Origin: Patescibacteria group bacterium
Lineage (GTDB): Bacteria; Patescibacteriota; Minisyncoccia; Phycocordibacterales; PALSA-1337
NCBI GenBank assembly: GCA_038064415.1
Contig: JBBTTD010000006.1
Location: 1-52,919 of the forward strand
DNA: 52,919 nt
Direction: 5' to 3'
Part shown: positions 1 through 52,919 of the stretch, piece after piece
How positions within the stretch are numbered: the first letter of the stretch is position 1
Layout of the letters: every line of letters begins with the position of its first letter
The notes under the pieces: generated by a model
Seen by the model: the letters and a program-made list of their open reading frames with translations, nothing else
Told to the model about the DNA's origin: nothing
Database searches by the model: none
Position numbers and translations under genes: made by a program

Positions 1-278
1 AAGGAGGAGTAATAGTTGACTCCGTCAACGGTCTGACCTGCTTTGAAGTGGTCAGAAGCCACAAACTTCTTGACAGCCGTAATCTTAACTGGGGTCACGA
101 ACTCAAGGAGTTTAGTGATAGTGGTTTTTGTGCGATTTTTGATCGCCTCAACCCAGAGACCAATGGCCGTGGCAGTGTTTAGGATTGCCCATTGAGCATC
201 CTCATTTGGAAGAGCACCGAAATGATGCTGATGCTCGACAATTACCCCGGCGAGCTTAGGGATCTGTTGTTCAGTCAT
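1..278 (-). CDS. Hypothetical protein, truncated by the window edge (MTEQQIPKLAGVIVEHQH...)
   Basis: Hand translation: ATG at 278, open to position 1, AGGA upstream, perfect sigma70 promoter at 361-389. Not in the ORF track. Confidence 0.65.
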   Translation of the reverse strand, partial: MTEQQIPKLAGVIVEHQHHFGALPNEDAQWAILNTATAIGLWVEAIKNRTKTTITKLLEFVTPVKITAVKKFVASDHFKAGQTVDGVNYYSS

Positions 279-360
279 AACATTCCTAACTGTTTTTACA
301 GGCTTTAGTTGTTAAATAGCGGTGAACAAGATAAATATCAAGTTCTCTATTCTGCACGCT

Positions 361-389
361 ATTATACACCCAAACTATATATCTGTCAA
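361..389 (-). promoter_or_regulatory. Sigma70-type promoter TTGACA-17-TATAAT for the gene starting at 278
   Basis: Minus strand TTGACA (389-384), 17-nt spacer, TATAAT (366-361). Confidence 0.75.
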
Positions 390-424
390 CCCTGCCAAAA
401 CCCCTTGAAATAAGCCATACTATA

Positions 425-447
425 GTAGCGAGGTTCCACCTCGCTAC
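425..447. repeat. Short palindrome GTAGCGAGGT-TCC-ACCTCGCTAC (GAGGT-N3-ACCTC family)
   Basis: Perfect 10-bp arms and a 3-nt loop; near-identical copy at 5826-5848. Confidence 0.8.
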
Positions 448-451
448 CTCC

Positions 452-1714
452 ATGTTAGACACAACCCTCGCCAAAATCCGCCAATACATTCCAGTCAAAA
501 TGTTCAGTAAAATCCAGCCTGTTTACCACTGGACACTTTCATTTTTGGCGGCAGTTTGGTACCAATTCCCTTCTAGAAAAATCAAAGTCATAGCGGTTAC
601 GGGCACAAAGGGTAAAAGTTCAACTGTGGAAATACTCAACGCCATTCTAGAAGAAGCCGGCTACAAAACCGCTCTTTCAAATACCATTCGCTTCAAGGTT
701 GGGGATATTTCTTCGGAAAATCTTTACAAAATGAGTATGCCTGGAAGATTTTTCGTCCAAAAACTTATTCGTAAAGCAGTAAATAGTAATTGTCAGTATA
801 TAATTTTAGAAATGACATCACAGGGAGCGCTTTTATATCGCCACAGATTTATTGACCTAGACGCTTTTATTTTCACGAATTTATCCCCTGAACACATTGA
901 AGCACATGGCTCATATGAAAAATATATTGAATCAAAAGTTTCAATCGTCAGAAGAATGGAAAAATCCAAGAAAAAAGACAAAGCTATAATTACCAACGCT
1001 AACGATAAAGAAAGTTACAGATTCAACGAATGTAAAGTAGATAGAAAAATCAGCTATGGAATAAATGATGTTGAACCGTATGAAATAAAAAAAGACGGGC
1101 TAATATTTACTTTTAGCGGTCAATTGGTCAATTCTCATCTTTCCGGACTGTTTAATTTGTACAATATCTTGGCCGCGATCACATGCGCCAGAAGTCAAAA
1201 TATCTCTGACGATTCAATAATTCGCGCTATTGAAAAGTTTGACGGCATCCCAGGTCGTGTACAAAAAATAGTCGCTGGTCAAGATTTCACCGTCATTGTT
1301 GACTACGCGCATACTCCAGACTCGCTGGAGAAATTGTATCAAATCTTCCAATCGTCCAGAAATATCTGCGTACTTGGTGGAACTGGCGGTGGGCGTGACA
1401 CTTGGAAGCGTGCTGTCATGGGTAAAATTGCCGACAATTATTGCGATGAGATTATTTTAACCGACGAAGACCCATATGATGAAGATCCACAAAAAATCAT
1501 TGCCGATGTGGCAAAAGGAGTGACATCTCAATTACCACATATTATCTTGGACCGCCGCGAAGCGATTCGTGAGGCCATAAAACACGCCAAAACTGGCGAC
1601 ACCGTTCTGATTACCGGAAAAGGAACAGATCCATATATTATGGGACCAAAAGGAACAAAAACGCTTTGGAATGACGCGAGAGTGGCCAAAGAAGAACTAG
1701 AGAAAATAATTTAA
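452..1714 (+). CDS. murE: Mur ligase, MurE-like (UDP-MurNAc-tripeptide synthetase)
   Basis: P-loop VTGTKGKSST, FTNLSPEH, DYAHTPD, LITGKG motifs. Confidence 0.85.
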   Translation: MLDTTLAKIRQYIPVKMFSKIQPVYHWTLSFLAAVWYQFPSRKIKVIAVTGTKGKSSTVEILNAILEEAGYKTALSNTIRFKVGDISSENLYKMSMPGRFFVQKLIRKAVNSNCQYIILEMTSQGALLYRHRFIDLDAFIFTNLSPEHIEAHGSYEKYIESKVSIVRRMEKSKKKDKAIITNANDKESYRFNECKVDRKISYGINDVEPYEIKKDGLIFTFSGQLVNSHLSGLFNLYNILAAITCARSQNISDDSIIRAIEKFDGIPGRVQKIVAGQDFTVIVDYAHTPDSLEKLYQIFQSSRNICVLGGTGGGRDTWKRAVMGKIADNYCDEIILTDEDPYDEDPQKIIADVAKGVTSQLPHIILDRREAIREAIKHAKTGDTVLITGKGTDPYIMGPKGTKTLWNDARVAKEELEKII

Positions 1715-1764
1715 GCCAAATAAACTTACTTTTTTATGCTAAAAACTGTTTGAGCGACTAGAAA

Positions 1765-3024
1765 TTAAATCGTCTTAACTCCATACTCCCGATTCAAGGC
1801 CTCTACTGTTTGTGGCCCAGTAATCCCCTTTTCTCCAGTGATGCCATGCTTATTTTGAAACGCTTCTAACGCCGCTTTAGTACAAACTCCAATTTTACCA
1901 GTGCGCGGACAATCATTTTTACTTTTTTGTCCTGGAGGATATAGACCGTCAGCGAGTAGCGCTGTTTGAAGAGCATAAACATCTTGTGATGTGCTAGATT
2001 TTTCTGAAATAGGAACGGTCCAGGTATGCGGTAGAACTAGAGTATCATAAGTTGAAGCTAATGAACTTTGTCCTTTAAAATTAAAAAAATCTTCTAGCCC
2101 TAGATATGTCTGAAATGCCAAGTCTTTCAGAGCAAGTTCGCGTGTATTCGGATCAGTAAATTGAGTTTCATAAATATAGCCATATTCAATAAGCAAGCTT
2201 GCCGCGTCTGCGGTGTTATTTGCTCCAATTGATATAAGTTCACGCTCGTCAACAATCCCTTCAGATTCACCGGGTAAATCACTGATTGGGTTATATTTTC
2301 TAAGACGCGTAAAAAGCGTCTCGGAAATCGCGCGTGTCGTCGTGCTGTTGAGATATTGCGCTTCTGGAGTATAAATCGTAAAACCACTGTATTCGCCCGG
2401 TGATCTTTGAGAATGTCCGGGATGATCGTTAAAGTGAATGTGGATGGCAATATCAATATTATTTTCATTTGACCATTTTGTAATTCCATACAGACGATAT
2501 GCCACATTATCTGGAGCGGAATTGTGATAAACTTTAGGTTTATTTGATGGTTGTGGAGTAGTAATTCGCCTCAAAGACTCTTCTTTATAAGATTTCTGCC
2601 AATTAATTATGTCATCCCAATAGTTCTTAAAATATGATGAAAATATCGGGTTCCAAGAATTTGCGCCGCGTGTTGTAACAACTTCATATTTTTTATTTTC
2701 ATTCAAAAATCCTGACAAATAATTGGCTAGTGAAACGGTAAGGTCTCGCTCTTTTATTGAACCATATTCAGCGCCTCCATAGTTTGGCTCGTGGCCAGGG
2801 ACCAATAGAATACGAACTCTGGTAACACTGTTTGGTGTTTCAGTTGAATATTTATTTTGCAGTTGAGTGATTGTTCTTGGGTTGTGTATAACTATGGCAG
2901 CTAGTTGGCTACCAATATTCTTCATTCCCGCAAGGATATAGTCAGCTTGCTCGGGAAAGTTGAGCGCCAACCACGGAACTATAAACACGCTTATTGAAAC
3001 AGCAACTGCTATATAGTAACGCAT
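1765..3024 (-). CDS. N-acetylmuramoyl-L-alanine amidase (Amidase_3) with C-terminal peptidoglycan-binding domain
   Basis: LVPGH, ERDL, HFN and LIEYGY Zn/catalytic motifs; C-terminal DVYALQ..TG.IG..T..AL..FQ...G..G PG-binding pattern; N-terminal hydrophobic segment. Start at ATG 3024 preferred over 3066. Confidence 0.85.
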   Translation of the reverse strand: MRYYIAVAVSISVFIVPWLALNFPEQADYILAGMKNIGSQLAAIVIHNPRTITQLQNKYSTETPNSVTRVRILLVPGHEPNYGGAEYGSIKERDLTVSLANYLSGFLNENKKYEVVTTRGANSWNPIFSSYFKNYWDDIINWQKSYKEESLRRITTPQPSNKPKVYHNSAPDNVAYRLYGITKWSNENNIDIAIHIHFNDHPGHSQRSPGEYSGFTIYTPEAQYLNSTTTRAISETLFTRLRKYNPISDLPGESEGIVDERELISIGANNTADAASLLIEYGYIYETQFTDPNTRELALKDLAFQTYLGLEDFFNFKGQSSLASTYDTLVLPHTWTVPISEKSSTSQDVYALQTALLADGLYPPGQKSKNDCPRTGKIGVCTKAALEAFQNKHGITGEKGITGPQTVEALNREYGVKTI

Positions 3025-3095
3025 ATGCGACTTATTATAGCAAAATATTTGCATACTCACTTGCAAATTCGGTTGTTTTGATTTCTACTTATGAG

Positions 3096-4103
3096 ATGCC
3101 CGAACTTCCCGAAGTGCAAACAACTGTAAATGGCTTACAAAAACACATTGTTGGCCTGAAGATCAGAGGTGTCTGGACTAGTTACAATAGTTCATATTTC
3201 AAGGGCTCCGAAACAATCAAAGATCCTTTGTATTTCAAAAAATTCAAAAAAGAAATCATTGGCAGAAAAGTGATTACTGTCAGTCGCCGCGCAAAAAATG
3301 TTTTGATTTATTTGAGTAGTAAAACGGTCGGTCAAGCTGGAAAGTTTGGCGACAAAAACTTCAAGAAAATTATCTTAGTCCACATGAAGATGACCGGGCA
3401 TCTGCTTTATGGGACATATAAATTCAACGCTAGAAATAAAAATGATCCTTGGGAAGCGGTTGAGTCAAAGACTCTTCAAGATCCGTACAATAAACATGTA
3501 CGATTCCTAATAAGTTTCTCAAACAATAAACATCTTGCCTTATCTGATGTCAGAAAATTCGCAAAAGTAACACTAATTGATGGTCACGACCATCACTTGT
3601 CAGACCATTTGAAGAATATTGGTCCAGAACCCTTGGAAAAATCTTTTAACCTGGAGAAATTTTCAGCGAGAATAAATCTCAAACTAAATGGTAAAATCAA
3701 ACAAGTTTTAATGGATCAGAGTGTTGTTGCTGGGATAGGTAATATTTATGCTGATGAATCTCTTTGGCGCGCGGGTATTCATCCTCTGGAAAGGGTTAAG
3801 AATATTAAACACCAGCAATTGGAAGATCTCTTTAGCGCAATTCAGACAACGCTTTCAAAAGGAATTGATTTTGGTGGAGATTCAACTTCGGACTACAGAA
3901 ATGTTTTAGGAAATAAAGGAAAATTTCATGAAACGCATCATGCTTATCAAAGAACTGGCGATAAATGTGACAAAAAAAATTGTGGTGGAACTATTGTCAG
4001 AATAATTATCGGCTCGAGAAGTACACATTATTGTAATAAGCACCAAAAAATTAAATTTAGCTTAGTTCAAAATCCTAAAAAGAAAAACTCCAGCGGCAAC
4101 TGA
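3096..4103 (+). CDS. mutM: Formamidopyrimidine-DNA glycosylase (Fpg/MutM)
   Basis: MPELPEV N-terminus at 3096, HMKMTG, GIGNIYADE H2TH motif, C-terminal zinc finger. Confidence 0.95.
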   Translation: MPELPEVQTTVNGLQKHIVGLKIRGVWTSYNSSYFKGSETIKDPLYFKKFKKEIIGRKVITVSRRAKNVLIYLSSKTVGQAGKFGDKNFKKIILVHMKMTGHLLYGTYKFNARNKNDPWEAVESKTLQDPYNKHVRFLISFSNNKHLALSDVRKFAKVTLIDGHDHHLSDHLKNIGPEPLEKSFNLEKFSARINLKLNGKIKQVLMDQSVVAGIGNIYADESLWRAGIHPLERVKNIKHQQLEDLFSAIQTTLSKGIDFGGDSTSDYRNVLGNKGKFHETHHAYQRTGDKCDKKNCGGTIVRIIIGSRSTHYCNKHQKIKFSLVQNPKKKNSSGN

Positions 4104-4556
4104 AACATTTAGAGACTCCTTCCTCCCGTTGAGAGGAATTTCAGCAATTATATCTGATGACTTCAGAAGTTTTTTTGAAACTCCCCCGACTTCATTTCCA
4201 AGAATAACTAAAGCTTTGCTGTGAATTTTAACTTTTTTGTAGTCTAGAGAGTTTGTGGCTTGTTCAAGTGAGATTATCTGAAATTTCTGTCTCTTTAAAT
4301 CTTTAACAAGATTGACACCACCTTTAACGTGTCCCCACTCAACCAATTTCTCCGCCCCTAGAGCCACTTTGGCAATATCGCCACGAATTCGACCAAAACG
4401 ATCAATTGGGGTTGGGGTTGTATTTAGGCAATATATCTTTGAAATACCCAGTGCCTCGGCCGTACGAAAAATGGAGCCAACATTGTAGGCGCTTCGGATA
4501 TTATCAAGTAAAATACGAATATCTTTCTTCGTTTCCTTTTTCTTTTTATTAGGCAT
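4062..4556 (-). CDS. TrmH/SpoU family RNA 2'-O-methyltransferase
   Basis: LDNIRSAYNVGSIFRTA, GNEVGG and ESLNVSVA SPOUT motifs. Confidence 0.9.
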   Translation of the reverse strand: MPNKKKKETKKDIRILLDNIRSAYNVGSIFRTAEALGISKIYCLNTTPTPIDRFGRIRGDIAKVALGAEKLVEWGHVKGGVNLVKDLKRQKFQIISLEQATNSLDYKKVKIHSKALVILGNEVGGVSKKLLKSSDIIAEIPLNGRKESLNVSVAAGVFLFRILN

Positions 4557-4588
4557 ATAATAGCTATATTACACAATAATATAATACT

Positions 4589-4957
4589 ATGCTTGCATCA
4601 TTTCCTAGTTTACTGGCTTATGAATCATTTGCCCCATTTATTATTAGAGTGGTCCTTGGCGTCACTCTGGCTTATTTTGGCTATAGAAAAATAAAAGGCC
4701 GTGGTCAAAGTTCCGGTAGCAATAGTTTAATGTACGGAATCGTGGAAATCTTGATCGCTGTATTTTTGGTAATAGGTCTCTTCACTCAAATCGCCGCGTT
4801 ATTAAACTCAGTAATTTTGGTAATCAAACTCGGATACAAAACTAGAGACAAAGCTTTGCTAACAGATGGTATCAATTACTATATTCTTCTTCTAACCATG
4901 GCAATTTCACTGATGTTCACGGGTGCGGGATGGTTGGCGTTTGATCTACCGTTGTAA
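4589..4957 (+). CDS. DoxX-family membrane protein
   Basis: Four hydrophobic segments, IRVVLG, E...G..LVIGLFTQ.AA, G.G..A.D C-terminus. Confidence 0.7.
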   Translation: MLASFPSLLAYESFAPFIIRVVLGVTLAYFGYRKIKGRGQSSGSNSLMYGIVEILIAVFLVIGLFTQIAALLNSVILVIKLGYKTRDKALLTDGINYYILLLTMAISLMFTGAGWLAFDLPL

Positions 4958-5038
4958 ATGGTGGCTCTGTATGACGCCGCTCGAACATTCTTTCAGACTG
5001 AACACCAGCCGTAAAGGTTTCCCCACACCTATAAATAA

Positions 5039-5320
5039 CTAACCGAACAGCTCCGAATGTGAGCCGATTTCCACTAAGGTTATCAGTTTGAGCTTATCGT
5101 CTATTTCATAAATCAATAGTAAGTCACCTTTCATGTGGCACTCACGACACCCGGCGTAGTTGCCTTTGAGAGCATGGTCTCGAAATTGGGCGGGAAGAGT
5201 GCCGTTTAACATTAAAATATCAATTACTTTCTGAATGGCTGATAATTCAATAGTCGAGGAGTAAGCTAGTTTTTTGAGAGATTTCCTGAATGATTTGGTA
5301 AGAACGATTTTGTATGGCAT
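5039..5320 (-). CDS. Type II toxin, YafQ/RelE family mRNA interferase
   Basis: DHAL.GNY.G.RECH...DLLLIY and GSHSELF motifs; ATGA overlap with the antitoxin. Confidence 0.9.
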   Translation of the reverse strand: MPYKIVLTKSFRKSLKKLAYSSTIELSAIQKVIDILMLNGTLPAQFRDHALKGNYAGCRECHMKGDLLLIYEIDDKLKLITLVEIGSHSELFG

Positions 5321-5601
5321 CAGCCAAGTATATCACCTAGCATATAAGTAGCGGAAGAATATTTCTTACCTTGTTTTTTCGCAGACTCAATCTCCTTTAC
5401 AAGCTGTGCAATATATTTCGGATCATTCAAACGACCTTTCTGGTCAAAAGAAAAAGGAATTGATCCGGTTTGTATGATCTTTCTAAAGAAGGCGGTTATG
5501 GCAGTAGATATATCCAACCCAAAATCCTCAATGATTTTTTGCGCCGAAGATTTAGTCTCCTTATCCATGCGAACATTTATTGTCGTTGTTTTGATAGACA
5601 T
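5320..5601 (-). CDS. Type II antitoxin, RelB/DinJ family
   Basis: TINVRMD...K..A..I.E.FGLDISTAI..F...I...G.IPF ribbon-helix-helix pattern; start at ATG 5601. Confidence 0.9.
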   Translation of the reverse strand: MSIKTTTINVRMDKETKSSAQKIIEDFGLDISTAITAFFRKIIQTGSIPFSFDQKGRLNDPKYIAQLVKEIESAKKQGKKYSSATYMLGDILG

Positions 5602-5607
5602 GATACT

Positions 5608-5635
5608 AGTATACACGATGTATACTCAATGTCAA
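5608..5635 (-). promoter_or_regulatory. TA operon promoter (TTGACA-16-TATACT) with overlapping operator palindrome AGTATACA-CGA-TGTATACT (5608-5626)
   Basis: Read directly from the sequence; RelB/DinJ-type antitoxins are known to autorepress through inverted repeats over the -10. Confidence 0.75.
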
Positions 5636-5645
5636 TACAACCTAG

Positions 5646-5718
5646 TGCGCCCAGTTGGAGTTGAACCAACGACCCACTCCTTAAAAGGGAGTTGCTCTAC
5701 CAGCTGAGCTATGGGCGC
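5646..5718 (-). tRNA. tRNA-Lys(TTT), CCA not encoded
   Basis: GCGCCCA/TGGGCGC acceptor stem, ACTCC-CT TTT AA-GGAGT anticodon arm, GTTC T-loop. Confidence 0.95.
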
Positions 5719-5825
5719 ATGAATAAATTGTCAATCCTATTTGATACCTACCAAAACAGCTATGGGCACGTGCAGTTAATAACTAACAGATAATATAACC
5801 ACGACATTTAGATTAGCACAAATAG

Positions 5826-5848
5826 TTAGCGAGGTCTCACCTCGCTAA
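5826..5848. repeat. Short palindrome TTAGCGAGGT-CTC-ACCTCGCTAA encoding the last codons (EVRPR*) of the holA-like gene
   Basis: Perfect 10-bp arms; matches 425-447. Confidence 0.8.
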
Positions 5849-6596
5849 AATTATCTATCGCCAAAATAAACCTCTCAATTCCCAGTTCCAGATCAACTCT
5901 TCCACGATGTCCATCATGATATAGAGAAATAATTTGGGATGCATTTGACTCCAACTCATCAACTAAATAGTTTTCTGATGCTTTTTTTGCTTTCATAAAT
6001 ACAAACGGATTTAATCCAGATTCCGCGACGCTTTTTACTGTATGCGCCACAATCATTGACTTAATTTGCCAGAAAATCGTACCGACAATACTCTCAACTT
6101 CAAGTCCAAAATCAATTGCTTGGCGATATATTGACCAGGCTTTGAATGAATCTCGCATGCCAAGGGCGTCGGCAAGAGCAAAAATATTGAAATCTTCTTT
6201 TGATGAAGTACTTCCAAATAGTTGTTTAATGGATGCGACCGGTAAATTACACTCAACCATTTTTTCCGAACTCTTACCAAAAGCTTTTTTCAATTCTGTG
6301 TTGAGTCTTCCTTCAAGAACAATAAAAATATTTGCTGACTCCGCCATTGTTGGAATAAAATCAATAATTTTCTCTTTAGCTTCACTATTTTCGGTAATTC
6401 TATCAAGAAAAACTATATATCTATTTGAAAAAAGTCCTTGACCACCAAAATGACCTTCTAAAACAGAAAAATTCCAATTATCTGCTGAAATGCTTTCAAG
6501 GGCCGCGTCCGGTTTTTTGGCGCGCAGTGAATTAATCAGAGAATGCGCCTTCTCCACTCCTCTTTTTATATCTGATCCATGAAAAACATATAACAT
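5826..6596 (-). CDS. holA: DNA polymerase III delta subunit (HolA)-like protein
   Basis: MLYVFHG start, GLFSNR, FNIFALADA, AA..SGLNPFV..KA, LERFIL-like C-terminus. Confidence 0.65.
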   Translation of the reverse strand: MLYVFHGSDIKRGVEKAHSLINSLRAKKPDAALESISADNWNFSVLEGHFGGQGLFSNRYIVFLDRITENSEAKEKIIDFIPTMAESANIFIVLEGRLNTELKKAFGKSSEKMVECNLPVASIKQLFGSTSSKEDFNIFALADALGMRDSFKAWSIYRQAIDFGLEVESIVGTIFWQIKSMIVAHTVKSVAESGLNPFVFMKAKKASENYLVDELESNASQIISLYHDGHRGRVDLELGIERFILAIDNFSEVRPR

Positions 6597-6608
6597 AATA
6601 GAAGTATA

Positions 6609-9116
6609 TCATTTCAACTCCCCCCAATTGTTACCAATAGACGCCAAGGCCTTCATAATCACTCCTTTAGTATCTTTTGTGCTCATGACTGATTCCATAA
6701 TTTTTGTAATCTCAACAGCAACTTTTTCAGTTTTATCTTCTCTTATTTCATAGACCAACTCATCATGAACTTGAAGCAGTGGGAAAACATCGTCCTCTAA
6801 TTTCTCGCGACTGATGTACTCGTCAATACGAACCATTGCGAGCTTGATAATATCAGCTCCAGTGCCTTGAATCGGAGAATTTATAGCCATTCGTTCAGCT
6901 GAAGCGCGAATGTATGGAATCTTTGATTTAATTCCTTCAAAATAACGGCGACGCCCAAAGAATGTCTCTGTAAACCCCCGACGGGTCGTTTCTACCTTCA
7001 CTGAATTTAAATATTGCGCCAAAGTGGAAAATGTAGAAAAATAATCGTTATAAAACTTCTGCGCTTCGGCTCGATTGGTTCCGATACTTTGTTGTAACGC
7101 ATTGACTCCCATGCCATAAATAATTCCGAAATTAATAGCTTTGGCGTTGCGGCGCATTTCGGCAGTAACTTTATCTATTGGTACTTTAAACACAAAAGAC
7201 GCCACAGAAGAATGAACATCTTCGCCTTTTTGGAAAATTTCAATCATTTTTTTATCACCAGATATGAACGCGGCGATCCGGAGTTCCACTTGGGAATAAT
7301 CAAAACTACATAATCTGAATCCTTTATCGGCAATAAATGCTCCACGAATAGCACGGCCAAGTTCGGTTTTTATTGGAATGTTTTGTAGATTTGGGTTTTG
7401 TGAAGCCATTCGTCCGGTTGTTGAACCAGAAGAAATCAAATTTGAATGTAATCGATCATTGATATCAAGAAGTGGTGGAATCGCGTCAATATAAGTTGAA
7501 AGTAATTTTGCCAATTCCCGATATTCAAATATCATCGGAACTATCGGGTGCAAGTCACGCAGTTTTTCCAGCTCTGATTCCCTAGTTGAGCGTGCGCCAC
7601 CAGCGGTTTTCTTCATATTCTTGACCGTAAGATTCATTTTATCAAAAAGAATTTCACCAAGTTGCTTTGGTGAATTTATATTAAATTCTACGCCGGCATG
7701 TTTCCAGATTTCCTTTTCCAAACGAGTTAATTCAGTATGGTATGTCTTTGATAGTTTTGAGAGTAATTCCTTATCAATTTTAATTCCATGTTTTTCCATT
7801 TTTTCTATTATTGGAATAAGCGGCAACTCAATGTCTTCATAGACTTTTCTGAGTCCTCTTTTATCAAGTTCAGTAAATATTACTCTTTTTGCTTCTTCAA
7901 ATTTATCTGTATTGGCGAAATTGAGGATATCTTCCAGTGTTGGATTAGTTAAATTTGAATTTACAAGCCATAATGCAAGAGCGGTTTTTTGAGATTCATC
8001 CGCAAGGTCGTCTTTTCTCAACATCGCCTGACTCGGTAAACTTAATAGTTGATTTCGCGACATCTGCGAAGAGAGTTCAGTATCATTGTTCCTTTCGCTA
8101 TTGGACATGGGTATATTATTTCCAACCACTTTCTGCAACCTCTGAACTAAAGTTCTAAATTCCAATTCACTCCAAAGTTGGGAAATTTTTTTAATATCTA
8201 GATTTTCCCTGAAAGTTTTCTCCGGTAAGACGAATGTTATCGGCGCGTCTCTGCGTATTGTCGCCAACATTTTACTGAATTCCGCTTCTTCTTTGTTATC
8301 TTTTAATAATTGGATAATTCTGGGGGTGATCCCAGTTTTTTTGAACTTTTCTTCATTCCCCGCCTCCAATTCTTCATATATTTTTTCAATGGATCCAAAG
8401 TTTGTGATCAAAGTCGTGGCGGTTTTTTCACCGACGCCTTTTATGCCGACAATATTGTCAGACGGATCGCCACGCAATCCCTTATAATCAGCCATAAGCT
8501 CTGGTCCAAAACCAAAACGATCGTAAACTGCTTTTTCATTATAGATAATTGTGTCTTTGATTCCCTTTTTAAAGGTATAGACCTTAACTTCGTCGCCTTG
8601 GACCAGTTGTAATGTGTCCATATCTCCCGAAGCGATGATTATTTCCGTATCTTTTTTTGGTTTTGGTTTTTTGGTTTTTAGTTTGTCTAGGATTTCGGGT
8701 TTAGAATTTTGTATTTTTCCCTTTATCTGTTCCACTATCGTCCCCAACATGTCATCCGCCTCAAATCCTTCCTTGTCATATATTGGGATATTCAAAGCAT
8801 GAAAAATATCTCTAGACCTTATCAATTGTTTGATCAGATCGTCTTCAATTTCTTTTCTTTGAGCTTTATATTCTTTGTAAGCTTTGTGGCGATGGGTTGG
8901 ACCTTTGACATCATAGCAAGCAACCACATAGTCAGGTTTTAAGTCCTCAATAATCTTAATTAACATTGAAGAAAGACCATACAAAGCTCCGGTTGGTTCA
9001 CCTTTGGCGGTAGAAAAATCCGGTAAGGCGTGGTAAGCGCGATGGAGAATAGCGTGTGAATCCAAAAGAATAAGTCTCTTTGGTGTAGTATTTTCTTGTT
9101 TTTTCTTTACCGCCAT
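6609..9116 (-). CDS. polA: DNA polymerase I (5'-3' exonuclease plus polymerase; 3'-5' exonuclease vestigial), with two in-frame insertions
   Basis: LDSHAILHRAYHA, EADD, GDMD, GDPSDNI, TGRMASQNPNLQNIP, DYSQVELR, AKAINFGIIYG, QVHDEL. Start 9116 (MAVKK) preferred over 9131. Confidence 0.95.
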   Translation of the reverse strand: MAVKKKQENTTPKRLILLDSHAILHRAYHALPDFSTAKGEPTGALYGLSSMLIKIIEDLKPDYVVACYDVKGPTHRHKAYKEYKAQRKEIEDDLIKQLIRSRDIFHALNIPIYDKEGFEADDMLGTIVEQIKGKIQNSKPEILDKLKTKKPKPKKDTEIIIASGDMDTLQLVQGDEVKVYTFKKGIKDTIIYNEKAVYDRFGFGPELMADYKGLRGDPSDNIVGIKGVGEKTATTLITNFGSIEKIYEELEAGNEEKFKKTGITPRIIQLLKDNKEEAEFSKMLATIRRDAPITFVLPEKTFRENLDIKKISQLWSELEFRTLVQRLQKVVGNNIPMSNSERNNDTELSSQMSRNQLLSLPSQAMLRKDDLADESQKTALALWLVNSNLTNPTLEDILNFANTDKFEEAKRVIFTELDKRGLRKVYEDIELPLIPIIEKMEKHGIKIDKELLSKLSKTYHTELTRLEKEIWKHAGVEFNINSPKQLGEILFDKMNLTVKNMKKTAGGARSTRESELEKLRDLHPIVPMIFEYRELAKLLSTYIDAIPPLLDINDRLHSNLISSGSTTGRMASQNPNLQNIPIKTELGRAIRGAFIADKGFRLCSFDYSQVELRIAAFISGDKKMIEIFQKGEDVHSSVASFVFKVPIDKVTAEMRRNAKAINFGIIYGMGVNALQQSIGTNRAEAQKFYNDYFSTFSTLAQYLNSVKVETTRRGFTETFFGRRRYFEGIKSKIPYIRASAERMAINSPIQGTGADIIKLAMVRIDEYISREKLEDDVFPLLQVHDELVYEIREDKTEKVAVEITKIMESVMSTKDTKGVIMKALASIGNNWGELK
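8002..8079 (-). repeat. Decayed copy of the CGGAG-core palindromic element, in frame within polA
   Basis: Minus strand TGAACTCTCTTCGCAG-atgtcg-N31-cgatgt-TGAG-AAAAGA-CGACCTTGC matches the cores at 37551-37658 and 39295-39404. Confidence 0.8.
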
Positions 9117-9176
9117 ATAATCATTGTACATTATTTATAAGAAGTTATTCACAACTAAAATAGAAAACGGGCTAAG

Positions 9177-9755
9177 TTATATTTCAGGGTTTAATTGATT
9201 AAAACCAATCACTCGATCGGTTTTTTCACTTGAACTTGTATCTAAAATACTAAAACTTATGTCTTGATGTAAATTTTCTGGTAACAAAACACTTTTAACA
9301 TTTTCCGGCCACTCAATCAAAATTAAATTGTCAGAATCTGAAACCAACTTCTCAAAATTCAGCGCATCCAATTCTTTTCCGCTCTCCAATCGGTAAGCAT
9401 CAATGTGTATCAGTCGTTTCCAGGGTATAACTTTAGCTTGTTCTGACAATTTTTGTTCTGACTTTCTATTAGTATCTGGTAATTGAACATTGGTTGTTGA
9501 ACATTGATCATTTTTCCCAATTTCATAAATCTTCATGATTACAAAAGTTGGACTGGTTATTATTTCAGTGATTCCGAGTAATTTTCCAATTATTTGCGTA
9601 AAAGTGGTTTTACCTGAACCGAGATGTCCAGAAAGTCCAACAACCATGGCTTCATCACGCGCGAATCTACCCTGTGCGTCTCGCACAAGATCACCAAGCC
9701 AATTTTTAGCAATCTTTTCTGTTTCTTCCAGAGAATGAGAAGGGTATTCTTTCAT
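9177..9755 (-). CDS. tsaE: tRNA threonylcarbamoyladenosine biosynthesis ATPase TsaE, with insertions
   Basis: LSGHLGSGKTTF, TSPTFVIM, HIDAYRL, LIEW motifs; start 9755. Confidence 0.92.
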   Translation of the reverse strand: MKEYPSHSLEETEKIAKNWLGDLVRDAQGRFARDEAMVVGLSGHLGSGKTTFTQIIGKLLGITEIITSPTFVIMKIYEIGKNDQCSTTNVQLPDTNRKSEQKLSEQAKVIPWKRLIHIDAYRLESGKELDALNFEKLVSDSDNLILIEWPENVKSVLLPENLHQDISFSILDTSSSEKTDRVIGFNQLNPEI

Positions 9756-9864
9756 CTGAACAATATAACATAACATTCCATGACAAGGCCTACCCTAGCC
9801 ACTAACCAGATTAAAAAGACCGCAACCCCTCAAGGAGGTTGCGATCGTGAATTGGTCCGGTCCA

Positions 9865-10506
9865 TCAGCGTCTGTGGCCAACGAGTGGGCCTTGTTGGTA
9901 GGGATACAGCCCACCTGGCGGAACATGGTTCTGAATGAGTCGCGAGCCATGACCACCACGTCCGCCATCATACTCTCCACCACTATATCTGTGGCCACCA
10001 CCATACAGCATTTGGGTATTACGGTAGTTGTACCGTTCACCGGCCGAATAATTGTAATCCCAATATGTCGGATAGTATCCTCCGTCATATGAATTGACCT
10101 CAATTGAAGCGTAGGCAGAGGCGCCACCCCATCCAATCATTCGTTTGAAAAAGCCACGCTTCTTCTTTTCCACGAAGACCACTTTCACCACTTGTTGCGT
10201 CACAACAATTACTGATGGTTGCGACACTGGTTGGGTCTGTGATTGTTGCCAATTACTGTTCGGGTCGCGGATCGTGCCCGACTCGGGCCCCGAATTCACA
10301 CTGCTTGGGGCAATCTTGATCTGGGTTGTTTGAACCTGATCAGATCCGGAACGAACCAGAGACGGATCAGAAGCGGGAATGACATCCCCACTCTTGGTCC
10401 TAATTGTGATCCCCGAACCATCTCCCGCTGAAGCTGGAGTGGCTGACGCAATCGTAATCATGACCAAAACCAAAACGACACTGAAACCGAAAAATGCATT
10501 TTTCAT
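9865..10506 (-). CDS. Hypothetical secreted protein with Gln/Ser/Pro-rich middle and Gly/Tyr-rich C-terminus
   Basis: Signal-peptide-like MKNAFFGFSVVLVLVMITIASA...A; dedicated promoter at 10559-10588. Start could also be 10539. Confidence 0.6.
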   Translation of the reverse strand: MKNAFFGFSVVLVLVMITIASATPASAGDGSGITIRTKSGDVIPASDPSLVRSGSDQVQTTQIKIAPSSVNSGPESGTIRDPNSNWQQSQTQPVSQPSVIVVTQQVVKVVFVEKKKRGFFKRMIGWGGASAYASIEVNSYDGGYYPTYWDYNYSAGERYNYRNTQMLYGGGHRYSGGEYDGGRGGHGSRLIQNHVPPGGLYPYQQGPLVGHRR

Positions 10507-10558
10507 GTGCAAAACCTTTCTTTTTTGTTCAGGATTCATTCCTAAACATTCTTGTACC

Positions 10559-10588
10559 ATTGTACCACAATCAGTACCATAAAGTCAA
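10559..10588 (-). promoter_or_regulatory. Sigma70 promoter TTGACT-18-(TGg)TACAAT
   Basis: Read directly on the minus strand upstream of the 9865-10506 ORF. Confidence 0.6.
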
Positions 10589-10640
10589 TAGCTATAAAAG
10601 GCCTCAAATTTGAACATTTGGGGTATAATAATAACCAAAT

Positions 10641-12311
10641 ATGATTCAATTTGACGAAGATAAACAAAACCGAAAACTTAACGAACTTCTCCATAAAGAA
10701 GAGGAGGACCTTGTCCAACTACTTTCTGGTAAATATAATCTGGAATATGTAAACCTTTTGATCACCCCAATAAATACCGACGCCCTTAGATTAATTCCAG
10801 AGGATACCGCCAGGTCTACTCAAGTCGCGGCTTATGCTTTGATAAATAAAAAAGTAAAAGTCGCTTCACGAAATCCACAAGATGAAAAAATAAATGGCGT
10901 TTTGGAAGATCTAAAAACAAAAGGATACCAACCGGAAATCCATATCACTTCAACGCAAGGACTTGAAAAGGCTTGGAAAATGTACAAAGATCTTTCATTT
11001 GCATATGAAAGTAAAGCAGGATCTTTAGAAATTTCTAGTGAAGAAATCCAAGCAATAATTGAGCAGGCAAAAAGTCTTCCAACTATTGTCTCTATTTTGG
11101 AAAACACAACTAAAGCCAAGAAAAGTTACCGTGTATCTAGAATTCTAGAAACGATTGTGGCCGGAGCGTTGGCGGTTGACGCTTCAGATATTCATCTTGA
11201 ACCAGAAGAAAGTTATGTCCAGCTTCGTTATCGTTTGGACGGCGTGCTTCAGGAAGTTACTCACTTTGACAACGAAACTTATGGTCTGATTCTATCCCGA
11301 GTCAAGCTCATTTCGGGAATGAAATTAAATATCAAAAAAGACTCACAGGATGGTCGCTTCAGCATCCGCCTTCCTATTGGAGACATTGAAGTGCGTGCCT
11401 CTATTTTGCCTGGGGCCTACAACGAATCAGTAGTCTTGCGTCTTCTCAATCCAAAATCAATTGATGTGCCGTTGGAATCTCTTGGAATTCATGAGAAATT
11501 ACTTAAAATTCTTCTCAAGGAAATAGATCGTCCAGACGGAATGGTCCTGACGACTGGTCCTACTGGTTCTGGAAAAACCACGACTCTCTATTCTTTTTTG
11601 AAAAAAATTCACAACCCAAAAGTGAAGATTGTGACAATTGAGGATCCAATTGAATATCATCTGCCTGGAATAGTCCAGACACAAGTCAACGATAAGGGTT
11701 ATACTTTCGTTGAGGGTTTGCGTGCGGCGGTGCGACAAGATCCTGATATCATTATGATTGGTGAAATTCGTGACAACGAGACGGCTGATATCGCCATCAA
11801 TTCCGCCTTAACTGGTCACTTAGTGTTCTCTACTCTACACACCAATGACGCGGCTGGAACATATCCCCGTTTGATTGATTTGGGAGTTAATCAAAAAGTT
11901 TTAACTTCGGCCATCCGCGTCGCTATGGCGCAAAGGTTAGTCCGCAAGCTTTGCGAGTTTTGTAAGAAAGAAGTCGTGGTTGAGGGAAACTACCGAAAAG
12001 AAATTGAGGATACTGTTGCTGGAATTGAAGACAAGTCACTGGTTCCAACAGAACGAACAAAAATGTGGACGGCTGTTGGTTGTGAGAAATGCAACAAAAC
12101 TGGCTTCAAGGGTCGCATCGGAATTTACGAGGCAATTTTGTCTGATGAAAAAATTGAAAACGCCGTGGAAATTAACCCAAGTGAGCGTGAAATATGGGCG
12201 GCCGCCAAGGGTCAAGGTATTTTGACCATGAAACAAGATGGGGTCTTGAAAGTTTTGAAAGGGATCACTTCGGTTGAAGAGTTGGAGAGAGTTATTACGA
12301 TTAGTGATTAG
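10641..12311 (+). CDS. pilB: GspE/PilB family type IV pilus assembly ATPase
   Basis: ASDIHLEP, GPTGSGKTTT, TIEDPIE, RQDPD, TGHLVFSTLH, CEFC/CEKC Zn motif, GRIGIYE. Confidence 0.9.
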   Translation: MIQFDEDKQNRKLNELLHKEEEDLVQLLSGKYNLEYVNLLITPINTDALRLIPEDTARSTQVAAYALINKKVKVASRNPQDEKINGVLEDLKTKGYQPEIHITSTQGLEKAWKMYKDLSFAYESKAGSLEISSEEIQAIIEQAKSLPTIVSILENTTKAKKSYRVSRILETIVAGALAVDASDIHLEPEESYVQLRYRLDGVLQEVTHFDNETYGLILSRVKLISGMKLNIKKDSQDGRFSIRLPIGDIEVRASILPGAYNESVVLRLLNPKSIDVPLESLGIHEKLLKILLKEIDRPDGMVLTTGPTGSGKTTTLYSFLKKIHNPKVKIVTIEDPIEYHLPGIVQTQVNDKGYTFVEGLRAAVRQDPDIIMIGEIRDNETADIAINSALTGHLVFSTLHTNDAAGTYPRLIDLGVNQKVLTSAIRVAMAQRLVRKLCEFCKKEVVVEGNYRKEIEDTVAGIEDKSLVPTERTKMWTAVGCEKCNKTGFKGRIGIYEAILSDEKIENAVEINPSEREIWAAAKGQGILTMKQDGVLKVLKGITSVEELERVITISD

Positions 12312-12356
12312 ATAAATAAATTATTGATATAACCATAAATATATTTAAATATTATC

Positions 12357-12680
12357 ATGCAAAATCCCCAAAACCTTAGCCAGTCAATCCAACACATACA
12401 ACAAGAAATCCAAAAGGAGTTGGGTGAACTTCGCGCTTTAGAAGAACAAATCAGAGCCAAGGAACAAGAAAAGATGCAACTCAAACAAGAATTGCCGACA
12501 TTACAAAAAAAGATTGAGGTTGATAAGCATAAGCTTTTTGATGATGAGAGGGACCTTCCAATATTAAAATCAAAGCTTGCAAAATTACAATTAGAAAAGC
12601 TCCAAAAACAAAATGAATTGGGCGCCGTCCAAAAATCTTTTCAGGAGGGCCTTAGAAAATCAACGCTTGGACGCAAATAA
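12357..12680 (+). CDS. Hypothetical coiled-coil protein
   Basis: Q/E/K/L-rich heptad-like sequence, ATG start, co-oriented with pilB. Confidence 0.6.
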   Translation: MQNPQNLSQSIQHIQQEIQKELGELRALEEQIRAKEQEKMQLKQELPTLQKKIEVDKHKLFDDERDLPILKSKLAKLQLEKLQKQNELGAVQKSFQEGLRKSTLGRK

Positions 12681-12768
12681 AGGGAGGGTTGGGACTTTAT
12701 ATACTAAAAACTATTTTGTCACACGTTGTCAATTGCTTTTTTTCTGGGGATAGCGCTAGGATGTCCAG

Positions 12769-12985
12769 TAGAAGAAAGCTTGAATAATTTTCAAGCGCGA
12801 GAATCTCTAAGCAATATCTTGTTGCGTGATGCATCAAGCGAGGTAGAGTCCCGAGGATAATTTCAGTACGCAAAACCGAAGTATTGCAACCAAAATGTCC
12901 TTAGCACTATACCCAAACCTGGGAAGGCCATTGCTTAGAGGTTCGCGAACTTGAATAACTAAAAATACGAATCGTCCGATTCGCA
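12769..12985 (+). ncRNA. Candidate structured RNA (rod-like, 6S-sized) or long structured leader upstream of ruvB
   Basis: Promoter-like TTGCTT-18-TAGGAT (12733-12762); 11-bp perfect stem 12805-12815/12930-12940 with extensions; inner stem; 3' bubble hairpin. Confidence 0.4.
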
Positions 12986-13057
12986 TTCATGTTATTGTGT
13001 TGGTACACTATACTACACTTATTAGATTCAATTGAATCCTAGCATAACCTTATAAAA

Positions 13058-14077
13058 ATGTCAATACCGTCTAAACAACCATCAGTTGACGAAAAGGAAG
13101 TTGGTTTTCTTGACCAAACTCTCCGTCCTGTTCGCTGGGATGAGTATATTGGCCAAAAAAACATCAAAGATAACCTGCATATCCTCCTAACTGCCGCCCA
13201 AGAGCGCAAACATCCACCAGAACACATTCTTTTCTATGGACCACCAGGACTTGGTAAAACAACCCTTGCTCACCTCATAGCGAAAGAAACTGGGGCACAG
13301 ATGAAGGTAACTTCTGGACCAGCGATTCTAAAAGTTGGCGACCTTGCTTCAGTTGTTACAAATCTGTCGGCTGGCGACATTCTATTTATTGATGAAATTC
13401 ATAGATTAAACAAAGCAATTGAGGAAGTTTTGTATCCAGCAATGGAATCAGGGACCTTGGATATTATTATAGGAAAAGGTCCTTCCGCAAGAACTATACA
13501 ATTAGACCTTCCCCCATTCACACTGATCGCGGCCACAACCAGAATAGCTATGATTTCCTCTCCATTGAGATCGCGCTTCTCTGGGGGTGTATTTAAGCTT
13601 GAGTTTTATTCTGATAAAGAAATTGCTGAGATTATCAAGCGGTCGGCGAAGATTTTGGATATAGAAATTCATCCTGACGCAGTGTATGAAATCGCAATCC
13701 GTTCACGATTTACTCCGCGCACGGCCAATTACCATTTAAAGCGCTGTAGAGATTACGCGCAAATCAATAAAACTGTTTTAACAAAAGATGTGGTTGGAAA
13801 GGCGTTGGCAATGTTGGGTGTTGATATTCTGGGACTAACAAGCGCAGATAGAGAAATTCTGAAAGTGTTAATAACCAAATTTGGTGGTGGCCCAACTGGA
13901 TTGAATACTATTGCGGCGGCGTTATCTGAAGAACAAGCAACAATTGAGGAAGTCTATGAACCGTATTTAATTCAGTTGGGATTGTTGGAAAGAACTTCAA
14001 GAGGAAGAATTGCTACAAACAAAGCTTATTCTCATTTAGGTGAAGGTCTGTCGAAGTCTACCCTAGACAGAAAATAA
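13058..14077 (+). CDS. ruvB: Holliday junction branch migration helicase RuvB
   Basis: LRP..WDEYIGQ, GPPGLGKTTLA, FIDEIHR, LYPAME, ATTR, EPYL...G...RT.RGR. Confidence 0.97.
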   Translation: MSIPSKQPSVDEKEVGFLDQTLRPVRWDEYIGQKNIKDNLHILLTAAQERKHPPEHILFYGPPGLGKTTLAHLIAKETGAQMKVTSGPAILKVGDLASVVTNLSAGDILFIDEIHRLNKAIEEVLYPAMESGTLDIIIGKGPSARTIQLDLPPFTLIAATTRIAMISSPLRSRFSGGVFKLEFYSDKEIAEIIKRSAKILDIEIHPDAVYEIAIRSRFTPRTANYHLKRCRDYAQINKTVLTKDVVGKALAMLGVDILGLTSADREILKVLITKFGGGPTGLNTIAAALSEEQATIEEVYEPYLIQLGLLERTSRGRIATNKAYSHLGEGLSKSTLDRK

Positions 14078-14085
14078 ACAATCCG

Positions 14086-14616
14086 ATGTCTGGCCATAAC
14101 AAATATTCAAAAATAAAACATATTAAAGCTAAAAATGACGCTCAAAAAAGCAAGTCGTTTGGAAAATACGTGCGATTAATTACCGTTGAAGCTAAAAAAG
14201 CCAAGGGTAATCTAGCATCGCCAGGATTAGTGGCGGCAATAGAAAAAGCACGTAAGGAAAACATGCCCAACGACACTATTGATCGTGCGGTGAAAAAGGC
14301 AATGACTGACAATAGCGCTACCATGGAATTGATAATGTATGAAACATATGGTCCTGGTGGGGTCGCCATCTTAATTGAGGCCCTTACAGATAATAGAAAC
14401 AAGGCAGCTCAAGAAATTAAACATATTCTTTCTCTTCATGGTTTTGAACTCGCCTCCCCGGGCAGTGCGTCGTGGGCCTTCAAAAAAGACCACGCCACAT
14501 GGAACGCAACAACCACCGTGCCACTTGAGGATACTGATATAGAATTGCTGTCTAAATTAGTTAGTGAGTTGGAGGAAAACGATGAGGTGCAAGAGGTCTT
14601 TACTAATGCGGAATAA
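14086..14616 (+). CDS. yebC: YebC/PmpR family protein (short, 176 aa)
   Basis: MSGHNKYSKIKH, YETYGPGGVA, TDNRN, LEENDEVQEVFTN. Confidence 0.9.
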   Translation: MSGHNKYSKIKHIKAKNDAQKSKSFGKYVRLITVEAKKAKGNLASPGLVAAIEKARKENMPNDTIDRAVKKAMTDNSATMELIMYETYGPGGVAILIEALTDNRNKAAQEIKHILSLHGFELASPGSASWAFKKDHATWNATTTVPLEDTDIELLSKLVSELEENDEVQEVFTNAE

Positions 14617-14623
14617 TTAATAT

Positions 14624-15097
14624 ATGAAAATTCTCGGCATTGACCCGGGCTACGATCGGCTTGGAGTCGCTGTAATAGAAAAGCTAGAAAAAGGCAAAGA
14701 AAAACTGCTTTATTCTGGGTGTTTACAAACTTCCGCGAAAGAAAATATTTACAAGCGATTTGAAAAAGTTGGATTGGAAATTTCAAAGGTAATAGAAAAA
14801 TACAAACCAGGCGCCCTAGCAATAGAAACGCTTTTTATGACAAAAAACCAAAAAACTGCCATGCGCGTATCGGAAGCTAGAGGAATTATTATCTATGAGG
14901 CTATCAAATCTAAAATTCCTGTATTTGAATACAGCCCGATGCAAATTAAAACCGCCATAACTGGCGATGGAAATAGCGATAAAATTAGAATAATAAAAAT
15001 GGTTAAAATATTAGTTGATATTCCAAAAAAAATATCAAAAGACGATGAATATGACGCGATAGCGGTGGCTTTAACTCATGGTGCTTATATACGGTAG
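14624..15097 (+). CDS. ruvC: Crossover junction endodeoxyribonuclease RuvC
   Basis: ILGIDPG, AIETLF, EARG, Y.P.QIK.AITG.G, DD..DA.A.A. Confidence 0.95.
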   Translation: MKILGIDPGYDRLGVAVIEKLEKGKEKLLYSGCLQTSAKENIYKRFEKVGLEISKVIEKYKPGALAIETLFMTKNQKTAMRVSEARGIIIYEAIKSKIPVFEYSPMQIKTAITGDGNSDKIRIIKMVKILVDIPKKISKDDEYDAIAVALTHGAYIR

Positions 15098-15167
15098 TTT
15101 TTTGGTCCTATTGCAATGTTTCAAAAAAGTGTCGTTTGTGATGGGAATAGTTATGGAATTATCGGAG

Positions 15168-15298
15168 CATATCCCCGCACTACATAATACTTCTTTGAAG
15201 CATTGCCGGAGGCCTAAACAGATATTCATCATTCTTTAGCCATTGATTTTAGACAACAGGCGTCGCTTCAAAGAAGTATTATGTAGTGCGGGGATATG
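15168..15298 (+). repeat. Palindromic element A: perfect 34-bp inverted arms around a CGGAG...CGT core
   Basis: 15168-15201 is the exact reverse complement of 15265-15298; CGGAG at 15207, CGT at 15261. Confidence 0.9.
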
Positions 15299-15305
15299 TG
15301 TTGAA

Positions 15306-15314
15306 TTATCCACA
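15306..15314 (+). promoter_or_regulatory. Perfect DnaA box TTATCCACA
   Basis: Exact 9/9 consensus match; a single site may be chance. Confidence 0.5.
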
Positions 15315-15361
15315 GCCCCTATTTGTTGCCAAAATAAGTTATCTTTGTTAAAACATTGTGT

Positions 15362-15634
15362 ATGACAACCGCGACAAAAAATCTACGCCCAAAAAATAAG
15401 AAAAATTTAGTTTCCGCGCGCCTAAATAATAACAAGACTGACGGTGGGGTTGACGTAATTCCAACACTAATAAAAAAATCACTACCTGTTGATGATTTAG
15501 ATCCAGTTATAACATTAGAAGAAAAGCCCGAAGAAGATCCGCTGATTGGGGCGATAGAAGAAGATGAAAATCTAGAGGAAATCAGTCTAGACCGTGAGGA
15601 ACTTAATCCATTTGGGGATAGGTGGGAAGAATAA
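15362..15634 (+). CDS. Small hypothetical protein, basic N-terminus and highly acidic C-terminus
   Basis: ATG at 15362; C-terminus ...DREELNPFGDRWEE. Confidence 0.65.
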   Translation: MTTATKNLRPKNKKNLVSARLNNNKTDGGVDVIPTLIKKSLPVDDLDPVITLEEKPEEDPLIGAIEEDENLEEISLDREELNPFGDRWEE

Positions 15635-15680
15635 TAAAAATATAGGGCATTAAAGCCTTTTTTCTGCTACTATTATCTTC

Positions 15681-18212
15681 ATGCCCCACCATAAAAAAAA
15701 GAGGCCGCGCCGTATTCGTTCTTTAATCTTGCTCATAATATCGGCGGGGTTGGTTGTTGTTGGCTTTAGTTCATTGTGGGTCGCGACACTAGAGATGCCA
15801 GATCTCAACTCTTTCCAAACCAGAAAAGTCGCTGAATCAACAAAAATATACGACCGGACGGGAGAAATTTTACTTTATGACACTGGAAAGGACGCGAAAA
15901 GAACAGCTGTTCCGCTTTCAAGCATATCTCCTTTTATTCCCAAAGCCTCAATCGCTATTGAAGACTCAAATTTTTATACTAACAGTGGTATTGAGCCAAC
16001 TTCAATTATTCGAGCAATTTTTGCAAACCTGGCCACGGGTGGATATAGACAGGGTGCGTCTACAATAACCCAACAAGTGGTAAAAAATTCTCTACTCACA
16101 ACAGACAAAACAATTACTCGCAAAATCAAAGAGTGGGTAATCGCGATAAAGCTCACAAAAATAATGAGTAAGGACCAAATATTGGAAACCTATCTCAATG
16201 ATACTTCATATGGTGGAACCATTTTTGGTGTGGAAGAAGCGAGTCGTATTTTTTTTGGTAAGTCATCAAAAGATGTCACGCTGGCGCAGGCGGCGTATTT
16301 GGCGGCCATACCTCAAGCACCAACATATTATTCACCATATGGAACACATAGAGACGCGCTCGATGCCCGCCATAAACTTGTGTTGCAAAGAATGAAAGAT
16401 CTCGGTGTTATAACAAAAAATGAATATGACTCCGCAATAGCGGAAAAGGTGCAGTTTTTATCAAAAAATGATTCAAACATCCGCGCGCCTCATTTTGTAA
16501 TGTTTGTAAAAGATTATATAACCCAAAAATATGGCGAGGATGTGATCAATAACGACGGCCTTAGGGTCATAACAACACTAGATTTTGGTATGCAACAAAA
16601 GGCCGAGGAGGTCATTGATAAGTTCTCGCCTTCATTACAATCAAATTTTAACGCCAGTAACACGGCAATGGTTGCGATAGATCCAAAAACTGGAGATATT
16701 CTAACAATGATTGGGTCTAAAGATTATTTTGACCCAAGTATTGATGGCAACTTCAATATTGCGCTTGCAAAAAGACAACCAGGATCAACTTTTAAACCTT
16801 TCGTCTATGCGACGGCATTTAAAGAAGGTTATACGCCAGAAACAATATTATTTGACACGGAAACAGAATTTTCAACACAATGTACAGTTGAAGGTAAGCC
16901 CAAAAACCCATCAGATGACCCAGTAAAGGTGTGCTATTCGCCAGATGAATTTGATGATGTTTTTATGGGCCCACTAACAATCCGTAAGGCCCTATCACAA
17001 TCTAGAAACATACCGGCAGTAAAAGCTTTATATTTAGCTGGAATTCCAGATTCAATACAAACAGCTGAAGATATGGGCATTACCGGTTTAACTGACCCAA
17101 ATAGATACGGACTAACCCTTGTCCTTGGTGGTGGTGAGGTGTCTTTGTTAGATTTAACCAGTGCTTATGGTGTATTCGCCAACGATGGGTTGCGCAACCC
17201 TTATCGTTCAATTTTGGGGGTTGAGGATAGTAAGGGCGTGATTCTTGAGAGTGTCAGCGCAACAACAATTCCCACTCAAGTTATCGCTCCAGAAATATCT
17301 AGACAAATATCTGACATCCTATCAGACACAAGTATTAGAATGGAAAGTTTAAAACCAATCGGTGAAAGTGTCGGCAGAAAAGTTGCCATCAAAACTGGTA
17401 CCACAAATGACTATCGTGATGTTTGGACGGTTGGATACACGCCAAATCTTGTTGTTGGTGCTTGGGCCGGAAACAATGATAACCATCCAATGCAACACAA
17501 TGTTGCTGGTTTAATAATCACGCCGTTGTGGGGCGCATTCATGTCACAAGTCGCACAAAATTTTCCTCCAGAAGACTTCCAGTCGCCCCCACCACCACTA
17601 TCTGATAATAAACCGGTTTTGCGTGGGGTGTGGCAAGGGGGAGCATCTTATTGGAAAGATAGTATTTCAGGAAAAGTCGCGACCGAATATACCCCGCCGG
17701 AAACCAAAAAAGAGGTTGTTTTCAATAGCGTCCACACAATTCTTAATTGGATAAATAAGGACGATCCACGGGGACCAGTTTCGGTAAACCCACAAAATGA
17801 TTCGCAGTATGCATATTGGGAATATGGGGTAAGAAAGTGGTTTGATACCTACAAACAAAGTCATCTAGATTTTAGTGAGGTAACTAGTACATCTATACCA
17901 ACAGCAATAGATGACGTCCACGTTCCGGGTAAATTACCGTCTGTTTCGTTCCTCTCACCACAACAAGGGTCGAGTATTGATTCGGGTGGATCGTTATCAA
18001 TCAAACTTAGGTCTATTGGCGCCTATCCACCACAAAAAACGGAGGTATATTTGAACGGAAAGTATGTTATGACTTCAGAAAAAGATCCCTTAAATATTTC
18101 ATTCTTCCCTTCGGATGTTGGTGGTCTGTCCGAAAACAACACCTTGTCGGTCACTATGTATGATAGTGTGTTCAACCGAGCATTAGCAACGACAACATTC
18201 TCAATTAAATAA
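15681..18212 (+). CDS. Class A penicillin-binding protein (transglycosylase/transpeptidase, PBP1A-like)
   Basis: IEDSNF, QGASTITQQVVKN, GSTFKPF (SxxK), SRN (SxN), KTGT motifs; N-terminal TM segment. Confidence 0.93.
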   Translation: MPHHKKKRPRRIRSLILLIISAGLVVVGFSSLWVATLEMPDLNSFQTRKVAESTKIYDRTGEILLYDTGKDAKRTAVPLSSISPFIPKASIAIEDSNFYTNSGIEPTSIIRAIFANLATGGYRQGASTITQQVVKNSLLTTDKTITRKIKEWVIAIKLTKIMSKDQILETYLNDTSYGGTIFGVEEASRIFFGKSSKDVTLAQAAYLAAIPQAPTYYSPYGTHRDALDARHKLVLQRMKDLGVITKNEYDSAIAEKVQFLSKNDSNIRAPHFVMFVKDYITQKYGEDVINNDGLRVITTLDFGMQQKAEEVIDKFSPSLQSNFNASNTAMVAIDPKTGDILTMIGSKDYFDPSIDGNFNIALAKRQPGSTFKPFVYATAFKEGYTPETILFDTETEFSTQCTVEGKPKNPSDDPVKVCYSPDEFDDVFMGPLTIRKALSQSRNIPAVKALYLAGIPDSIQTAEDMGITGLTDPNRYGLTLVLGGGEVSLLDLTSAYGVFANDGLRNPYRSILGVEDSKGVILESVSATTIPTQVIAPEISRQISDILSDTSIRMESLKPIGESVGRKVAIKTGTTNDYRDVWTVGYTPNLVVGAWAGNNDNHPMQHNVAGLIITPLWGAFMSQVAQNFPPEDFQSPPPPLSDNKPVLRGVWQGGASYWKDSISGKVATEYTPPETKKEVVFNSVHTILNWINKDDPRGPVSVNPQNDSQYAYWEYGVRKWFDTYKQSHLDFSEVTSTSIPTAIDDVHVPGKLPSVSFLSPQQGSSIDSGGSLSIKLRSIGAYPPQKTEVYLNGKYVMTSEKDPLNISFFPSDVGGLSENNTLSVTMYDSVFNRALATTTFSIK

Positions 18213-18226
18213 GCAGGTGTGCGTCC

Positions 18227-18487
18227 CTATCTGATGTCATTAATTTTCTTGATATCTTGAGTTAAATTAAACTCTTGAATTATTTGTTGTTTTTTGATAA
18301 AAATTTGAGATTTTTGGGATTGATTTATACTATTTAAAACCGCGGAATATTCCTTAAATGCAATTGATTCTACTGGTAAATCAATGTTTGTGTGGTTTTT
18401 TATGGCAACCTGAAGTGTTGATCTAACAAAAATCTCTTTCGCCTGTCTTTTTTGTATTTTCTTAAAAAACTCCGAAATTTTTAACAT
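18227..18487 (-). CDS. Small hypothetical protein immediately downstream of dnaN; possible remote DciA/DUF721 homolog
   Basis: ATG 6 nt after the dnaN stop; C-terminal pattern resembles DUF721 by eye. Confidence 0.6.
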   Translation of the reverse strand: MLKISEFFKKIQKRQAKEIFVRSTLQVAIKNHTNIDLPVESIAFKEYSAVLNSINQSQKSQIFIKKQQIIQEFNLTQDIKKINDIR

Positions 18488-18493
18488 TATTTT

Positions 18494-19600
18494 CTACCTA
18501 TTCATTGGCATAACTAAATACAAAAATGTTTGGTCCCCAGACACTGGGCGAATCACGACCGGCTTATTTAGGCCGTTAAATTGAAACGAAACACTATCTG
18601 AGTCTATTGATTGAAAACCATCCGAAAGATATTTATAATTGAAGTTTATTTCCATGCGATCGCCCGTTATTGCGGAGTCTACTGATGTTTGATTTTCCCC
18701 GACATCACTATTTTTTGTATGTATGTCAAAAATTTTGGCTTTTGGATCAATTGTTAGATGAACTTGGTTGAACTTGTCAGAAAAAATGTTTGAAATTTTT
18801 AGCGAGTCTAAAACATCTTGTTTCAACGCCACTGCTTCTGTTGTGAATGACTTTGGAATAATTTGACGATAATCAGGGAAGACGCCGTCAATAATTCTAG
18901 ATACGATGTAGGTTCCGTTATTTTCAAAAGAAATCAGGTTCTTACTTACTTTCACTTCCACGGTTGACTCAAAACTGCTCAAAATCCTTATAATATCTTG
19001 TGTATTTTTAAATGGAATTAAAATATCGTTAATTTTGGTAGTGTTTGATGTTTTTACCTTTTTTTCCGCCAACCTAAATGAGTCTGTGGCGACAAAAGTC
19101 AAATAGTTGTTATCTTTGTAAACATAAACACTTGAAAGTTCTGGCTTTACGCTAGAAACTGAAGCACTATAAGAAACCGAGTTAAGTCCATCAATAAAAT
19201 CTTTTGGTGAAAAACTATATTCTTGACCACCTTGAACTTTTGGAATGCTTGGAAAATCTTCTGGTGCCAGCGTTTTTATAACACCCCTAGATTTATCTGT
19301 TTTAATGTGGGCGTTTCCTGAAATAACCTCAATAGTTATTGTTTGGTTTGGGTTGGTTATTTGTGATAAAAATGAAGAAATGGTGTGAGCTGGAATCGCG
19401 ATCACGCCCTCCGTTGTTGATTTTAGTGGCACAGACACCTCTACTCCAACATCAAGGTTGGTTGCCTTAAAAACCGCGGTATTTTTACTTACCTCAATCA
19501 AAATACAAGAAAGAACTGGTAAAGTTTGGTGTTTACTGGCAACTTTATCAATAAGACTAATCGCGTTTTTTATTTTTTTATAACTAATTTCAAGTTTCAT
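18494..19600 (-). CDS. dnaN: DNA polymerase III beta sliding clamp
   Basis: ATNLD.GV, FVATDSFRLAE, G.FPDY..IIP, FN.KYL, YLVMPM; follows dnaA. Confidence 0.97.
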   Translation of the reverse strand: MKLEISYKKIKNAISLIDKVASKHQTLPVLSCILIEVSKNTAVFKATNLDVGVEVSVPLKSTTEGVIAIPAHTISSFLSQITNPNQTITIEVISGNAHIKTDKSRGVIKTLAPEDFPSIPKVQGGQEYSFSPKDFIDGLNSVSYSASVSSVKPELSSVYVYKDNNYLTFVATDSFRLAEKKVKTSNTTKINDILIPFKNTQDIIRILSSFESTVEVKVSKNLISFENNGTYIVSRIIDGVFPDYRQIIPKSFTTEAVALKQDVLDSLKISNIFSDKFNQVHLTIDPKAKIFDIHTKNSDVGENQTSVDSAITGDRMEINFNYKYLSDGFQSIDSDSVSFQFNGLNKPVVIRPVSGDQTFLYLVMPMNR

Positions 19601-19825
19601 AATATTTTTTTATTTATAAAATAAAATCATTGTTATTATAGTTGTGGATATGTTGACATCTTTTTGTGTGGCTCTGTGCGTTGTTTGAATGGTTTTTTAT
19701 TATTAACAACATCACCAACATTTTTCCTATTTTAATAAGCGTATTTTAAATGGGGATTACTTACCTATTTATTAACAACCCAAACTACCACCACCCACAA
19801 CATTTCCACAAGTTTATTAACACAA
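19601..19825. promoter_or_regulatory. Candidate oriC, dnaA-dnaN intergenic part
   Basis: DnaA-box-like TGTGGATAT (19643-51), TTATTAACA x3, ATTTCCACA; AT-rich tract and trio-like NAN repeats next to the box. Confidence 0.65.
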
Positions 19826-21172
19826 TTACAGCATCGTTCTAACTTGAGTTATCTCTTGTAATAACAACTGATCGGTTTTTATCTCCTCACGAACCTTCTC
19901 ATAAGAATGGATCACGGTCGTGTGGTCTCTGCCGCCCAGTTTCTCACCAATAGACGGAAAAGAAATACTAAAATCCTCACGAAGAATATACATTACCACC
20001 TGTCTGGGCCTCACAACCTCTTTTTTGCGAGTTTTGTTGTATATACTATCCTCGCTAACACTATAGAATTCAGAAACAATTCTAACAACATCTTTAACAG
20101 AAATCATTTTCTTCGGTTTTACATTGTTTTTTAGGATGCCCCTCACTTCATTTAAGCTTAGCTCCCTGTTTTTCAGTTGGGTTTGGCAAGCAATGACATT
20201 AACTATACCCTCTATTTCACGGATATTATCTTCTATTGATGAGGCAATATGTTCAACAACCTCGCTGGAGAGGGTGATGTTATGTGTTCCACACTTGCTT
20301 CTTACTATCATTGCGCGTGATTCTTGGTCTGGCTCTGGTATATCAACAATCATCCCCATACCAAACCTCCCCTTTAGACGGTCTTCTAGGCCAGGGATTG
20401 CGTTTGGGTGTTTATCCCCAGAAAACACCAACTGTCTAGATGTGTCGTAAAAAGTGTTAAAAAAATGGAACAATTCTTCCTGGAACTTTTCTTTACTAGC
20501 AAAAAACTGGACATCATCCATTATGATTACATCATATTTTCTATATTTGTCTTTAAATAATTGAACCTTACCCTCTTGGATGGCAGAAAACAATTCCGAT
20601 CCAAACCTCTCCGATGTTAAATAGAAAACTTTTTTGTTTGGATGAAGCTTTTTTATTTGATTTCCTACCGCCTGAATAATGTGTGTTTTTCCACGACCAG
20701 TTTGTCCATAAATGAAAAGCGGGTTGTATGCTTGTCCAGGACTCTTCACCACCATTTGTGACGCGGCGTTAGCAAGCTCGTTGAATGGCCCGACAACCAA
20801 GTTTTCAAAAGTATATCTCGGATTTAGGTTGTCGTCTTTATTTATATAAAAATCTTGAAGTGGCATGGCAATTGTTGGAGCCTGAATTTGGCTTCTCCTC
20901 ATACCCACCACATCCTCAACGCTGTCTTTTAGTATTACATATTCAAGCGCCCTAACCCCCTCATTCATCTGTCTCAAAATACGAAGAATTGAGTTATGAA
21001 ACTTCTTTTGAAGCCACTCATGGGTGAATGAATTTGGTACTCCAAGATATATGACACCATCGTCTTCACGGAGAATACGGATGTCTTTGAACCAAGTTGA
21101 AAAGTTTGCTTGCGATACGGCCGTTTCTATCTCTATTAGGGCGGTTTGCCACATTTTACTGTAGTCATTCAT
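19826..21172 (-). CDS. dnaA: Chromosomal replication initiator DnaA
   Basis: NPRYTFENLVVG, YNPLFIYGQTGRGKTH, DDVQF, RELEG-like REIEG, RDHTTVIH. Confidence 0.98.
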   Translation of the reverse strand: MNDYSKMWQTALIEIETAVSQANFSTWFKDIRILREDDGVIYLGVPNSFTHEWLQKKFHNSILRILRQMNEGVRALEYVILKDSVEDVVGMRRSQIQAPTIAMPLQDFYINKDDNLNPRYTFENLVVGPFNELANAASQMVVKSPGQAYNPLFIYGQTGRGKTHIIQAVGNQIKKLHPNKKVFYLTSERFGSELFSAIQEGKVQLFKDKYRKYDVIIMDDVQFFASKEKFQEELFHFFNTFYDTSRQLVFSGDKHPNAIPGLEDRLKGRFGMGMIVDIPEPDQESRAMIVRSKCGTHNITLSSEVVEHIASSIEDNIREIEGIVNVIACQTQLKNRELSLNEVRGILKNNVKPKKMISVKDVVRIVSEFYSVSEDSIYNKTRKKEVVRPRQVVMYILREDFSISFPSIGEKLGGRDHTTVIHSYEKVREEIKTDQLLLQEITQVRTML

Positions 21173-21219
21173 AGGATTTGGTAGCTATAAGTATATACCT
21201 GTTTATAATTTTGCAAACT

Positions 21220-21258
21220 TGTGGAGAACAAAAAAATATGTTGATAAGTTGTGGATAG
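21220..21258. promoter_or_regulatory. Three co-oriented DnaA-box-like 9-mers upstream of dnaA
   Basis: TGTGGAGAA (21220), TGTTGATAA (21239), TGTGGATAG (21250); each 8/9 to TGTGGATAA. Confidence 0.65.
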
Positions 21259-21418
21259 TAAATAAAGTGATAAAGAGTTTGGTGAATATATATTTTATAC
21301 AAATTGCGTTATGTCCCCAACAAAACCTAGACGATGGGGCAACATAATTTGTATAAAATATATATTCACCAAACTCTAAAACTTGATTTATTAAAATATT
21401 TAAGCTATTGTTTGTGTC

Positions 21419-21553
21419 ATGTCATTTACATACAAACCAAAAAAAAGAAAGCGTGCAAAAACCCACGGATTTCGGGTGCGCATGAAGACAACCCCAGGAC
21501 GCAAGGCCGTGGCCCGTCGCCGTGCCAAAGGACGAAGGCGCATTAGTATATAA
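21419..21553 (+). CDS. rpmH: 50S ribosomal protein L34
   Basis: Hand translation [44 protein letters not shown] (44 aa); canonical position divergent from dnaA. Missed by the ORF track. Confidence 0.95.
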
Positions 21554-21554
21554 C

Positions 21555-21890
21555 ATGCTACCTCAATCAAGTAGAATTACCCTAAAACAGTTTAACTTAG
21601 TTATGGAAAAAGGGAATATTTTTCACTCCCCCCTTTTTTGGGTTCGTGTTCTAAAAAACCAACAAGAAACAAGGATTGCTTCCGTTGCTCCGCAAAAAGT
21701 CGTCAAGTTGACTGTTTTTAGAAACAAAATACGCCGAAAAACGTATGAAGCATTAAGACAGATAAAAGAATCAATCTCAAACGGGAATTATATTGTGGTT
21801 TTCGCCAAAGTTAATCTTTGCAAACACAGTCAGAAAGATATTTTAAATGATCTAAAAACCCTTTTTGTAAAAGCTGGTGTTTTAGGGTAA
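21555..21890 (+). CDS. rnpA: Ribonuclease P protein component
   Basis: MLP...R start, RNKIRR motif, position between rpmH and yidC. Confidence 0.85.
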   Translation: MLPQSSRITLKQFNLVMEKGNIFHSPLFWVRVLKNQQETRIASVAPQKVVKLTVFRNKIRRKTYEALRQIKESISNGNYIVVFAKVNLCKHSQKDILNDLKTLFVKAGVLG

Positions 21891-21946
21891 CATGGATTCT
21901 ACTAGTTCCTCTTAGACCTTAAGACACCCAACTTTTGATTTAATTT

Positions 21947-22696
21947 ATGTATCACGAATATATATTTCGCCCTCTCTACAATGGCCTCGTTGGTATTATG
22001 GATATTATTCCATGGGTTGATGTTGGTGTTGCTGTCGTTATTTTTACCATTATTGTCAAACTTATCCTATTTCCCCTATCAAAAGCGTCACTGTTGACCC
22101 AAGTTCGCATGAAGGAAATTGAGCCGGAGGCAAACAAAATTAAAGCCCAATACGCGTCCAATAAACAAACACAGGCCCTGAAAATCATGGAGCTTTACAA
22201 AGAGAAGAGAATCAAACCATTTTCTGGTGTTTTACTTCTTTTTATTCAACTTCCCATCCTTTTCGCTCTTATTTCGGTGTTTTATAAAATTATTCCAACC
22301 ATTGATGTCGCCCAACTTTATAGTTTTATAGCTGTTCCCAACAACCCATCTTTTCATTTTCTTGGACTTATTGATTTGAGTCAAAAAAGTTTTATTCTCT
22401 CACTAGCGACGGCAGTAATTCAATTTTTGCAAATGCATTTTTCACCAGCCATGCGCCAACAAAAACTCGCCAGCAACCAACCCCAAACAAACCCAGCCGA
22501 CTTTGCTTCACAACTATCTGGCTCCATGACAAAACAAATGATGTACTTACTGCCCATACTTGCTTTTGCCTCAACATATTGGATTATTCCAGCAACGTTT
22601 CCTCAGGCGGCGTCAATCATAGCTATTTATTGGTCAGTTAGTACTTTATTTACATTAGTGCAAGAGCTTTATATTAGAAAGAGACACTTAAAGTAA
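21947..22696 (+). CDS. yidC: YidC/Oxa1 membrane protein insertase (short form)
   Basis: FT..VKLIL.PL, LYKE..IKPF.G.L...IQLPI, IYW..S..F...QE motifs. Confidence 0.92.
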   Translation: MYHEYIFRPLYNGLVGIMDIIPWVDVGVAVVIFTIIVKLILFPLSKASLLTQVRMKEIEPEANKIKAQYASNKQTQALKIMELYKEKRIKPFSGVLLLFIQLPILFALISVFYKIIPTIDVAQLYSFIAVPNNPSFHFLGLIDLSQKSFILSLATAVIQFLQMHFSPAMRQQKLASNQPQTNPADFASQLSGSMTKQMMYLLPILAFASTYWIIPATFPQAASIIAIYWSVSTLFTLVQELYIRKRHLK

Positions 22697-22813
22697 CAAG
22701 AAACATGTGTAGTTCGGATACGTTGCGGAGCGCGACGGCGCGAGCATAGGAATTTTTCAGCAGAAAAATATCCGTGTATCCGAACTACACATGTTTCTTG
22801 TTACTTTAAGTGT
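22684..22813 (+). repeat. Palindromic element B: perfect 38-bp inverted arms around a CGGAG/CGAG/CGT core, between convergent genes
   Basis: 22684-22721 is the exact reverse complement of 22776-22813; the left arm includes the yidC stop codon. Confidence 0.9.
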
Positions 22814-24258
22814 TAGTTGTTAGCAACCAAATCCAAAGACCACAAAGAGAGGTCATTTTTGTTCATAAATATCAGAAAATCATCTTTTTCATCAAGACCA
22901 AGGTTAAATGCGTCAATTACACGATCTGAAGTGTCTACAATTGACGAAACCAACTTAATTTCTCCTGTGGTTGCGTTGACTTGCCAGATTTTATCAACAG
23001 TTGAAAGTGTTCCTTTATACCAATCATCCGGATAAGCTCCTTTTATTGGTTGTGATGGTACGGCGCAATACACCATTTCTTTGTAGAAGTTGCCCCAAAT
23101 ACACTTATCCGCCAATGTTCTTATAATTGCGTCAGTTCCCTTTTTGTCTTTTACATTATACACACTAGCGACAACATTTTCCGCGTTTCCCGTGGCTGAA
23201 ATTAAGACATATTTTGCATCTGTACTAACTTTTGTGCCCAAACCAGGAAGTGGACCAATAATTTTCTTCCAGATGCCGGTCTTTGGATCAACAAAATACA
23301 AATAACCACTCTCACCAGAATTTCCTTTGGTGGTAACTGCAATAGTATTATCCTCTGGCCAATCAACATTGACCTGTGTTAGTGGAGTTGTGAATATTTG
23401 AGTGACTAGTTTCCCATCAAAAGTTGCAGTGTAACCAACGCCTACCCCACTCTCATTTGTGAACATAAATACCCTATCTTTTTTTGGTGAGACAGCATAA
23501 CCAACAAGGTTTTGTGGCAGATTTTTACCTTTAAGTTCAAACGGAGTAAGTGATATTGGCGTGTTTGTTGTAATTGCTCCAATTTGGACCGTACTTGAAG
23601 CGCTGACAGTACTCGTGGCAACCTTTGGAATTATTCTAGCTTTTAATTCCGCATATATTCCTTCCATAGAATTATTTTCATCAGAAAAAGCCGAAGCCAG
23701 AAATGCCGTCAGATTTTTATTCCAACTACTCTCATATATTTTAGGGACAACTGTATTTGAGATTGTTGTTATGTCTAAGTTATCTCCACGCGCCTCGTAA
23801 ACATTACCTCTTCCCCTATCAACCCACCTAATTACAGTCACACTTTTCATTTTTGGCGGAACGGACCTTGTTGGGGTCTTGGGCTTTGTGCTAGTTGCAG
23901 TTGTTGTGGCGCTCGAAAGGCCAGAACTAGTGATTGGATCAATTATAGCGACCATTGTTGTACTTGCCCCATACCCCCCAACAGGCGTGTCACTCAAAAG
24001 TCGTAGTGTTGGGATTTTTATTTGATTGTTCTGTATTGTTGAAGTTGCAACATCTCCATTGTTGTTTGTATCACTTCCAGCCCCACCCCCACTATTACTT
24101 GGTGTCCTGCCAAATGGGGTGAAGCCGCCCGGCTGGCTGTCTGTTGAGGTTTCTATGGTAGTTGACGGGGCGCGCACGAAAAAGTACCAGTAGGATAAGC
24201 TAATGATTATAAGGATAAAGATAAAGGCGGAGGTTATTTTTAAGGAACTGTTTTTCAT
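22813..24258 (-). CDS. Membrane-anchored hypothetical protein with Thr/Ser-rich linker and beta-rich extracellular domain
   Basis: N-terminal TM segment, T/S/P-rich stretch, beta-strand-like repeats; last gene of the T4SS-like operon. Confidence 0.7.
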   Translation of the reverse strand: MKNSSLKITSAFIFILIIISLSYWYFFVRAPSTTIETSTDSQPGGFTPFGRTPSNSGGGAGSDTNNNGDVATSTIQNNQIKIPTLRLLSDTPVGGYGASTTMVAIIDPITSSGLSSATTTATSTKPKTPTRSVPPKMKSVTVIRWVDRGRGNVYEARGDNLDITTISNTVVPKIYESSWNKNLTAFLASAFSDENNSMEGIYAELKARIIPKVATSTVSASSTVQIGAITTNTPISLTPFELKGKNLPQNLVGYAVSPKKDRVFMFTNESGVGVGYTATFDGKLVTQIFTTPLTQVNVDWPEDNTIAVTTKGNSGESGYLYFVDPKTGIWKKIIGPLPGLGTKVSTDAKYVLISATGNAENVVASVYNVKDKKGTDAIIRTLADKCIWGNFYKEMVYCAVPSQPIKGAYPDDWYKGTLSTVDKIWQVNATTGEIKLVSSIVDTSDRVIDAFNLGLDEKDDFLIFMNKNDLSLWSLDLVANN

Positions 24259-24260
24259 GA

Positions 24261-25388
24261 TTATTTTCCGTGAATACTATTTATATATGCTTGAGCCAAT
24301 GCTTTTTTTGTCGGGTCTATTGGTAAATATGGCGTAACAAGGTTTTTAAAACCCTCTATTTCTTGTTGATTGTAATTTCTCTGATACCATGCGGTACCTT
24401 GATCTATCTCCTCTTGTAGATTTTTTGTATATTTTTCTATCATAGCCAATTTTGTGTTGTCTGCTACAATAGCTAAGGTTTGTAGTGTGGTCGCATCGCT
24501 TGTCCCTGAATTAACGACAGTAGAATATCCATTTGCAAAAGTCTTTAACGACCCAGCAATATCACCGGAGTTCTTTTCTGGTTGGTTAATTTGTCCAAGT
24601 CCCCAAGCAGAGGACACTTCAATTCTAGTTGTATCGATTTTGTTGTTATTGTCTTGAATCTCGTTATTGAGTTTTGCCATCTGTAAATCAATCGCATCTA
24701 ATTCATCTTTTGTTGGTCCACCCATAGATACACAGCGTTCGTTTACTCCAGCATCTGTGTCCTTATTTAAATTTGCACCTTGACATATCTCCCATCTCTT
24801 AAATGCCAAATCACTCAACTCATTTTTCTTTGTGGTATTTTCCGCCCCTCTCTGTTGGTTTAGTGCTACTGCATCTTTACCCATTTGCCCCATTTGCGCC
24901 AGTTGTTCACTATAGTATTTATTCCATGAAAATTTTTCTACAGTAAGTGGTTTTAAACCACCCAAATCAATCTCAACCAGTTTTGGATTTATTGTTTTAA
25001 GTAGCAAAAAAGACCCAAGTATTAAAACTAAACCAATAATTGCGTTTTTAAATATCTTTAAACCATCACTTTTTTCTTGGAACGATGCCGTGGCAGTATA
25101 TTTGAACCCACCCCAAACAATCATAAATACTGCCATAACCGAGGCAATGGCGATTGCCAAATTAAAAAGATATTTCATATATGTTCCAAGATCAACATTC
25201 TCAACCTGATTATTCGTGCATTTTGCACCACTATCTGTTCCATTTAAACATGGTAACGGCGAAAGAAGCGTGTAAGTTTTTAGTTCTGAATTTCCTGTCG
25301 CACTTACATATTCAAATGACCAGAATGTTCCCAAAAATAAAGTGAGGAGTATTAAAATAGTGGCTGATTTGGTAAGTATGTTTTTCAT
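24261..25388 (-). CDS. VirB2/TrbC-like T4SS pilin domain protein with coiled-coil extension
   Basis: Y...LFNLAIAIASVMAVFMIVWGGF.Y....I.NAIIGLVLILGSFLLL.TINP.L pilin pattern typical of CPR. Confidence 0.7.
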   Translation of the reverse strand: MKNILTKSATILILLTLFLGTFWSFEYVSATGNSELKTYTLLSPLPCLNGTDSGAKCTNNQVENVDLGTYMKYLFNLAIAIASVMAVFMIVWGGFKYTATASFQEKSDGLKIFKNAIIGLVLILGSFLLLKTINPKLVEIDLGGLKPLTVEKFSWNKYYSEQLAQMGQMGKDAVALNQQRGAENTTKKNELSDLAFKRWEICQGANLNKDTDAGVNERCVSMGGPTKDELDAIDLQMAKLNNEIQDNNNKIDTTRIEVSSAWGLGQINQPEKNSGDIAGSLKTFANGYSTVVNSGTSDATTLQTLAIVADNTKLAMIEKYTKNLQEEIDQGTAWYQRNYNQQEIEGFKNLVTPYLPIDPTKKALAQAYINSIHGK

Positions 25389-25404
25389 ATATTGTATTTA
25401 TTGT

Positions 25405-26436
25405 TTAAAACACAGAACTGCCGGTATTATCTAAAACACTTTTATCAGCAGAAAACGAAGCCGAAAATCCCCCACTCTCACCTTGCAATATTTTATCAGG
25501 ATTTCGGATATCTAGCTGGATATTTGAAGATCCAGAAGAATTGTCGGGCGCGCGGAGAACCAAAGACTCATTTTTTGATAATCCAGAGTCCTGTAGACCA
25601 TTTATTAGCCACGAATAGGTAAGATTACCGATGCCATTTACTGGTTTATCAAAACCAAACGGAACAGCTAGCACCCCAGTTTCTTTTTGCGAACCAATTC
25701 TTATAACATCACCAATTACTCTATTAAAAAGCGGTCCATAAAGCGGATCATTAATATAAAAATTAATACTAGGACCTCCAACAGCAATGTTGATATAACC
25801 CTGAGCCCTAGCTTCAATATCTCGTGGCCAAGCAGTCACACTGATATCATAAGGCCTAGGCACTATCTCACCCGTTAAAATTAAAGCTTGTTTACCATAT
25901 CCCGATTGGTCCTCAATTACACGGTCATTCTTTTTCCATTGGTATACCAAATTTTTAGGGTCGTATTCCACACCACTTGAGTTTGCTATATGTGGAATCG
26001 CCACAATCTTAACTGTGTTTTGATATACTGGTGGAATTTTTCCTTTGAAAAACGGATGCGTGTAACCGCTAGTTTCAACGATTATGTCAATTGAACCAGA
26101 CCCAACCACGATAGATGCTTTAATATTCCTACCTTCTGGAGTCGTTGCGCTGACATCAACATTTAATTTTTTACCAAGATCAGGCGCCACCACCTTTAAA
26201 GTAGTAGCTCCTGTTGCGTTTTGTTCAGTTTTTCCATTAATTATCCAAGAAATTTTGGCAGTATTTATATCAACAATATAACTTCTTGCTGTTATAGTCA
26301 CAGTTTGACCAGGGACCGGATTGTCGCTTGAAGCCGTCAACTCAAGTCCACCAACGGAAATTGGGACTTGAGCAGAAGTTATGGAGGTAAAAAGAAAAAA
26401 TGTAAAAATACAGAAAAGTAAAAGAGAAGATTTCAT
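25405..26436 (-). CDS. Secreted hypothetical protein, probably Ig-like beta-sandwich domains
   Basis: Signal peptide, PGQTVTITA, SWIING, LVYQW and YSWLING motifs. ATG at 26436. Confidence 0.7.
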   Translation of the reverse strand: MKSSLLLFCIFTFFLFTSITSAQVPISVGGLELTASSDNPVPGQTVTITARSYIVDINTAKISWIINGKTEQNATGATTLKVVAPDLGKKLNVDVSATTPEGRNIKASIVVGSGSIDIIVETSGYTHPFFKGKIPPVYQNTVKIVAIPHIANSSGVEYDPKNLVYQWKKNDRVIEDQSGYGKQALILTGEIVPRPYDISVTAWPRDIEARAQGYINIAVGGPSINFYINDPLYGPLFNRVIGDVIRIGSQKETGVLAVPFGFDKPVNGIGNLTYSWLINGLQDSGLSKNESLVLRAPDNSSGSSNIQLDIRNPDKILQGESGGFSASFSADKSVLDNTGSSVF

Positions 26437-26459
26437 CAATACTATTTTAGCATATTCAC

Positions 26460-26891
26460 CTAATCAACCAATCCCCCACTTGGTGGGCGAACACTCCCTT
26501 GGTTGAGCGGTACCTTGGGCGGAGGTAATCTTACCCCGCCACTATTTAAATATGGTTTACCTCCACCAGCCACAGAAGTCACTGATATTCCAGTCTTATC
26601 TTCTATTCTAGTTAAAACTATTATTATTATCATACCAGCAATAATTGTTGGAAATTCTTGGACAACAGGGATCAACTCAGCAACCGTTGAAATAGCACTC
26701 GTAATAAGTCTTCTAGGATTCATTAATCCCATTCCCGACTTCCAGAAATATATACTTGCAAGTATCCAAAATATTGGACCGACAAGATCACCAACAAAAG
26801 GAATTAAACTCAAAGCATCAGCAATACCAGCGGCAACAAAAAGAACTATTGCCGCAATGTTTCCAAGCTTGTGTTTTTTGCCTTCCTCCAT
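26460..26891 (-). CDS. Small membrane protein
   Basis: Hydrophobic helices, ELIP..QEFP motif, Pro-rich tail; start 26891 has an extended -10. Confidence 0.65.
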   Translation of the reverse strand: MEEGKKHKLGNIAAIVLFVAAGIADALSLIPFVGDLVGPIFWILASIYFWKSGMGLMNPRRLITSAISTVAELIPVVQEFPTIIAGMIIIIVLTRIEDKTGISVTSVAGGGKPYLNSGGVRLPPPKVPLNQGSVRPPSGGLVD

Positions 26892-26942
26892 AAACCAATT
26901 ATAACAGAACCACCACATGTGTACCCGTGTGGTTGAATGATA

Positions 26943-28766
26943 CTATTTACCACTCTCCGCGTGTTCCAAATCTCTTTTTGCTTGTTGTATCTGCATGATT
27001 TGTGCCGGGTTTGTGGTGATGATCTGATCTTCAGTATAAGAACCGACGATTTTGATAGCCACATGTTTCAGACCAACGAAGAATATACCCTCTCCAACAT
27101 CTGATTCCAAGAGCAAATACTTTTCCTCATCTGTTAGATTGAATGTTTTCTGAACATGATCAATAACTGATGGTGATTGCTTCAAAAGTACCTGAATAGA
27201 TGAGTTACTCACGATTGGCATGCCATAAGGCGAATTCAAGAAGTCGTCAACATCTTGAGTGATCGTGGATAATCCGAGAAAATATTTACGACCACGCTTA
27301 GCAAGACTAAAGAGGAATGAAGCGGTGTCTTCTGATTTCATCATCCACCATGCCTCATCTATGACCAACAGGCGTTTTTTGAGGTTTTTGCGGATGGCAT
27401 TCCAAATATAGTGTGTAACTATATACATGGCGACCGGTTTCAGTTCATCTTCCATATCACGCAGTGAAAAGACCACGAATTTTTTGTTTATGTCTACATT
27501 TGAGGGTCTATTTATAAATCCAGCCCAAGTTCCTTTTGTATATTTTGATAATCGTTGAACTAATGAATCTCCGCCTTCCATTCCAGCTAGCACCAATTCA
27601 AAATCTGATAGAAGTGGCGGTTCTACTGTACGAAAATCTGCTTCAGGGGTAATATCCTTCAACGCATAAGTTTCACTAATGGCGCGATCAATTATTGCAT
27701 CTTCTTCTTGAGTCAAACCACCCAACATAATACGAAATAGTCCGACCAAATTGATAATATTTGAGCGCAAAACATCAGCCGAAGACTCATCCTCACGAGT
27801 TACTGGTAAGTCAAAAGGATTGATATGGTGTTCTGAATTGAGTGAGATATTGAAATATTTTCCACCCGTGGCCTCGGCCATATACTCATATTCCTTTTCT
27901 GGGTCTATGACAATAACATCAGTTTCAAACATCAAAGTACGCAGTATTTCCAATTTGGTGTTATAAGATTTTCCAGCACCAGCTGTGGCAAAAGTAACTG
28001 AATTGTAGTTTTCCAACGAGAAACGATCAAAAAGCACCAACGAAGAATTGTGTCTATTGATACCATACAAAATTCCCTTGTCAGAAGTAAGGTCAAATGA
28101 GACGAATGGAAACAGAGATGAAAGGGGTGAGGAATTTAACTTAGAATGGACTGCCAATTGGTCATCTGCGATAGGAATGACTGATTTGAACCCTTGTTCC
28201 TGTTGGAAAAGTGCTGGTTTTACATAAATAAGTTTTGATTCAAGAATTGATTTTATTTCGGACTCCAATTTGTCCAATTCTCCTTCTGTGTCTGCAAACA
28301 AAGTGATATAAACGCCAACATCAAACAAGTGCTCTTGGGCTTGCATGAGCTGATCTCGCAGTTGTTCCAGATCTTGGTAAGCGGTATCAAGGGCGGGATC
28401 ACGAACCAATCCCTTGTCTTCCCTTCTGGATATCTGACTTTGAACTTCAGCGACCTTCTTTTGGAAATGACGGAGAATTTTGGCGGTATCTACAGGGTGG
28501 ATGAATATTGAAATATTAAAAATCTTATCCAGATTGATTATCGGAGCAAACCAGCTTTCATCCAAAAACCTAGGATATGAAATAACAAACATCGTGCGGC
28601 CAACTTTCTCACCAAGGTTCAATTCTTTTGGACTAATTTTCAAAGCTGACGGCGAAATAACATCTCTCAACTCCAAAACCCCGGCCTGGTATATTTCTTC
28701 AGGTAAGATTGAAACAATCGGTGATTGCTCGTTTTTATTTCCAAATAATTTGTTTAAAAATGACAT
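26943..28766 (-). CDS. VirB4/TraC-like conjugation-type ATPase
   Basis: Walker A ATAGAGKS, IDPEKEY, INPFD, Walker B VIDEAW, KRGRKY, TQDVDD, GEG motifs. Confidence 0.9.
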   Translation of the reverse strand: MSFLNKLFGNKNEQSPIVSILPEEIYQAGVLELRDVISPSALKISPKELNLGEKVGRTMFVISYPRFLDESWFAPIINLDKIFNISIFIHPVDTAKILRHFQKKVAEVQSQISRREDKGLVRDPALDTAYQDLEQLRDQLMQAQEHLFDVGVYITLFADTEGELDKLESEIKSILESKLIYVKPALFQQEQGFKSVIPIADDQLAVHSKLNSSPLSSLFPFVSFDLTSDKGILYGINRHNSSLVLFDRFSLENYNSVTFATAGAGKSYNTKLEILRTLMFETDVIVIDPEKEYEYMAEATGGKYFNISLNSEHHINPFDLPVTREDESSADVLRSNIINLVGLFRIMLGGLTQEEDAIIDRAISETYALKDITPEADFRTVEPPLLSDFELVLAGMEGGDSLVQRLSKYTKGTWAGFINRPSNVDINKKFVVFSLRDMEDELKPVAMYIVTHYIWNAIRKNLKKRLLVIDEAWWMMKSEDTASFLFSLAKRGRKYFLGLSTITQDVDDFLNSPYGMPIVSNSSIQVLLKQSPSVIDHVQKTFNLTDEEKYLLLESDVGEGIFFVGLKHVAIKIVGSYTEDQIITTNPAQIMQIQQAKRDLEHAESGK

Positions 28767-28767
28767 T

Positions 28768-29409
28768 TTATGTTATTTGTATTGGCTTTTCTGTTTCTCC
28801 AGGATTGAACAGTTTGTAGAACAATTCTACCACTTCCTCTGTTCCAAGTTCTGCGGTGCGAACACCACACCTGACCAATCCTTGCTCAACCACAGCGACC
28901 CTCTGTTCTAGCTGGCTTCGGTATTCTTGAAATTGCGCGTCAGCTACAGCCGAAGCGCTTACGCCGGCGTTTTTTCCAGGGAAAAATTTAGTCAATGGAT
29001 TTTTGCTCGTTGTGATGATCGGTGGATCATAAGGTATGACCACAAAGAAACTCTTGGACATAATATTGGTACTTTCTACAAAGGTTCTGATGAATTCTAT
29101 GTATTCACGGACCTGTATTTTCATGAGTTCTGTTACTTGTTCTTTATAGCGATCTTCCAAAAGTGCAATATATGGCCTAATATCTAGCTTTTTTGATTGG
29201 ACGAATATTTGAATTGAGAAATCAAGAGAGTTAAGAAAATTCTGAAATTGCATCAAGATTGAACTCTGCTCATCTTGTGATTTTAAGGCAAAGTTTAATG
29301 ATGATGCTAAAATAATAGCTCGCATCCCACCACTCTTCAAGATGATTACACCATCGCGAATTTCTTGGATAGGGATGAAATCTTGAGTTGTTTTTTGAGG
29401 ATTTGCCAT
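28768..29409 (-). CDS. Conserved T4SS-associated protein resembling a VirB4 N-terminal region
   Basis: TQDFIPI.EIRDG, NF.LKS.DEQ..I...F..FLNSL.F..QI pattern; sits between prgI-like and virB4-like genes. Start 29409. Confidence 0.7.
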   Translation of the reverse strand: MANPQKTTQDFIPIQEIRDGVIILKSGGMRAIILASSLNFALKSQDEQSSILMQFQNFLNSLDFSIQIFVQSKKLDIRPYIALLEDRYKEQVTELMKIQVREYIEFIRTFVESTNIMSKSFFVVIPYDPPIITTSKNPLTKFFPGKNAGVSASAVADAQFQEYRSQLEQRVAVVEQGLVRCGVRTAELGTEEVVELFYKLFNPGETEKPIQIT

Positions 29410-29840
29410 TAGCGTTGGTTTTTGTTTGAGTAAACACTCTCTTTTATGTCCAGACTCCAACTCAAGTCTTTCAATTTACTGTCAGATATTTTTGGGACCA
29501 TAATAGAGGCATAATTTTTAGCGTCTTTTATCGCGTTTGATTCGGTTTTGGGTTTATTCTCCTCTTTTTTCCAAATATATAGTTTACCACCTAGGTAATA
29601 TTTGAAAGCAGACTCCACAACATTAATGAATGGCTTTTTGTTGACTTTATAAAAAGCAAAAGCCGCGGAGATTCCCATAACAAGCATAATTGGAAGGACT
29701 GCCAAGATGAAACTTCCTAGTAAAGTGTAAATCAGAAACGAAAGTCCTCCTCCACCAGCAAGATATATGAACTGCTTCAAAGTGAGCGGTCCGAATATTT
29801 TGTCTTCTACCTCAATGAATTGGGGAACTTGGAATCGCAT
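29409..29840 (-). CDS. PrgI family protein
   Basis: MRFQVPQFIEVEDKIFGPLTLKQF N-terminus followed by two TM helices. Confidence 0.85.
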   Translation of the reverse strand: MRFQVPQFIEVEDKIFGPLTLKQFIYLAGGGGLSFLIYTLLGSFILAVLPIMLVMGISAAFAFYKVNKKPFINVVESAFKYYLGGKLYIWKKEENKPKTESNAIKDAKNYASIMVPKISDSKLKDLSWSLDIKESVYSNKNQR

Positions 29841-29884
29841 TACTTGATATTATAGCGTTTTTTACTCAAAAACCGAAATAACCT

Positions 29885-30586
29885 CTATTTCAACGCTTCT
29901 CTATATGGATCAATTGTTGGTTTCGTAGGAGTATTTTTAGGAGTTTCTTTGTTTTGAATTTGGTTTGGATTTTCAGTAGCCACTTCAGAGACTACCTTCT
30001 TTTCTCCTTGCCCAACGGGATTTTTTAATAGGTAATCAACCAATGGTTCAGTGTGGTTTTCAGTACCACTAATTAAGCTTTTGGAGAAATTACCCTTGTT
30101 TAGTTCAGGGTTCTCTATGCCAGCAAGGATTTTGTTTTTGTCGGCCGACGTTACGCCGTTACCGCTGGTTGGTTCTGATTTAACGGGCTCAATACTGAAG
30201 CCACCGGCGCGTTCTATTGAGGAAATATCTTGTCGTGCTTGGGTTTCTGTATCTTGTGGTGGCATTTCCGCTTCCAATTTTTTTAAACTATCCTTTATTG
30301 AATTAAAAACCTCGCTATTTACATCTTGTGCGATAAGTGTTGCCACTTTTGATGATATATTAAGTTTCCATGAAGCATGATTTACAAAGTCAGACGATTT
30401 TTCAAGTCCAAGAAGTATAAGACCGATTTCATCAACCAATTCACCTAGTTGGTCGATCAATAAATTGTGCCTTTTTCCAATTGTCTCAATTTTGTCGTGA
30501 ATTTCTGGCGATGTTACAACCTTCTGCAGTTCTGTCGGCAGTTTTTCAAATTGACCCTGGATTTCTTCAGAAGTAAATTGCTTCAT
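29885..30586 (-). CDS. Conserved hypothetical protein
   Basis: Helical N-domain, disordered C-terminus ending DPYRE; ATGA-coupled to the upstream gene. Confidence 0.7.
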   Translation of the reverse strand: MKQFTSEEIQGQFEKLPTELQKVVTSPEIHDKIETIGKRHNLLIDQLGELVDEIGLILLGLEKSSDFVNHASWKLNISSKVATLIAQDVNSEVFNSIKDSLKKLEAEMPPQDTETQARQDISSIERAGGFSIEPVKSEPTSGNGVTSADKNKILAGIENPELNKGNFSKSLISGTENHTEPLVDYLLKNPVGQGEKKVVSEVATENPNQIQNKETPKNTPTKPTIDPYREALK

Positions 30587-32403
30587 GATGTTTTTGGTTT
30601 ATCTTTATCATCATCTTTCTTTTTACTCCCATCCCCATCGGTTTTTTTACTTTTTTCTGCAACCTTTTCAGCAATTTTTTCACTACGATTTTCTTCCTCA
30701 AGATCATAAATTTCGCCCAGTTCTACATTATACTTACTTATCTGTTCCTTTAGTTCCTTTAGTTTTTCTAATTCGGCAGCGGTCGGAGGTTTTCCTGGTG
30801 CAAAGCCAACTCCTCGGGAATCTTTTTCTATAGATTCCTCAAGTCTTTTTAGCTCTGCCTCTGCTTTATTTTTATTTTCTTGCACGGTTTTCTTCTGTTG
30901 CATTTTTACTTCAGCTGCCGCCTTTTTTTGAGTATCAGCTGCAACTTGTTTTCCCGCACGTGAGCCAACCATTTTTGCTAATATTGATGGTTTGGCGAGA
31001 TGTTCATTGAATGTTGCTTGGTATTCTTTTCCAACATGTTTTTGTAGTCCCAACAGGTCCTTCTTTTTTTGTTTCAACACCGCGTCATAACTACCTTTTT
31101 TGTCTCCAAAACCAGCTCCACTAACTTTTGATAGTCCCTTTGATGCCGCCAGACCAATGGTTGGGTTACTTGCATAGAATTTTTTTGCAAACGCACTATC
31201 GTTTATGCGACCAGCCGCCGCGCCGACAGTGTTTCTTCCAGCAAATCTGCCAACCTCCTGCAACCTCCTCTTTCCCCACCCACTAAAATTATCACCCCAT
31301 TGTTTACCAAAACTCATGGCCTTTCCTCCGACTTGAAGCGCAGCAATTAGTGGTGCCATTATAAACATAATAGCAAGCACATAACTCAAAATCATTCCAA
31401 AATAACTCGCCCCAAGAACCCCATCACTTTTTACATTGGAAGTTCCAGTGAGAATATTTGCTATGCTGGTGGCTGGTGGATTATCGCCGAGCAGAAGTCG
31501 CATTGCTATGTAGGTGAAAAGCAAATACACAGGCATGAAAATAAGGTTTGCCTTCAAATGACCCCACCATTTATCAGAGAGATCCCTCTTGATTTGTGGT
31601 ATTACCATTCCCGCCATCCACAACGGAGAAAACGCCAACAACAATATAAGCATTCCCGTGCGGATAATAAACGCAAGTGCTGTCGCTAGAAAACTTAATG
31701 CCGCTATTACCATAACCACGGTTCCACCAACTCCGGCGATGATCATTTGTATGTCTACATCTTTTTGTTTTAACTGACCCGTATTTTTGTAAAAACTTTG
31801 TGGTCTAAGTGCTTGCATAAAGACGTCCGATATTCCCCCGTCGTTAAATGCTTGTGAAGCTATACTACTTAATGAATTTACGTTTGTTCCATACTCTTTT
31901 CCAGGCGCAATTGCTCTATAAAATTGAAGAGATATAACATTAGAGAAATCAATCATTGCTCCTACTATAAAGAAACTGAAATTTATAAGAATGCCAGCGA
32001 TGATAATATTTTTTACCAAGTCGCCAATTTTTTGTTTTTCAATACTTAAGATCATTGTAATGGCGAGCCATAGAAGAGCAAATATAAAAAACATACTTGA
32101 AATGTCACGGACTACCATCCACGCAGTATAAACTGCCGGAACCGCTTCCAATAACTGTTTTATGTGGAGGGTTAGGTTAATTGACGCATTAAGAAGTGTT
32201 CCCGCCACCGTGAGAAACCAGCTTGCTATAGTAAGAACATAATAAGCGATGTTTGCTAGTATGCTTAGCACAAAATCAGTGAGACTAAGACCAAAGGCAC
32301 TTGTTAAATCAAACAAACCAGCCTCCACCACATGCCCCGAAAGTCCCACCATAATGGTGACGAGTAGGATGACTATTGGTATGTGTTTAAGGTATCTTTT
32401 CAT
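30583..32403 (-). CDS. VirB6/TrbL-like polytopic membrane protein with C-terminal coiled coil
   Basis: About 8 TM segments; VRD....FFIF.LL, I.AG.LINFS.F, R...L.LLL.FSP, W pattern. Confidence 0.7.
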   Translation of the reverse strand: MKRYLKHIPIVILLVTIMVGLSGHVVEAGLFDLTSAFGLSLTDFVLSILANIAYYVLTIASWFLTVAGTLLNASINLTLHIKQLLEAVPAVYTAWMVVRDISSMFFIFALLWLAITMILSIEKQKIGDLVKNIIIAGILINFSFFIVGAMIDFSNVISLQFYRAIAPGKEYGTNVNSLSSIASQAFNDGGISDVFMQALRPQSFYKNTGQLKQKDVDIQMIIAGVGGTVVMVIAALSFLATALAFIIRTGMLILLLAFSPLWMAGMVIPQIKRDLSDKWWGHLKANLIFMPVYLLFTYIAMRLLLGDNPPATSIANILTGTSNVKSDGVLGASYFGMILSYVLAIMFIMAPLIAALQVGGKAMSFGKQWGDNFSGWGKRRLQEVGRFAGRNTVGAAAGRINDSAFAKKFYASNPTIGLAASKGLSKVSGAGFGDKKGSYDAVLKQKKKDLLGLQKHVGKEYQATFNEHLAKPSILAKMVGSRAGKQVAADTQKKAAAEVKMQQKKTVQENKNKAEAELKRLEESIEKDSRGVGFAPGKPPTAAELEKLKELKEQISKYNVELGEIYDLEEENRSEKIAEKVAEKSKKTDGDGSKKKDDDKDKPKTS

Positions 32404-32408
32404 GTTTA

Positions 32409-34109
32409 CTAGCGACCACGATTACTCAAAATTAAGATAAGATTTTGAGCGTTTGTTCCATTTGGATATGCGGTACACGCTTGCTGGTAGGCCGCCGCGT
32501 TGATGTTGAATTTTTGTGCTTGGGTTTGAGCATTTACTAGGTCTTTTTGAGCGTCAGTCATTCCAGTGACAGCTATTGTGTTTGCGTCAACCGCCCCCTT
32601 TACGCCCGATTCGTATAGAGGCAACTGATTTCTTAGACCGTTAAATTGGGAACCTTGTAATTGCGTACTTGACGCTGATGCTTGGTTCTTCAGATTTTGT
32701 ATATCTGTAATTTGTTGGGTTGTACTGGTCTGCTTCGTTGTAAGTTGCGTCAACAACGGATCGACATATACCGCTACCGTGTTGTCTATATTAGATATAT
32801 AATTTTGCGCGCTATTTTCACTGAACCAACCTCTAGAATTATCAATTTTTCCAGCGAAGCATGTTCTGGCCGTAATGTATTGTGAACGACTACCAGAAAT
32901 CAACCCCACCGCTTGGTCGTACACAGTTTTGTATTGATTTAATGATGTTATCGCACCATCAAAGGTATTTGATAGTTGAGTTGAATTATTTTGATTATTT
33001 TTGGCGTTCTGTTTATCAATATCATTAATGATTTGTTGGGTGTAAGAAGTTCTACCACTACCAGACCCACCACCACTCAATGCCGCCAAACCACCGTTTA
33101 GCATCTGACTGATCATTTGTGAAACAAGGGCGTTCAAAACAGCATTGATATCATCCGCAAGTTCTGCTTCAACTATCGGGCTGTCAACTGCTTTTTGTAA
33201 TGATCCCGCGATAACAGATCCTGGAGTTTGGGTAGTACAACGCTCTGCTACTCCAGTTTTTTGATTTATTGAAACATTATCTGATCTATACGGCGCCGTT
33301 GAGTTATTGTTGTTGGTCATTGCTAATACATTGTCAGCGGTTGAGGTGTTTGCAAGTCCAAGAGAAGGATTGCTCAATCCCGCGCCAAATCCCGCGCTTT
33401 GTTCTTCGGTTGATAGTTCCTCACACTTTTGCCACGACATGAAACCACCGCCACGATTTAAATCTTGATTTATTTTACCCTCTTTAGCGCCGATCAGACT
33501 CAAAAGTTCACTATGTGCTTGTAGATATGAACCATAGATATTATTTTGTGGTTCGGTTGTCAATGAAATAAATGCTGGCCAACCACCTTGTGAAAAGTCT
33601 CCATTGGTAAATCCATCTATTGTCCCTTGGACATTATTTACGATTTTACCAAGCGTACAAGTATATCGTCTTGATGCTGACATTGTTTGATCAAGCGCCA
33701 AGGCCAGACGTATATCAAGTTTGAATGGAGAACAAAGCGCGGAAAGTGCGCCGTTTTGTGCTAGAAACTGTCCAGTAACTTGGTCTGCCGCATCCAAGAA
33801 AAACCCTTCCGGATTTGTCAGAAATGCCGGACTACCTTGAAATCCGGAGTTTATCCAGTTTATGATACTTATGGTTATTTGGTGAAGAATTTGTTTGGCG
33901 ATGTTTTCTGCTAAATGGTCAAGCGTAAACGCCTTTAGTTTCATCATTATGGCTTTTAAATCAAATTGTTGGTTAGTCGGGACATCGGCACCTTCTGCTC
34001 GTGCCGAGTGTGGAGACAAAAGGACCGCGGAGAATGAAGTAGATATCACAATCATTAATATAAGAGTAAAACCGAGTATTTTTTTTGTTATTTCGTTGAT
34101 TTCCATCAT
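32409..34109 (-). CDS. Large exported hypothetical protein of the T4SS-like operon
   Basis: N-terminal hydrophobic segment, WINSGFQGSPAF, CSPF, GGW..F, TPG.VI motifs, C-terminal coiled coil. Confidence 0.7.
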   Translation of the reverse strand: MMEINEITKKILGFTLILMIVISTSFSAVLLSPHSARAEGADVPTNQQFDLKAIMMKLKAFTLDHLAENIAKQILHQITISIINWINSGFQGSPAFLTNPEGFFLDAADQVTGQFLAQNGALSALCSPFKLDIRLALALDQTMSASRRYTCTLGKIVNNVQGTIDGFTNGDFSQGGWPAFISLTTEPQNNIYGSYLQAHSELLSLIGAKEGKINQDLNRGGGFMSWQKCEELSTEEQSAGFGAGLSNPSLGLANTSTADNVLAMTNNNNSTAPYRSDNVSINQKTGVAERCTTQTPGSVIAGSLQKAVDSPIVEAELADDINAVLNALVSQMISQMLNGGLAALSGGGSGSGRTSYTQQIINDIDKQNAKNNQNNSTQLSNTFDGAITSLNQYKTVYDQAVGLISGSRSQYITARTCFAGKIDNSRGWFSENSAQNYISNIDNTVAVYVDPLLTQLTTKQTSTTQQITDIQNLKNQASASSTQLQGSQFNGLRNQLPLYESGVKGAVDANTIAVTGMTDAQKDLVNAQTQAQKFNINAAAYQQACTAYPNGTNAQNLILILSNRGR

Positions 34110-34110
34110 G

Positions 34111-35010
34111 TTATTGTGTGACGATTGCTACGGTTGATAATACTGATCCCGCCTCATTTGTTGAATAAGAAATGTCATTAGAGTCAAAATAATTTTTTAT
34201 ATTTAGAAGCGCACTTTCAAGGATGGTATGTGCCACGTCGTATGTTCCAAGAGCGATCATTGCTTGCATCGGGTCTTTTTCTGAACCCCTCAATCCTTGA
34301 GCGACATACATTATTGAACTTAATCCGTTTATTAGATCAATGTGGTATTTAGCCACTGATGTCGGCGTAGGAATTGATATCAATGCGTTTATGGTTTTTT
34401 GATACCCAGAAATTATCGGATCAATTTGTGTGAGTAAATCCATATTTCCAGCGTTAAATGCGTTTGACGCGACTTCAGCGGCGTCTGTTTGTGGTGAGTA
34501 TTTAATAAAAGCTGAACCGACAAAATTTCCGTAGGAACGAATTGAGTCGGCGCTTACATCGGTAGATATAAATATGTCAGAAGCAGAATAAAATTTTGGT
34601 TGAGCCGCGACCGCCAGAGTATTCCCTATTGTATAGTCAACTGCATCGCCAACAGCTTTGTCGTTGGTCGTGAGGTTACTTTGTTTTAATTGCATGTAAC
34701 TGGTAAAGAAGTTTCTGCCAAACTGATCGGTGAGCGTCAGTGGACCAAGGTCTTGTTCTTTTAGGACCAACACTGATCGTGAAAGCGAAGTTGTAGATGA
34801 TCCAGAAACTAAAAACTGCTTTTTCCAATCATCAGAAACTAATTTCGCGTTGCTTGAGTCGTCAGTTTTATTTGTTGTTGAAACAGACACTACTGGTCGG
34901 CTTGTTTCAGATGGTTTTGTCCAGTCAATATAGATTGCCGTACCGATAACGGCTAACGCGCACACGATTGTTATGACAACAGTTTGTTTATGCGGGTAGT
35001 AACTCGCCAT
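34111..35010 (-). CDS. Membrane-anchored hypothetical protein, first gene of the T4SS-like operon
   Basis: N-terminal TM segment, LTLTD.F.R.FF, DP..AM motifs. Confidence 0.7.
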   Translation of the reverse strand: MASYYPHKQTVVITIVCALAVIGTAIYIDWTKPSETSRPVVSVSTTNKTDDSSNAKLVSDDWKKQFLVSGSSTTSLSRSVLVLKEQDLGPLTLTDQFGRNFFTSYMQLKQSNLTTNDKAVGDAVDYTIGNTLAVAAQPKFYSASDIFISTDVSADSIRSYGNFVGSAFIKYSPQTDAAEVASNAFNAGNMDLLTQIDPIISGYQKTINALISIPTPTSVAKYHIDLINGLSSIMYVAQGLRGSEKDPMQAMIALGTYDVAHTILESALLNIKNYFDSNDISYSTNEAGSVLSTVAIVTQ

Positions 35011-35103
35011 GATGCTGGAATTATATCAGAAAACAAGCATTTATTCTTTGTTCTGTGGACAGTAAAAGGCCAGTTAATAAGCCTAAAATGCTATAATTGT
35101 CAC

Positions 35104-36186
35104 ATGCACAAGATTTCTCACTTTTTTCTGATTTTTTCCGTATTGTTTTTTGTTGTTTTTGTACCATTTAGTCACAAGATCGTTTTTGCGTCCAATTTTA
35201 CATTTATTCGTACAATGGGGGTTGGTTCATACGGTCAAGACGTGCGAGAATTGCAGAAAATTCTAAATAGTGATGCGCGGACTCGTGTAGCAGAAAGTGG
35301 TCTAGGGTCTCTTGGCATGGAGACTCTCTATTTTGGTGAGTTAACCAAAAAAGCGGTTATTAGGTTTCAAGAAAAATATCCAGACGAAATATTAAAGCCG
35401 AATGGCTTGTCTGTTGGTACGGGATTTGTTGGAAGATCTACTCTCGCCGTTGTTTCGTGGCTAAAACAAATATATGAGCAACAAGGAAATTTATTAGTTA
35501 CTACTACCACACAACAGATACAACCAATCAAGACCAATAATATTATAACCAATTCAGTTAATTCTGCTACACCCACGTCAACATCAGCTCGAATTTCTTT
35601 GACCCAGACATTGGCACCAATACTAAACACGCCGATAAACCCAAATCAAAAAAACCTTGATGTATTTTTATCTGGAATAGAGAATCTCGCTCAAAAAAGA
35701 GGAATATCAAGCGACAAAATTGCTCGTATGAAAAATCGGATAATAATTGACACGGCAACATCAACCGATTTACAAAAGAAATTTATTGAGACGGTGAATA
35801 GAAGTATCAGTAAGAAAATTCCTAGGCCAATACTTGGTGCGCTGGCTAATTTTTTCGGATCAATTAAATCAACCTTTTCTCCTGAACAAGTAAAGGCGGC
35901 TTCGGGAGTTCCTTTTGGTGGTGCTATCGTATTTACCTATTATTGTAGTTGCAGTCAAAATTGGTTGATTGAGATAACGCCACTACTTCCGTCATTTGTA
36001 ATTTTTCTCTCATATTATGAAGGAACCCAAGCTTTTCTTTCGTATAATATTCCTTTTACAACTTGGCTTTTGGGTGAATATGAGGCGGGCGCCGGAGTAT
36101 GCGTTACTGAACCAGAAGCTGATTGTGGCGTTGAACTTCCTAGTGAAGGAATGATTTCTCCAATGACCGGATCTTCTCCAATCTAA
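35104..36186 (+). CDS. Secreted peptidoglycan-binding domain protein with Cys-rich C-terminal domain
   Basis: Signal peptide; F.R.M..GS.GQDVRELQ.ILN, YFG.LT..AV..FQ, TGFVG..T; C-terminal YCSC...C..C. ATG 35104. Confidence 0.75.
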   Translation: MHKISHFFLIFSVLFFVVFVPFSHKIVFASNFTFIRTMGVGSYGQDVRELQKILNSDARTRVAESGLGSLGMETLYFGELTKKAVIRFQEKYPDEILKPNGLSVGTGFVGRSTLAVVSWLKQIYEQQGNLLVTTTTQQIQPIKTNNIITNSVNSATPTSTSARISLTQTLAPILNTPINPNQKNLDVFLSGIENLAQKRGISSDKIARMKNRIIIDTATSTDLQKKFIETVNRSISKKIPRPILGALANFFGSIKSTFSPEQVKAASGVPFGGAIVFTYYCSCSQNWLIEITPLLPSFVIFLSYYEGTQAFLSYNIPFTTWLLGEYEAGAGVCVTEPEADCGVELPSEGMISPMTGSSPI

Positions 36187-36284
36187 TAATTTTTATTTCC
36201 GGTATCCTTCAGGATATCAACGGCGGACTTCAACCTAAGTGAATTTAATGTTTCTTTAACCCAATTTTTGTTTGTTAATTTGAT

Positions 36285-37118
36285 TCAAATTAATTTCACG
36301 ATTTCTAACCACTGACTAGTTGTGATATTTTCCGCTCTAATTTTCAGATCCAATCCAATCTTTTTCCACGCATCCTCCAATTTTTCTTTCGTTACCACAG
36401 TTTCCAAATTTCTCACAGCAAACTTTCTTTTGTGGGCAAATCCGGCTTTTAAAACCTTAAAAAACGTTGTTATGTCTGGATTTTTGGTCACGAATTGCGC
36501 GTCTGAAATATCACTGATTGAAAGTATTGCCGAATCAACGGTCGGCGGTGGCGTGAATGCTCCAGGTGGGACATTCGCGATAATTTTTGGCGTGCCAAAA
36601 GCTTTTACTGATATTGACAGCACGCTTTCTTTTCCGTTGCGAGCCACGATTCTTTCCGCGACTTCTTTTTGCGCCAAAATAATCATTCTATTTGGTCTAG
36701 GTTCGTGTTCTAAAAATTTCTCTAAAATAGCGCCAGTTATGTAATACGGAATATTTGCGACTATTGAATAGGAGGAGAAAAATTGAGGTCGGATCTCGCG
36801 CGATTTCGTGTTAAGGTCCAATCCCAGTTTTTCTAATATATTTGGATCCAAAATGTCTCCGTAAATAATCTTTAGTTTCCCATCTTTGATTTCATTAAAA
36901 AAATCTTGCTCTACCATGTCAATCGTTCGTCTATCTTTTTCAATCGCCACGACATTTGCGCCGGCAGTTAATAGTGCGCGCGTCAAAACTCCGGTGCCCG
37001 GCCCTATTTCAAGCACATTTTCTCCTTTTTGGATGTTGGCCGCGGAAATTATTTGTTCCAAAACATGTTTAGAATTTAGAAAATGTTGCCCAAGTGATTT
37101 TTTTGGTTGAAGTTTCAT
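36285..37118 (-). CDS. rsmA: 16S rRNA m6,2A dimethyltransferase RsmA/KsgA, with short insertion
   Basis: KKSLGQHFL, EIGPG.G.LT, ANIPYYIT, QKEVAER, F.PPP.VDSA. Confidence 0.96.
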   Translation of the reverse strand: MKLQPKKSLGQHFLNSKHVLEQIISAANIQKGENVLEIGPGTGVLTRALLTAGANVVAIEKDRRTIDMVEQDFFNEIKDGKLKIIYGDILDPNILEKLGLDLNTKSREIRPQFFSSYSIVANIPYYITGAILEKFLEHEPRPNRMIILAQKEVAERIVARNGKESVLSISVKAFGTPKIIANVPPGAFTPPPTVDSAILSISDISDAQFVTKNPDITTFFKVLKAGFAHKRKFAVRNLETVVTKEKLEDAWKKIGLDLKIRAENITTSQWLEIVKLI

Positions 37119-39224
37119 TTAAAAATCAATAAATATCGCTTTCACGCCCGTTGGTTTTTCTGGAATACCCTCATCAAGTAACTTACTGTCTATGTCGGCA
37201 ATAAACTCTGAAGGGGTATTGATTCTTTTAGTTCCATATATTGTGCGAATAAGAGTATGACTCAAATGTACCTTCTTTTTAGCGCGAGTCAATGCTACAT
37301 AAAAAAGACGACGCTCTTCTTCCGCTTCCGATCCACTCGTTTCTTCATCGTCAGAGTGTTTGAACGGAAAAAGTTCCTGTTCCATTCCAGCGATAAAGAC
37401 ATGATCAAACTCCAGTCCTTTTGACGCATGAACTGTCATTAGTTTTACCGCATCCTCGTCTTTTTGTAGGTCATCTTGGTCTGTGGCTAAGGCGGCGTTT
37501 TCCAGGAATTTTTCTATTCCCGAAACGCCCAACTTTACAGATAAGAGTTCTGAACCCTCTTCGGAGCGCCGCTGGATTGCGTATTCATTTACTCCGAATG
37601 GCGGCGCGAGAAAAGACGGCTTTGCGAGCGATTCTGTTGTGCGAGCAAAGCCGATCGTGGGTGAAGAACTCTTATCTGTAAAGTTGGGCGTTTCGGATAT
37701 TGTAAGATCATCATACTGAGTCGCGACGGAAACTAATTCACGAATATTAAGTAGTCGCTCTAAATCTTCTGAATCGCCATCCAAAAGAAGCTTTTCTATT
37801 CCTGTTTCCTGAATAACAAATTTAATTGCTTCTGATGGCTTTTTTTCCATTATTTCATGTTGGATATCATCAAGTAATTTCCAAAAACCATCAATCTTCA
37901 ACCTCATGACTGGCGGGATCAAGTCTGGTCTGGCCGACATTATTTTGGCAATCGTGGCTTTACCTATCCCACGGATCGGAACATTGATTATCCTGCCAAT
38001 ATCACCCCAAGACTCTCTATTTAACGACGCCCTAATGTATGAAAGGACATCCTTAACCTCTTTCCTCTCAAAAAACCTAACTCCAACTAATTGGTAGGGT
38101 ATGTTTTTTTTAATGAATGCCTCTTCAATAACTCGTGATTGAAAATTAGTTCTATACAATACGGCAATATTTCTAGCTGATGTGCCACTTTCAATTAGTG
38201 ATCTGGCAGAATCGGCGATATTTCTAGCCTCATCTAGTTCTGTGTACGCGGCATTCAGGACAATCTTCTCCCCTTGAGCATTATCTGTGTGTAGAGTTTT
38301 CTTTTTTCGCAAATTATTCTTTTCTATGATGCTGTTTGCTGCGGCTAAAATTGTTTTTGTTGAACGATAATTTTTTTCTAAAGCGATCACTGTTGTGTTT
38401 GGGTAATCTTTTTCAAAGTTAAGAATATTTTCGATTGTCGCGCCGCGCCAGCTGTAGATATTCTGGTCAGCGTCGCCGACTACGCAAATATTCCTATGCG
38501 ATTCCGCTAAATATTTTGTTATTTTATATTGCACTCTATTTGTGTCTTGATATTCATCAACATGAATGTATTTCCAGATTGATTGGTAGCGTTTGCGAAC
38601 CGTTTCATTTTTCTCCAAAATATTCATGGTCTTTAAGAGCAGGTCGTCAAAATCCAAAGCTTTTTCTTTGGCTAAAATCGCGTCGTATTTTCTCCAGACA
38701 CTGGCGATTATTCCTTGGATATGATTTTTTGCCTCATCTGAATATTCTGAATGTCCGATCGCATTCCCCTTTGCGCGCGAAATCAAATTGAGGATCATTC
38801 CTGGTTCGTATTGTTCCGTGTTTATTGAAAGTTCCTCCATGGCTTGTTTTATTGCTTTTTTAGAATCTGATCGGTCAAAAATTGTGAAATGTCTGGTTAG
38901 TCCGACCAATTGAGTATTTTCTTTGATGATATGTACTCCAAGCGCGTGAAATGTGCTTAAAAACGGCCGTTCACTGATTGAAATAGGAATATTCAAGCTT
39001 TCATCCTCGGATATTAATGTTTCTACCCGTTCACGCATCTCTTTTGCCGCCTTATTTGTGAAAGTTATTGCCAAAATTTCATGTGGAGCCACGCCCTTTT
39101 TAATTAGATTGATGATTCTATGAGTTATTACCCTAGTTTTACCAGTTCCCGCTCCAGCGATAATAAGAAGTGGACCTTCAGTGGTTTCCACTGCGCGTTG
39201 TTGGGCTTCATTGAGGGTTGTCAT
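37119..39224 (-). CDS. pcrA: UvrD/PcrA ATP-dependent DNA helicase with a 59-codon element insertion
   Basis: AGAGTGKT, FTNKAA.EM, VDEYQDTN, VGDADQ.IY.WRGA, NYRS, MT.HASKGLEF, EERRLFYVA.TRA. Start 39224. Confidence 0.96.
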   Translation of the reverse strand: MTTLNEAQQRAVETTEGPLLIIAGAGTGKTRVITHRIINLIKKGVAPHEILAITFTNKAAKEMRERVETLISEDESLNIPISISERPFLSTFHALGVHIIKENTQLVGLTRHFTIFDRSDSKKAIKQAMEELSINTEQYEPGMILNLISRAKGNAIGHSEYSDEAKNHIQGIIASVWRKYDAILAKEKALDFDDLLLKTMNILEKNETVRKRYQSIWKYIHVDEYQDTNRVQYKITKYLAESHRNICVVGDADQNIYSWRGATIENILNFEKDYPNTTVIALEKNYRSTKTILAAANSIIEKNNLRKKKTLHTDNAQGEKIVLNAAYTELDEARNIADSARSLIESGTSARNIAVLYRTNFQSRVIEEAFIKKNIPYQLVGVRFFERKEVKDVLSYIRASLNRESWGDIGRIINVPIRGIGKATIAKIMSARPDLIPPVMRLKIDGFWKLLDDIQHEIMEKKPSEAIKFVIQETGIEKLLLDGDSEDLERLLNIRELVSVATQYDDLTISETPNFTDKSSSPTIGFARTTESLAKPSFLAPPFGVNEYAIQRRSEEGSELLSVKLGVSGIEKFLENAALATDQDDLQKDEDAVKLMTVHASKGLEFDHVFIAGMEQELFPFKHSDDEETSGSEAEEERRLFYVALTRAKKKVHLSHTLIRTIYGTKRINTPSEFIADIDSKLLDEGIPEKPTGVKAIFIDF
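37520..37696 (+). mobile_element. Palindromic element C (177 bp, perfect 32-bp arms) inserted in frame in pcrA
   Basis: 37520-37551 is the exact reverse complement of 37665-37696; 177 is divisible by 3; core matches element D. Mobility is inferred. Confidence 0.85.
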
Positions 39225-39271
39225 GCGGGTTAGTTTAACACATTGAAATGAATCGTTTTTGATTATGGTTA

Positions 39272-39434
39272 GGTGGGGTGGAGACAATTCCCCTTGAACC
39301 CTCTTCGGAGGCGTCGGGTAACTATAGTTTAACTATAAGATGTACACGATGCCGAGAAAAGAAAACTCTGCGAGCTTTTCTGTAATGCGAGCAGAGTTTA
39401 TCGTGGGTTCAGGGGGAATTGTCTCCACCCCACC
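39272..39434 (+). repeat. Palindromic element D (30-bp arms, 29/30) upstream of pcrA
   Basis: 39272-39301 pairs with 39405-39434 with one T-G; core in the same register as C. Confidence 0.9.
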
Positions 39435-39631
39435 ACACCATTTCCCAACATTCATTGACATTACAGCAAGTATTGTGACTGTGTATATCTTTCATTGACA
39501 ACACAACTCCACCTGCTACCCTTAATACATACCCACAGAGGTATTTACGGTGATATGGCTTTACAGAGCCATTTATTTATTAAAGGGTATAACACGGCGA
39601 GGAAGCAAAACAGTTATGATTGATTTGCAGG

Positions 39632-40699
39632 ATGGCAACAAATGTTATGCAATTAAATACAAAATATACAAAAAAATATTCTTCTTTTTCAAAGCGTCTA
39701 ACTACAGGCACCGCTATTTTTGCCGTGTCTATTGGTTCCATGATTATTTACGCAGGGACTGCTAACGCCGGTCTTATTTCTTATATTACTTCATTTTTAA
39801 GCGGTGAACAGGCTTCAGCAAAAATCATTCAAAATCCAATTGGGTCTAGTTCACAAACGATCGCTTTGCTTCAGGCCGCGACAAGCTATAATCCAAGCCC
39901 AGAACAACCATCAGGTATTTCTCCAATTGTTGGAAATGTTTTAATCGCGGATATGGCTTTATCAGAAACAAGTATTGATTCTGATACCTTTAGTACTCAA
40001 ATTAGTTCATATATTGTTCGTGAAGGAGACACTGTTTCTGGTATTGCCAAAATGTTTGGAGTATCAGTAAATACAATATTATGGGCAAATAACATCGGTC
40101 GTGCTTCGGCGCTTCGTGCGGGACAGACACTCATCATTCTTCCTATTACTGGTATCAATTACACCATCAAAAAGGGAGATACCATTAAAGGTATTGCCCT
40201 TCAATACAAAACCGATTTCAATGAAATCATTCAGTACAATGATTTGTCGTTAGATTCAACCTTGATTGCCGGCCAAACCATTATTATTCCTGATGCAGAA
40301 CAAACATCAAATCAAACCAAACCTGAAGCTAGTGGCCCAAGTTACAAAGGCTACTATATTCGCCCTATTATTGGTGGCACAAAGACACAAGGTCTTCATG
40401 GAAATAATGGCGTTGATTTAGCTTCCTATCCCGGAACCCCTATTTATGCTTCTGCTGCCGGCACAGTAATTTTAAGCTCAAATGGGGGATGGAATGGTGG
40501 TTATGGAAATTTGGTGATCATTTCTCATAACAATAGAACTCAAACCGTATATGCCCACAATTCCAGAAATCTTGTGTCAGTTGGTCAGTATGTAGATCAA
40601 GGGCAAAAAATCGCGGTTATGGGTGCCACTGGAAAAGTTGCTGGGATTACGGGCGTGCATTTACATTTTGAGATCCGTGGAGCCAGAAATCCATTTTAG
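39632..40699 (+). CDS. LysM-domain M23 family metallopeptidase
   Basis: Two LysM repeats (YIVREGDT..GIA.MFGVS..TI.WAN; YTIKKGDT), H..NGVD, YGNLV, YAH, HLHFE. Start 39632 or 39647. Confidence 0.9.
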   Translation: MATNVMQLNTKYTKKYSSFSKRLTTGTAIFAVSIGSMIIYAGTANAGLISYITSFLSGEQASAKIIQNPIGSSSQTIALLQAATSYNPSPEQPSGISPIVGNVLIADMALSETSIDSDTFSTQISSYIVREGDTVSGIAKMFGVSVNTILWANNIGRASALRAGQTLIILPITGINYTIKKGDTIKGIALQYKTDFNEIIQYNDLSLDSTLIAGQTIIIPDAEQTSNQTKPEASGPSYKGYYIRPIIGGTKTQGLHGNNGVDLASYPGTPIYASAAGTVILSSNGGWNGGYGNLVIISHNNRTQTVYAHNSRNLVSVGQYVDQGQKIAVMGATGKVAGITGVHLHFEIRGARNPF

Positions 40700-40729
40700 A
40701 TAGTACAAATCAGCGAATTTTATTCTCCC

Positions 40730-42262
40730 TTAAAATATTTTTTGTCTATATTGTAGGGCTTCCAAAATGAAGTCTTTTTTAATTATCTCTTCTCTTGCCA
40801 AATCAGCTATAGTTTGAGCAACTTTTATTACTCTATGAAAGGCCCTACCTGATAATCCGAATTTTTCCGCTGATATTTTTAGGATTGTCCGAGCGTCATC
40901 AGCTATTTTTACGCAAAGATCCAAATTTTGAGCGTCCATCTCGCTATTATAAAATATTGGAATTCCTTTTTCTTGAAATCGTTTAGTTTGTCTCAATCGC
41001 GCGGTAATTATTCTGGCAGATATTGCGCTAGAACTTTCATCAGAGGTGTTTTTGGCTGATAATTTATCATAATCTATTTTTGTGACACTGACCCAGACAT
41101 CCATTCTGTCCATTATTGGCCCTGAAATCTTTCTCTTGTAGTGATTTAGGGTTTTTTCCGAACAGACACAACCCATTTCTTTACCAAGTCCACACGGACA
41201 TGGGTTCATTGAAGCTATCAATATACATTGAGCCGGGAAAGTGATCACTCCACGCGCCCGCGATATGGTTATTGTTCTATCTTCAAGTGGCTGGCGCAAC
41301 GCCTCAATAACACTTCGGTCAAATTCCGGAAACTCATCAAGAAACAAGACCCCACGATGCGCCAAAGTTATTTCTCCAGGTTTTGGAAAACTTCCCCCGC
41401 CAACTATTGATGGATATGAAGCGGTATGATGGGGCGATCGAAATGGTGGATTAATAATAAGATCTTCTCGCAAGGCGTGTGCCGCCGAATGTATACCCGT
41501 TACTTCAACTGATTGTTCATAAGTCAGTTCGGGCAGAATTGAGCAAAAACTCTTGGCAAGCATTGTTTTACCAGTTCCCGGAGGTCCACACATTAGAATA
41601 TTATGAGCTCCGGCGGCGGCTATTTCCAACCCTCGTTTTGCCGTCTCATTTCCCCTAATTATACTCATGTCGTTTGTCATTTCTCTAGAACGGCGCGCGG
41701 GATATCCAACGGAATTTCTTATTGATATCGGATCTAACGAATTTCTATTTATTAAATGATCCACGATCTCTTTTATTGAAGAAACCGCATATATTTTTAT
41801 ATTTCTGGCTAAAGAAGCCTCCCTCTCATTATCTTTTGGGATAAAAGCTGAAGTGAATCCATGAGCTGAAGCTTGGCAAAGTATTGGTAATAATCCGTTT
41901 ATTTTCCTAATGTTTCCCTCAAGCGAAAGTTCTCCCAGAAATAACTTTTCATTTGGGTCAAATCCAACTTCACCAGAAGCTTTTAGATATGCCAGTGCCA
42001 TTGCCAGATCAAATGAAGGACCTTCTTTACGAATATCCGCCGGCGCCAACGAGATGACAACCTTTTGATTTTTCTGTTTAGGTGAGACGAATCCACTGTT
42101 TTTTATTGCCGCCGATATTCTGTCTTTTGATTCCTCAACTGCCCGATCACCCAGTCCGACCACGGAAAAAGAGTGTAGACCGTTGGAAATGTCCACCTCT
42201 ATAATTACGATTTCAGATTTGAGTCCAATGAGTTGGGCGCTATAAGTGATGGCGATACTCAT
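40730..42262 (-). CDS. comM: YifB/ComM Mg-chelatase-like AAA+ helicase
   Basis: VGL.D.AV.ES..R, LAPAD..K.G..FDL, GELSL.G, GPPGTGKT, PFRSPHHT, GEITLAHRGVLFLDE, NPCPCG, SGPIMDR.D. Confidence 0.93.
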   Translation of the reverse strand: MSIAITYSAQLIGLKSEIVIIEVDISNGLHSFSVVGLGDRAVEESKDRISAAIKNSGFVSPKQKNQKVVISLAPADIRKEGPSFDLAMALAYLKASGEVGFDPNEKLFLGELSLEGNIRKINGLLPILCQASAHGFTSAFIPKDNEREASLARNIKIYAVSSIKEIVDHLINRNSLDPISIRNSVGYPARRSREMTNDMSIIRGNETAKRGLEIAAAGAHNILMCGPPGTGKTMLAKSFCSILPELTYEQSVEVTGIHSAAHALREDLIINPPFRSPHHTASYPSIVGGGSFPKPGEITLAHRGVLFLDEFPEFDRSVIEALRQPLEDRTITISRARGVITFPAQCILIASMNPCPCGLGKEMGCVCSEKTLNHYKRKISGPIMDRMDVWVSVTKIDYDKLSAKNTSDESSSAISARIITARLRQTKRFQEKGIPIFYNSEMDAQNLDLCVKIADDARTILKISAEKFGLSGRAFHRVIKVAQTIADLAREEIIKKDFILEALQYRQKIF

Positions 42263-42299
42263 AGAGTTGAGAGTATCACTATGTAATCAAGAAATGATA

Positions 42300-42327
42300 A
42301 AGATTTGATCAAGATTTGATCAAGATC
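42300..42327. repeat. Tandem 11-mer AAGATTTGATC x2.5 containing palindrome GATCAA-N3-TTGATC
   Basis: Read directly; lies just upstream of the predicted comM -35 region. Confidence 0.6.
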
Positions 42328-42367
42328 GGAAAATGTGGCAGAAAATAGAGAGATTTGGAGTTAAGGA

Positions 42368-42730
42368 TTAGTGTGCGTGCTTGATGGAAACTCTCGCTGA
42401 AGGATTTGCTTCAAGGCGGTCCGCTTCAATTGGTTTTCCACAAACCTCACATATGCCGTATGTACCCTTTTCAATTCTATCCAATGCTCCAGTTACTTCG
42501 TTCAACTGTTTTTCCAATTGACTTACAATGCCAGAATTTTCCTCAATCTCTTCTAGCTTGTCAGCAACTTCGTTTTCATCAGCAGAGTCAACTTCCATGC
42601 CTCCGGCCGTTGCCTCCCAAACACTAGAGTTTCCAGCGACACGCTGACTAATACTCGCTAATTCTTTTTCAAGTTCGGATTTTTCTGTGATAAGTTTATT
42701 TTTGAATTGTTCAAACGATTTTTTACTCAT
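42368..42730 (-). CDS. TraR/DksA family protein
   Basis: Coiled coil with DENEVAD tip; ALDRIEKGTYG.CEVCG..I...RLEANP.AR. Confidence 0.85.
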   Translation of the reverse strand: MSKKSFEQFKNKLITEKSELEKELASISQRVAGNSSVWEATAGGMEVDSADENEVADKLEEIEENSGIVSQLEKQLNEVTGALDRIEKGTYGICEVCGKPIEADRLEANPSARVSIKHAH

Positions 42731-42739
42731 GGCCCCATA

Positions 42740-44266
42740 CTATCTTATAAGAGACTGCTTTTCAAGCCTAGTCAGTATTTCTGACAGAGTCGCTTCATTC
42801 CCAGTAATTATTAGATGAGAATTATCAATGAATGAATATAGGAAGAGCGTTGTACCAGTATCGGTGCGAAACTCACGCACATCTTTATTTTTGACTATTC
42901 TATCTTCAAATTTTCCGCGTAAAGTGAAATAAGGTTGAAGTGGCGGAGTCAAATCAGTGGTTGTTGAACTTGTTTGGGTGACATTTGTTGATGTCGCGAT
43001 TTTTTTGACCTGCTTTGAAACATTTGAACTAGTGGTAGTGCTTGTCGTCGTCAAAGGCGCGGGTGCTCCTGGAAGAATAGAATTCAAATCAGCCAAAGGA
43101 TCTACTTTTTTTGTGTCGGTAGAGACATTTTCAGATGAAATATTCGCGATTCCTTTTAAGGCAATTGGATAAAGATATTGTTTTATGTCATCCGCCATGA
43201 CGCTTTCCCACTGCAACATTCCGGAAAATGTATTTTGAAAAAAATTGGTAGTCACAACGACAAAAATAGTTTTTTTATTGTCTATATTGTTGTGTACCCC
43301 AAGCATCCAATCTGCTGTCAATGAGCGAAGTACCGTATCAGGAGCGCCAATATCCATCATTTCTATCATTCCAGGTCCGGAAATTCTTGCAAGTGAACCT
43401 GTGGAATCTTTATTAGCAAAGATGATTTCTTTAATAGTTTCTAGTGCTTGCGTCTTATCTATCTCCGTTTGAATTTTTGATTGGATACTGACAGGGAGAT
43501 TATCTCCAAGCGTGATGATTACTTGCGAATCTCTCGGGATAATACTCGGTATAATTTTTTGTTGTGGCGTGATGAATTTGGCTGGGGCTAATGGGCTTAT
43601 AGTGTATAGATAATATGCCCCAATTACTCCACCGCCAACAAAAATTAAACTAAGTAAAGTCAAAAGTATTTTTTTACCAGCACGACTTGTCTCTATGTTG
43701 GAAATTGTTTCTCCTCCATCCTTTTTATTGCTTTCGGCGATGGCAATAGAAGCCCTAGAGGTTTTTTTATGAGACATGACATCGGCAACATCGCTTTCGT
43801 ATGTGCGGATTGGTTTTATTTCTGAATCTCTATCCTGTTCCAGACTTGTATTTTTTAGATTTTGCGAAGAAAGTGGCGGTTGAGATATTTGTGACGCTGA
43901 AGTAGTTGTGGATGGTGTGCTTTGTGCCACTTCCTGATTTCTGAGGTTTTTGGGCAAAACAGAGGTGATCTCGTCTTGAAGGCTTCTTTTGCGGGTATTA
44001 TCTACTATCGGTTTTATTTCTTTGATTGGTATTGGAGCCGGCTTACTGGGTTTTAATACAGTCTGTCCAGCTAAGCCAACTGCTTGCGGGTTTTGTGAAT
44101 TATCGCTTACTGGTAGATTGGTTGGCACGGAGTCGTCTTCTGTCACAGGTGAAATACCATTTTCTGAAAATTCAAATACACGTTCAGAAGACGGCTCCTG
44201 TTCTTGCGCATCATTGGAAATATTTGAAGTGGGATTATTTTTAGGGCCAAAATTATCTGGATCCAT
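42740..44266 (-). CDS. Hypothetical single-pass membrane protein with long disordered N-terminus
   Basis: P/S/T/Q-rich N-terminus, IRTYESD motif, TM segment, C-terminal F.D.IVKNKDVR. Confidence 0.7.
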   Translation of the reverse strand: MDPDNFGPKNNPTSNISNDAQEQEPSSERVFEFSENGISPVTEDDSVPTNLPVSDNSQNPQAVGLAGQTVLKPSKPAPIPIKEIKPIVDNTRKRSLQDEITSVLPKNLRNQEVAQSTPSTTTSASQISQPPLSSQNLKNTSLEQDRDSEIKPIRTYESDVADVMSHKKTSRASIAIAESNKKDGGETISNIETSRAGKKILLTLLSLIFVGGGVIGAYYLYTISPLAPAKFITPQQKIIPSIIPRDSQVIITLGDNLPVSIQSKIQTEIDKTQALETIKEIIFANKDSTGSLARISGPGMIEMMDIGAPDTVLRSLTADWMLGVHNNIDNKKTIFVVVTTNFFQNTFSGMLQWESVMADDIKQYLYPIALKGIANISSENVSTDTKKVDPLADLNSILPGAPAPLTTTSTTTSSNVSKQVKKIATSTNVTQTSSTTTDLTPPLQPYFTLRGKFEDRIVKNKDVREFRTDTGTTLFLYSFIDNSHLIITGNEATLSEILTRLEKQSLIR

Positions 44267-44298
44267 TACACTGTAGTATAACTAATTTTTGACCAAAT

Positions 44299-44330
44299 AA
44301 AAACGGCAACCATTACCGATCGCCGTTTTT
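44299..44330 (-). terminator. Intrinsic terminator downstream of pnp
   Basis: AAAAACGGC/GCCGTTTTT stem with a T-tract on the minus strand, 30 nt after the pnp stop. Confidence 0.7.
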
Positions 44331-44359
44331 GTTACAACTATTTATTTTAATTACCCCCC

Positions 44360-46558
44360 CTAATACCTTTTTTTGAAATCCTTCTTAAAATCACCCTTTG
44401 GTTTTGGCATCTCTTCTCTCTTGGTATAGAAGTCTGGATTTGCGGCCTTAATTGAGAGATTTATTCTTCCCTTCTCGTCAATTTCCTTGACCATGACTGG
44501 GACCTTGTCCCCTTCTTTCAAATAAGTCTCAACTCGCTCAACACGGAATGGGGCGATTTCAGAGACATGGACGAGGCCTTCCGCGTTTGGACCAATTTTA
44601 ACGAAAACGCCGAAATCCATCAAGCGCACGACTTCCCCGTCAAATCTTTCGCCAGGCAAATATTCACGAGTCATGTTAAAAATGATTTCTTTGGCTTTAG
44701 CGGCGGTTTCATTCTTGCCAGTAATGAATATTGACCCGTCTTCTTCAATTGTAATATCATCAACATGTGTCACATCACGGATTTCGTTGATGGTTTTACC
44801 GCCAGAGCCGATAACTAGGCCAATTTGATCTGGCTTAATTTTGATGACGATAATTTCTGGAGCATTTGGAGAAATTTTCGCGCGCGGAACAGGAATTTCT
44901 TTTTCAATGACATCCAAAATCTTGAAACGAGCTGATTTAGCTTTCTCAAACGCCTCCGCGAGAACTTTGAGCGGAATTCCTCCAACTTTTACATCCATTT
45001 GAACCGCGGTAATACCTGAACGAGTTCCAGCGACCTTAAAATCCATGTCGCCATGATGATCTTCAGGTCCTTGAATGTCAGTTAATATTTTGTACTCAAA
45101 TTTACGAGGGTAAACCTCCGCTTCAGATTTTCTAGGTCTACTCTCGGGAATTTCTTGCATCATCAAGCCCGAAGCGATTCCTGCGACAGGAGCTTTTATT
45201 GGTACTCCCCCGTCCATTAAAGCTAATGTTGATCCGCAGACTGAACCCATAGAGGTAGAACCGTTTGAAGCCATAGCTTCAGAGACCAGACGAATGGTGT
45301 ATGGAAATTTATCTTTATCTGGAATGATTGCGATCAACGCCTTTTCAGCTAGCGCGCCATGGCCAATCATTCTACGATTGGTATTTCCCACTCGACCAGT
45401 TTCTCCAGTGGAAAATGGCGGAAAATTGTAGTGATGCATGAACCTTTTCTTTTCTTGGACGATTAATCCATCAACAACTTGCGCGTCTCCAGGACTGCCG
45501 AGTGTCAAAGCAGATAAAATGTGCGTACCGCCTCGGAAAAATATTCCTGTTCCATGAAGAATTGATGATATTCCACCAGCCTGGGCAAACAATGGACGGA
45601 TTTCATCCATACCGCGACCATCGGCTCGCTTGTCATGCCTGATTGCTTGTTCATGCAGGAGATCATTAATCGCCTCCTCAAGTATTTCTTGTGCCATAGC
45701 GGGATTTCCTTCTGGCATTTTTTCTATAAATAATTCCGACCATACTTTATTGATTTCACTGATCCCTTCATGGCCCGGTTTATTGCTCATGACATATTTT
45801 GCAAGTTTCGGCGCAATTTCTGCGTCAAACAGTTCTTTTGTTCCAGGAGTTGGTTCTGGAAGCACGATTTCCACCTTCTTTTTACCAATTTCTTTGACTA
45901 TTTTTTTCTGCCATGCTTGAATTTTTTCTATTTCCTCCGATCCTTTAGTCAAGCCTTCATTGAGTACATCTTCCCCCACTTCCTTACTGCCAACCTCTAT
46001 CATATTGATCATTCCATCTTTTCCGCAAATTACCATTTCCAAAACGACGCCAACCTCTTCCCTTGCCGCGAAGTCCGGATTTATCAACCACCTTCCATTT
46101 TTACAAATACGTATGGCTGATGCGGGTCCATTCCAAGGAATGTCAGAGACACCCAGTGCGAGTGAGGCGGCAATGACTGATACTACATCCGGATCATCTT
46201 GATCAATTGAAATTGTGGTCAAAATAACCTGCACCTCGTTACGCGTTTTTTGATTAAAAAGTGGGCGAATAGTTCTATCTACTATTCTTCCCGACAAAAT
46301 TGCTTCCGTTGAAGGTCTTCCTTCTCTGCGCACAAATCTAGAGCCCAGGATTTTTCCTGTAGCGTAAAATCTTTCTTCATAGTCAACAGTCAACGGAAAA
46401 AAATCTCCATCTTTTAAATTTCCCATTACCGCGGTAGCTAAGACCGTGGTATTACCATAACGAACCATGACTGACCCATTTGCTTGATCCGCGAGATCGT
46501 TGAATTCAGCGGTTAATGTTTTGCCGCCAACCTCAAGCGAATATTCTTTTTTGTTCAT
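44360..46558 (-). CDS. pnp: Polyribonucleotide nucleotidyltransferase (PNPase), with short insertion
   Basis: FFPLTVDYEE, R..DR.IRPLF, RADGR, HYNFPPFSTGE, SNGSTSM.SVC, D..GDMDFKVAGT, KH and S1 domains. Start 46558 or 46582. Confidence 0.97.
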   Translation of the reverse strand: MNKKEYSLEVGGKTLTAEFNDLADQANGSVMVRYGNTTVLATAVMGNLKDGDFFPLTVDYEERFYATGKILGSRFVRREGRPSTEAILSGRIVDRTIRPLFNQKTRNEVQVILTTISIDQDDPDVVSVIAASLALGVSDIPWNGPASAIRICKNGRWLINPDFAAREEVGVVLEMVICGKDGMINMIEVGSKEVGEDVLNEGLTKGSEEIEKIQAWQKKIVKEIGKKKVEIVLPEPTPGTKELFDAEIAPKLAKYVMSNKPGHEGISEINKVWSELFIEKMPEGNPAMAQEILEEAINDLLHEQAIRHDKRADGRGMDEIRPLFAQAGGISSILHGTGIFFRGGTHILSALTLGSPGDAQVVDGLIVQEKKRFMHHYNFPPFSTGETGRVGNTNRRMIGHGALAEKALIAIIPDKDKFPYTIRLVSEAMASNGSTSMGSVCGSTLALMDGGVPIKAPVAGIASGLMMQEIPESRPRKSEAEVYPRKFEYKILTDIQGPEDHHGDMDFKVAGTRSGITAVQMDVKVGGIPLKVLAEAFEKAKSARFKILDVIEKEIPVPRAKISPNAPEIIVIKIKPDQIGLVIGSGGKTINEIRDVTHVDDITIEEDGSIFITGKNETAAKAKEIIFNMTREYLPGERFDGEVVRLMDFGVFVKIGPNAEGLVHVSEIAPFRVERVETYLKEGDKVPVMVKEIDEKGRINLSIKAANPDFYTKREEMPKPKGDFKKDFKKRY

Positions 46559-46604
46559 GTGAGTTTTGTACGCAGTCATCATGTAGGAACATGGCGAATG
46601 CGGG

Positions 46605-46724
46605 TCGCCCCAAGATTTCAGCTTTGAATGAGTTTACGCGGAATAGACCTGCGGAAAACTTCAAATCTGCCTATCTGGGGGCGAGTTAGTTCTATTGATA
46701 AAGTGCTTCCTCGTCACGCCGAGG
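46605..46724 (-). promoter_or_regulatory. Structured pnp 5' leader with nested hairpins
   Basis: Stem 46605-46616/46673-46684, inner stem, extra hairpin 46709-46724; promoter-like TTGTCA-18-TACATT at 46752-46781. Confidence 0.45.
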
Positions 46725-46804
46725 CGAATACGAAAGCGGACGGACAAAGGTAATGTAGCACAAAGACGCCTAAATTGACAAACTATCAATTATCACAGCC
46801 ATTT

Positions 46805-47326
46805 TTACTTCTTCCCCCCAGTTCTTAATAAATACTTACTTGAATTCTCATCCAAATCCATGAAATGATCCGTGACCTCAATAAGTTTTGCCGAAGTGGA
46901 TTTGCCGAATGAAGCAACCTCAACTTGACAGCCCTGATTCATCTGTAAATATTCCACAAGCGGTACGAAATCGCCATCACCCGTGATTAAAATGACAGAG
47001 TCTAATTTTGGAGAAAGTTTGACCGCATCAATTGCGAGTCCAACATCCCAGTCAGCCTTTTTAGCGCCAGAGCTGAAGACTTGCAGGTCTTTGACCTTGG
47101 TCTCAATTCCCATTTTGGTAAGTGCGTCAAAAAAAGCATTTTCTTCACCTGATTCAGTGGCGATGACATAAGCAACCGCGCGGACGAGCTTGCGACCATC
47201 CATGGCGTCTTTGACAATTGCTCCGAAATTGACCTTTGAATGATAAAGGTTTTTGGCACTATGATATAAATTCTGCGCGTCTATAAAAATCCCGACGCGT
47301 TGTTCTTTGTGTTTTATGATTGACAT
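46805..47326 (-). CDS. NYN/LabA (DUF88) PIN-like domain protein
   Basis: IFIDAQNL, KKADWDVG.A.D, L.TGDGDF.PL motifs. Start 47326. Confidence 0.9.
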   Translation of the reverse strand: MSIIKHKEQRVGIFIDAQNLYHSAKNLYHSKVNFGAIVKDAMDGRKLVRAVAYVIATESGEENAFFDALTKMGIETKVKDLQVFSSGAKKADWDVGLAIDAVKLSPKLDSVILITGDGDFVPLVEYLQMNQGCQVEVASFGKSTSAKLIEVTDHFMDLDENSSKYLLRTGGKK

Positions 47327-47504
47327 AAAAATTGTTAATAATGCAAAGACTGTCCCCTGCAAATTTGCTGACAAAAAATTACATTAAAAATAGTTACTAA
47401 ATTTATTAAAATGGTTGATAATATAAAGAGCCGTTAGAAATACAGAAATACTATTATATTTCTATTCTGTATACATTATAACAGAATCGCCTCTCGGCGT
47501 CTTG

Positions 47505-47771
47505 CTATTTTTTAAGTTCCAACTTCTTAATGATAGTTGAATAGCGACGAGGATGATTTTTCTTGAGGTAAACCAGATGTGTCTGACGATCCGCGACCAT
47601 ACCAAGCAAGCCGCGTCGTGAATGGTTGTCTTTCTTATGTTTCTTCAAATGGTCGGTTAATTCGTTGATTCTTTTGCTCAATAAGGCAACCTGAACCTCC
47701 GAAGAACCAGTATCTTTGGCGTGAACTGCCGTTTCCTTAATGATTTTGATCTTCTGTCGTGTGGTTAACAT
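47505..47771 (-). CDS. rpsO: 30S ribosomal protein S15
   Basis: DTGSSEVQVALL, HL..HKKD.HSRRGLL.MV. Confidence 0.98.
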   Translation of the reverse strand: MLTTRQKIKIIKETAVHAKDTGSSEVQVALLSKRINELTDHLKKHKKDNHSRRGLLGMVADRQTHLVYLKKNHPRRYSTIIKKLELKK

Positions 47772-47838
47772 GGTTAAAACATCATAGCATAAATAGGGTC
47801 GAGGCGCAAGAACTAACTCACCATGCTATACTTTGATC

Positions 47839-48792
47839 ATGTCGCATAATATTAAGGACTTAAAACAGCAATTTTTGGAATATGTGGAGATAGAAAAAGG
47901 TCGGTCTACGAAAACGGTGCGAAATTATGACTTTTTCATCACTAAGTTTTTTAATTACGCAAAAATTAAGAGTCCGGAAAATATTACCGCGGAAACAGTT
48001 CGCGATTTTCGTCTCTGGCTAAATCGTCAACCTGGAATGAAAAATAGGACCGAAACGCACACACTCAAAAAGAATACACAAAATTATCACCTTATTGCTT
48101 TGCGTTCGTTTTTGAAATATTTAGCCAGACAACAAATCAAATCATTGTCTCCTGATATGATTGAATTGGCTAAGGTCGGCCAGCGTCAAATAGATTTAAT
48201 CACACCAAGTGAACTACATCGTCTATTGGATGCGCCCGATGGCAGTACTCTCACTTCTCTTCGCGATAAAGCCATTCTTGAATTGCTTTTTTCAACTGGT
48301 TTGCGTGTAGCCGAACTCTGTTCCCTTTCTCGTGATCTTGACCTTGATGCTGATGAGTTTTCGGTGCGAGGTAAGGGAGATAAAGTTCGCATTGTATTTC
48401 TTTCCCCCGAGGCAAAGACTGCTCTCAAAAAATATCTTGATAATAGAAAGGATATGGGTGATGCTTTGTTCGTTGAAATCAGCGCGCGTGCTAGCAGGGC
48501 TCAATTGAAAAATTCAAAAGAAGAAAAAGGTGCTGGAGATAAGCCACTCACTACTCGTTCCATTGAGCGTATAGTTAAACAATATGCTATCAAAGCCGGA
48601 ATTTCCAAACGAGTTACTCCACATGTTATTCGTCACTGTTTTGCTACTGATCTTCTAGGAAATGGTGCGGACATCCGTTCGGTGCAGATGTTTCTCGGGC
48701 ACGCCGACATTAGTACCACGCAAATCTATACTCATGTTACTGATACTGAACTCAAGAGAGTTTATAAGCAGTTTCATGGGAAGAAGAGGTAG
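47839..48792 (+). CDS. XerC/XerD-like tyrosine recombinase
   Basis: Complete catalytic set: STGLRVAE (R), GKGDK (K), HVIRH, LGH, TTQIYTH (Y). Start 47839. Confidence 0.92.
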   Translation: MSHNIKDLKQQFLEYVEIEKGRSTKTVRNYDFFITKFFNYAKIKSPENITAETVRDFRLWLNRQPGMKNRTETHTLKKNTQNYHLIALRSFLKYLARQQIKSLSPDMIELAKVGQRQIDLITPSELHRLLDAPDGSTLTSLRDKAILELLFSTGLRVAELCSLSRDLDLDADEFSVRGKGDKVRIVFLSPEAKTALKKYLDNRKDMGDALFVEISARASRAQLKNSKEEKGAGDKPLTTRSIERIVKQYAIKAGISKRVTPHVIRHCFATDLLGNGADIRSVQMFLGHADISTTQIYTHVTDTELKRVYKQFHGKKR

Positions 48793-48806
48793 TGTATTAT
48801 TACTCC

Positions 48807-49604
48807 ATGCGTATTATCTCTTGGAATGTAAACGGCCTCCGCGCCAATGTTAAAAAAGGCGGTTTTGACTGGTTCATCAACGAATCTCCTGATATTTACT
48901 GCGTTCAAGAAACGAAGGCGCACCCAGAACAATTAGAAGATGGTGTCAGGAAGCCTTTTGGTTATTTTTCATACTTTGACCACTCAAGAGGTAAGAAAGG
49001 TTACAGTGGCGTTGCTATTTTCTCTAAAATTGAACCAACTAGAGTTGGATATGGCCTAGGAAAAGAAGAACTTGATCAAGAGGGACGACTTCTGGCCTTG
49101 TTTTTTGATTCAACAAAATCCACAGATCTATTCTGCGAAAAATTTGTCCTTATAAACACCTACTTTCCTAATGGTGGGGGTGGTCCAGAGCGTTTGGATT
49201 TCAAACTTCGTTATTATGATGAGTTTTTGAAGTATGTTAACAAGCAAAAAGAGGCCGGCTATGAAGTCATCTTTTGTGGTGATGTAAATACAGCTCACAG
49301 AGAGGTTGATTTGGCGCGACCAAAGGAAAATGAAGAAAATACCGGCTTCCTTCCCATTGAGCGTGCTTGGATTGATAAAGTAATTGAAGCGAGATATACA
49401 GATATCTTTCGTTTAATACATCCTGATATTAAAGATGCTTATACCTACTGGGATATGAAAACCTTTGCTCGGGATCGCAATGTTGGCTGGAGAATCGATT
49501 ACTTTTTTGTCTCACAAGGGTTGACTAAAATGGTTAAAAATGTTGAAATTATGGACTCCGTGATGGGTTCTGACCATTGCCCGATTGAACTTGTTATTGG
49601 GTAA
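48807..49604 (+). CDS. xth: Exodeoxyribonuclease III / AP endonuclease
   Basis: ISWNVNG, QETK, GYSGVA, CGDVN.AH, YTYW, GWRIDY, SDHCP. Confidence 0.96.
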   Translation: MRIISWNVNGLRANVKKGGFDWFINESPDIYCVQETKAHPEQLEDGVRKPFGYFSYFDHSRGKKGYSGVAIFSKIEPTRVGYGLGKEELDQEGRLLALFFDSTKSTDLFCEKFVLINTYFPNGGGGPERLDFKLRYYDEFLKYVNKQKEAGYEVIFCGDVNTAHREVDLARPKENEENTGFLPIERAWIDKVIEARYTDIFRLIHPDIKDAYTYWDMKTFARDRNVGWRIDYFFVSQGLTKMVKNVEIMDSVMGSDHCPIELVIG

Positions 49605-49677
49605 TTCTATGGCTCTAATCAGGCGTGAATACTGAAAATTGTAGGTATACATTTCATAAAAAATAGCCATTTTTACT

Positions 49678-49693
49678 AGTTTCACGTGAAATT
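49678..49693. promoter_or_regulatory. parS-like site AGTTTCACGTGAAATT (13/16)
   Basis: Compared with the consensus TGTTTCACGTGAAACA. Confidence 0.55.
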
Positions 49694-50234
49694 TAAGTAT
49701 TTTGTTCACGATCACTTTCTTATTTGTTGAATGTGAAACTGATTAAAAGAAAGCCGCGTCTTACGTTTCAGATGGAAACGAGTTGACGCGGCTACGAGAA
49801 GTCTTTGTTGCGAAGAAGAAAGAACTGGGGTCCACAGACCCGATAGATCCAAATGGCGGATCTATTAATCCAAGATGTTCCTAATTAAGACAGTGTGCAC
49901 TGTCCTCAAAAATGTGTGCTCTCCAGAAAAGGAGGCAATGTTGTAAATGAGACAAGATACACCATCGACAAAGCAACAAAAGGATTGAAATTTCTTCGCA
50001 GACTTCAAAGTGAGAGAAGCCTACCCAGATTTGTGAAAGAACAGTTGTCTGTTTTGATCACAGAAAAATAATACTGAACTAGATTTTATTCCGTAGCATT
50101 TTTCTGCGATCACCTCGGGTAACAAACTTGTCTAACTCAATTGTATGTCCTTTAGATATGTCTGTAAAGGACATATATGTGGATAACTATGTCTTTTTGA
50201 AATATCCTTGCAAAATAATGGTCTGGTGTCCTTG

Positions 50235-51728
50235 TTATGAGACAAAATGTTTACTCCTAATCTCTTTCAACTTTTTTTCCTCTTCCTCTTCCCTCTTTTC
50301 TTTTCCCCTTTTTGCCATTTTTTTCAACTCACCCTCTGATAATTTGAAAAGCTCCATGGTTTTTTCTTTTAGATAGTTTTCAGTATTCAATTTTGGATCC
50401 TCAAGGACTTCTTCCATTAAGGCATTGAGAATGAGACCAATCTTTGGTTCTGGACCGATATTACATATTTCCATTATGTCTTTACCGTCAATTTTTAACA
50501 TTTTCACAGAAATAGGATCTCTCAAGGCCTCCTCTACCATAGATTTGTATTTTCTCAATCTATATGGGTCAGCTTTTGGTCTTCCAGTGCCTATTCTGTC
50601 ACATATACGGACATTCATAAGGTCCCAAATATTCTCTGGTCCAACATTAACGACCATTCTACGAACTGCCGACAGAGTAATCATACCCGTATCAGAGAAA
50701 AACATGTGCCAACGCACCAATTTAGTCACTTTCTCAATGATTACACGTGAAAACTTCATTCTTTCAAGTATTTTTCGTGTTTCACGTGAACCAATTACTT
50801 CGTGTCCATAGAAAGTTGGCTGTTTTGTTTCTTGTGAAACACCCTTAGTTTGAGGCTTTGAAATGTCATGAAATAGGGCAGAAAGCCTTATTTCTAGCCC
50901 CCAATTCTTGTCTGCGGCATGTTGTAAGCTTCTTAATAGGTGTTCCCAGACCGTATATGCGTGTGCTTGATTTTGTTCTACACCAATAGATTTGGTTAAT
51001 TCTGGGATAATATGCTTTAGTAAAGCACTTTCTTGAAGTAGTTCAATACCTTTTTGGGGATCTGGAGATAGAATTATCTTTGTAAACTCATCCCGAATCC
51101 TCTCCATTGAAACATCTTTTATCGTAGTATTAAGTTTTTTTATCGCCCCAAATGTTTCGGTTTCAATAGTGAAACCAAGTTCCACAGCAAATCTTATGGC
51201 GCGGATCATGCGCAGAGCGTCCTCATTGAAGCGATCATAGGGTTTTCCGACTGACCTTATAGTTTTGTCCTTTATGTCAGCAAAACCGCCGTATAAGTCA
51301 ATTATGTCCTTTATAGCCCCACCAGAAAGAGACACTGCCAAAGAATTAACAGTAAAATCCCTTCTTTTTATATCATCTTCAATTTTGTCACTGAATTTTA
51401 CTTGATCTGGGTGACGACGATCAGAATATCCTGATTCCAACCTATATGGAGTTACTTCTACATTGCGCAATGTAATGTCTTCAGTCTCTTCATCTATCAC
51501 AACTACAGTTCCATAGATATTTTCATAAACTGTTTTTATGAAAAGTTTCTGGATTTCTTCGGGTTTTGCATTTGTGGTGATGTCCCAATCTTTTGGAGTA
51601 CGACCCAAAAAGATATCTCGAACACAACCACCGACCAAATAAGCCTGAAAATGGGCCTTTTCTAGGGTTTCTACGATGTTTGTTATTTCTATTGGTATTG
51701 GGGAATTTTTAACAATCTTTGTAGGCAT
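50235..51728 (-). CDS. cca: CCA tRNA nucleotidyltransferase / poly(A) polymerase family, with HD domain
   Basis: LVGGCVRD, DWDITT, RRDFTVN, EDALRMIRA.RF, ALFHDISKP, FYGHE. Start 51728 or 51740. Confidence 0.93.
   Translation of the reverse strand: MPTKIVKNSPIPIEITNIVETLEKAHFQAYLVGGCVRDIFLGRTPKDWDITTNAKPEEIQKLFIKTVYENIYGTVVVIDEETEDITLRNVEVTPYRLESGYSDRRHPDQVKFSDKIEDDIKRRDFTVNSLAVSLSGGAIKDIIDLYGGFADIKDKTIRSVGKPYDRFNEDALRMIRAIRFAVELGFTIETETFGAIKKLNTTIKDVSMERIRDEFTKIILSPDPQKGIELLQESALLKHIIPELTKSIGVEQNQAHAYTVWEHLLRSLQHAADKNWGLEIRLSALFHDISKPQTKGVSQETKQPTFYGHEVIGSRETRKILERMKFSRVIIEKVTKLVRWHMFFSDTGMITLSAVRRMVVNVGPENIWDLMNVRICDRIGTGRPKADPYRLRKYKSMVEEALRDPISVKMLKIDGKDIMEICNIGPEPKIGLILNALMEEVLEDPKLNTENYLKEKTMELFKLSEGELKKMAKRGKEKREEEEEKKLKEIRSKHFVS
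50778..50793. promoter_or_regulatory. parS-like site TGTTTCACGTGAACCA (15/16) inside cca
   Basis: Compared with the consensus TGTTTCACGTGAAACA. Confidence 0.7.
50826..50841. promoter_or_regulatory. parS-like site TGTTTCTTGTGAAACA (14/16) inside cca
   Basis: Compared with the consensus TGTTTCACGTGAAACA. Confidence 0.55.
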
Positions 51729-51788
51729 AATAGTTGACATTGTATTATAATTTTGGTTTTTTTACTAACTGCGTTAGTATGTAGTATC

Positions 51789-51860
51789 GCGCCCGTGGTG
51801 AAATGGATATCATTTTTGTCTTCGGAACAAACGTTGGGGGTTCGAATCCCTCCGGGCGCA
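51789..51860 (+). tRNA. tRNA-Arg(TCG), CCA not encoded
   Basis: GCGCCCG/CGGGCGC acceptor, TTTGT-CT TCG GA-ACAAA anticodon arm, GGTTCGAATCC. Confidence 0.93.
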
Positions 51861-51864
51861 CTGA

Positions 51865-51890
51865 TGATCCGTACCCCATAAAGTGGACAC
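51865..51890 (+). mobile_element. IS3-family-like terminal inverted repeat relic, copy 1
   Basis: TGATCCGTACCCCATAAAGTGGACAC; 22/26 identical to 52868-52893; resembles IS3/IS150-type ends from memory. Confidence 0.5.
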
Positions 51891-52036
51891 AGAAACCAAA
51901 TGTCTGCAGTTTTATTTTGTTAGAATTACTAATAATTAAAAAAGTAAAGAGTAAATTCTGACGAGGATAATATTTTGTAAAATATCTTTAAGTACGCTAT
52001 ACTCTTTTTGTAATTTTTGATTAGTTTTTTTAAAAA

Positions 52037-52107
52037 GCGGGTATAGTTTAGTGGTAGAATGCGTCCTTGCCAAGGACGAGATGGGAGTTCGATTCTCCCT
52101 ACCCGCA
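52037..52107 (+). tRNA. tRNA-Gly(GCC), CCA not encoded
   Basis: GCGGGTA/TACCCGC acceptor, CGTCC-TT GCC AA-GGACG anticodon arm, GTTCGATTC. Confidence 0.95.
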
Positions 52108-52191
52108 CCGACAAATATACAGGACGAATCTATCAAGTGGGACTGTCCTTTAGATGTTCTGTACTTATTAGACGGCTTAAAATCGTGTGCT

Positions 52192-52359
52192 TGTTAATAA
52201 AACTGTGGATAACATTGTGGGTAATGGGTATAAAAGACAGAAAATATGGCTTATTATCGTAAAAATTTGTCCATAAAAGGTGTTTTTAGTGTGGATAGCC
52301 TTATTTATAGCCATTTATTAAAAACATCTATTTAAAAGTCATCGGAAGTGTGTTAATAA
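52192..52359. promoter_or_regulatory. Cluster of co-oriented DnaA-box-like 9-mers
   Basis: TGTTAATAA (52192), TGTGGATAA (52204), TGTGGGTAA (52216), TGTGGATAG (52290), TGTTAATAA (52351). Confidence 0.6.
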
Positions 52360-52366
52360 AATCTAA

Positions 52367-52744
52367 ATGCACAAAAGAGCTAAGGGAAATAAAGGTGAAG
52401 ACGTGGCTTGTAAATTCATTGAAAAGAATGGGTTTGAAATTATTGATCGTAATTATCAAAAGAAGTGGGGTGAGCTTGATATCGTCGCGACAAAGAATGG
52501 AGTTATTAATTTCTTTGAAGTTAAAAGTGTGACAGTTGATTTTTCTTTGAATTCTAATAGCCATAAACCAGAAGACAATATTGATGGATGGAAAGTTAAA
52601 CACCTACGAAGAATTATTGAGTCATATTTAGAAGAAAAGGGTGGGGGACTTGGCGTGGAGTTTAGTTTTCATGTTATTTGTGTTTTTCTGGACATGAATA
52701 CGCGAAGAGCTCGGGTAAAATGGATAAAAAACTTAATTTTGTGA
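52367..52744 (+). CDS. yraN: YraN family (UPF0102) PD-(D/E)XK nuclease
   Basis: G..GED.A..F....G..I..RNY...WGELDIVA, FFEVK motifs. Confidence 0.92.
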   Translation: MHKRAKGNKGEDVACKFIEKNGFEIIDRNYQKKWGELDIVATKNGVINFFEVKSVTVDFSLNSNSHKPEDNIDGWKVKHLRRIIESYLEEKGGGLGVEFSFHVICVFLDMNTRRARVKWIKNLIL

Positions 52745-52790
52745 AATTGTGTGCAGTTATATGAATGATATGCTACGATAGGTCAACAAA

Positions 52791-52863
52791 CGGAGCGTGG
52801 TGTAACGGCTAACATTCCTGTTTTGGGAACAGGCGACTCCGGGTTCGAATCCCGGCGCTCCGA
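52791..52863 (+). tRNA. tRNA-Pro(TGG), CCA not encoded
   Basis: CGGAGCG/CGCTCCG acceptor, CCTGT-TT TGG GA-ACAGG anticodon arm, GGTTCGAATCC. Confidence 0.95.
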
Positions 52864-52867
52864 CAAG

Positions 52868-52893
52868 TGAAATGGACCCCATAAAGTGGACAC
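52868..52893 (+). mobile_element. IS3-family-like terminal inverted repeat, copy 2 (element may continue beyond the window)
   Basis: TGAAATGGACCCCATAAAGTGGACAC; begins with TG; shares an 18-bp identical core with 51865-51890. Confidence 0.5.
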
Positions 52894-52919
52894 GGTCCGT
52901 TGGTTTCTTTTGTATAATT

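Follow-up and report, generated by a model that had tools for sequence, protein, structure and literature searches.

Hairpin repeat elements with a conserved folded core and locus-specific outer arms in Patescibacteria

Background

Rickettsia palindromic elements (RPE-1 to RPE-10) are gene-less, palindromic repeats of about 100–180 bp which are found as translated, in-frame insertions in housekeeping genes, while others are intergenic; no transposase is known for them (PMC10969869). Bacterial MITEs (Correia, ERIC, RUP, BOX) are small, non-coding units with inverted ends, variable presence and occasional in-frame fusions (PMC10969869). The hairpin elements described here, detected in a 52,919-nt stretch of DNA of a Patescibacteria group bacterium (the whole stretch is referred to as the window), share with RPEs the residence of a palindromic repeat in frame within protein-coding genes, and with MITEs the inverted ends, the presence or absence among relatives and the small non-coding unit. 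They differ from RPEs in occurring in another phylum (the likeness is one of organization, and a relationship in sequence is not expected), in a three-way-junction core whose junction strands do not vary and whose mismatches are strand-specific, in the occurrence of copies in both orientations at one site, and in outer arms which are locus-specific and in one case include copied host sequence. The likeness to MITEs, which have terminal inverted repeats conserved between copies, is partial: the inner 15–20 nt of the arms are common to the copies, and beyond these the arms continue as perfect, copy-specific repeats to a length of 38–46 nt.

REP and REPIN sequences are short, multi-copy, non-autonomous units built from imperfect palindromes of 20–40 nt with a conserved 5' tetranucleotide; they are largely extragenic, are accompanied by a RAYT (Y1 HUH) gene with REPs on either side, and form strand-specific hairpins that are presumably recognised in folded, single-stranded form. 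The elements of the window are likewise hairpin-forming, non-autonomous, multi-copy and strand-specific, but the core of the family termed C/D below is a 113-nt three-way junction rather than a short imperfect palindrome, and most of its copies are located inside genes. Integron attC sites have conserved R and L boxes at the base of a hairpin with a variable tip and form cassette arrays beside intI, whereas here the tip is conserved, the base varies, and the copies are dispersed. Double-hairpin elements and small palindromic mobile repeats of organelles are tiny, structured, enzyme-less repeats that enter intergenic and coding DNA, but they have other folds and belong to organelle genomes, and locus-specific long arms are not reported for them. 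Quasipalindrome template switching and fold-back palindrome formation at short inverted repeats have reportedly been described by Ripley, by Lovett and by Butler/Tanaka. Template-switch mutagenesis copies one arm of an imperfect hairpin from the other, and also duplicates flanking sequence in inverted orientation beside the hairpin; it is a mutational process rather than an element family, and we know of no description of it as the usual means by which a mobile repeat gains or keeps its arms. A literature search combining Patescibacteria, Parcubacteria or CPR with palindromic, MITE or hairpin elements retrieved no description of such repeats.

Results and discussion

Long-arm hairpins in the window

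Five perfect inverted repeats with arms of 22–38 nt are present in the window, compared to longest perfect arms of 11–15 nt, and none of ≥20 nt, in 30 shuffles of the same sequence. Element A (15168..15298, no strand assigned) has perfect 34-nt arms (15168–15201 / 15265–15298) enclosing a 63-nt core, and element B (22684..22813, plus strand) has perfect 38-nt arms (22684–22721 / 22776–22813) around a mini-core of 54 nt. In element C (37520..37696, plus strand), perfect 32-nt arms (37520–37551 / 37665–37696) flank a core of 113 nt (37552–37664). Element D (39265..39441, plus strand; core 39296–39410) has 37-nt arms that match at 92%, including a perfect part of 22 nt (39272–39293 / 39413–39434). 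The fifth hairpin (21274..21377, no strand assigned), with 32 perfect nt per arm (21274–21305 / 21346–21377), had been overlooked in the preliminary description of this DNA. Besides, a truncated copy of the C/D family is located on the minus strand at 8001..8107, in a linker of polA and sense to the gene. The preliminary description had treated A–D and the polA locus as copies of a non-autonomous repeat element with one architecture; the loci are indeed copies of non-autonomous elements and the long-arm hairpins are real, but the cores fall into at least three families (C/D, B and A).

That the arms represent fold-back artefacts of assembly, as had been considered, or chance similarities is an explanation of negligible probability and, to the extent that contigs can show, already refuted. 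It is true that the arms of B and C interrupt contigs assembled with short words: contigs from public runs end at arms exceeding their 31-nt word, and one of them turns back on itself at B. Because of these breaks, the contigs cannot establish which way round the cores of B and C lie. However, all flank–arm and arm–core junctions were recovered at genome depth in contigs from four of the eight public runs holding the stretch (two studies), D is spanned by single contigs, dozens of independent assemblies carry orthologous copies, and the shuffled windows yielded no arms of comparable length.

Core and fold of the C/D family

The core shared by C, D and the polA relic measures 113 nt and on one strand folds into a three-way junction composed of a closing helix (ACCC/GGGU plus tandem G.A), stem 1, and stem 2 with tandem G.A and a UUCYGU loop. 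The junction strands GAACCCUCUUCGSAG, CGAGAAAAGAC and GAUCGUGGGUGA are invariant. A covariance model built from C/D-type cores assigned 148 bits to C, 115 bits to D and 33.5 bits (E about 1e-6) to B, while plain long hairpins and the opposite strand of B, used as controls, scored ≤15 bits. The register CGGAG–stem 1–CGAG–stem 2–CGT, previously proposed for B, C and D, is present in all three; element A scored 14.9 bits (E 0.07), which is not significant, so that its core is not shown to be common to C/D.

A pattern scan of reference genomes followed by the covariance model identified 28 copies, all 28 of them in Patescibacteria; three pattern matches outside this group failed the model. Together with orthologous loci the family comprises 38 copies, again all in Patescibacteria, and the core pattern had no match (0) in viral contigs. 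As the preliminary description had surmised, it is the fold of the core that is conserved, the stems being maintained by compensatory changes: paired cells amount to 95.5% (72.6% in shuffles), both-sided changes occur in 28 of 38 pairs, and the covariation score is 0.62, as compared to about 0.1 when the partners are slid. Mismatches over the modelled pairs favor one strand (G.T 63 vs. A.C 12; purine–purine 37 vs. pyrimidine–pyrimidine 15). Inclusion of the full-length arms and omission of two doubtful pairs changed the counts to G.T 51 vs. A.C 14 and purine–purine 35 vs. pyrimidine–pyrimidine 14; among copies antisense to their host gene the bias was 11 vs. 5, which is not significant. A mismatch bias of this kind fits the earlier suggestion that the core may be recognised as folded single-stranded nucleic acid. 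The junction strands are invariant in 38/38 copies, which span species whose host proteins are just 60–76% identical. Dead selfish copies should lose such conservation, and hence selection of some kind, or continual conversion, must be at work; likewise, the strong conservation and strand specificity of the fold imply that an enzyme devoted to these elements, or a role as RNA, should exist.

The core might accordingly be a functional structured RNA, or a folded-DNA site bound by a protein, of use to the host or to a conserved ribonucleoprotein, with the arms as processing or stabilising stems and old insertions retained by selection. The invariance of the junction strands in 38 copies from many species would agree with such a role, as would the excess of G.U, the replacement of tandem G.A by Watson-Crick pairs in some copies, a possible UUCG loop, and the compensatory changes that maintain the stems in orthologous copies. 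No Rfam match speaks for it: at the gathering threshold, Rfam 15 recognised only tRNAs in the window and none of the loci, and permissive scans (E up to 10) of the C/D and B regions gave weak, chance-level matches only. A search for RNA runs containing the region retrieved none. Considering also the distribution of the copies described in the following, we rate this explanation as rather unlikely.

Residence in genes and turnover at orthologous sites

The RPE-like mode of insertion that had been proposed is borne out by the C/D family: 27 of its 38 copies lie in frame inside genes, in both orientations. Long open reading frames enclose 19 of the 28 reference-genome copies, with a single reading frame used per orientation. 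The hosts, identified by Pfam as PIF1-like helicase, PolA, SecA, RecG, UvrB, DnaE, UvrA, ArgRS and RecO, and in the case of UvrD/PcrA from the window gene and its homologues, are proteins which the elements reshape. Frequent in-frame palindromic insertions, previously essentially a curiosity of Rickettsia, are met here across a whole reduced-genome bacterial radiation. Of the eleven distinct in-gene sites, eight fall in genes for DNA repair or replication. This enrichment may be a pointer to function, in line with the functional RNA or protein-binding site, or to a targeting rule.

Element C contributes 59 in-frame codons to the UvrD/PcrA helicase gene (37119..39224, minus strand), to which it is antisense; the predicted protein has 701 aa, as compared to 644 aa in insert-free orthologues. 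The minus-strand copy in the DNA polymerase I gene (6609..9131, minus strand), previously described as decayed, is indeed a relic: besides the left arm, it retains the core only as far as the 5' half of stem 2 (the 5' two-thirds), and the 3' third is deleted. It shares about 75% identity with the intact L027 copy at the same polA site, which is also occupied by intact copies in L025 and L031. Element D is intergenic, between uvrD and a divergent LysM/M23 peptidase gene.

At the UvrD site, the closest orthologues contain the element in both orientations, as well as partial deletions of it, and more distant orthologues have a linker of 7 residues. The locus L056, considered as a truly empty UvrD site near L023, proved to be a deletion relic (GAACAACCTGCGGA vs. 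GAACCCTCTTCGGA). At the D site, L001 and L004 carry the element, L005 and L006 have nothing, and a different element is present in L002, where a 62-residue open reading frame is annotated over this unrelated element. The yidC site, at which B resides, can be occupied by B, by a full copy of C/D type (L046, 82 bits), by other hairpins or by plain terminators, or it can be vacant. In P0124, a UvrB orthologue with 89% identity, the core is lost and the arms are retained.

This turnover argues against a conserved functional RNA, given that the same sites in close relatives are empty, deleted, truncated or equipped with unrelated cores. Moreover, copies occur within open reading frames in either orientation, and for half of them transcription from the host promoter would hence yield no sense transcript.

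Copies of the same genome in UvrB, UvrA and DnaE have cores that are 90–93% identical and unrelated outer arms, while the cores of same-site copies from different genomes share 58–78% identity; cores track the genome, and arms track the site. In a tree of the cores by genome against site, the label changes were 28 vs. 32 and 26 vs. 29, with a resolution too low for a formal test.

Composition and origin of the arms

The preliminary description had stated that the arms are perfect within, and unrelated between, copies. This applies to the copies of the window; across 37 family copies, however, the inner 15–20 nt of the arms follow the consensus ..CTCCGCAAATATGGnTTCT|GAACCC. The outer 10–25 nt are copy-specific, even where the cores are 90–93% identical, and orthologous copies have arms that are homologous but diverged.

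It had also been suggested that arms are homogenised or copied from the flanking DNA, one of them possibly being pre-existing host sequence. Homogenisation of the C arms relative to orthologous copies is directly supported by the sequence comparison: the C orthologues of L001 and L007 keep an asymmetric arm block, CGAAG vs. CTCCG, and both arms of C are identical there. That the asymmetric CGAAG/CTTCG block arose through avoidance of stop codons was dismissed, as a perfectly complementary version has no in-frame stop (frames read by hand). Flank copying is evident for B. The last four codons and the stop codon of the yidC-like gene (21947..22696, plus strand) lie inside its left arm, the outer 13 nt of which are the native yidC 3' end (HLK-stop), and an exact inverted copy of these 13 nt ends the right arm. 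Orthologues without B (L042, L044) finish yidC at ...HLK-stop as well; native sequence in one arm and its exact inverted copy in the other indicate copying of the flank. Both observations fit template-switch mutagenesis. At C and D, on the other hand, the arms are not copies of host flanks: the ancestral UvrD linker comprises only 7 residues and the empty D-site orthologues lack arm sequence, indicating that both arms came with the element. Flank copying is firm for B (13 nt) only, with weaker hints from L036 (6 nt) and from the UvrB copy.

Insertion of both arms at the C and D sites would also be expected if the whole unit, including its terminal inverted repeats, were moved by a DDE transposase whose gene lies elsewhere in the genome, with arms that look copy-specific only through fast evolution under a pairing constraint, and the family consensus in the inner 15–20 nt and the homologous but diverged arms of orthologous copies are compatible with this. 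We nevertheless deem it unlikely in view of outer arms that are unrelated in copies with cores 90–93% identical, the native host coding sequence in an arm of B, and copy-specific long arms that are common to unrelated core families. Furthermore, and in this the elements also differ from MITEs, neither target-site duplications nor a parent IS were seen: there are no direct repeats around B, C and D, a weak test for in-gene copies with their fuzzy boundaries, and no IS with matching ends is present in the window or beside the intergenic copies.

Elements A and B and other core families

Two short hairpins, joined by CGGAGCGC..GCGCGAG as the junction, form the core of B, which is distantly related to C/D, of miniature size, and representative of a second family. 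Its right arm stops at the stop codon of a convergent gene. Intrinsic terminators have a short GC-rich stem with adjoining U/A tracts at gene ends, and such terminators are present at the yidC site in L044 and L045; the flanks of B, in contrast, have no T or A runs. In the source metagenomes, the summed depth of the B core is 800–2200, as compared to 13–40 for the genome, so the B family is very abundant in the same groundwater community. In viral contigs, the B core pattern had one chance match, located in a GC-rich phage gene and devoid of arms.

Element A is situated between ruvC and a gene coding for a class A penicillin-binding protein (PBP). Its core shows 2.5–8 times the genome depth in the source metagenomes, and A constitutes a small multi-copy family of its own. 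The hairpin at 21274, in the dnaA–rpmH spacer, has 37-nt arms (32 nt perfect) and an AT-poor core of 30 nt; in L048, a different long-arm element is located just upstream of yidC, at a putatively comparable position. A and the 21274 hairpin combine unrelated cores with the same long-arm architecture. BLAST searches of about 0.5 Mb of related loci retrieved no relatives of A, B or the 21274 hairpin, although the read depths identify A and B as multi-copy. At least three more core families with copy-specific perfect arms of 31–46 nt occur in related genomes.

The variety of unrelated cores on such arms raises the question of whether long perfect arms are a general mutational by-product, template switching lengthening and perfecting any hairpin, terminators included, owing to a tolerance of long palindromes in these genomes, and with the cores being whatever is at the tip. 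The series at the yidC site, ranging from a terminator of 12–17 bp and a perfect hairpin of 28 bp to perfect arms of 36–38 bp with different cores, would be consistent with this notion. As it leaves the conserved multi-copy cores, their spread to new sites and the in-frame copies at hairpin-free genes unexplained, it is highly improbable as a full account; template switching can be a component of the explanation preferred here, not a replacement for it.

Proposed mode of propagation

On balance, these repeats are probably, if not securely, selfish non-autonomous hairpin elements of Patescibacteria that resemble RPEs and maintain their arms by hairpin-templated copying. They would behave as selfish DNA whose copies, among related genomes, appear and disappear, invert, replace one another and undergo internal deletion at the same sites, surviving within genes only as translated, in-frame insertions in permissive loops. 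The core would be the unit propagated or converted between copies; the inner 15–20 nt of each arm would belong to the element, and the outer arm to the locus. Self-complementarity would be preserved by copying one arm from the other through hairpin-templated or fold-back DNA synthesis, which may extend into the flank. We infer a single-stranded intermediate on the 'sense' strand, fold-back chemistry and a trans-acting enzyme. The arms would then record hairpin-templated copying, which is known from mutagenesis, but not as part of the life cycle of an element.

More tentatively, the elements might constitute an undescribed class of prokaryotic genetic element in which the mobile, heritable unit is the small folded core (a three-way junction on one strand) rather than defined ends, and in which a putative patescibacterial enzyme copies or converts the core into hairpin sites. 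Fold-back (self-primed) synthesis, with the flank as template, would write the arms anew at every locus. We regard this as an appreciable possibility, though not the probable case; it would explain both the unrelated cores with copy-specific perfect arms and the yidC end in the arm of B. Irrespective of their mode of propagation, the elements inflate protein lengths, break short-word assemblies at every copy, and can mislead annotation.

Neither transposase nor reverse transcriptase nor HUH genes (RAYT included) were found in the 53-kb window or beside the intergenic copies. In agreement with the preliminary description, which had noted the lack of a transposase gene, a Pfam scan of 40 of the larger open reading frames of the window (most of them) revealed as the only candidate a Xer-like tyrosine recombinase (47833–48792). 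Placement of a replication origin by GC skew was abandoned, as the skew follows gene orientation and does not switch near dnaA/rpmH. As an anecdote from four loci, the sense strands of B, C and D (plus strand) and of the polA relic (minus strand) lie on the presumed lagging-strand template.

Inverted repeats in the window

Reading of the sequence and an inverted-repeat scan revealed long self-complementary arms at loci A (15168–15298), B (22684–22813), C (37520–37696) and D (39272–39434), and an extra pair at 21274–21377 that had been missed in the preliminary description. The perfect arms comprise 34 nt (A), 38 nt (B), 32 nt (C), 22 nt (D) and 32 nt (21274 hairpin); perfect arms >15 nt occurred in none of 30 shuffles of the window, confirming that the repeats are real. 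Folding predicted a long stem with a branched tip for either strand. Rfam 15 contained no match at gathering thresholds, and around C/D and B none at E values up to 10 either.

Assembly fold-back, which could mimic such arms, was checked in public sequencing data. All junctions were reproduced at genome depth in contigs of four of eight public runs (two studies) holding the stretch, and single contigs cross D from end to end. Arms exceeding the 31-nt contig word break contigs, and therefore these contigs do not tell in which orientation the cores of B and C lie.

A covarying core defines the C/D family

C and D share a gap-free core of 113 nt, in which GAACCC-UCUUCGGAG is followed by stem 1, CGAGAAAAGA, stem 2 (GCGAGC..UUCUGU..GCGAGC) and AUCGUGGGU. 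Scanning one genome per species for a three-block pattern yielded 31 loci, 28 of which were confirmed by covariance model; all 28 are from Patescibacteria (Paceibacterota/Parcubacteria, Nomurabacteria, Taylorbacteria). Three pattern matches from other phyla failed the model and were rejected. With orthologous loci at the helicase and yidC sites included, 38 C/D copies are available. In the proposed fold, a three-way junction on the sense strand, 95.5% of the cells are paired, compared to 72.6% in shuffles; both sides vary in 28 of 38 pairs, and the covariation score is 0.62, as compared to ~0.1 with the partners slid. The fold, and with it the covarying core noticed earlier, is strongly supported by these data. 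The junction strands are invariant, and the tandem G.A of stem 2 (GCGAGC/GCGAGC) is replaced in other copies by Watson-Crick pairs (GTCGAC/GTCGAC or GGCGG/CCGCC). Mismatches in the modelled pairs are strand-biased, with 63 G.T versus 12 A.C and 37 purine-purine versus 15 pyrimidine-pyrimidine; considering full-length arms and omitting two doubtful pairs, the counts are 51 versus 14 and 35 versus 14, respectively. The bias is significant in intergenic copies and in copies sense to the host gene, and has the same direction, albeit without significance, in antisense copies.

When the window was scanned without filters, using a covariance model built from eight C/D-type cores, C and D scored 148 and 115 bits, B 33.5 bits (E about 1e-6), A a non-significant 14.9 bits, the 21274 hairpin 10 bits, and the opposite strand of B 8.6 bits. 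The score of B indicates that the junction CGGAGCGC..GCGCGAG is common to B and C/D, with both stems shortened in B; a C/D core was not detectable in A by this model. The decayed copy in polA (8001–8107, minus strand) scored poorly, but about 108 nt of it align with ~75% identity to an intact copy that occupies this polA site in L027, a locus of a related genome, and relative to which its 3' third is missing. The proposal that all five loci form one family was thus too broad: C, D and the polA relic belong together, and B shares their junction, but A does not detectably have their core.

Read depth in the source metagenomes also tells the families apart. The B core (22729–22776) reaches a summed depth of 800–2200, compared to 13–40 for the genome, and is found with dozens of differing flanks and in a second copy within the same genome as the window. 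The A core occurs at 2.5–8 times the genome depth, and only one copy of the C core is seen at ≥85% identity. A further C/D-type copy, with a GAAAG versus TTTCAG asymmetry in its arms, resides outside the window on a 5028-nt contig (X6) of the same depth as the window's genome.

Conserved and copied parts of the arms

The outer parts of the arms had been described as unrelated between copies. When all arms are aligned at the core boundary, the inner 15–20 nt of the C/D arms follow a family consensus. Many C/D copies contain an asymmetric block, with CGAAG in the left arm versus CTTCG or CTCCG in the other, corresponding to a GAA/GAA purine internal loop on the sense strand. GCGAAGC-like purine blocks occur on the same strand in both arms of many copies, e.g., at 2267–2290 and 2386–2409 of L014; d(GCGAAGC) is a DNA mini-hairpin of unusual stability. 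In C, L031, L009 and L026, the perfect arms of which are long, the block is the same in both arms. Since L001 and L007, the orthologues of C, retain the asymmetry, the arms of C must have been homogenised after divergence.

The left arm of B starts within yidC. Orthologues of yidC without B share the HLK-stop end (CAC TTG AAA TAA; CAC CTC AAG TAG), indicating that the outer 13 nt of this arm are native, and that the exact reverse complement of these 13 nt, with which the right arm ends, must have been copied; a further 13 bases would match by chance with a probability of ~1.5e-8. At the C and D sites, in contrast, both arms belong to the insert. Of the arm copying proposed previously, homogenisation in C and one case of flank copying in B are shown, but the arms of C and D arrived with the insert: flank copying lengthens arms, and does not build them de novo at each site.

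Related genomes contain at least three more core families with copy-specific perfect arms of 31–46 nt, which makes the arm behaviour generic. Locus L040 contains two copies of a 36-nt core, CAGAACGrTACACTA..., each with its own perfect arms of 36–42 nt (10751–10860 and 14900–15019); where the second of these lies, the window shows no more than a hairpin of 6 bp (about 26935–26962). The third family, with the small core GCTyTTATGATTACyCGrAC..TGCACAACT, is present at 3242–3352 and 9321–9450 of L048 with copy-specific arms of 40–46 nt, the latter copy directly upstream of yidC, a position comparable to that of the 21274 hairpin. The fourth, TGCG..CTnGCTCGTTAAATT ... AATTTATACTCGCT, has arms of 31–35 nt (L002, ~9770–9930; L046, 1680–1875); a 62-residue ORF is called across the L002 element, in the spacer corresponding to that of D.

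Turnover at shared sites and host genes

The D site holds the element in the window, in L001 and in L004; L005 and L006 have no insert, and L002 has a different long-arm element in its place. At the yidC site, the window has B, L046 has a full copy of C/D type, L040 and L042 have other perfect hairpins, L044 and L045 have ordinary terminators, and seven loci are bare. A UvrB orthologue sharing 89% identity with the host protein of L014 still has both arms, but no longer the core. The cores of the UvrB, UvrA and DnaE copies of one genome are 90–93% identical, with unrelated outer arms, whereas same-site cores in other genomes share only 58–78% identity. Cores thus track the genome and arms the site, a pattern compatible with a recent spread of the core within the genome or with gene conversion among copies.

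C and 19 of the 28 reference-genome copies are located within long ORFs, in both orientations, with a single reading frame used per orientation; the encoded peptides are EPSSE..ARKDGFASDSVVRAKPIVGE (sense) and SSPTIGFAR..PSFL..RSEEGSE (antisense). Pfam-confirmed hosts are PIF1-like helicase, PolA, SecA (two sites), RecG, UvrB, DnaE, UvrA, ArgRS and RecO; UvrD/PcrA, the eleventh site, was identified via the window's own gene and its homologues. Eight of these 11 distinct sites (L013–L039 and the window) belong to genes of DNA repair or replication (PolA, DnaE, UvrA, UvrB, UvrD, RecG, RecO, PIF1), only the two SecA sites and ArgRS being outside this class, an excess that looks far above random expectation. 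Distant UvrD orthologues (644 aa) have a 7-residue linker, HLPPEEG, at the site, which in the closest clade holds the element in both orientations or partly deleted; a supposed empty relative turned out to contain a relic.

Possible mode of mobility

When 40 larger ORFs of the window, most of those present, were compared with Pfam, no transposase-type protein was among them, as had been noted before, but only a Xer-like integrase (47833–48792). Elsewhere, intergenic C/D copies are closely flanked by housekeeping genes, and no gene for a candidate enzyme adjoins them. Full-text literature searches turned up no account of such elements from Patescibacteria; features of Rickettsia palindromic elements used for comparison were taken from a review on MITEs (PMC10969869). 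A non-autonomous element recognised by its fold is the best supported reading; the mechanism and the enzyme behind it we can only infer.

Other features of the window

If the origin is located between dnaA (19826–21172) and rpmH, a position which GC skew did not confirm, the sense strand of all four C/D- and B-type copies (8002–8079, 22684–22813, 37520–37696, 39272–39434) would be on the lagging-strand template. The spacer between D and the LysM/M23 peptidase gene (39442–39620) is highly conserved in six genomes (orthologous spacers L001–L006), with the blocks TAAATGGCTCTGTAAAGCCATAT ... GTATTGTCAATG ... ATGTCAA, and probably acts as a common promoter or operator. The spacer preceding ruvB contains a ~170-nt candidate non-coding RNA, the ends of which are paired (12790–12955); it has no Rfam match at E values up to 1 and recurs with 88–92% identity in five further loci from Patescibacteria (L027, L040, L047, L031, L048). 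In the 369-aa Fpg/Nei glycosylase ORF (2994–4103), the N-terminal domain match covers residues 35–192, compared to 117 positions in the profile, suggesting that ~40 residues have been inserted. A gene pair coding for a YafQ/ParE-type toxin and a RelB antitoxin (5039–5616) adjoins a tRNA gene.

Follow-up and report, generated by a model that had tools for sequence, protein, structure and literature searches.

The polA gene in the window (the whole 52,919-nucleotide stretch analysed here) carries, in the linker between the exonuclease and polymerase domains of DNA polymerase I, a truncated and not an intact member of the family of elements represented by elements C and D of the same stretch. Very probably this segment is what remains of a structured palindromic element, about 180 nt long, at an orthologous polA insertion site; it was truncated, has drifted in sequence and is tolerated as linker. 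The genome of the window (G000, 643 kb) is that of an ultra-small groundwater bacterium, and positions 7800-8300 are identical among contigs of four sequencing runs from two studies, hence the segment is not an assembly artefact.

The polA open reading frame encodes 840 amino acids, in which Pfam detects PF02739 (5_3_exonuc_N, residues 19-207), PF01367 (5_3_exonuc, 210-305) and PF00476 (DNA_pol_A, 455-838) and no 3'-5' exonuclease domain. Since the segment 8002-8079 on the minus strand corresponds to PolA residues 352-376, encoding ELSSQMSRNQLLSLPSQAMLRKDDL, these domain limits place it in the interdomain region and in frame, as originally predicted. The minus strand, the sense strand of polA, reads TGAACTCTCTTCGCAG-ATGTCG-N31-CGATGT-TGAG-AAAAGA-CGACCTTGC, exactly the layout given in that prediction. 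Predicted tryptic peptides of this stretch of PolA are NQLLSLPSQAMLR and NNDTELSSQMSR; among RNA sequencing runs, none contains the locus. The homology reaches slightly further than the segment, to approximately 8001-8093. The features of polA and of the two reference elements are as follows.

6609..9131, minus strand: polA, the host gene, encoding DNA polymerase I (ORF list, translation, Pfam).
8073..8093, minus strand: stub of the 5' (left) outer arm, AGGAACAATGATACTGAACTC, whose right-arm partner is gone; it aligns with GGGAACAAACCTTCTGAACCC, the left arm of the copy that stands intact in polA of the sister genome G028.
8064..8072, minus strand: conserved junction strand 1, TCTTCGCAG (family consensus TCTTCGGAG).
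8021..8063, minus strand: complete stem 1 hairpin, ATGTCG(C)-loop-(G)CGATGT, 7 bp, read from the sequence.
8011..8020, minus strand: conserved junction strand 2, TGAGAAAAGA (consensus CGAGAAAAGA).
8001..8010, minus strand: 5' half of stem 2, CGACCTTGCG, where the element ends according to the nhmmer alignment and a global alignment with G028.
7983..8000, minus strand: end of the host linker, GATGAATCTCAAAAAACC (DESQKT), directly 3' of the deletion junction, equivalent to DFNQT in sister genomes (linker translations and alignment).
37520..37696, plus strand: element C, intact, placed in frame within pcrA in antisense orientation (inverted repeat I2, fold, covariance models).
39272..39434, plus strand: element D, intact, non-coding, directly upstream of pcrA (inverted repeat I6, fold, covariance models).

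Element C folds with -106.8 kcal/mol (z -12), reaches 156 and 144 bits in the two covariance models and is read through by an ORF; element D folds with -104.4 kcal/mol (z -12.5), scores 164 and 130 bits and has no open frame across it. Of 93 genomes in one Candidatus Taylorbacteria-type genus, 47 carry the family, with about 110 copies in total and 0-8 per genome, and ORFs read through copies in polA, pcrA, secA, uvrA, dnaE, argS and recG (predicted translation) in either orientation. C and D have unrelated arms, and across the family each of the 14 outer-stem pairs differs between copies on both sides, every position showing 4-5 pair types. The three-stem core covaries and prefers one strand (39 G-U versus 8 A-C cells). 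In an exact-pattern scan of one genome per species for 185,579 species, the core was found only in Patescibacteria genome bins. Rfam 15 at gathering scores reported four tRNAs in the window and nothing else, and a permissive Rfam search of four loci with intact copies gave no match on the elements.

What is left in polA is the 5' two-thirds of such an element, consisting of the left-arm stub, both junction strands, the whole of stem 1 and the 5' half of stem 2. The junction strands of the family are present in their order and spacing, that is (GA)ACCC-TCTTCG[G/C]AG, stem 1, the second junction strand and stem 2, and intact copies, too, can have the CGCAG variant of the first junction strand. 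The two sides of stem 1, ATGTCGC and GCGATGT, still pair on the sense strand, two of the pairs being G-U wobbles, and CGACCTTGC matches CGGCTTTGC of element C at 7 of 9 positions, both in agreement with what had been claimed. Downstream of the relic, where about 70 nt are missing, neither the 3' half of stem 2 nor ATCGTGGG nor the right arm has left a trace; the nhmmer alignment spans about positions 6-92 of the 142 profile positions and then stops, confirming the predicted loss of this part. With it the complete three-stem fold with its long closing outer stem is gone: the fold of the 161-nt region has a z of +0.4 against shuffles and a minimum-energy structure that does not contain stem 1, and the polA linker of the window has a z of +0.2.

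How reliably can half an element be assigned to a family? A profile built from C and D only gives the relic 28.7 bits and an E-value of 3.8e-7 in the whole 643-kb genome, a highly significant score, so that the first refuting condition of the original prediction does not apply. An independent profile of 26 copies from other genomes, all foreign to G000 and none from polA, gives 24.2 bits (E 2.3e-6 genome-wide). The next-best match in the genome has an E-value of 0.1-0.7 (0.7 with the C and D profile), and the best of 20,000 dinucleotide-preserving shuffles reached 9.0 bits with the C and D profile and 6.5 bits with the 26-copy profile. With the covariance models R1 and R2 the relic reaches only 14-16 bits (E-values of 0.067 and 0.018 within the window and 0.84 for the whole genome), since these models require the missing half; local sequence profiles are the right tool for a half element, which covariance models under-score. 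The 15-mer GAACCCTCTTCGGAG is found with up to two mismatches at C, D and polA only, but we estimate about one such match per genome by chance, so that counting of short motifs alone is uninformative. A BLAST search of the genome with C and D as queries retrieved these two alone.

The history of the segment becomes apparent from the polA genes of related genomes. Among 49 polA genes of the genus the linker varies from 25 to 108 amino acids and has no conserved sequence; the segment found in the window is common only to genomes that carry the element. Lineages without the element thus show no conservation of the linker, and the second refuting condition of the original prediction does not apply either. 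Sixteen of the 49 linkers fold far better than shuffles (z <= -4) and thus hold palindromic inserts. In G028 the linker contains an intact sense copy at the same position (R1 109 bits, R2 122 bits, nhmmer 85 bits), and in G067 a more diverged sense copy (R1 48.5, R2 88.7 and nhmmer 48 bits). A polA tree built after removing the linker groups these genomes with the window in the clade {G000,(G003,((G009,G010),(G028,G067)))} with support 100/99, and the description of the segment as a decayed, trimmed copy is thereby matched by an intact sense copy at the same linker position within one clade. The relic and the G028 copy align without gaps over 105 nt at 69% identity, a value equalled by none of 20,000 shuffles, and this match includes host flank and copy-specific arm (GCGAAAGGAACAA versus GCGAAGGGAACAA), the host sequence upstream of the relic arm also resembling that of G028. 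The sense-frame peptide of the relic (ELSSQMSRNQ..MLRKDDLA) is similar to that of other sense coding copies (EPSSQASRNQ..TPRKDGFA). As the sister copies share linker position and orientation with the window copy, and the arm and flank of G028 are alike, the window copy is best read as an orthologous insertion. The core of the relic is 61-68% identical to C and to the recG copies of G095 and G109 and 63% identical to the polA copy of G028; core similarity therefore does not single out G028, and orthology rests on position, orientation, arm and flank. A metagenome scan yielded no closer relative of this polA (best 65% identity over the region) and two further antisense polA copies.

Accordant with these comparisons, the element would have entered the PolA interdomain linker in sense orientation and in frame before the split from G028 and G067, and this single ancestral insertion would have been kept in both of these genomes, intact in G028. 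In the lineage of the window a deletion of about 70 nt may then have taken away the right arm, the third junction strand and the 3' half of stem 2 without interrupting the reading frame. The remnant has drifted toward A+T and no longer folds, and it would now supply about 30 residues (predicted translation) of a linker that tolerates almost any sequence, probably under neutrality. The original prediction had called the insertion older. This holds insofar as the insertion predates the split from G028 and G067; it does not extend to a greater age than that of the pcrA copy.

Alternatively, the linker could be a hot spot into which, in the lineage of the window, a copy of this subfamily inserted separately and was truncated afterwards, with no descent shared with G028 and G067. 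Several events have indeed occurred at such sites. At least two other palindromic families are found in polA linkers in addition to both orientations of the C/D family, whose copies are sense-oriented in G028 and G067, while G009, G016 and two metagenome contigs have them antisense. The antisense copy of G009 has a different stem 2, the polA site of G010 holds a different palindromic family, and the linker of G003 shows at most a weak trace of a divergent subfamily (2 of 500 shuffles scored as high or higher), which carries no weight here; the polA site in this clade has seen more than one event. At the pcrA site the range of states is the same, which speaks for the decay reading: about 20 genomes have it empty (QYDHLPPEEGIE), in G000 and G003 it is full, and short residual inserts occupy it in G028, G067, G009 and G010. 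The copy there is antisense in the window and sense in G003, and the arms differ among G000, G003 and G010. Both orientations thus occur in polA and at the pcrA site, which upholds the claim that insertion orientation is independent of host transcription. Together with the failure of core similarity to single out G028, the repeated use of the polA linker and the differing arms at the pcrA site would suit independent insertion. However, arms are copy-specific throughout the family, and yet the arm stub of the relic and the host sequence upstream of it match G028; moreover, orientation, frame and subfamily are shared with G028, and the carriers fall into the one well-supported clade. Independent insertion is thus quite unlikely, and descent from the insertion shared with G028 and G067 remains the preferred reading.

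Equally improbable is that the remnant has kept a function, stem 1 in the mRNA or the peptide serving PolA, for instance through a translational pause or as spacer of a certain length, a proposal that is compatible with decay. The frame is intact and stem 1 can still pair; relative to the G028 stem 1 (GCGTCGC/GCGACGC) three pairs have changed and all three are still pairs on the sense strand. These preserved pairs are weak evidence, though, and for two single G:C to G:U changes such an outcome is expected by chance in about 25% of cases by our estimate. Furthermore, stem 1 is unused in the minimum-energy fold of a region that is no more stable than shuffles, relatives manage with linkers of 25 amino acids, and the linker sequence is not conserved within the genus. 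Of the domestication proposed in the original prediction there stands that the relic is retained and, by predicted translation, read as linker; a gained function, or selection on the relic, does not.

Partial gene conversion, by which a piece of C or of another copy would have been pasted into an existing linker that never held the whole element, is very unlikely. The half of stem 2 and the junction strands resemble C, which lies 29 kb away in the same genome, but stem 1, the loop and the CGCAG variant match the G028/recG subfamily and not C, the arm stub matches the G028 arm and is absent from C, and sister genomes have the element at the same place, intact in G028. In addition, no sharp-edged tract to C was seen, identity to C being diffuse at 63%. 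Chance resemblance in A+T-rich coding sequence, to which the expected frequency of the 15-mer and the genome-wide covariance-model E-value could be credited, has a negligible probability, refuted as it is by the profile E-values, by the shuffles and by the intact copy that relatives have at this position. Descent by truncation of an orthologous insertion is the most probable explanation of the relic.

What follows for the genus? For a palindromic element inserted in frame into an essential gene, the copies supply a dated series matched by site, whose steps are the empty site, the intact copy, the flipped copy, the half copy and finally the unrecognisable linker. Patescibacteria proteins are known for odd insertions, and part of the length variation of the DNA polymerase I linker in this phylum comes from repeat elements and not from ordinary indels; annotators and structure predictors should be aware that such linker residues are repeat-derived. 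One may speculate, at clearly less than even probability, that the relic is one stage of a life cycle without a described parallel among prokaryotic repeats. In it, an element that folds strand-specifically, as RNA or as single-stranded DNA, and whose perfect arms are peculiar to each copy would insert into the linkers and loops of large enzymes of replication, repair and secretion, could flip there in place and would then be worn down to half-copies, arms-only palindromes or a few residues, its conserved core being functional beyond selfish propagation. If so, turnover of this family and of two or more other palindromic families seen at these same sites would be the chief reason why linkers and loops vary in length in the housekeeping proteins of these reduced genomes.

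With regard to known systems, C, D and their about 110 relatives share with the relic the junction strands, stem 1, the start of stem 2, the spacing and the sense-frame peptide, whereas the relic lacks the 3' third, the right arm and the fold. A search of the literature turned up nothing relevant on palindromic elements lying in frame in Patescibacteria. Bacterial MITEs (Correia/CREE, ERIC, BOX, RUP, Nezha and others) are short, non-autonomous and hairpin-forming, some with ORFs and in-frame fusions; their defining features are conserved terminal inverted repeats, which a transposase recognises, and target-site duplications (PMC10969869). The C/D family is likewise short, non-autonomous and hairpin-forming; in contrast to MITEs, its arms vary between copies, so that conserved terminal repeats are lacking. 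No partner transposase was found for the family, and the filled and empty sites (secA, uvrA, argS, dnaE) lie in hypervariable loops, which blurs the element ends and any target-site duplication. A likeness to REP/BIME-RAYT and IS200/IS605 systems may be seen in that a strand-specific folded structure, and not a fixed sequence, would be the recognised feature. IS200/IS605-type Y1 HUH transposases recognise strand-specific DNA hairpins. As a possible mobiliser, Y1_Tnp (PF01797) shows no association with the element: it is encoded in 49 of 93 genomes and absent from G000, and 25 genomes have both, 22 the element only, 24 Y1_Tnp only and 22 neither.

The closest analogue of the family is the Rickettsia palindromic elements. 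As summarised in PMC10969869, RPE-1 to RPE-10 (Ogata et al., 2000) are palindromic repeats of about 150 bp found in frame in unrelated housekeeping genes of reduced genomes, where they are translated as extra peptide segments at sites that the protein tolerates, and also in intergenic regions; the summary makes no mention of half-deleted RPE copies. The C/D family is similarly palindromic, of roughly this size, in frame in housekeeping genes (translation being predicted) as well as intergenic, and at home in reduced genomes. It differs in its host phylum, in its low copy number of 0-8 per genome, in outer arms that are copy-specific rather than conserved, in a covarying, strand-preferring three-stem core and in the occurrence of both orientations at one site. 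In sequence it is probably unrelated, the confinement of the core to Patescibacteria bins in the species scan arguing for a family separate from RPEs. The concept is already known from Rickettsia and no new principle is involved; new are the phylum, the unusual architecture of the element and a clear intermediate of its decay.

The polA gene of the window codes for a DNA polymerase I in which Pfam places a 5'-3' exonuclease domain at residues 19-305 and a family-A polymerase domain at residues 455-838 and detects no 3'-5' exonuclease domain; only ~150 residues separate the 5'-nuclease and polymerase domains, and the proofreading-like domain seems to be reduced to a stub. Between the domains lies a segment that reads TGAACTCTCTTCGCAG-ATGTCG-N31-CGATGT-TGAG-AAAAGA-CGACCTTGC on the minus strand and encodes residues 352-376, ELSSQMSRNQLLSLPSQAMLRKDDL. 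The original prediction took it for a decayed in-frame copy of a palindromic element with a CGGAG core, and its description was correct in all details checked. The stretch 7800-8300 is identical across contigs from four runs and two studies. The features concerned are:

6609-9131, minus strand: polA ORF, 840 aa, DNA polymerase I by Pfam
8002-8079, minus strand: the decayed copy in polA (the relic)
37520-37696, antisense to pcrA and in frame: element C, inside the pcrA ORF, UvrD_C region
39272-39434, directly upstream of pcrA: element D, closed in all six frames

Elements C and D are long hairpins (fold z-scores about -12) with a common layout of outer stem, ACCC, TCTTCGGAG, stem 1, CGAGAAAAGA, stem 2, ATCGTGGGT and outer stem. 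C and D have no sequence similarity in their outer stems or in portions of stems 1 and 2, and compensatory changes between the two copies are seen at 16 pairs.

Does the polA segment belong to this family? With up to two mismatches allowed, the 15-mer GAACCCTCTTCGGAG matches only C, D and polA, which on its own proves nothing because by our estimate about one such extra match is expected by chance. Decisive was the check proposed with the original prediction, an nhmmer profile built from C and D only, which in the whole 643-kb genome scores 8000-8084 (minus strand) at 28.7 bits (E 3.8e-7; runner-up E 0.7), along profile positions 6-92 of 142 only. A second profile, made from 26 copies of other genomes of which none lies in polA and none comes from the window's own genome, gives 24.2 bits (E 2.3e-6). 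Across 20,000 dinucleotide-preserving shuffles of the relic, the two profiles gave at most 9.0 and 6.5 bits, respectively; together with the E-values this rules out chance resemblance. The covariance models expect the whole fold and assign the relic 14-16 bits, with E-values of 0.067 and 0.018 for the window and 0.84 for the genome, as a copy lacking one side of two helices should score. Shuffled sequences fold as well as the relic region itself (z +0.4).

With the first covariance model, copies turned up in 16 of 37 genomes sampled from the same genus and in none of 24 other families of the order. The second model rests on an alignment of 32 copies and brings the number to ~110, spread over 47 of 93 genomes in the genus at 0-8 per genome. 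An exact-pattern scan of one genome per species (185,579 species; about one false match expected) yielded 40 loci; every one lies in a Patescibacteria genome bin, and several of the bins are labelled Candidatus Taylorbacteria or Paceibacterota. Rfam holds nothing resembling the family. The fold is backed by covariation, as 94.7% of cells pair compared to 36-41% with slid partners and 31 of 35 pairs show both-side changes, in an alignment that was fitted to the model and is thus biased in its favor. On the CGGAG strand G-U outnumbers A-C by 39 to 8, and for 26 of the 32 copies this strand gives the better fold, indicating that one strand is the folded one irrespective of host gene direction. 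The family models give 20-40 bits to three further long hairpins of the window (22702-22795, 15183-15283 and 21283-21368); the first of these retains CGGAG...CGAG motifs, has far shorter inner stems and may be a miniature relative.

About one third of the examined copies sit within large ORFs with the frame open, in host genes recognized from their sequences. Sense copies occur in secA (genomes G010, G030), pcrA (G003), uvrA (G035), dnaE (G032), an ATPase gene (G030), recG (G095, G109) and polA (G028, G067), and antisense copies in pcrA (G000, the window's genome), argS (G016) and polA (G009, G016 and two metagenome contigs). All sense copies use a single frame, ..EPSS[E/Q]A....PRKDG.A.., in which the polA relic is also read, and all antisense copies a single other one, ..SSPTIGFARTTES... 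The recG copies (L153 in G095:C14, L154 in G109:C1), intact and inside an ORF of ~680 aa taken as RecG helicase from its N-terminal sequence, add another DNA-repair host and are nearest to the relic in core sequence.

The polA linker, defined as the stretch between two conserved anchors in 49 polA genes, lacks conserved sequence and measures 75-324 nt, always a multiple of three. Strong folds (z <= -4 against shuffles) are found in 16 of the 49 linkers, so about one third contain a palindromic insert; the window linker has z +0.2. Besides the window, profile and covariance-model searches locate the family in the linkers of G028 (sense, intact; 85 bits with nhmmer, 109-122 bits with the covariance model), G067 (sense, lower score), G009 (antisense, full length) and G016 (antisense, divergent). 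Five other linkers (G061, L035; G011, L054; G010, L063; G021, L071; G074, L068) hold a different in-frame palindromic repeat, GTCATCCCCGCGAAGGCGGGGATCCAG..., unrelated to the CGGAG family, of which one arm codes for IPAKAGIQ and the other for LDSRLRGND. In uvrA of the window's genome (contig C1, ~17850) MDSRFRGNDNG stands at the exact spot of the family copy in G035 uvrA. A third mini-palindrome, GAGGTCGGACCTC, coding for RSDLG/EVGPQP/EVRPQP, is repeated up to three times at two hot-spot sites, the G014 pcrA site (L098) and the G024 polA linker (L077). The 234-nt linker of G030 (L066) is open through a near-perfect hairpin of ~190 nt (MFE -161.8 kcal/mol, z -16) that lacks the three-way core and is not matched by the family models.

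How does the relic relate to the intact G028 copy? The two align ungapped over 105 nt with 69% identity, a value reached by 0 of 20,000 shuffles, and the aligned stretch takes in the loop of stem 1, the left arm, which is specific to the copy (GCGAAAGGAACAA versus GCGAAGGGAACAA), and host sequence lying upstream of it. As arms are otherwise unrelated among copies, this likeness argues for the same insertion. An independent insertion into the polA linker of the window lineage, against which the shared arm and upstream host flank speak, stays a minor rival because core identity alone does not pick out G028, with similar values for C and the recG copies. Full-length copies are present at many loci across the genus, which makes the half copy the derived one. 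The maximum likelihood polA tree, calculated without the linker, places the window's genome in the clade {G000,(G003,((G009,G010),(G028,G067)))} with support 100/99. Compared to G028, the window lacks ~70 nt; the gap opens just past TTGCG and closes directly ahead of GAT in the final codons of the linker (DESQKT in the window, DFNQT in sister genomes). GAT is present in both candidate junction sequences of G028, which may represent microhomology. The decayed in-frame polA copy is real, as read in the original prediction.

The pcrA site offers a parallel. It is empty in ~20 genomes (QYDHLPPEEGIE), carries full copies at exactly this position in G000 (antisense) and G003 (sense), and holds residual inserts of 9-25 aa in G028, G067, G009 and G010. 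The G010 insert (L086, same site as C) is a perfect 40-bp palindrome, in frame and without core (GGAAAACAAAGTCCGACCTT/AAGGTCGGACTTTGTTTTCC), and is either the arms left behind when the core was lost or a clamp that was there beforehand. Further copies lie directly downstream of the pcrA stop (G006:C1:46825-46963, G011:C3:135459-135603, G027:C101:2838-2959), and with D directly upstream the pcrA neighborhood is recurrently associated with the family beyond the in-gene site. The states of the pcrA site support a general course of insertion, flipping and erosion in which the polA relic marks an intermediate stage. Where one site is occupied in opposite directions between similar outer flanks, recombination between the inverted arms could be the cause. 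Unlike MITE ends, the arms are not conserved between copies; no target duplication is definable for the family, and Y1 transposases do not co-occur with it. The relic, truncated and unfolded, belongs to the family, sits in frame at a site that tolerates inserts and is now probably a neutral spacer.

A literature search found no paper describing the CGGAG-core family. The decayed polA copy is of a kind already known and matters more as part of the family's story than alone. The closest analogues, the Rickettsia palindromic elements, are found as in-frame insertions in many housekeeping genes (PMC10969869) and resemble the CGGAG-core family in behavior; the latter differs by its phylum, low copy number, strand preference and architecture, with a conserved covarying core flanked by arms that are specific to each copy.

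What the first reader, a model, noticed from the sequence alone, without database searches (positions are those of the whole stretch)
22684..22813. Element B: a perfect 38-bp arm contains the yidC stop codon, suggesting arms are copied from host DNA
Seen: the left arm begins inside yidC (CAC TTA AAG TAA = HLK*), and its exact reverse complement ends at the stop codon of the convergent T4SS-like operon. The core is a minimal version: CGGAG-CGC-gacg-GCG-CGAG-CATAG, then an ATTTTTC/GAAAAAT hairpin, then CGT. Inference: either the right arm is a fold-back copy of host 3' sequence, or the element supplied the stop codon. It could also act as a bidirectional terminator or RNase III site between convergent transcripts.
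Basis: partly seen in the sequence, partly recalled or inferred. Interest (0 to 1): 0.62.

Follow-up and report, generated by a model that had tools for sequence, protein, structure and literature searches.

The report
Hairpin repeat that copied yidC's end
Element B is one copy of an apparently undescribed family of hairpin-shaped repeats in ultra-small groundwater bacteria; it sits exactly between two converging genes, and the outermost part of its perfect stem is an inverted copy of the last codons of the yidC gene, which hints at how such hairpins grow and stay perfect.

Summary
Bases 22684-22721 and 22776-22813 are a perfect 38-nt inverted repeat around a 54-nt core. The left arm starts 13 nt inside yidC, and the right arm ends on the first base of the convergent gene's stop codon.

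The core and the inner 25-32 nt of each arm are not host DNA. They belong to a three-way-junction-capped hairpin repeat found in more than 230 stretches of Patescibacteria DNA, with no Rfam match and no description in the papers searched.

YidC homologues without the element still end in ...HLK*. In one such relative the two stop codons abut with 0 nt between them. So yidC's end is ancestral, and the outermost 6-13 nt of the right arm must be an inverted copy of it. I attribute that copy to fold-back (template-switch) DNA synthesis. The same process would explain why the internal loop typical of this subfamily is erased in B.

The same gene junction carries at least seven unrelated hairpin elements across the genus.

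A terminator or RNase III role is untested. There is no canonical terminator signature, but an RNase III gene is present.

The parts
21947..22696 (+). yidC (249 aa, YidC/Oxa1 insertase). Its last 13 nt are inside the left arm.
   Evidence: ORF, translation, PF02096. The C-terminus HLK* is conserved in homologues.
22684..22696 (+). Host-derived outer part of the left arm (A-CAC-TTA-AAG-TAA). Certainly host for 22684-22689. Bases 22690-22696 are host under model A or element-borne under model B.
   Evidence: Relatives lacking the element end CAT TTG AAR TAA or CAC ATT AAA TAA. The similarity to G059_C13 starts at AAAGT.
22697..22721 (+). Element-derived inner left arm (CAAGAAACATGTGTAGTTCGGATAC). 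The subfamily's internal loop (TGA opposite GAAT) has been erased.
   Evidence: Alignments. The consensus is ACATGTGGG-TGA-GGATAC opposite GTATCC-GAAT-CCCACATGT. B's left arm equals the exact complement of its right arm.
22722..22775 (+). 54-nt three-way-junction core. P2a 22724-22726/22744-22746; tandem G.A internal loop; P2b 22730-22733/22738-22741 (loop GACG); P3 22749-22758/22763-22773 (loop AGCA, bulged A22770).
   Evidence: Minimum-free-energy fold (-81.8 kcal/mol, z = -15.6). Consensus structure with compensatory changes in 19 of 29 pairs over 60 family members.
22776..22800 (+). Element-derived inner right arm (GTATCCGAACTACACATGTTTCTTG).
   Evidence: It differs from the subfamily's right-arm consensus at 3 of 19 positions.
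22801..22813 (+). Inverted copy of yidC's last 13 nt (TTACTTTAAGTGT). There is no counterpart in relatives, where the two stop codons abut. T22813 doubles as the first base of the convergent gene's stop codon.
   Evidence: G094 carries a subfamily copy at the same site, also 25 nt from stop to core, but without these 12 nt.
22813..24258 (-). Convergent 481-aa gene of unknown function, first of an operon whose next gene has a T4SS_pilin domain.
   Evidence: The C-terminus ...LSLWSLDLVANN* is conserved in relatives.

Best explanation
**What it is.** Element B is a copy of a non-coding, hairpin-shaped repeat specific to Patescibacteria (CPR). The family has a conserved three-way-junction core at the tip of a long stem whose sequence differs from copy to copy.

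**How it got there.** B came to lie exactly between the abutting stop codons of the convergent yidC and T4SS-operon genes. That junction tolerates insertions and is occupied by different hairpin elements in different species.

**Which parts are which.**
- The core and the inner 25 nt (or possibly 32 nt) of each arm came with the element.
- The outermost 6-13 bp of the stem were added by fold-back (intramolecular template-switch) DNA synthesis.
- In that step the 3' end of a nascent strand, having copied the right arm, snapped back onto the nascent left arm. It copied on into the end of yidC (CACTTAAAGTAA gives TTACTTTAAGTG) and returned to its template at the T of the convergent stop codon.
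- The same kind of event had earlier made the two arms exact complements, erasing the internal loop that other subfamily copies keep.

**Consequence.** Both convergent transcripts would carry a 38-bp perfect hairpin that buries yidC's stop codon. That hairpin probably acts as an RNase III substrate or a transcription roadblock, as a side effect rather than as the reason the element is there.

**Shown:** family membership, the fold, the ancestral yidC end, the empty site and the inverted copy.
**Inferred:** the template-switch mechanism, mobility and any effect on RNA.
For: 1. The repeat is real and far beyond chance.

2. Family membership.
- The core pattern occurs 3 times in this genome.
- It occurs in 5 of 93 genomes of the genus with the strict pattern, and in 10 of 93 with the subfamily junction pattern.
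- It occurs in more than 118 metagenome stretches and more than 118 genome stretches, covering many Paceibacteria lineages and Saccharibacteria.

3. Structure.
- A three-way junction with compensatory changes in P1, P2a, P2b and one P3 pair.
- A folding-independent arm comparison shows a strand bias: G.U-type mismatches 73 against 35 (p = 3e-4), and G.A-type 101 against C.U-type 26. The bias holds whatever the direction of the host genes.

4. yidC's end is ancestral, and empty sites exist.

5. G094 carries a subfamily copy at the same junction. It also has 25 nt from stop codon to core, but it keeps the internal loop and lacks the 12-nt inverted copy of yidC.

6. Of 26 subfamily copies, only B and G059_C13 lack the internal loop. 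B's right arm is close to the right-arm consensus, while its left arm is simply the complement of the right arm.

7. Turnover at this junction. Unrelated hairpin elements sit here in L040, L285, L002, L004, L009 and L008, and a remnant sits here in G059.

8. Template switching is published as a mechanism that homogenises and expands inverted-repeat arms and creates perfect RNA hairpins (PMC8794818, PMC13100816; abstracts seen).
Against: - No intermediate or polymorphic allele was seen.
- G059_C13 lies at an unrelated locus and shares AAAGT..CAAGAAA and the same 32-nt arm length with B (12 of 14 identical in register; a match of 12 or more anywhere was seen in only 2 of 227 copies). So 7 of the 13 'host' bases may have arrived with the element.
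- ACTT.AAGT in the native yidC end is itself nearly palindromic. That lowers the surprise of the outer 4 bp.
- No mobilising enzyme was identified. Y1/RAYT transposase is absent from this 98%-complete genome.
- Mobility is inferred only from patchy distribution and differing occupancy of orthologous sites.
Confidence: 0.55

Rival explanations
1. Model B. The element arrived as a 118-nt unit (22690-22807) with 32-nt perfect arms ending AAAGT...ACTTT. It inserted after CACTT at the centre of the native mini-palindrome ACTT-G-AAGT. The element itself supplies yidC's last Lys codon and stop (A-AAG-TAA). Only 2-6 bp of the stem are host sequence or copied host sequence.
For: - G059_C13 has perfect 32-nt arms AAAGTGCCAAGAAAATCATGTGGTACGGATAC. 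It sits between the divergent ctpA and corA genes, and the orthologous site in this genome is empty.
- The match to B's AAAGTAACAAGAAA is in register.
- The G094 copy's stem also begins ..AAAAGT.
- Own yidC uses TTA for the Leu codon where the closest relatives use TTG, CTG or CTC.
- The right flank AAGTGTTAGTTG resembles a mutated native tail AAGTAATTAGTTG.
Against: - The element's first 7 nt would have to recreate, in frame, exactly the conserved Lys-stop of yidC. That is roughly a 1e-3 to 1e-4 coincidence unless insertion is guided by homology.
- AAAGT is not a conserved terminus in the other 23 subfamily copies.
- The native stop codon would have had to be lost from the right flank by a substitution plus a deletion while the other 130 nt stayed perfect.
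- Even this model needs AAGTGT to be a fold-back copy of ACACTT.
Confidence: 0.2
2. A host-beneficial RNA element. The hairpin is kept because it insulates the convergent transcripts, as a bidirectional terminator, a 3'-end stabiliser or an RNase III processing site. The stem was extended over the yidC stop codon by selection.
For: - The same junction carries a long hairpin in many genus members, although of different families.
- In this genome nearly all long hairpin elements start 0-26 nt after a stop codon.
- The element folds into a very stable hairpin on both strands.
- RNase III is encoded.
- There is a strand-specific structural signal in the family.
Against: - Relatives have 0-2 nt between the genes, or overlapping genes, and no hairpin.
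- There is no G+C-rich stem with a U-tract.
- Family copies are often antisense to both neighbours (55 against 21) or lie in frame inside ORFs (44 of 213). One example is inside lepA in G010.
- Perfect Watson-Crick arms without a single G.U pair point to DNA-level copying rather than RNA-level selection. Family-wide, about 6% of P1 pairs in predicted folds are G.U.
Confidence: 0.2
3. The core inserted into the loop of a pre-existing host hairpin. That hairpin would have been a terminator made of yidC's end and its complement, so the arms are host DNA that predates the element.
For: - Perfect palindromes with loops of 0-2 nt exist in this genome (C13:2894-2953, C12:32114-32171, C8:4149-4190).
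- Orthologous sites carry different cores in different species.
- The left flank of G059_C2 contains a fragment resembling another element's arm, which suggests nesting.
Against: - No relative shows such a hairpin at this junction without a core. The empty sites have 0-2 nt between the stops.
- The inner arms are clearly homologous to element arms elsewhere.
- A host hairpin containing yidC codons would itself need an inverted duplication of yidC's end.
Confidence: 0.05

Closest known systems
Rickettsia palindromic elements (RPE-1 to RPE-10; Ogata et al. 2000, as summarised in the MITE review PMC10969869)
   Same: - Palindromic repeats of about 100-150 bp in a reduced genome.
- Copies lie between genes and in frame inside housekeeping genes. 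Family copies here are inside lepA and tsaD.
- No known transposase, and no obvious target-site duplication.
   Different: - A different phylum and no sequence relation.
- Here the conserved part is a small three-way-junction core and the arms are copy-specific. RPE copies resemble one another along their whole length.
- There is a strand-specific structural signal.
- B itself is intergenic.
REP/BIME elements mobilised by RAYT (Y1/HUH) transposases (PMC3733652)
   Same: - Extragenic palindromes just after stop codons.
- Proposed roles in termination and mRNA stabilisation.
- A single-strand hairpin is the relevant form.
   Different: - REPs are 20-40 nt, carry a GTAG or CGTC tag, and are uniform within a genome.
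- No Y1 transposase is present in this genome.
- B is 130 nt and has a structured cap.
Bacterial MITEs such as Correia (Neisseria), ERIC and RUP (PMC10969869, PMC2229807)
   Same: - Short non-autonomous repeats with terminal inverted repeats.
- Co-transcribed with neighbouring genes. Correia hairpins are cut by RNase III (my own knowledge).
   Different: - MITEs have conserved terminal inverted repeats matching a parent IS element, and direct target-site duplications.
- Here the termini are not conserved and the flanks are inverted, not direct.
Quasipalindrome / template-switch mutations (Ripley model; PMC8794818, PMC13100816, PMC5453318)
   Same: They explain in one step both the exact complementarity of the arms and the outward growth of an inverted repeat into unique flanking sequence.
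   Different: This is a general mutational mechanism, not an element family. It has not been demonstrated in CPR bacteria, and here it is inferred from a single end state.

Membership tests
   B matches exactly. More than 230 stretches elsewhere match.
   Fold. 19 of 29 consensus pairs show compensatory changes. P3 is mostly invariant because the scan pattern fixed it.
   B has the GGATAC/GTATCC pairing, but the loop is erased. Only B and G059_C13 among 26 copies lack it.
MITE | Direct target-site duplication flanking the terminal inverted repeats | tested here: not met
   The flanks ACACTT / AAGTGT are inverted complements, not direct repeats.
MITE | Conserved termini shared with an autonomous IS element | tested here: inconclusive
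   The outer arm ends differ among 26 subfamily copies. Y1 transposase is absent. DDE transposases were not searched.
REP/BIME (RAYT-mobilised) | RAYT / Y1 transposase gene in the genome | tested here: not met
   PF01797 has no match in G000 (98% complete), G094 or G090.
REP/BIME (RAYT-mobilised) | 20-40 nt unit with a GTAG or CGTC tag at one end | tested here: not met
   B is 130 nt with a structured 54-nt cap.
Rickettsia palindromic elements | Sequence membership in RPE-1 to RPE-10 | not tested
   No RPE library was on hand. The host is a different phylum, so only the behaviour is comparable.
Rickettsia palindromic elements | In-frame copies inside protein-coding genes | tested here: met
   Met for the family (44 of 213 copies inside ORFs; lepA in G010). 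B itself is intergenic.
Rho-independent terminator | G+C-rich stem-loop followed by a U-tract | tested here: not met
   No terminator-like site in 22300-23200. The stem is A+T-rich and 38 bp long, and its tail is UAGUUGUU.
RNase III substrate | About 20 bp or more of continuous dsRNA, and an rnc gene in the genome | tested here: met
   A 38-40 bp continuous stem on either strand. PF14622 hit at C13:12237-12629. Cleavage itself cannot be tested with these tools.
Any Rfam 15 family | Covariance-model match | tested here: not met
   Nothing at the gathering threshold. Only sub-threshold chance-level hits for B (E >= 0.2) and for a typical member (best E 0.099, far below gathering score).
Template-switch (quasipalindrome) mutation product | One arm replaced by the exact complement of the other, and the repeat extended into unique flanking sequence | tested here: met
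   Left arm against the subfamily consensus. yidC codons copied in inverted form. The event itself was not observed.

The most novel reading that the evidence does not exclude
**Stem growth and capture.** These CPR hairpin elements may grow their stems by fold-back copying of whatever host DNA lies next to them. The captured host bases would then become part of the mobile unit.
- On this reading, G059_C13 is a transposed descendant of the yidC-site element that still carries yidC's Lys-stop (AAAGTAA, now AAAGTGC) into a promoter region.
- Stem accretion and carry-over would explain why the arms are copy-specific across the whole family while the core is nearly invariant from Paceibacteria to Saccharibacteria.

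**Mode of spread.** The family would propagate through a strand-specific single-stranded intermediate that is recognised by its three-way-junction cap rather than by its ends.
Probability: 0.2. Interest if true: 0.75.

Novelty: new variant of a known kind. Interest (0 to 1): 0.55.

Why it matters
CPR/Patescibacteria genomes are tiny and were thought to be poor in mobile DNA. Yet this 643-kb genome carries about 35 long, perfect hairpin elements in at least seven core families.

Element B is the cleanest natural experiment among them. The flanking genes abut in relatives, so every inserted base can be accounted for. That shows part of the stem is an inverted copy of a host gene's last codons.

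This gives a concrete, testable mechanism (template switching) for three things:
- how such stems become perfect;
- how they grow;
- how they can bury stop codons.

It also warns annotators that gene 3' ends in these genomes can be embedded in repeat-derived hairpins.

If the family's conserved cap is a protein or ribozyme recognition site, it would be a new handle on replication, repair or RNA processing in organisms that cannot yet be grown alone.

Tried and rejected
I therefore had no RNA 3' ends, no processing sites and no population reads for empty-site alleles.

2. A look-up of the exact YidC protein found only same-species contigs that all carry the identical element. There is no polymorphism to exploit.

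3. My first strand test was biased and is withdrawn.
- It counted G.U pairs against A.C mismatches in RNAfold structures (501 against 44).
- Folding the reverse complement also gave G.U well above A.C (464 against 116).
- The folding-independent test gives a real but modest 2:1 ratio.

4. Rfam gave nothing, at the gathering or the E-value threshold, for B or for a typical member.

5. Three literature searches found no description of these elements. They found only papers on the template-switch mechanism.

6. I could not test this, because the assembly lacks recognisable 23S motifs.

7. AAAGT as a conserved element terminus is rejected as a general feature. 23 of the 26 subfamily copies do not have it.

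8. A Y1 transposase as the mobiliser is rejected for this genome. One reverse transcriptase gene is present, but I found no link to the elements, and it is absent from G094 and G090.

9. Assembly artefact is rejected.

10. The idea that the outer arms of recent G059 copies come from adjacent coding ends found no support in the two sites I could compare.

Full report
**1. The observation**

- Bases 22684-22721 and 22776-22813 are a perfect 38-nt inverted repeat separated by 54 nt.
- In 30 first-order Markov simulations of the window, no inverted repeat exceeded 14 nt. The real window has five with arms of 18 nt or more.
- The yidC ORF (21947..22696; PF02096) ends CAC TTA AAG TAA inside the left arm.
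- The convergent 481-aa ORF (22813..24258, minus strand) has its stop codon at 22813-22815, so the right arm shares one base with it.
- Two independent ENA assemblies from other Hainich groundwater samples contain the identical 130 nt. Two Logan contigs stop 30 nt into the arm, the behaviour expected at a palindrome.

**2. What the element belongs to**

The window is contig C6 of a 643-kb, 15-contig, 40% G+C Patescibacteria genome.

- A genome-wide scan finds about 40 perfect inverted repeats with arms of 18-52 nt. About 35 of them enclose a core of 25 nt or more, and they fall into at least seven core families.
- Nearly all start 0-26 nt after a stop codon.
- B's core has two more copies in this genome, at C5:17495-17615 and around C7:5590-5650.
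- The strict core pattern occurs in 5 of 93 genomes of the genus. A subfamily junction pattern occurs in 10 of 93, giving 26 copies.
The latter come from many Paceibacteria lineages and from Saccharibacteria.
- After removing duplicates this gave 228 distinct copies.
- Rfam has no match, and three literature searches found no description.

**3. Anatomy**

- B folds into a 38-40 bp stem (P1) capped by a three-way junction.
  - P2 is a helix interrupted by tandem G.A, with loop GACG.
  - P3 is GGAAUUUUUC-AGCA-GAAAAAU(A)UCC.
  - The fold is -81.8 kcal/mol, z = -15.6. The reverse strand folds as well, as any perfect palindrome must.
- Over 60 family members, RNAalifold returns the same junction. 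19 of 29 pairs show compensatory double changes. These include UA to AU in P2a, several pair types in P2b, and G-C to C-G in P3.
- The rest of P3 is invariant only because my scan pattern fixed it.

**4. Which strand matters**

- My first test counted G.U pairs against A.C mismatches in predicted folds. It was biased, because folding the reverse complement also gave an excess of G.U.
- A folding-independent alignment of each left arm with the reverse complement of its right arm used 96 copies. It gives 73 G.U-type against 35 A.C-type mismatches (p = 3e-4), and 101 G.A-type against 26 C.U-type.
- The bias is present whether the neighbouring genes are sense, antisense or mixed.
- So one strand, the one written in the window's plus orientation for B, is under modest structural constraint as a single strand, either RNA or ssDNA.
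- Gene context among 213 copies:
  - 55 are antisense to both neighbours and 21 are sense to both (binomial p = 1e-4);
  - 26 lie between convergent genes;
  - 44 lie inside open reading frames.
- An example inside a gene is an in-frame insertion in lepA of G010. The orthologous stretch of this genome's lepA lacks it.
- This pattern does not fit a dedicated host terminator.

**5. Is the left arm host DNA?**

- Among the 38 closest YidC homologues, the C-terminus ...ELYIRK[KR]HL[KGN] is the rule, and four end exactly in HLK.
- At the DNA level:
  - L038/L039 (76% YidC identity) read CAT TTG AAA TAA, followed immediately by the CTA stop of the convergent gene, with 0 nt between them.
  - L007 has 2 nt between the stops, and in L010 the genes overlap.
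  - L041 has a 40-nt non-palindromic spacer.
- Hence CAC TTA AAG TAA is ancestral yidC sequence, and the site had no room for a pre-existing complement.
- The 12-13 nt TTACTTTAAGTG(T) at 22801-22813 are therefore new DNA that is the exact inverted copy of yidC's end.

**6. Are the whole arms host DNA?**

No.

- In the subfamily alignment, the inner arms are conserved as (C)ACATGTGGG-TGA-GGATAC opposite GTATCC-GAAT-CCCACATGT, with an asymmetric internal loop.
- B's inner arms are recognisably this sequence.
- Its right arm differs from the consensus at 3 of 19 positions. Its left arm is the exact complement of its right arm, so the internal loop is gone.
- Only B and G059_C13 among 26 copies show this 'perfected' state.
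- Family-wide, arms are usually imperfect. Only 8 of 217 predicted P1 stems are free of G.U pairs and unpaired bases.

**7. The same junction in other species**

- G094 (77% YidC identity) has a subfamily copy at exactly this junction. It also has 25 nt between yidC's stop and the core. It keeps the internal loop, has a longer P3, and its right arm is followed directly by the convergent stop codon.
- Relative to G094, B has one extra piece: the 12-nt inverted copy of yidC's end.
- Other relatives carry unrelated hairpin elements at the same place:
  - L040: 34-nt perfect arms, 37-nt core;
  - L285: 33-nt perfect arms, 51-nt core;
  - L002, L004, L009 and L008.
- G059 (79% identity, the closest) keeps only a 42-nt remnant resembling L040's left arm.
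- Other orthologous-site comparisons show the same turnover:
  - own_C7 and G059_C9 are orthologous between ftsE and ftsX, with compensated arm differences;
  - own_C5 and G094_C56 occupy one site with different subfamilies and unrelated arms;
  - own C2:69435 (another family) and G094_C23 share a site;
  - the sites of G090_C2 and G059_C2 are empty here.

**8. A complication**

- B's nearest relative, G059_C13, has perfect 32-nt arms AAAGTGCCAAGAAAATCATGTGGTACGGATAC.
- It lies between the divergent ctpA and corA genes, and the orthologous site in this genome is empty.
- Its outer arm matches B's AAAGTAACAAGAAA at 12 of 14 positions, in register. A match of 12 or more anywhere occurs in only 2 of 227 copies.
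- Two readings follow.
  - **Model A.** B formed at yidC by insertion between the stops plus a 12-nt fold-back copy. G059_C13 descends from that lineage and carries 7 captured yidC bases.
  - **Model B.** A 118-nt element with AAAGT...ACTTT ends inserted after CACTT and supplies A-AAG-TAA. Only AAGTGT is a fold-back copy of ACACTT.
- I favour model A for three reasons:
  - model B needs the element's end to recreate the conserved Lys-stop in frame;
  - AAAGT is not a conserved terminus in the other 23 subfamily copies;
  - the G094 comparison isolates exactly the 12 nt.
- Both models require an inverted copy of yidC codons, 6 or 12-13 nt long.

**9. Mechanism**

- Intramolecular template switching of a nascent strand at an imperfect inverted repeat is an established source of mutations that make arms exact complements and lengthen them. 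It has been shown to create and maintain perfect RNA hairpins (PMC8794818, PMC13100816, PMC5453318).
- It accounts in one framework for the erased internal loop, the perfect 38 bp, the copy of yidC's end, and the one-base overlap (T22813) where synthesis would have returned to the template.
- The event is inferred. I saw no intermediate.
- No mobilising enzyme is evident. Y1 transposase is absent here. One reverse transcriptase gene is present but has no detectable link to the elements.

**10. Function**

- No canonical terminator signature was found, and relatives do without any spacer.
- A 38-bp perfect duplex would nevertheless form in both convergent transcripts, and the genome encodes RNase III.
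- Processing or a transcription roadblock is therefore plausible as a consequence.

**11. Verdict**

- Element B is a member of an apparently undescribed, phylum-wide family of hairpin repeats that behave like Rickettsia palindromic elements but are built differently.
- Its special feature, a stem that has absorbed the end of yidC, is best explained by fold-back copying of 6-13 nt of host DNA.
- Earlier notes from this scan describe the same family independently. I used them as leads only.

Noticed in passing
window 21274-21377: A 32-37 nt near-perfect inverted repeat with a 30-40 nt centre lies in the dnaA-rpmH intergenic region. This is the presumptive oriC, and a TGTGGATA DnaA-box-like motif stands just upstream at about 21250. 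The repeat ends about 40 nt before rpmH.
   Followed up: no
genome contigs C13:2894-2953, C12:32114-32171, C8:4149-4190: Perfect palindromes of 42-60 bp with no central spacer at all. They could be empty 'clamps' left by loss of a core, or targets for insertion. Several contain the small hairpin AAGGTCNGACCTT.
   Followed up: no
genome contig C5:69609-70196 (minus strand): A single reverse transcriptase gene (PF00078, 359-aa ORF) in this 643-kb genome, with orthologues in G059 and G010. It may belong to a diversity-generating retroelement, as is common in CPR, but its type was not checked.
   Followed up: no
L026/L021 (G010), L152/L252/L254, L149/L155/L082/L097/L203: Family copies sit in frame inside lepA (G010). 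In several species they sit at one conserved position of tsaD and of another gene, each time with unrelated arms but the same core.
   Followed up: partly
L280 1450-1500 (G059, downstream of yidC): A 42-nt spacer resembles only the left arm of the palindromic element found at the same site in L040. It could be a half-deleted element, or the non-palindromic precursor from which L040's palindrome arose by fold-back copying.
   Followed up: partly
family-wide, P1 stems (e.g. L146, L153, L168, L179, L193): Many long-armed copies share an asymmetric internal loop in the stem, GTCGAG on the 5' side opposite CGAGWAAG on the 3' side. The CGAGAAAAGA motif also occurs in the junction of window elements C and D (37607, 39353).
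   Followed up: no
window 15168-15298; genome C11:10425, C10:19219, C1:5346: A four-copy family whose arms, unlike those of the other families, are conserved between copies (..CCCCGCAC.ACATAATACTTCTTTGAAGC). It occurs in both orientations.
   Followed up: no

Follow-up and report, generated by a model that had tools for sequence, protein, structure and literature searches.

A palindromic element with a conserved, strand-specific core lies in frame in the pcrA helicase gene of an ultra-small patescibacterium

Introduction

The Rickettsia palindromic elements (RPEs) are dispersed, palindromic sequences that lie in frame in the housekeeping genes of reduced genomes, are translated along with them, and have no transposase of their own (PMC10969869). 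RPE-1 to RPE-10 resemble the element described here in several respects: they are palindromes of ~100-180 bp, scattered through reduced genomes, and very often they interrupt unrelated housekeeping genes without shifting the frame, adding a translated peptide that the fold of the host protein can accommodate. Judged from the descriptions of RPEs, the patescibacterial family nevertheless stands apart. An RPE is conserved over its whole length and encodes one peptide, whereas here only a core is conserved, the arms are locus-specific, and the core may lie in either orientation at one site and so give two peptides; the core also forms a covarying, strand-specific three-way junction, and the host phylum is unrelated. 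Rfam contains no models of Rickettsia palindromic elements.

MITEs and related dispersed repeats (Correia/NEMIS, ERIC, RUP, BOX and QMITE) are likewise small, non-autonomous, hairpin-forming and multi-copy, and are sometimes intragenic and in frame. MITEs carry terminal inverted repeats common to all copies, together with target-site duplications; the termini of the patescibacterial family, in contrast, differ from locus to locus, its 29 copies display no such duplication, and the DNA examined yielded no parent insertion sequence. Should the element act as single-stranded DNA, the closest mechanistic analogy would be with the REP/REPIN-RAYT and IS200/IS605 systems, where structure resides on one strand, G·T-type imperfections are tolerated, and there are neither terminal repeats of the transposase type nor target duplications. 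REPs, however, are 20-40 nt long with conserved sequence tags, and the ends of IS200/IS605 are conserved hairpins beside a tnpA gene, used with a fixed tetranucleotide target, while the recognised part here would be a 111-nt three-way junction. We know of no Y1/HUH gene that accompanies the patescibacterial element.

A further comparison is with a process. Template switching between inverted repeats homogenises and lengthens their arms and reversibly inverts the spacer between them (PMC8604942), and such reversible inversion takes place within coding DNA too (PMC8604942, PMC7202029). These dynamics account for perfect arms, for arms lengthened by ‘mirroring’ of the flank and for reversible flips, all with no need of a dedicated enzyme. 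Saying this, template switching is a mutational process and not an element family, its documented spacers are of a few bases as against 113 nt here, and it leaves both the conserved core and the spread to many genes unexplained. No described family (RPE, MITE, REP/RAYT or IS200/IS605) accounts for the combination of a strongly conserved, covarying and strand-specific core with locus-specific arms and with no transposase seen in the DNA examined.

The host gene and the inserted palindrome

The window, by which we mean the whole 52,919-nucleotide stretch of DNA that was analysed, derives from an ultra-small bacterium of groundwater. Its minus strand carries a UvrD/PcrA-family helicase gene (37119..39224), encoding 701 aa from the ATG at 39224. 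This is probably the true start, with the listed TTG at 39287 probably an over-extension into a neighbouring copy of the element (element D, see below); the PcrA proteins of relatives begin at MxxLNEAQQ. UvrD-helicase and UvrD_C Pfam domains are precomputed for the protein, and both PcrA of G. stearothermophilus (PDB 1PJR/3PJR, E 1.5e-145) and the UvrD structure 2IS1 (E 3.5e-110) align on either side of the insert. The helicase motifs are intact in translation (AGAGTGKT, TFTNKAA, DEYQD, VGDADQNIYSWRGA, KNYRS, VHASKGLEF and VALTRAKK), and the GIG motif of subdomain 2B is found as RGIGKAT.

Positions 37520..37696 of this gene form a 177-nt palindrome, which we describe on the plus strand, i.e. 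the structural, CGGAG-bearing strand that is antisense to pcrA. The left arm (37520..37551) is 32 nt long and locus-specific, and the right arm (37665..37696) is its perfect reverse complement, matching at 32/32 positions with no mismatch (CCGAAACGCCCAACTTTACAGATAAGAGTTCT). This 32-mer was present twice in 0/100 shuffles of the window. Predicted folding energies are -105.3 kcal/mol for the plus and -97.7 for the minus strand (z ~ -13), and the GC content is 52%, as against 39% for the window. Read on the coding strand, the right arm gives SETPNFTDKSS and the left arm ELLSVKLGVS, such that the minus-strand ORF continues in frame as ...QYDDLTI-SETPNFTDKSS SPTIGFARTTESLAKPSFLAPPFGVNEYAIQRRSEEGS ELLSVKLGVS-GIEKFLENAAL. 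The initial annotation of this DNA had described perfect 32-bp arms, a length of 59 codons and a coding strand free of stops, all of which we confirm from the sequence and its reading frame; the added peptide and the intact helicase motifs that it reported are upheld by the translation and by the PcrA alignment flanking the insert.

It had also placed the insert near the end of subdomain 2B, and here alignment and structure prediction agree with it. Residue 570 of the window PcrA is aligned with residue 531 of PcrA, where we take 2B to extend over ~386-549. Structure prediction with the insert in place, as the annotation had suggested, gave an AlphaFold2 model with a disordered loop at residues 510-562, between helices at 485-504 and 557-581; pLDDT values over 510-562 are 29-37, and secondary structure is absent. 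In the model the insert sits ahead of the last helix of 2B, and the predicted product of the element is a disordered loop of ~57 residues.

A palindrome of this sort might be suspected of being a chimera made during assembly, and k-mer assemblers do break at 32-nt arms. We regard this as next to inconceivable: the identical PcrA protein is present on seven contigs, 98% of sampled words are present in eight DNA runs from two studies (in which the empty-site joint was not seen), the read depth of the core is about that of its flanks, and assemblies made independently from other sites contain orthologous copies. None of the runs listed for the gene, or for the element by itself, is an RNA run. 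Logan contigs do not reveal which way the core lies, because the 32-nt arms exceed k=31. An exact look-up in a 15-billion-protein collection found the native protein and not its flipped-core counterpart, a result that also argues against an artefact, and there is therefore no sign of orientation polymorphism in the window population.

A family fold on one strand

Between the arms sits a conserved core of 111 nt (37552..37662, plus strand; GAACCC...CGTGGGT) that folds as a three-way junction, the strands of which (GAACCCUCUUCG-AG, GAGAAAAGA and AUCGUGGGU) are invariant, and is joined to the arms through a 2x2 G·A loop (37552-53 with 37663-64). Stem 1 is a hairpin at 37566..37607 (GCGCCGC / GCGGCGC, with a 28-nt loop), in which six of the seven pairs show double compensatory changes across the 29 copies of the family. 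P3 and stem 2 (37615..37657; GACGGCTTTGC / GCAAAGCCG-A-TC, with an 11-nt apical loop) show double changes in 10/13 pairs, and the tandem G·A internal loop of stem 2 (GA at 37626-27 and GA at 37643-44) is retained while the helices that flank it covary.

In the family as a whole the core is Y-shaped and 110-117 nt long, with 33 invariant columns, the three-way junction and three tandem G·A motifs, and a long stem of locus-specific sequence closes it. Over the 29 copies, 94.5% of cells are paired, a figure that no shuffle attains (0/500; 70.5% paired on shuffling), while sliding gives 38-45%; covariation scores 0.638, as against 0.183 for shuffled alignments. A covariance model scores the window element at 141 bits on the plus and 11 bits on the minus strand, and the family-specific fold, with its tandem G·A pairs, is therefore that of the plus strand. 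This upholds the initial assignment of these pairs to the CGGAG strand, antisense to pcrA in the window. Mismatches within the arms are 28 G·T, three A·C and seven others; the excess of G·T over A·C again means that one strand folds.

Searching Rfam at permissive thresholds returned only SSRC8_2 for the element, a match of 19.5 bits where the gathering score is 72, and we rejected it as due to chance; over the whole window Rfam gave tRNAs only. A kink-turn reading of the GGA/GA loop was likewise set aside, the fit to the consensus being poor on inspection by eye.

Inheritance, inversion and decay at the pcrA site

Aligning PcrA from close relatives, another course that the initial annotation had proposed, does define an empty site: 68 of the 120 closest relatives have only ~5 residues at this point (QYDHLPPEEGIE type), and the modal protein length is 644 aa, compared with 701 aa in the window. 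A related-locus search with PcrA, whose other matches were mostly distant, also found an empty site in L002. Intact, remnant and short-extra states all fall within one PcrA clade (32 rows, SH-aLRT 97).

The intact element occupies the site in seven lineages. Its CGGAG strand is antisense in four of these (the window, L082, L083 and L085), whereas it is sense in the other three (L086, L088 and L089). The earlier claim that the host message lacks the conserved fold thus stands for the window lineage and fails for the latter three, where the CGGAG strand is the sense of the mRNA. In a tree of cores those of PcrA group together, sense and antisense copies being intermingled. Since the core is found in both orientations, it yields two unrelated peptides, and there is therefore no protein-level constraint. 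We place the constraint on the nucleic acid instead, because the core is exactly 111 nt in 7/7 lineages and 75-83% identical (65% in one pair), as against 37-52% for third codon positions of the flanking coding sequence (68-79% identical overall) and only ~54% for the arms, homologous though these are among the PcrA orthologues. So far as comparison of sequences can tell, then, what is conserved is nucleic acid and not peptide. Of the two things that the initial annotation had named together as telling against a selfish insertion, a homologous insert in orthologues and constraint upon its protein sequence, the first is found and the second, with four antisense cores and three sense, is not.

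Elsewhere in the clade the element has decayed. L090, L092 and L087 carry deletion derivatives and L091 a degenerate copy; in many further lineages deletion has proceeded down to in-frame remnants, and the state of the insert differs even between very close sister PcrA proteins. The site in L093 is occupied by a different core type, and its arms show homology to those of L085 of only ~70%, on one side, which is suggestive of shared arms with an exchanged core but falls short of showing it.

The history of the pcrA element can be set out from these comparisons. The ancestor of one Paceibacteria/Parcubacteria PcrA clade acquired it in a permissive surface loop, and it has been inherited at the same site ever since; on at least two or three occasions it turned round in place, and in most descendants it was whittled away by in-frame deletions. 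The perfect arms might instead be taken as a mark of youth, as if an intact mobile element had only recently inserted into pcrA in the window lineage, whose copy is also the top scorer against the family model and whose PcrA forms a long branch in the PcrA tree. That reading is already largely refuted, and we consider it very unlikely: orthologous copies whose arms are homologous fill the identical site in no fewer than six further lineages, the PcrA cores form a cluster, and the window arms resemble a homogenised form of imperfect ancestral arms. In most PcrA orthologues the arms are imperfect and include a conserved G·A patch. This patch has been erased in the window lineage, and the perfect arms of the window copy are a derived state, apparently reached through arm-to-arm copying. 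The ‘intact element inserted’ of the initial annotation is accordingly correct as an insertion relative to ancestral PcrA, on the count of empty sites given above, but not as a recent event, the element being orthologous across the clade.

Other copies, their arms and their host genes

A second full member of the family, element D (39265..39441, plus strand; 122 bits), has a core of 113 nt and arms of 37 nt that are unrelated. It occupies the interval between pcrA and a divergent LysM/M23 peptidase gene, 41 nt upstream of the pcrA start, and has orthologues upstream of pcrA in L082 and L086. Element B (22684..22813, plus strand) is a miniature variant with perfect arms of 38 nt, detected by the covariance model at 31.8 bits (E 6.5e-7). 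A decayed copy lies in frame in the linker of polA (7995..8079, minus strand, sense; ORF 6609-9131), where it encodes ELSSQ...LRKDD; its stem 2 is deleted (24.4 bits, E 6.5e-5), and an intact antisense copy sits at the same site in PolA of L112. Element A (15168-15298) was also considered for membership, but its score is marginal and equal on both strands, and we regard it as a palindrome only.

Core and arms are not inherited together. In L099, L115 and L103 the cores are 90-93% identical and the outer arms unrelated, and the same holds for L097 and L114 (cores 92% identical); only the innermost bases of the arms are common between loci (YYCY|GA...GA|RGRR), reaching ~15 nt in one subgroup. 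The target duplication that the initial annotation proposed to look for is not seen, the longest flanking direct repeat being 0-3 nt in 29 copies, which is the level of chance, and no conserved flanking tetranucleotide was seen around these copies.

In-frame copies occur in PcrA and in eight other Pfam-confirmed proteins, namely UvrA, UvrB, PolA, DnaE, RecO, RecG, SecA and ArgRS, such that replication and repair account for 7/9 host gene families. All 17 in-ORF copies have a core of 111 or 114 nt and are free of stops in the host frame, 13 of them in both ‘flip’ frames, the unused one included; a core length divisible by three (3n) is found in 1/12 intergenic copies, and intergenic copies carry stops in the sense frame. 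This is a pattern expected only if the in-ORF copies are translated. From reading frames, at least, it appears that the element is translated in pcrA and kept only in 3n, stop-free forms. The insert could in principle be removed before the protein is made (as an intron, an intein or by translational bypass), leaving PcrA unaltered, and a hairpin of ~-98 kcal/mol on the coding strand would obstruct ribosomes. We find this scarcely credible in view of the 3n, stop-free pattern just described, as the element bears no signature of an intein or of a group I/II intron and either orientation is tolerated. The comparison with selfish RPEs that the initial annotation had drawn is in part sustained, in that the element is in frame, translated in appearance and present in eight other housekeeping genes; it breaks down over the copy-specific arms and the two peptides.

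The in-ORF copies are split between eight in sense and nine in antisense orientation, a balance that bears on whether the product might be an RNA. In such a scheme a structured transcript of the CGGAG strand, presenting the three-way junction at the tip of a long stem, would be what is selected, and genes would be landing places only; the RNA might be released, e.g. through cleavage by RNase III of arms whose sequence is immaterial, and then bound by protein. The ~111-nt core with its invariant columns, tandem G·A motifs and heavy covariation is what such an RNA would look like, G·U-type wobbles are tolerated on a single strand only, and the arms need complementarity alone, as a processing stem would. 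Many intergenic copies, moreover, lie just before or after co-oriented genes; orientation relative to neighbouring genes, assessed in two cases only, gave no information. Even so we judge a functional RNA to be unlikely. Half of the copies within genes would need antisense transcription of a repair gene, cleavage of the stem would destroy the host mRNA in the sense copies, no conserved promoter is carried, Rfam gives no match, and the frequency with which sister lineages have deleted the element speaks against an essential product of the pcrA locus.

A further alternative is that the insert has been domesticated. As peptide, or as a hairpin in mRNA or DNA, it might regulate PcrA by modulating the swivelling of 2B or the binding of partners, or might serve as a shared cis element that throttles translation of repair genes. 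The site lies in the regulatory 2B subdomain (for the role of 2B see PMC6158625), the preponderance of replication and repair among host families is reminiscent of a damage regulon, and nucleotide conservation is strong. On the other hand, sister lineages have two unrelated peptides at the same site, the peptide is predicted to be disordered, the insert is mostly or wholly lost in close species (and L093 has a different core type), and intergenic copies adjoin unrelated genes; overall, domestication seems to us improbable.

The family is found widely in Patescibacteria and is apparently undescribed, none of the literature that we searched containing it. Neither a pattern scan of viral contigs (0 matches) nor blastn against phages and plasmids matched the element, and a profile of the sense peptide (38 aa, which is weak for such a search) run against 1.84 billion representative proteins retrieved one spurious repeat protein (P0121). 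Genes beside nine of the intergenic copies look like housekeeping genes when judged by eye, with no autonomous element or partner enzyme among them, and a transposase was not found in the DNA examined. The idea that copies might lie on the lagging-strand template was dropped, as no usable origin emerged from GC skew across the window.

Discussion

Synthesising these observations, we favour a reading (with a probability of roughly two in three) in which the pcrA stretch is a vertically inherited copy of a selfish, structure-defined family of palindromes, tolerated by its host protein as a ‘floppy’ loop. We suggest that the fold of the CGGAG strand would be needed for the copying or maintenance of the element itself, acting as single-stranded DNA or RNA that is recognised by some factor, with the host merely putting up with it. 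Replication template switching may then have produced, as by-products, the perfect arms of the window copy, the reversible flips and, in general, outer arms that are specific to the locus; the bias towards repair genes would most simply reflect proteins that are long and modular, with tolerant linkers, and that the cell can do without for a short time.

Several observations sit uneasily with a selfish element. It is puzzling, if only one strand matters, that the fold is kept up equally well in both gene orientations. Conservation at the nucleotide level exceeds what is usual for inert selfish DNA and could reflect a host function instead, and the skew towards repair genes could likewise point to function.

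A bolder version, which we hold only tentatively, is that Patescibacteria harbour a mobile or self-maintaining element specified by its structure and not by its ends. Here, only the three-way-junction core of ~111 nt, with up to ~15 nt of the inner stem, would move or be copied, being recognised on one strand, as single-stranded DNA or RNA, by a putative enzyme; the long closing stem would be ‘written’ locally at each site, through fold-back or template-switch synthesis. Flips would be reversible and, with both frames open inside genes, the element would survive either way round. We speculate that, on this model, the preference for replication and repair genes would reflect where or how the element is copied, and not only where it is tolerated.

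If the reading that we favour is right, the tiny genomes of CPR/Patescibacteria carry folded elements that rewrite the surface loops of core replication, repair, secretion and translation proteins, and offer a natural case of one DNA segment that is readable in both orientations inside essential genes. Such elements would also supply genomes that are otherwise streamlined with new stretches of disordered protein, and structure-guided mobility of DNA or RNA would become a directly testable question.

For annotation, the elements have consequences of their own, in that they lengthen many CPR proteins, break k-mer assemblies at their arms and create mirror ORFs; the pcrA element gives rise to one of these at 37483-37719 on the plus strand.

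An in-frame palindromic element in PcrA

The palindromic element embedded in the pcrA gene of the window is real, old and flippable; it is decaying in many lineages, and belongs to a dispersed family. It covers 177 nt (37520-37696), the outer 32 nt at each end being perfect reverse complements, and makes up exactly 59 stop-free codons in the frame of the minus-strand UvrD/PcrA gene; in 100 shuffled versions of the window, this 32-mer never occurred twice. The helicase motifs on either side are unbroken, and the match of the protein to G. stearothermophilus PcrA has an E-value of 1.5e-145; the initial annotation, which had described the arms, the open frame and the motifs, is borne out on each. 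The element is richer in GC than the window (52% vs 39%), and its predicted folding energy (-105.3 kcal/mol on the plus strand, -97.7 on the minus strand) lies at a z of about -13 relative to shuffles on both strands.

The source of the sequence is a set of Hainich groundwater metagenomes. An artefact of assembly is unlikely, as the identical protein is encoded by seven contigs and the stretch is present in eight DNA runs from two studies, with core depth similar to flank depth. Contigs from these runs break exactly at the 32-nt arms, and no empty-site joint was seen in the eight runs. Because the element is also open in its flip frame, the strand opposite pcrA carries ‘mirror’ ORFs of 78 and 86 aa (37483-37719 and 37421-37681, both plus strand); these are not genes, and could be mis-annotated as such.

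In an AlphaFold2 model, run with the insert in place as had been proposed, residues 510-562 are a disordered segment (pLDDT 29-37, no secondary structure) between a helix at 485-504 and one at 557-581, the last helix of subdomain 2B, and query residue 570 aligns to PcrA residue 531. With the residue boundaries that we take this subdomain to have, the helices and the alignment uphold the earlier placement of the insert in 2B, a regulatory subdomain that swivels (for its role, see PMC6158625).

One locus, two orientations

We compared the window PcrA with its 120 closest relatives (P handles) over the segment between ...QYD and GIE(A/K)(F/L)L.NAAL. This is only about 5 residues long (QYDHLPPEEGIE) in 68 of the 120, and the modal length among relatives is 644 aa vs 701 aa in the window, so that the insertion, as originally described, can be set against an empty site. 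The closest relatives carry an insert at exactly the same site, in two peptide forms: SSPTIG...SFL...RRSEEGS in P0002-P0005, as in the window, and EPSSERRW...ARKDGFAS...PIVGE in P0006, P0033 and P0038, the peptide that the window element would encode if read from its other strand. The DNA of these genes (L handles denote such loci, and those with other family copies) has a core, GAACCC...CGTGGGT, of exactly 111 nt in all seven intact pcrA copies. Taking orientation from the ‘CGGAG’ strand, which bears the family-specific fold, the core lies antisense to pcrA in four lineages (window, L082, L083, L085) and in the sense orientation in three (L086, L088, L089). Elsewhere only remnants persist: L090 retains the left arm and 35 nt of the core, L092 the final 16 nt of a sense core together with arms, L087 a partial copy and L091 a degenerate 25-aa stretch.

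When the insert is masked, a tree of PcrA places every intact, remnant and short-extra state in a single clade (32 rows, SH-aLRT 97), next to a sister clade in which nearly all sites are empty. The two orientations are intermixed on the tree, and even very close sisters can be in different states (P0002 intact vs 16 aa in P0024; P0003 intact antisense vs a sense remnant in P0014); in the core tree, the PcrA cores group together. We read this history as one old acquisition, apparently followed by vertical inheritance at the locus, with at least two or three probable inversions in place and what would be frequent in-frame erosion.

Between PcrA orthologues, pairwise identity is 75-83% for the core (one pair 65%), 68-79% for the flanking coding sequence, 37-52% for the third codon positions of the latter, and on average 54% for the arms. 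The same core nucleotides are conserved whichever strand is translated, and the constraint therefore cannot be on the peptide; the disorder predicted by AlphaFold2 is consistent with this. A homologous peptide under protein-level constraint had been named in the initial annotation as evidence against its reading; homologous inserts are indeed present in orthologues, but in two peptide forms, neither of which such constraint explains.

The arms of the orthologues are homologous, and change at a rate close to that of synonymous sites. A conserved mismatch patch, consisting of G·A oppositions on the CGGAG strand, is shared by five of the seven copies and tracks that strand, not the gene strand; a flip thus carries the inner arms along with the core. 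The window copy is without the patch, and both its arms resemble one arm of L082, so its perfect 32/32 arms are derived, homogenised and no sign of youth. Perfect, intact arms might be taken as the mark of a fresh insertion; this derivation, and the presence of the element at the same site across one PcrA clade, make a recent insertion unlikely. When a polymerase switches template between inverted repeats, the arms become homogenised and the spacer is reversibly inverted, also in coding DNA; arms can be lengthened as well (in one documented example from 5 to 16 bp; PMC8604942). This process fits all these features of the arms, and would account for the homogenisation and the spacer flips here, an extension to a 113-nt spacer that is our own.

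A dispersed family with a one-strand fold

A scan of metagenome contigs for three invariant core motifs gave 25 loci, 23 of them convincing; the same scan found no locus in viral contigs. A covariance model built from 29 copies and run on the window scores the pcrA element at 141 bits (opposite strand, 11 bits). It also scores element D (39265-39441, plus strand; 122 bits), which lies 41 nt upstream of pcrA and has the same core with compensatory changes between unrelated 37-nt arms; element B, a miniature variant (22684-22813, plus strand; model match 22704-22793; 31.8 bits) whose perfect 38-nt arms overlap the end of the upstream gene; and a decayed in-frame copy (7995-8079, minus strand; 24.4 bits) within polA (6609-9131). 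Two long hairpins have unique arms of 51 and 37 nt: that at 15168-15298 scores marginally and equally on both strands, and that at 21274-21377 has no score. Element D sits in the divergent intergenic region between pcrA and a LysM-M23-peptidase gene, a place kept in three species (counterparts at L082 606-743 and L086 781-920, both minus strand), its CGGAG strand co-oriented with the peptidase gene in each. The longest pcrA ORF (TTG start, 39287) starts within an arm of element D and is probably over-extended.

The predicted consensus fold runs from a long closing stem through a 2x2 G·A loop and helix P1 (ACCC/GGGU) to a three-way junction, from which branch an internal loop with stem 1, and stem 2 containing a tandem G·A loop. 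Over the 29 copies, 94.5% of cells are paired vs 70.5% when shuffled (0 of 500 reach the observed value) and 38-45% with partners slid, and the covariation score is 0.638 vs 0.183 in shuffles; stem 1 has double compensatory changes in 6 of its 7 pairs, and stem 2 in 10 of 13. Non-Watson-Crick oppositions on the CGGAG strand, taken over full arms in all copies, are G·T (28), A·C (3) and other (7). By these sequence patterns the fold is well supported and belongs to one strand, and the pcrA element is constrained as such a fold.

Arms are locus-specific, even where cores are nearly identical: the copies in UvrA (L099), UvrB (L115) and DnaE (L103) have cores 90-93% identical and outer arms that match at chance level (36-58%), and L097 and L114 share 92% of the core with unrelated arms. 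No target-site duplication was found at the family copies.

Copies within genes

Seventeen distinct copies lie in long ORFs, seven in PcrA, two each in UvrA and ArgRS, and one each in UvrB, PolA, DnaE, RecO, RecG and SecA (non-PcrA hosts confirmed by Pfam). All 17 have a core of 111 or 114 nt, whereas only one of 12 intergenic cores is a multiple of three, the others being 110, 112, 113, 115 or 116 nt. Each orientation uses one frame (sense E-P-S-S...I-V-G-E; antisense S-P-T-I...S-E-E-G-S); both flip frames are stop-free in 13 of the 17, including all seven PcrA copies, and the unused sense frame is open in seven of nine antisense copies, the sense frame in only two of 12 intergenic ones. These lengths and open flip frames are as expected if the copies are translated, as the pcrA element on such reading-frame grounds appears to be, and if orientation switches recur over evolutionary time; they argue against excision of the insert before translation, which we consider unlikely. 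The polA linker is occupied in both orientations, by a sense remnant in the window (ELSSQ...LRKDD, between the 5'-3' exonuclease and polymerase domains) and by an intact antisense copy at the same site in L112, the counterpart of L092; a UvrA loop and an ArgRS loop likewise bear copies, each in two lineages. The intergenic copies adjoin ordinary genes.

The complexity of the core would suit a functional structured RNA hosted in genes, the main rival explanation, but the orientation split within genes (8 sense, 9 antisense) and the frequent loss make this improbable. Replication or repair genes form seven of the nine host gene families, a skew that hints at domestication of the element to regulate PcrA or a set of repair genes; given two peptides at the same site, the predicted disorder and rapid turnover, such a role is more improbable still. 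We favour, at a probability of roughly two in three, a selfish, non-autonomous element, the folded strand of which would serve as a substrate for its own copying or maintenance, and copies of which the host would tolerate in permissive loops.

The metagenome Ga0172379 (L099, L103, L112, L113, L115) holds near-identical cores in UvrA, UvrB and DnaE, and related cores in PolA and ArgRS; its contigs, if from one genome, are the best candidate for recent spread between genes.

Relation to known elements

The likeness to Rickettsia palindromic elements, drawn in the initial annotation, holds in part: these are closest in behaviour, as they too are often found in frame within the housekeeping genes of a reduced genome (PMC10969869), but membership fails because the present element is not conserved over its whole length and encodes no single peptide. 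Membership of the MITEs fails too, shared terminal repeats and target duplications both being absent. With REP/RAYT and IS200/IS605 families, compared on this point only, the element has a one-strand hairpin logic in common. No family was found in Rfam, no match in phages and plasmids, and a literature search gave no account of such elements in Patescibacteria. The family might exemplify a separate mode of DNA movement or maintenance specified by structure, a tentative suggestion that we consider rather doubtful.

Other features of the pcrA locus

At the PcrA site of L093, a different core type lies inside palindromic arms, and its peptide is also found in the SecA of L101; the PcrA 2B loop is thus a landing place for more than one element family. 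This peptide, DSEG(H/R)FG(P/A)SEGE..., occurs at the 2B-loop site in P0029/P0032 (L093 gene 1001-3064) and at residues ~230-270 of L101 SecA. Unrelated inserts of 40-85 aa are seen at the same loop in P0008, P0025, P0046, P0053 and P0095, including in the otherwise empty sister clade.

One subclade has a HIT-family gene between the LysM peptidase gene and pcrA (L087 487-951; L091 486-980), a position held by element D or by nothing in other species. In L090, an AbiEi/AbiEii toxin-antitoxin-like pair (3078-3995) lies directly downstream of pcrA, replacing the usual rsmA (RrnaAD).

Follow-up and report, generated by a model that had tools for sequence, protein, structure and literature searches.

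A dispersed family of palindromic repeats with a predicted three-way junction fold and copy-specific arms in Patescibacteria

Two palindromic elements, C and D, which lie in and beside the pcrA gene of a Patescibacteria contig, proved on comparison with other genomes to be diverged copies of a widespread, dispersed family of structured palindromic repeats in Patescibacteria (CPR). The family has apparently not been described before: a literature search found no paper on such elements in Patescibacteria, only tRNAs passed the gathering score when the window (the whole stretch of 52,919 nucleotides that was analysed) was scanned against Rfam 15, and C matched no Rfam family at E values up to 10, its best match being an unrelated sRNA model at 19.5 bits against a 72-bit cutoff. 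We put the probability at roughly 0.55 that the family is a non-autonomous selfish repeat, comparable in its working to the RPE repeats of Rickettsia, that works as a folded single strand and whose pairing is probably helped by template switching.

When the region from 37300 to 39700 was read directly, C and D each consisted of a long perfect inverted repeat around a core (Table 1). The motifs TGAACCCTCTTCGGAG, CGAGAAAAGA, GCGAGC-N11-GCGAGC and ATCGTGGGT are identical in the two cores by direct reading and by alignment, while the intervening sequence differs; TTCTGT lies inside the loop of the GCGAGC-N11-GCGAGC motif in both, and each shared motif occurs either exactly twice in the window or far more often than chance would give. 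An earlier, sequence-only reading had proposed about ten compensatory pair changes in two core stems joined by identical linkers, and a structure-aware alignment bears this out. The linkers are the same in both elements. Stem 1 is CGCCGC/GCGGCG in C and GCGTCG/CGATGC in D, with six two-sided pair changes that all remain paired (including, as claimed, a single G-T pair in D), and stem 2 is CGGCTTTGC/GCAAAGCCG in C and AAACTCTGC/GCAGAGTTT in D, with four two-sided changes and pairing kept. The same alignment adds six more pairs in the closing stem that changed on both sides and are still paired. With a chance of 6/16 that a doubly changed pair stays Watson-Crick or G-T (our own arithmetic), ten such pairs would all be paired by chance with P of about 5e-5. 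The ten "independent events" are an upper bound, since stem 1 of D has an equally legitimate alternative register, with an extra basal G-C pair, that involves fewer double changes; moreover, ten selected steps are not required, since one template-switch event can give several "compensatory" changes (PMC8794818).

The proposal that wobble pairs work only on the CGGAG strand also stood, as every G-T pair of C and D is on the plus strand. This strand folds at -96.8 kcal/mol in C and -98.2 kcal/mol in D, compared with -89.5 and -87.1 kcal/mol for the respective minus strands, and is thus the stabler by 7-11 kcal/mol. The predicted single-strand fold consists of a long closing stem and two inner hairpins, with a z of about -12. 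D does lie near the pcrA start in a divergent region; its distance to the pcrA ATG (39224) is 47 nt and that to C is 1.6 kb. C and D have as neighbours pcrA, a ksgA-type gene for an RrnaAD-family rRNA adenine dimethylase, the LysM/M23 peptidase gene and a Mg-chelatase-like gene. A weak promoter-like site for pcrA was seen beyond D; if it is real, the complement of D would be in the pcrA leader.

Table 1. Coordinates in the window of elements C and D, their parts, and related features.
Feature	Position	Strand	Remarks
Element C, whole, 177 nt	37520..37696	+	In frame, antisense inside pcrA; covariance model 125.8 bits
C closing stem P1, 5' strand	37520..37557	+	Copy-specific arm perfectly paired; inner CUGAACCC with tandem G-A
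C junction strand J1/2, TCTTCGGA	37558..37565	+	Near-invariant in family
C stem 1 hairpin, GCGCCGCTG ... TGGCGGCGC	37566..37607	+	Variable loop
C junction strand J2/3, GAGAAAA	37608..37614	+	Invariant
C stem 2 hairpin	37615..37656	+	GCGAGC/GCGAGC tandem G-A; loop with conserved TTC
C junction strand J3/1, GT	37657..37658	+	Invariant
C closing stem P1, 3' strand	37659..37696	+	
Element D, whole, 163 nt	39272..39434	+	Intergenic, between pcrA (-) and LysM/M23 peptidase gene (+); covariance model 121.2 bits
D closing stem P1, 5' strand	39272..39301	+	Watson-Crick pairs replace tandem G-A
D junction strand J1/2, TCTTCGGA	39302..39309	+	
D stem 1 hairpin, GGCGTCG ... CGATGCC	39310..39353	+	One G-T
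D junction strand J2/3, GAGAAAA	39354..39360	+	
D stem 2 hairpin, GAAAACTCTGCGAGC ... GCGAGCAGAGTTTATC	39361..39402	+	
D junction strand J3/1, GT	39403..39404	+	
D closing stem P1, 3' strand	39405..39434	+	
Decayed family copy in polA, in frame, sense	7963..8089	-	Covariance model 35.9 bits, E=1.3e-6
pcrA/uvrD-type helicase gene, 701 aa, host of C	37119..39224	-	Insert between QYDD and GIEKF

Together with C and D, 33 additional copies in Patescibacteria genomes and metagenomes bring the family to 35. Genome contigs were scanned with a pattern made from linker motifs alone, which returned 8 true copies, all from Patescibacteria (Paceibacterota, Taylorbacteria and one contig labelled Saccharibacteria), and 3 chance matches. 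Another pair of linker motifs, used to scan metagenome contigs, added 22 true copies, mainly from groundwater and similar samples, and 5 further copies were met at loci reached via PcrA protein homologues, with no nucleotide criterion applied. Every linker motif is present in these protein-ascertained copies, with at most one change per motif. Since the copies from each scan also have the motifs outside that scan's pattern, the conservation of the linkers is not a search artefact. Pattern matches in Clostridia, Pseudomonadales, Rhodospirillales and human-gut contigs lack the stems and were discarded as chance, and viral contigs held no copy, the sole pattern match there being a chance one of 20 bits without stems. 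The covariance model of the C/D family left elements A and B undetected; these form a different sub-family.

All copies share a predicted three-way junction, made up of a copy-specific closing stem (P1), two covarying hairpins and three near-invariant junction strands, UCUUCG(G/C)A (that is, UCUUCGSA), GAGAAAA and GU. The core measures about 111-117 nt and the arms extend the elements to about 160-200 nt. Besides the copy-specific arms, P1 has an inner part, CUGAACCC/GGGUGAAG, with tandem G-A in most copies; in stem 2, the GCGAGC/GCGAGC tandem G-A of most copies gives way to plain Watson-Crick pairing in the rest, and the TTC of the loop is kept. Across the 35 copies, identity is 0.96 in the three junction strands and 0.36 in the loop of stem 1. 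A CUC-UUCG-GAG hairpin with a UUCG tetraloop was considered as a further conserved part and rejected, the closing G being C in about half of the copies (CAG). RNAalifold, run on a plain MAFFT alignment of 30 copies, supported the closing stem and stem 2, with double changes in 17 of 29 pairs; MAFFT misaligned stem 1 between the short and long sub-types, and the copies were realigned by covariance model. In the model-based alignment 86.5% of the cells pair and 26 of the 38 modelled pairs show double changes, and the covariation score is 0.579, compared with 0.171+-0.011 for shuffles and 0.11-0.16 when the partners were slid. Because this alignment is fitted to the structure, we added an alignment-free pairing test on the 8 (stem 1) or 9 (stem 2) bases adjoining the invariant linkers, with 25-26 distinct strand sequences. 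Strands from the same copy paired at 7.37 of 8 positions in stem 1 and 8.60 of 9 in stem 2, as against 4.41 of 8 and 6.40 of 9 for strands taken from different copies. The sequence-only reading had held that stem positions varying independently in more copies would speak against a selected fold; in the 33 additional copies, pairing is retained.

The wobble pairs indicate that only the CGGAG strand is constrained to fold. Among the modelled pairs, G-U on this strand outnumbers A-C by 50:5, a bias found in sense (25:3), antisense (16:1) and intergenic (9:1) copies alike, and over the full arms the ratio is 54:6 and G-U amounts to about 8% of the pairs. In 33 of 35 copies under RNA parameters, and in 32 of 35 under DNA parameters, the CGGAG strand is the stabler. 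Since both G-U use and stability favour one strand, a cruciform or any other double-stranded reading does not fit. Local GC skew, a proxy for the replication strand, was positive relative to element orientation in 10 of 30 cases. Covariation, the 96% identity of the junctions and the 50:5 ratio support the original proposal that selection acts on a strand-specific structure plus short invariant single-stranded motifs.

By position, 22 of the 35 copies lie in long open frames (12 sense, 10 antisense) and 13 are intergenic. The genic copies are in frame in either orientation, with the host frame open through all 22, and they are translated within surface loops that belong to large housekeeping proteins. 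Ten host gene families are represented: pcrA/uvrD, polA, a Pif1-like helicase gene, recG, uvrA, uvrB, recO, secA, secD and argS. From CCC to GGGTNNNG the core is 112 or 115 nt long in 18 of 19 genic copies and 113-117 nt in intergenic ones. C is antisense to the pcrA reading frame of the window, which continues through it without a break. The insert amounts to 58 residues in the window protein, at a point where homologues of PcrA with 644 aa read QYDHLPPEE-GIE; in alignment with Geobacillus PcrA (1PJR), the site falls immediately ahead of residue 531. DNA-repair and recombination enzymes account for 7 of the 10 host families, which by a rough estimate is far above the expectation for a small genome. 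This bias may reflect long, dispensable, weakly expressed genes with tolerant loops. The neighbours of the intergenic copies (folD, a Mur ligase gene, pth, and genes for a signal peptidase and a sigma factor, and dnaA) are a mixed set unrelated to repair, and a repair regulon, which we had considered, is not supported.

Comparison of relatives shows both orientations, and successive stages of decay, at shared sites. The PcrA loop holds antisense copies in the window and four relatives and sense copies in two relatives; elsewhere it holds a copy with part deleted, or remnants ('SEP|IVGE', for example), or is empty (the 644-aa form). The polA loop before ALWLVNSN carries antisense, sense and antisense copies of three different core lineages, respectively, and the decayed polA copy of the window sits in the same loop as intact copies in three other genomes. 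At the Pif1 site, one copy is sense and one antisense. The D site upstream of pcrA is occupied by members of the family in two relatives and, in a third, by a different palindromic family with its own 30-bp arms. In the core tree, all copies from pcrA, whatever their orientation, join copies from polA, Pif1 and secA in one 99/99 clade; locus-specific clustering of cores was considered and dropped, as low resolution within the main clade prevents vertical descent from being told apart from re-insertion. Since synonymous four-fold sites are saturated between the pcrA hosts (0.30-0.38 identity), intact cores must have been long kept, or refreshed, while other cores decayed. Eight metagenome runs gave no presence/absence polymorphism of C or D, assembled contigs being blind to rare empty sites. 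None of the Logan contigs skips C or D; they break at the 31-bp perfect arms of C, which leaves its orientation unreadable. In a search for a target-site duplication at D, no direct repeat was found flanking the element.

The arms measure from about 12 to 44 bp across copies and are perfect over 30-38 bp in this genome. Outer arms are wholly different between copies, and only the inner 10-18 bp are shared within sub-lineages. In one metagenome, the polA, uvrA and uvrB copies have a common inner arm (ATATGGYTYCC) and outer arms that are locus-specific and still complementary, which argues that at least the outer arm is made locally. In addition, the arm of the pcrA copy in three relatives contains a common 5-nt mismatch block (TGAAG opposite CGGAG), and the same block in the window is perfectly complementary (CTTTA/TAAAG); by its pattern, the block in the window is a multi-nucleotide change of template-switch type. 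Overwriting of one whole arm of C was also considered and set aside, as its two arms, taken whole, are about equally identical to those of relatives (0.62 and 0.65); the 5-nt block alone speaks for a template-switch event. Template switching during replication is known to homogenise the arms of inverted repeats, to give multi-base compensatory changes and to invert a spacer in place (PMC8794818, PMC8604942). It would readily account for the perfect arms, for some of the "compensatory" pattern and for the presence of both orientations at a single site. It leaves unexplained why the junctions are invariant, why G-A pairs are retained and why one strand shows the G-U bias.

Could mutation alone have produced these elements? 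On such an account, template switching in palindromes keeps the stems complementary and the element is inert DNA with no selection on its fold. Perfect arms, multi-base compensatory changes and spacer inversions are all among the products of the process (PMC8794818, PMC8604942), and the perfect arms of the window genome, the mismatch block of the relatives that is perfectly paired in the window and the two orientations at one site all speak for it. We nonetheless consider it unlikely, since it cannot explain how junctions remain 0.96 identical beside neutral-looking loops (0.36) at saturated divergence, nor why, in every orientation class, G-U is ten times as frequent as A-C on one strand, nor why tandem G-A pairs, which switching would erase, are kept. 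Selection on the encoded peptide, with the insert serving as a loop module in repair enzymes and nucleotide pairing being incidental, seems to us very improbable. The genic copies do fall in a fixed length class with open frames, the peptides that they encode recur (SEPSSE...AKPIVGEE in sense and SSPTIG...RSEEGSE in antisense copies), and their hosts are mostly repair and recombination enzymes. However, the two orientations yield mutually unrelated peptides, neither of which matches a Pfam family, and thus selection at the protein level cannot account for the conservation of the nucleotides. Indeed, the same nucleotides are equally conserved whether the copy is read in sense (12), in antisense (10) or, being intergenic (13), not at all, and the covariation of the stems alters amino acids.

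A more serious competitor, which we regard as possible if rather doubtful, is a functional RNA made from the CGGAG strand, be it a structured ncRNA, a cis-regulatory module, a processing signal or a ribozyme. In that case the junction would bind proteins or form a catalytic core, the long stem would serve as a handle for processing or stability, and mobility through an RNA intermediate would be one variant. The strong covariation, the three-way junction with its invariant strands and the tandem G-A motifs in two helices are all in keeping with an RNA; the tolerance of G-U in the arms, at about 8% of pairs and ten times A-C, looks more RNA-like than DNA thermodynamics. In addition, of the 7 intergenic copies that either have co-directional genes on both sides or closely follow a gene, 6 are oriented in the sense of the operon, and the core is retained over saturating divergence. 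Against these stand the 10 of 22 genic copies that are antisense to their host and show the same G-U bias (16:1), the lack of a terminator tail and of any conserved promoter inside or beside the element (the arms being copy-specific), the copies placed in frame in essential genes, the free decay of copies in some lineages, the failure of any Rfam ribozyme or RNA family to match even at E up to 10, and the UUCG hairpin, which is not conserved. A search of RNA sequencing runs found none that contains the window region, or a copy on a high-coverage contig. As to whether the acting strand is DNA or RNA, DNA is favoured because the constraint is equal in sense, antisense and intergenic copies, because no promoter is carried and because correction of the arms requires DNA hairpins; RNA is favoured because G-U is abundant, because the operon-sense orientation prevails among the intergenic copies just mentioned and because the core has been long kept in place. 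By analogy with IS200/IS605 ends, REPs and attC sites, we find DNA somewhat more likely.

We infer that the family is mobile and that it acts as a single strand. As an RPE-like selfish repeat, the element would depend on a factor encoded elsewhere, which would recognise the junction nucleotides of the folded strand. It would spread to, or be refreshed at, a limited set of permissive sites, and resident copies would then decay, be deleted or be replaced. Template switching within the palindrome would probably help to keep the stems and arms complementary and to flip the core at a fixed site. No mobilising gene (transposase, reverse transcriptase or integrase) was found among the genes annotated beside copies in the loci examined, and 532 kb of sequence contained no split, gene-carrying "autonomous" version. 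Retention of the core at the same sites over saturated divergence misfits a decaying selfish repeat unless it re-invades or is refreshed, and a host function fits this observation equally well. A bolder possibility, which we hold only tentatively, is that the family represents a new kind of mobile or homing element, in which the conserved junction is the sole sequence-specific part, the arms are built locally and the core flips or is replaced at re-usable sites. Rather than travel with the element, the arms would arise and be perfected on the spot through fold-back or template-switch synthesis, and the same synthesis would allow the core to flip or be replaced at these fixed sites. The preference for loops in PcrA, PolA, RecG, UvrA, UvrB, RecO and Pif1 could then point beyond tolerance to a link with hairpin-processing enzymes. 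In a bolder sub-variant still, the junction may be retained for the host as a nucleic acid with a catalytic or sensor role.

The genomes of Patescibacteria are tiny and leave little space for junk. It is in such genomes, across many lineages, that structured hairpins of 160-200 nt are placed in essential and repair genes. If the family is selfish, the RPE phenomenon of in-frame palindromic parasites that reshape proteins would hold for a second group of reduced bacteria besides Rickettsia, and a very large one. The architecture, a conserved interior with self-made arms, would be one that neither MITEs nor REPs display. If instead it is a functional RNA or ssDNA signal, it would be a new structured motif with 35 covarying examples. 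Either way, the family provides a natural test bed for the way in which template switching and selection jointly maintain a nucleic-acid structure, and its inserts matter to annotation, as they inflate and diversify CPR housekeeping proteins.

Several known systems invite comparison. Integron attC sites and the ends of IS200/IS605 function via the fold of one DNA strand, in which structure is conserved over stem sequence and a few unpaired or extrahelical bases give specificity; they are found beside an integrase or transposase or in cassette arrays, and have conserved boxes of their own. The present family has the same constraint on the fold of one strand (50:5 in the core, 54:6 in the arms, 33 of 35 copies), and none of the other hallmarks (adjacent integrase or transposase, cassette array, conserved boxes) was found at the copies examined. 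A retron msr-msd origin was also considered, and no reverse-transcriptase gene lies beside C, D or any annotated copy. Hairpins shaped by template switching resemble the family in the homogenisation of arms, in multi-base changes and in the inversion of the spacer, as at the pcrA, polA and Pif1 sites (PMC8794818, PMC8604942); template switching is, however, a mutational process rather than an element, and gives no account of the invariant junctions or of the G-U bias. Bacterial MITEs (Correia, ERIC, RUP, BOX and others) are small, non-autonomous repeats with inverted-repeat ends that are intergenic and sometimes in frame in genes (PMC10969869, PMC3184786). Their terminal inverted repeats are conserved and match a parent IS, and target duplications flank them (PMC10969869, PMC3184786), whereas in the present family the termini are copy-specific and the interior is conserved. 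REPs and REPINs with their RAYT (TnpA-REP) transposases, including GTAG- and CGTC-tagged REPs, are dispersed hairpins thought to act as folded ssDNA, and are alike in being repeats folded on one strand, with covarying stems and some intragenic copies (PMC3733652). REPs are, however, simple hairpins of 20-40 nt with a terminal tetranucleotide tag that lie beside RAYT genes (PMC3733652), and the conserved unit here is a 110-nt three-way junction without a terminal GTAG tag.

The closest likeness is to RPE-1 to RPE-10 (Ogata et al. 2000), which PMC10969869 summarises as Rickettsia repeats that are palindromic, about 100-150 bp long and predicted to form a stable hairpin. According to the same source, RPEs are dispersed in reduced genomes and are very often in frame in housekeeping genes, where they are translated as extra loops; they encode a recurring peptide, as the present family does, and like it have no known mobilising enzyme (PMC10969869). 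C and D have correspondingly stable predicted hairpins (-96.8 and -98.2 kcal/mol), and the 22 in-frame genic copies are spread over 10 families. As the hosts are Patescibacteria, a different phylum from that of Rickettsia, our claim is limited to an RPE-like way of working, a likeness by description and not by sequence. The present family differs from RPEs in the conservation of an internal three-way junction with invariant strands between outer arms that are specific to each copy, as well as in the constraint on one strand, the occurrence of both orientations at a site and the bias towards DNA-repair hosts.

DNA-repair or recombination enzymes make up seven of the ten gene families that host copies of the hairpin repeat: pcrA, polA, a Pif1-like helicase gene, recG, uvrA, uvrB and recO (host-gene loci L004, L006, L007, L027, L032, L042, L051, L056 and L058, and window 6609-9131). 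An intergenic copy on a groundwater contig probably adjoins the replication origin, since it immediately precedes dnaA and the region is divergent (Table).

The PcrA loop that hosts C, the copy carried in frame and antisense within pcrA, is a general insertion hot spot of the clade; other, unrelated inserts of 30-80 residues are found there in the homologues P0008, P0027, P0029 and P0032, which come from additional relatives. The intergenic site of D, between pcrA and the LysM/M23 peptidase gene, is filled in one relative (locus L063) by an unrelated palindromic element whose 30-bp arms are GAACCAGCGACAACACTCTTTTTGATTACC and the complementary sequence, and whose core, roughly 100 nt long, is a different one. 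This site therefore draws in, or swaps, different hairpin families. The block next to D, CCAACATTC(A/C)TTGACATTACAGCAA, is kept among relatives whose synonymous sites are saturated, and is probably the promoter of the LysM/M23 peptidase gene (-35 TTGACA).

The plan of C and D is also seen in two further elements of the window, A and B. Their copy-specific arms are perfect (34 and 38 bp), with CGGAG close to the 5' arm and CGT close to the 3' arm, their cores are unlike those of C and D, and neither element matches the covariance model of the C/D family. The fold of B is a three-way junction in miniature, and the element takes up exactly the whole interval between its neighboring genes.

In the public sequencing runs X1, X4 and X6, both 31-bp arms of C are break points of De Bruijn contigs (window 37522-37694), and the 173-nt middle piece is given sometimes in one orientation and sometimes in the other. 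The ambiguity is one of assembly, and could either hide or mimic a real flipping of the core.

Table. Positions of the elements and of the conserved block
Feature	Location	Strand	Setting
Element A	window 15168-15298	+	intergenic
Element B	window 22684-22813	+	between two convergent genes
Conserved block	window 39449-39500		just downstream of D; also present in the corresponding region in L063 and in L065
Family copy	L035:11047-11182		intergenic, immediately upstream of dnaA, divergent region; 761-kb groundwater contig
Palindromic element	within L063:2122-2501		pcrA-M23 intergenic region, at D's position
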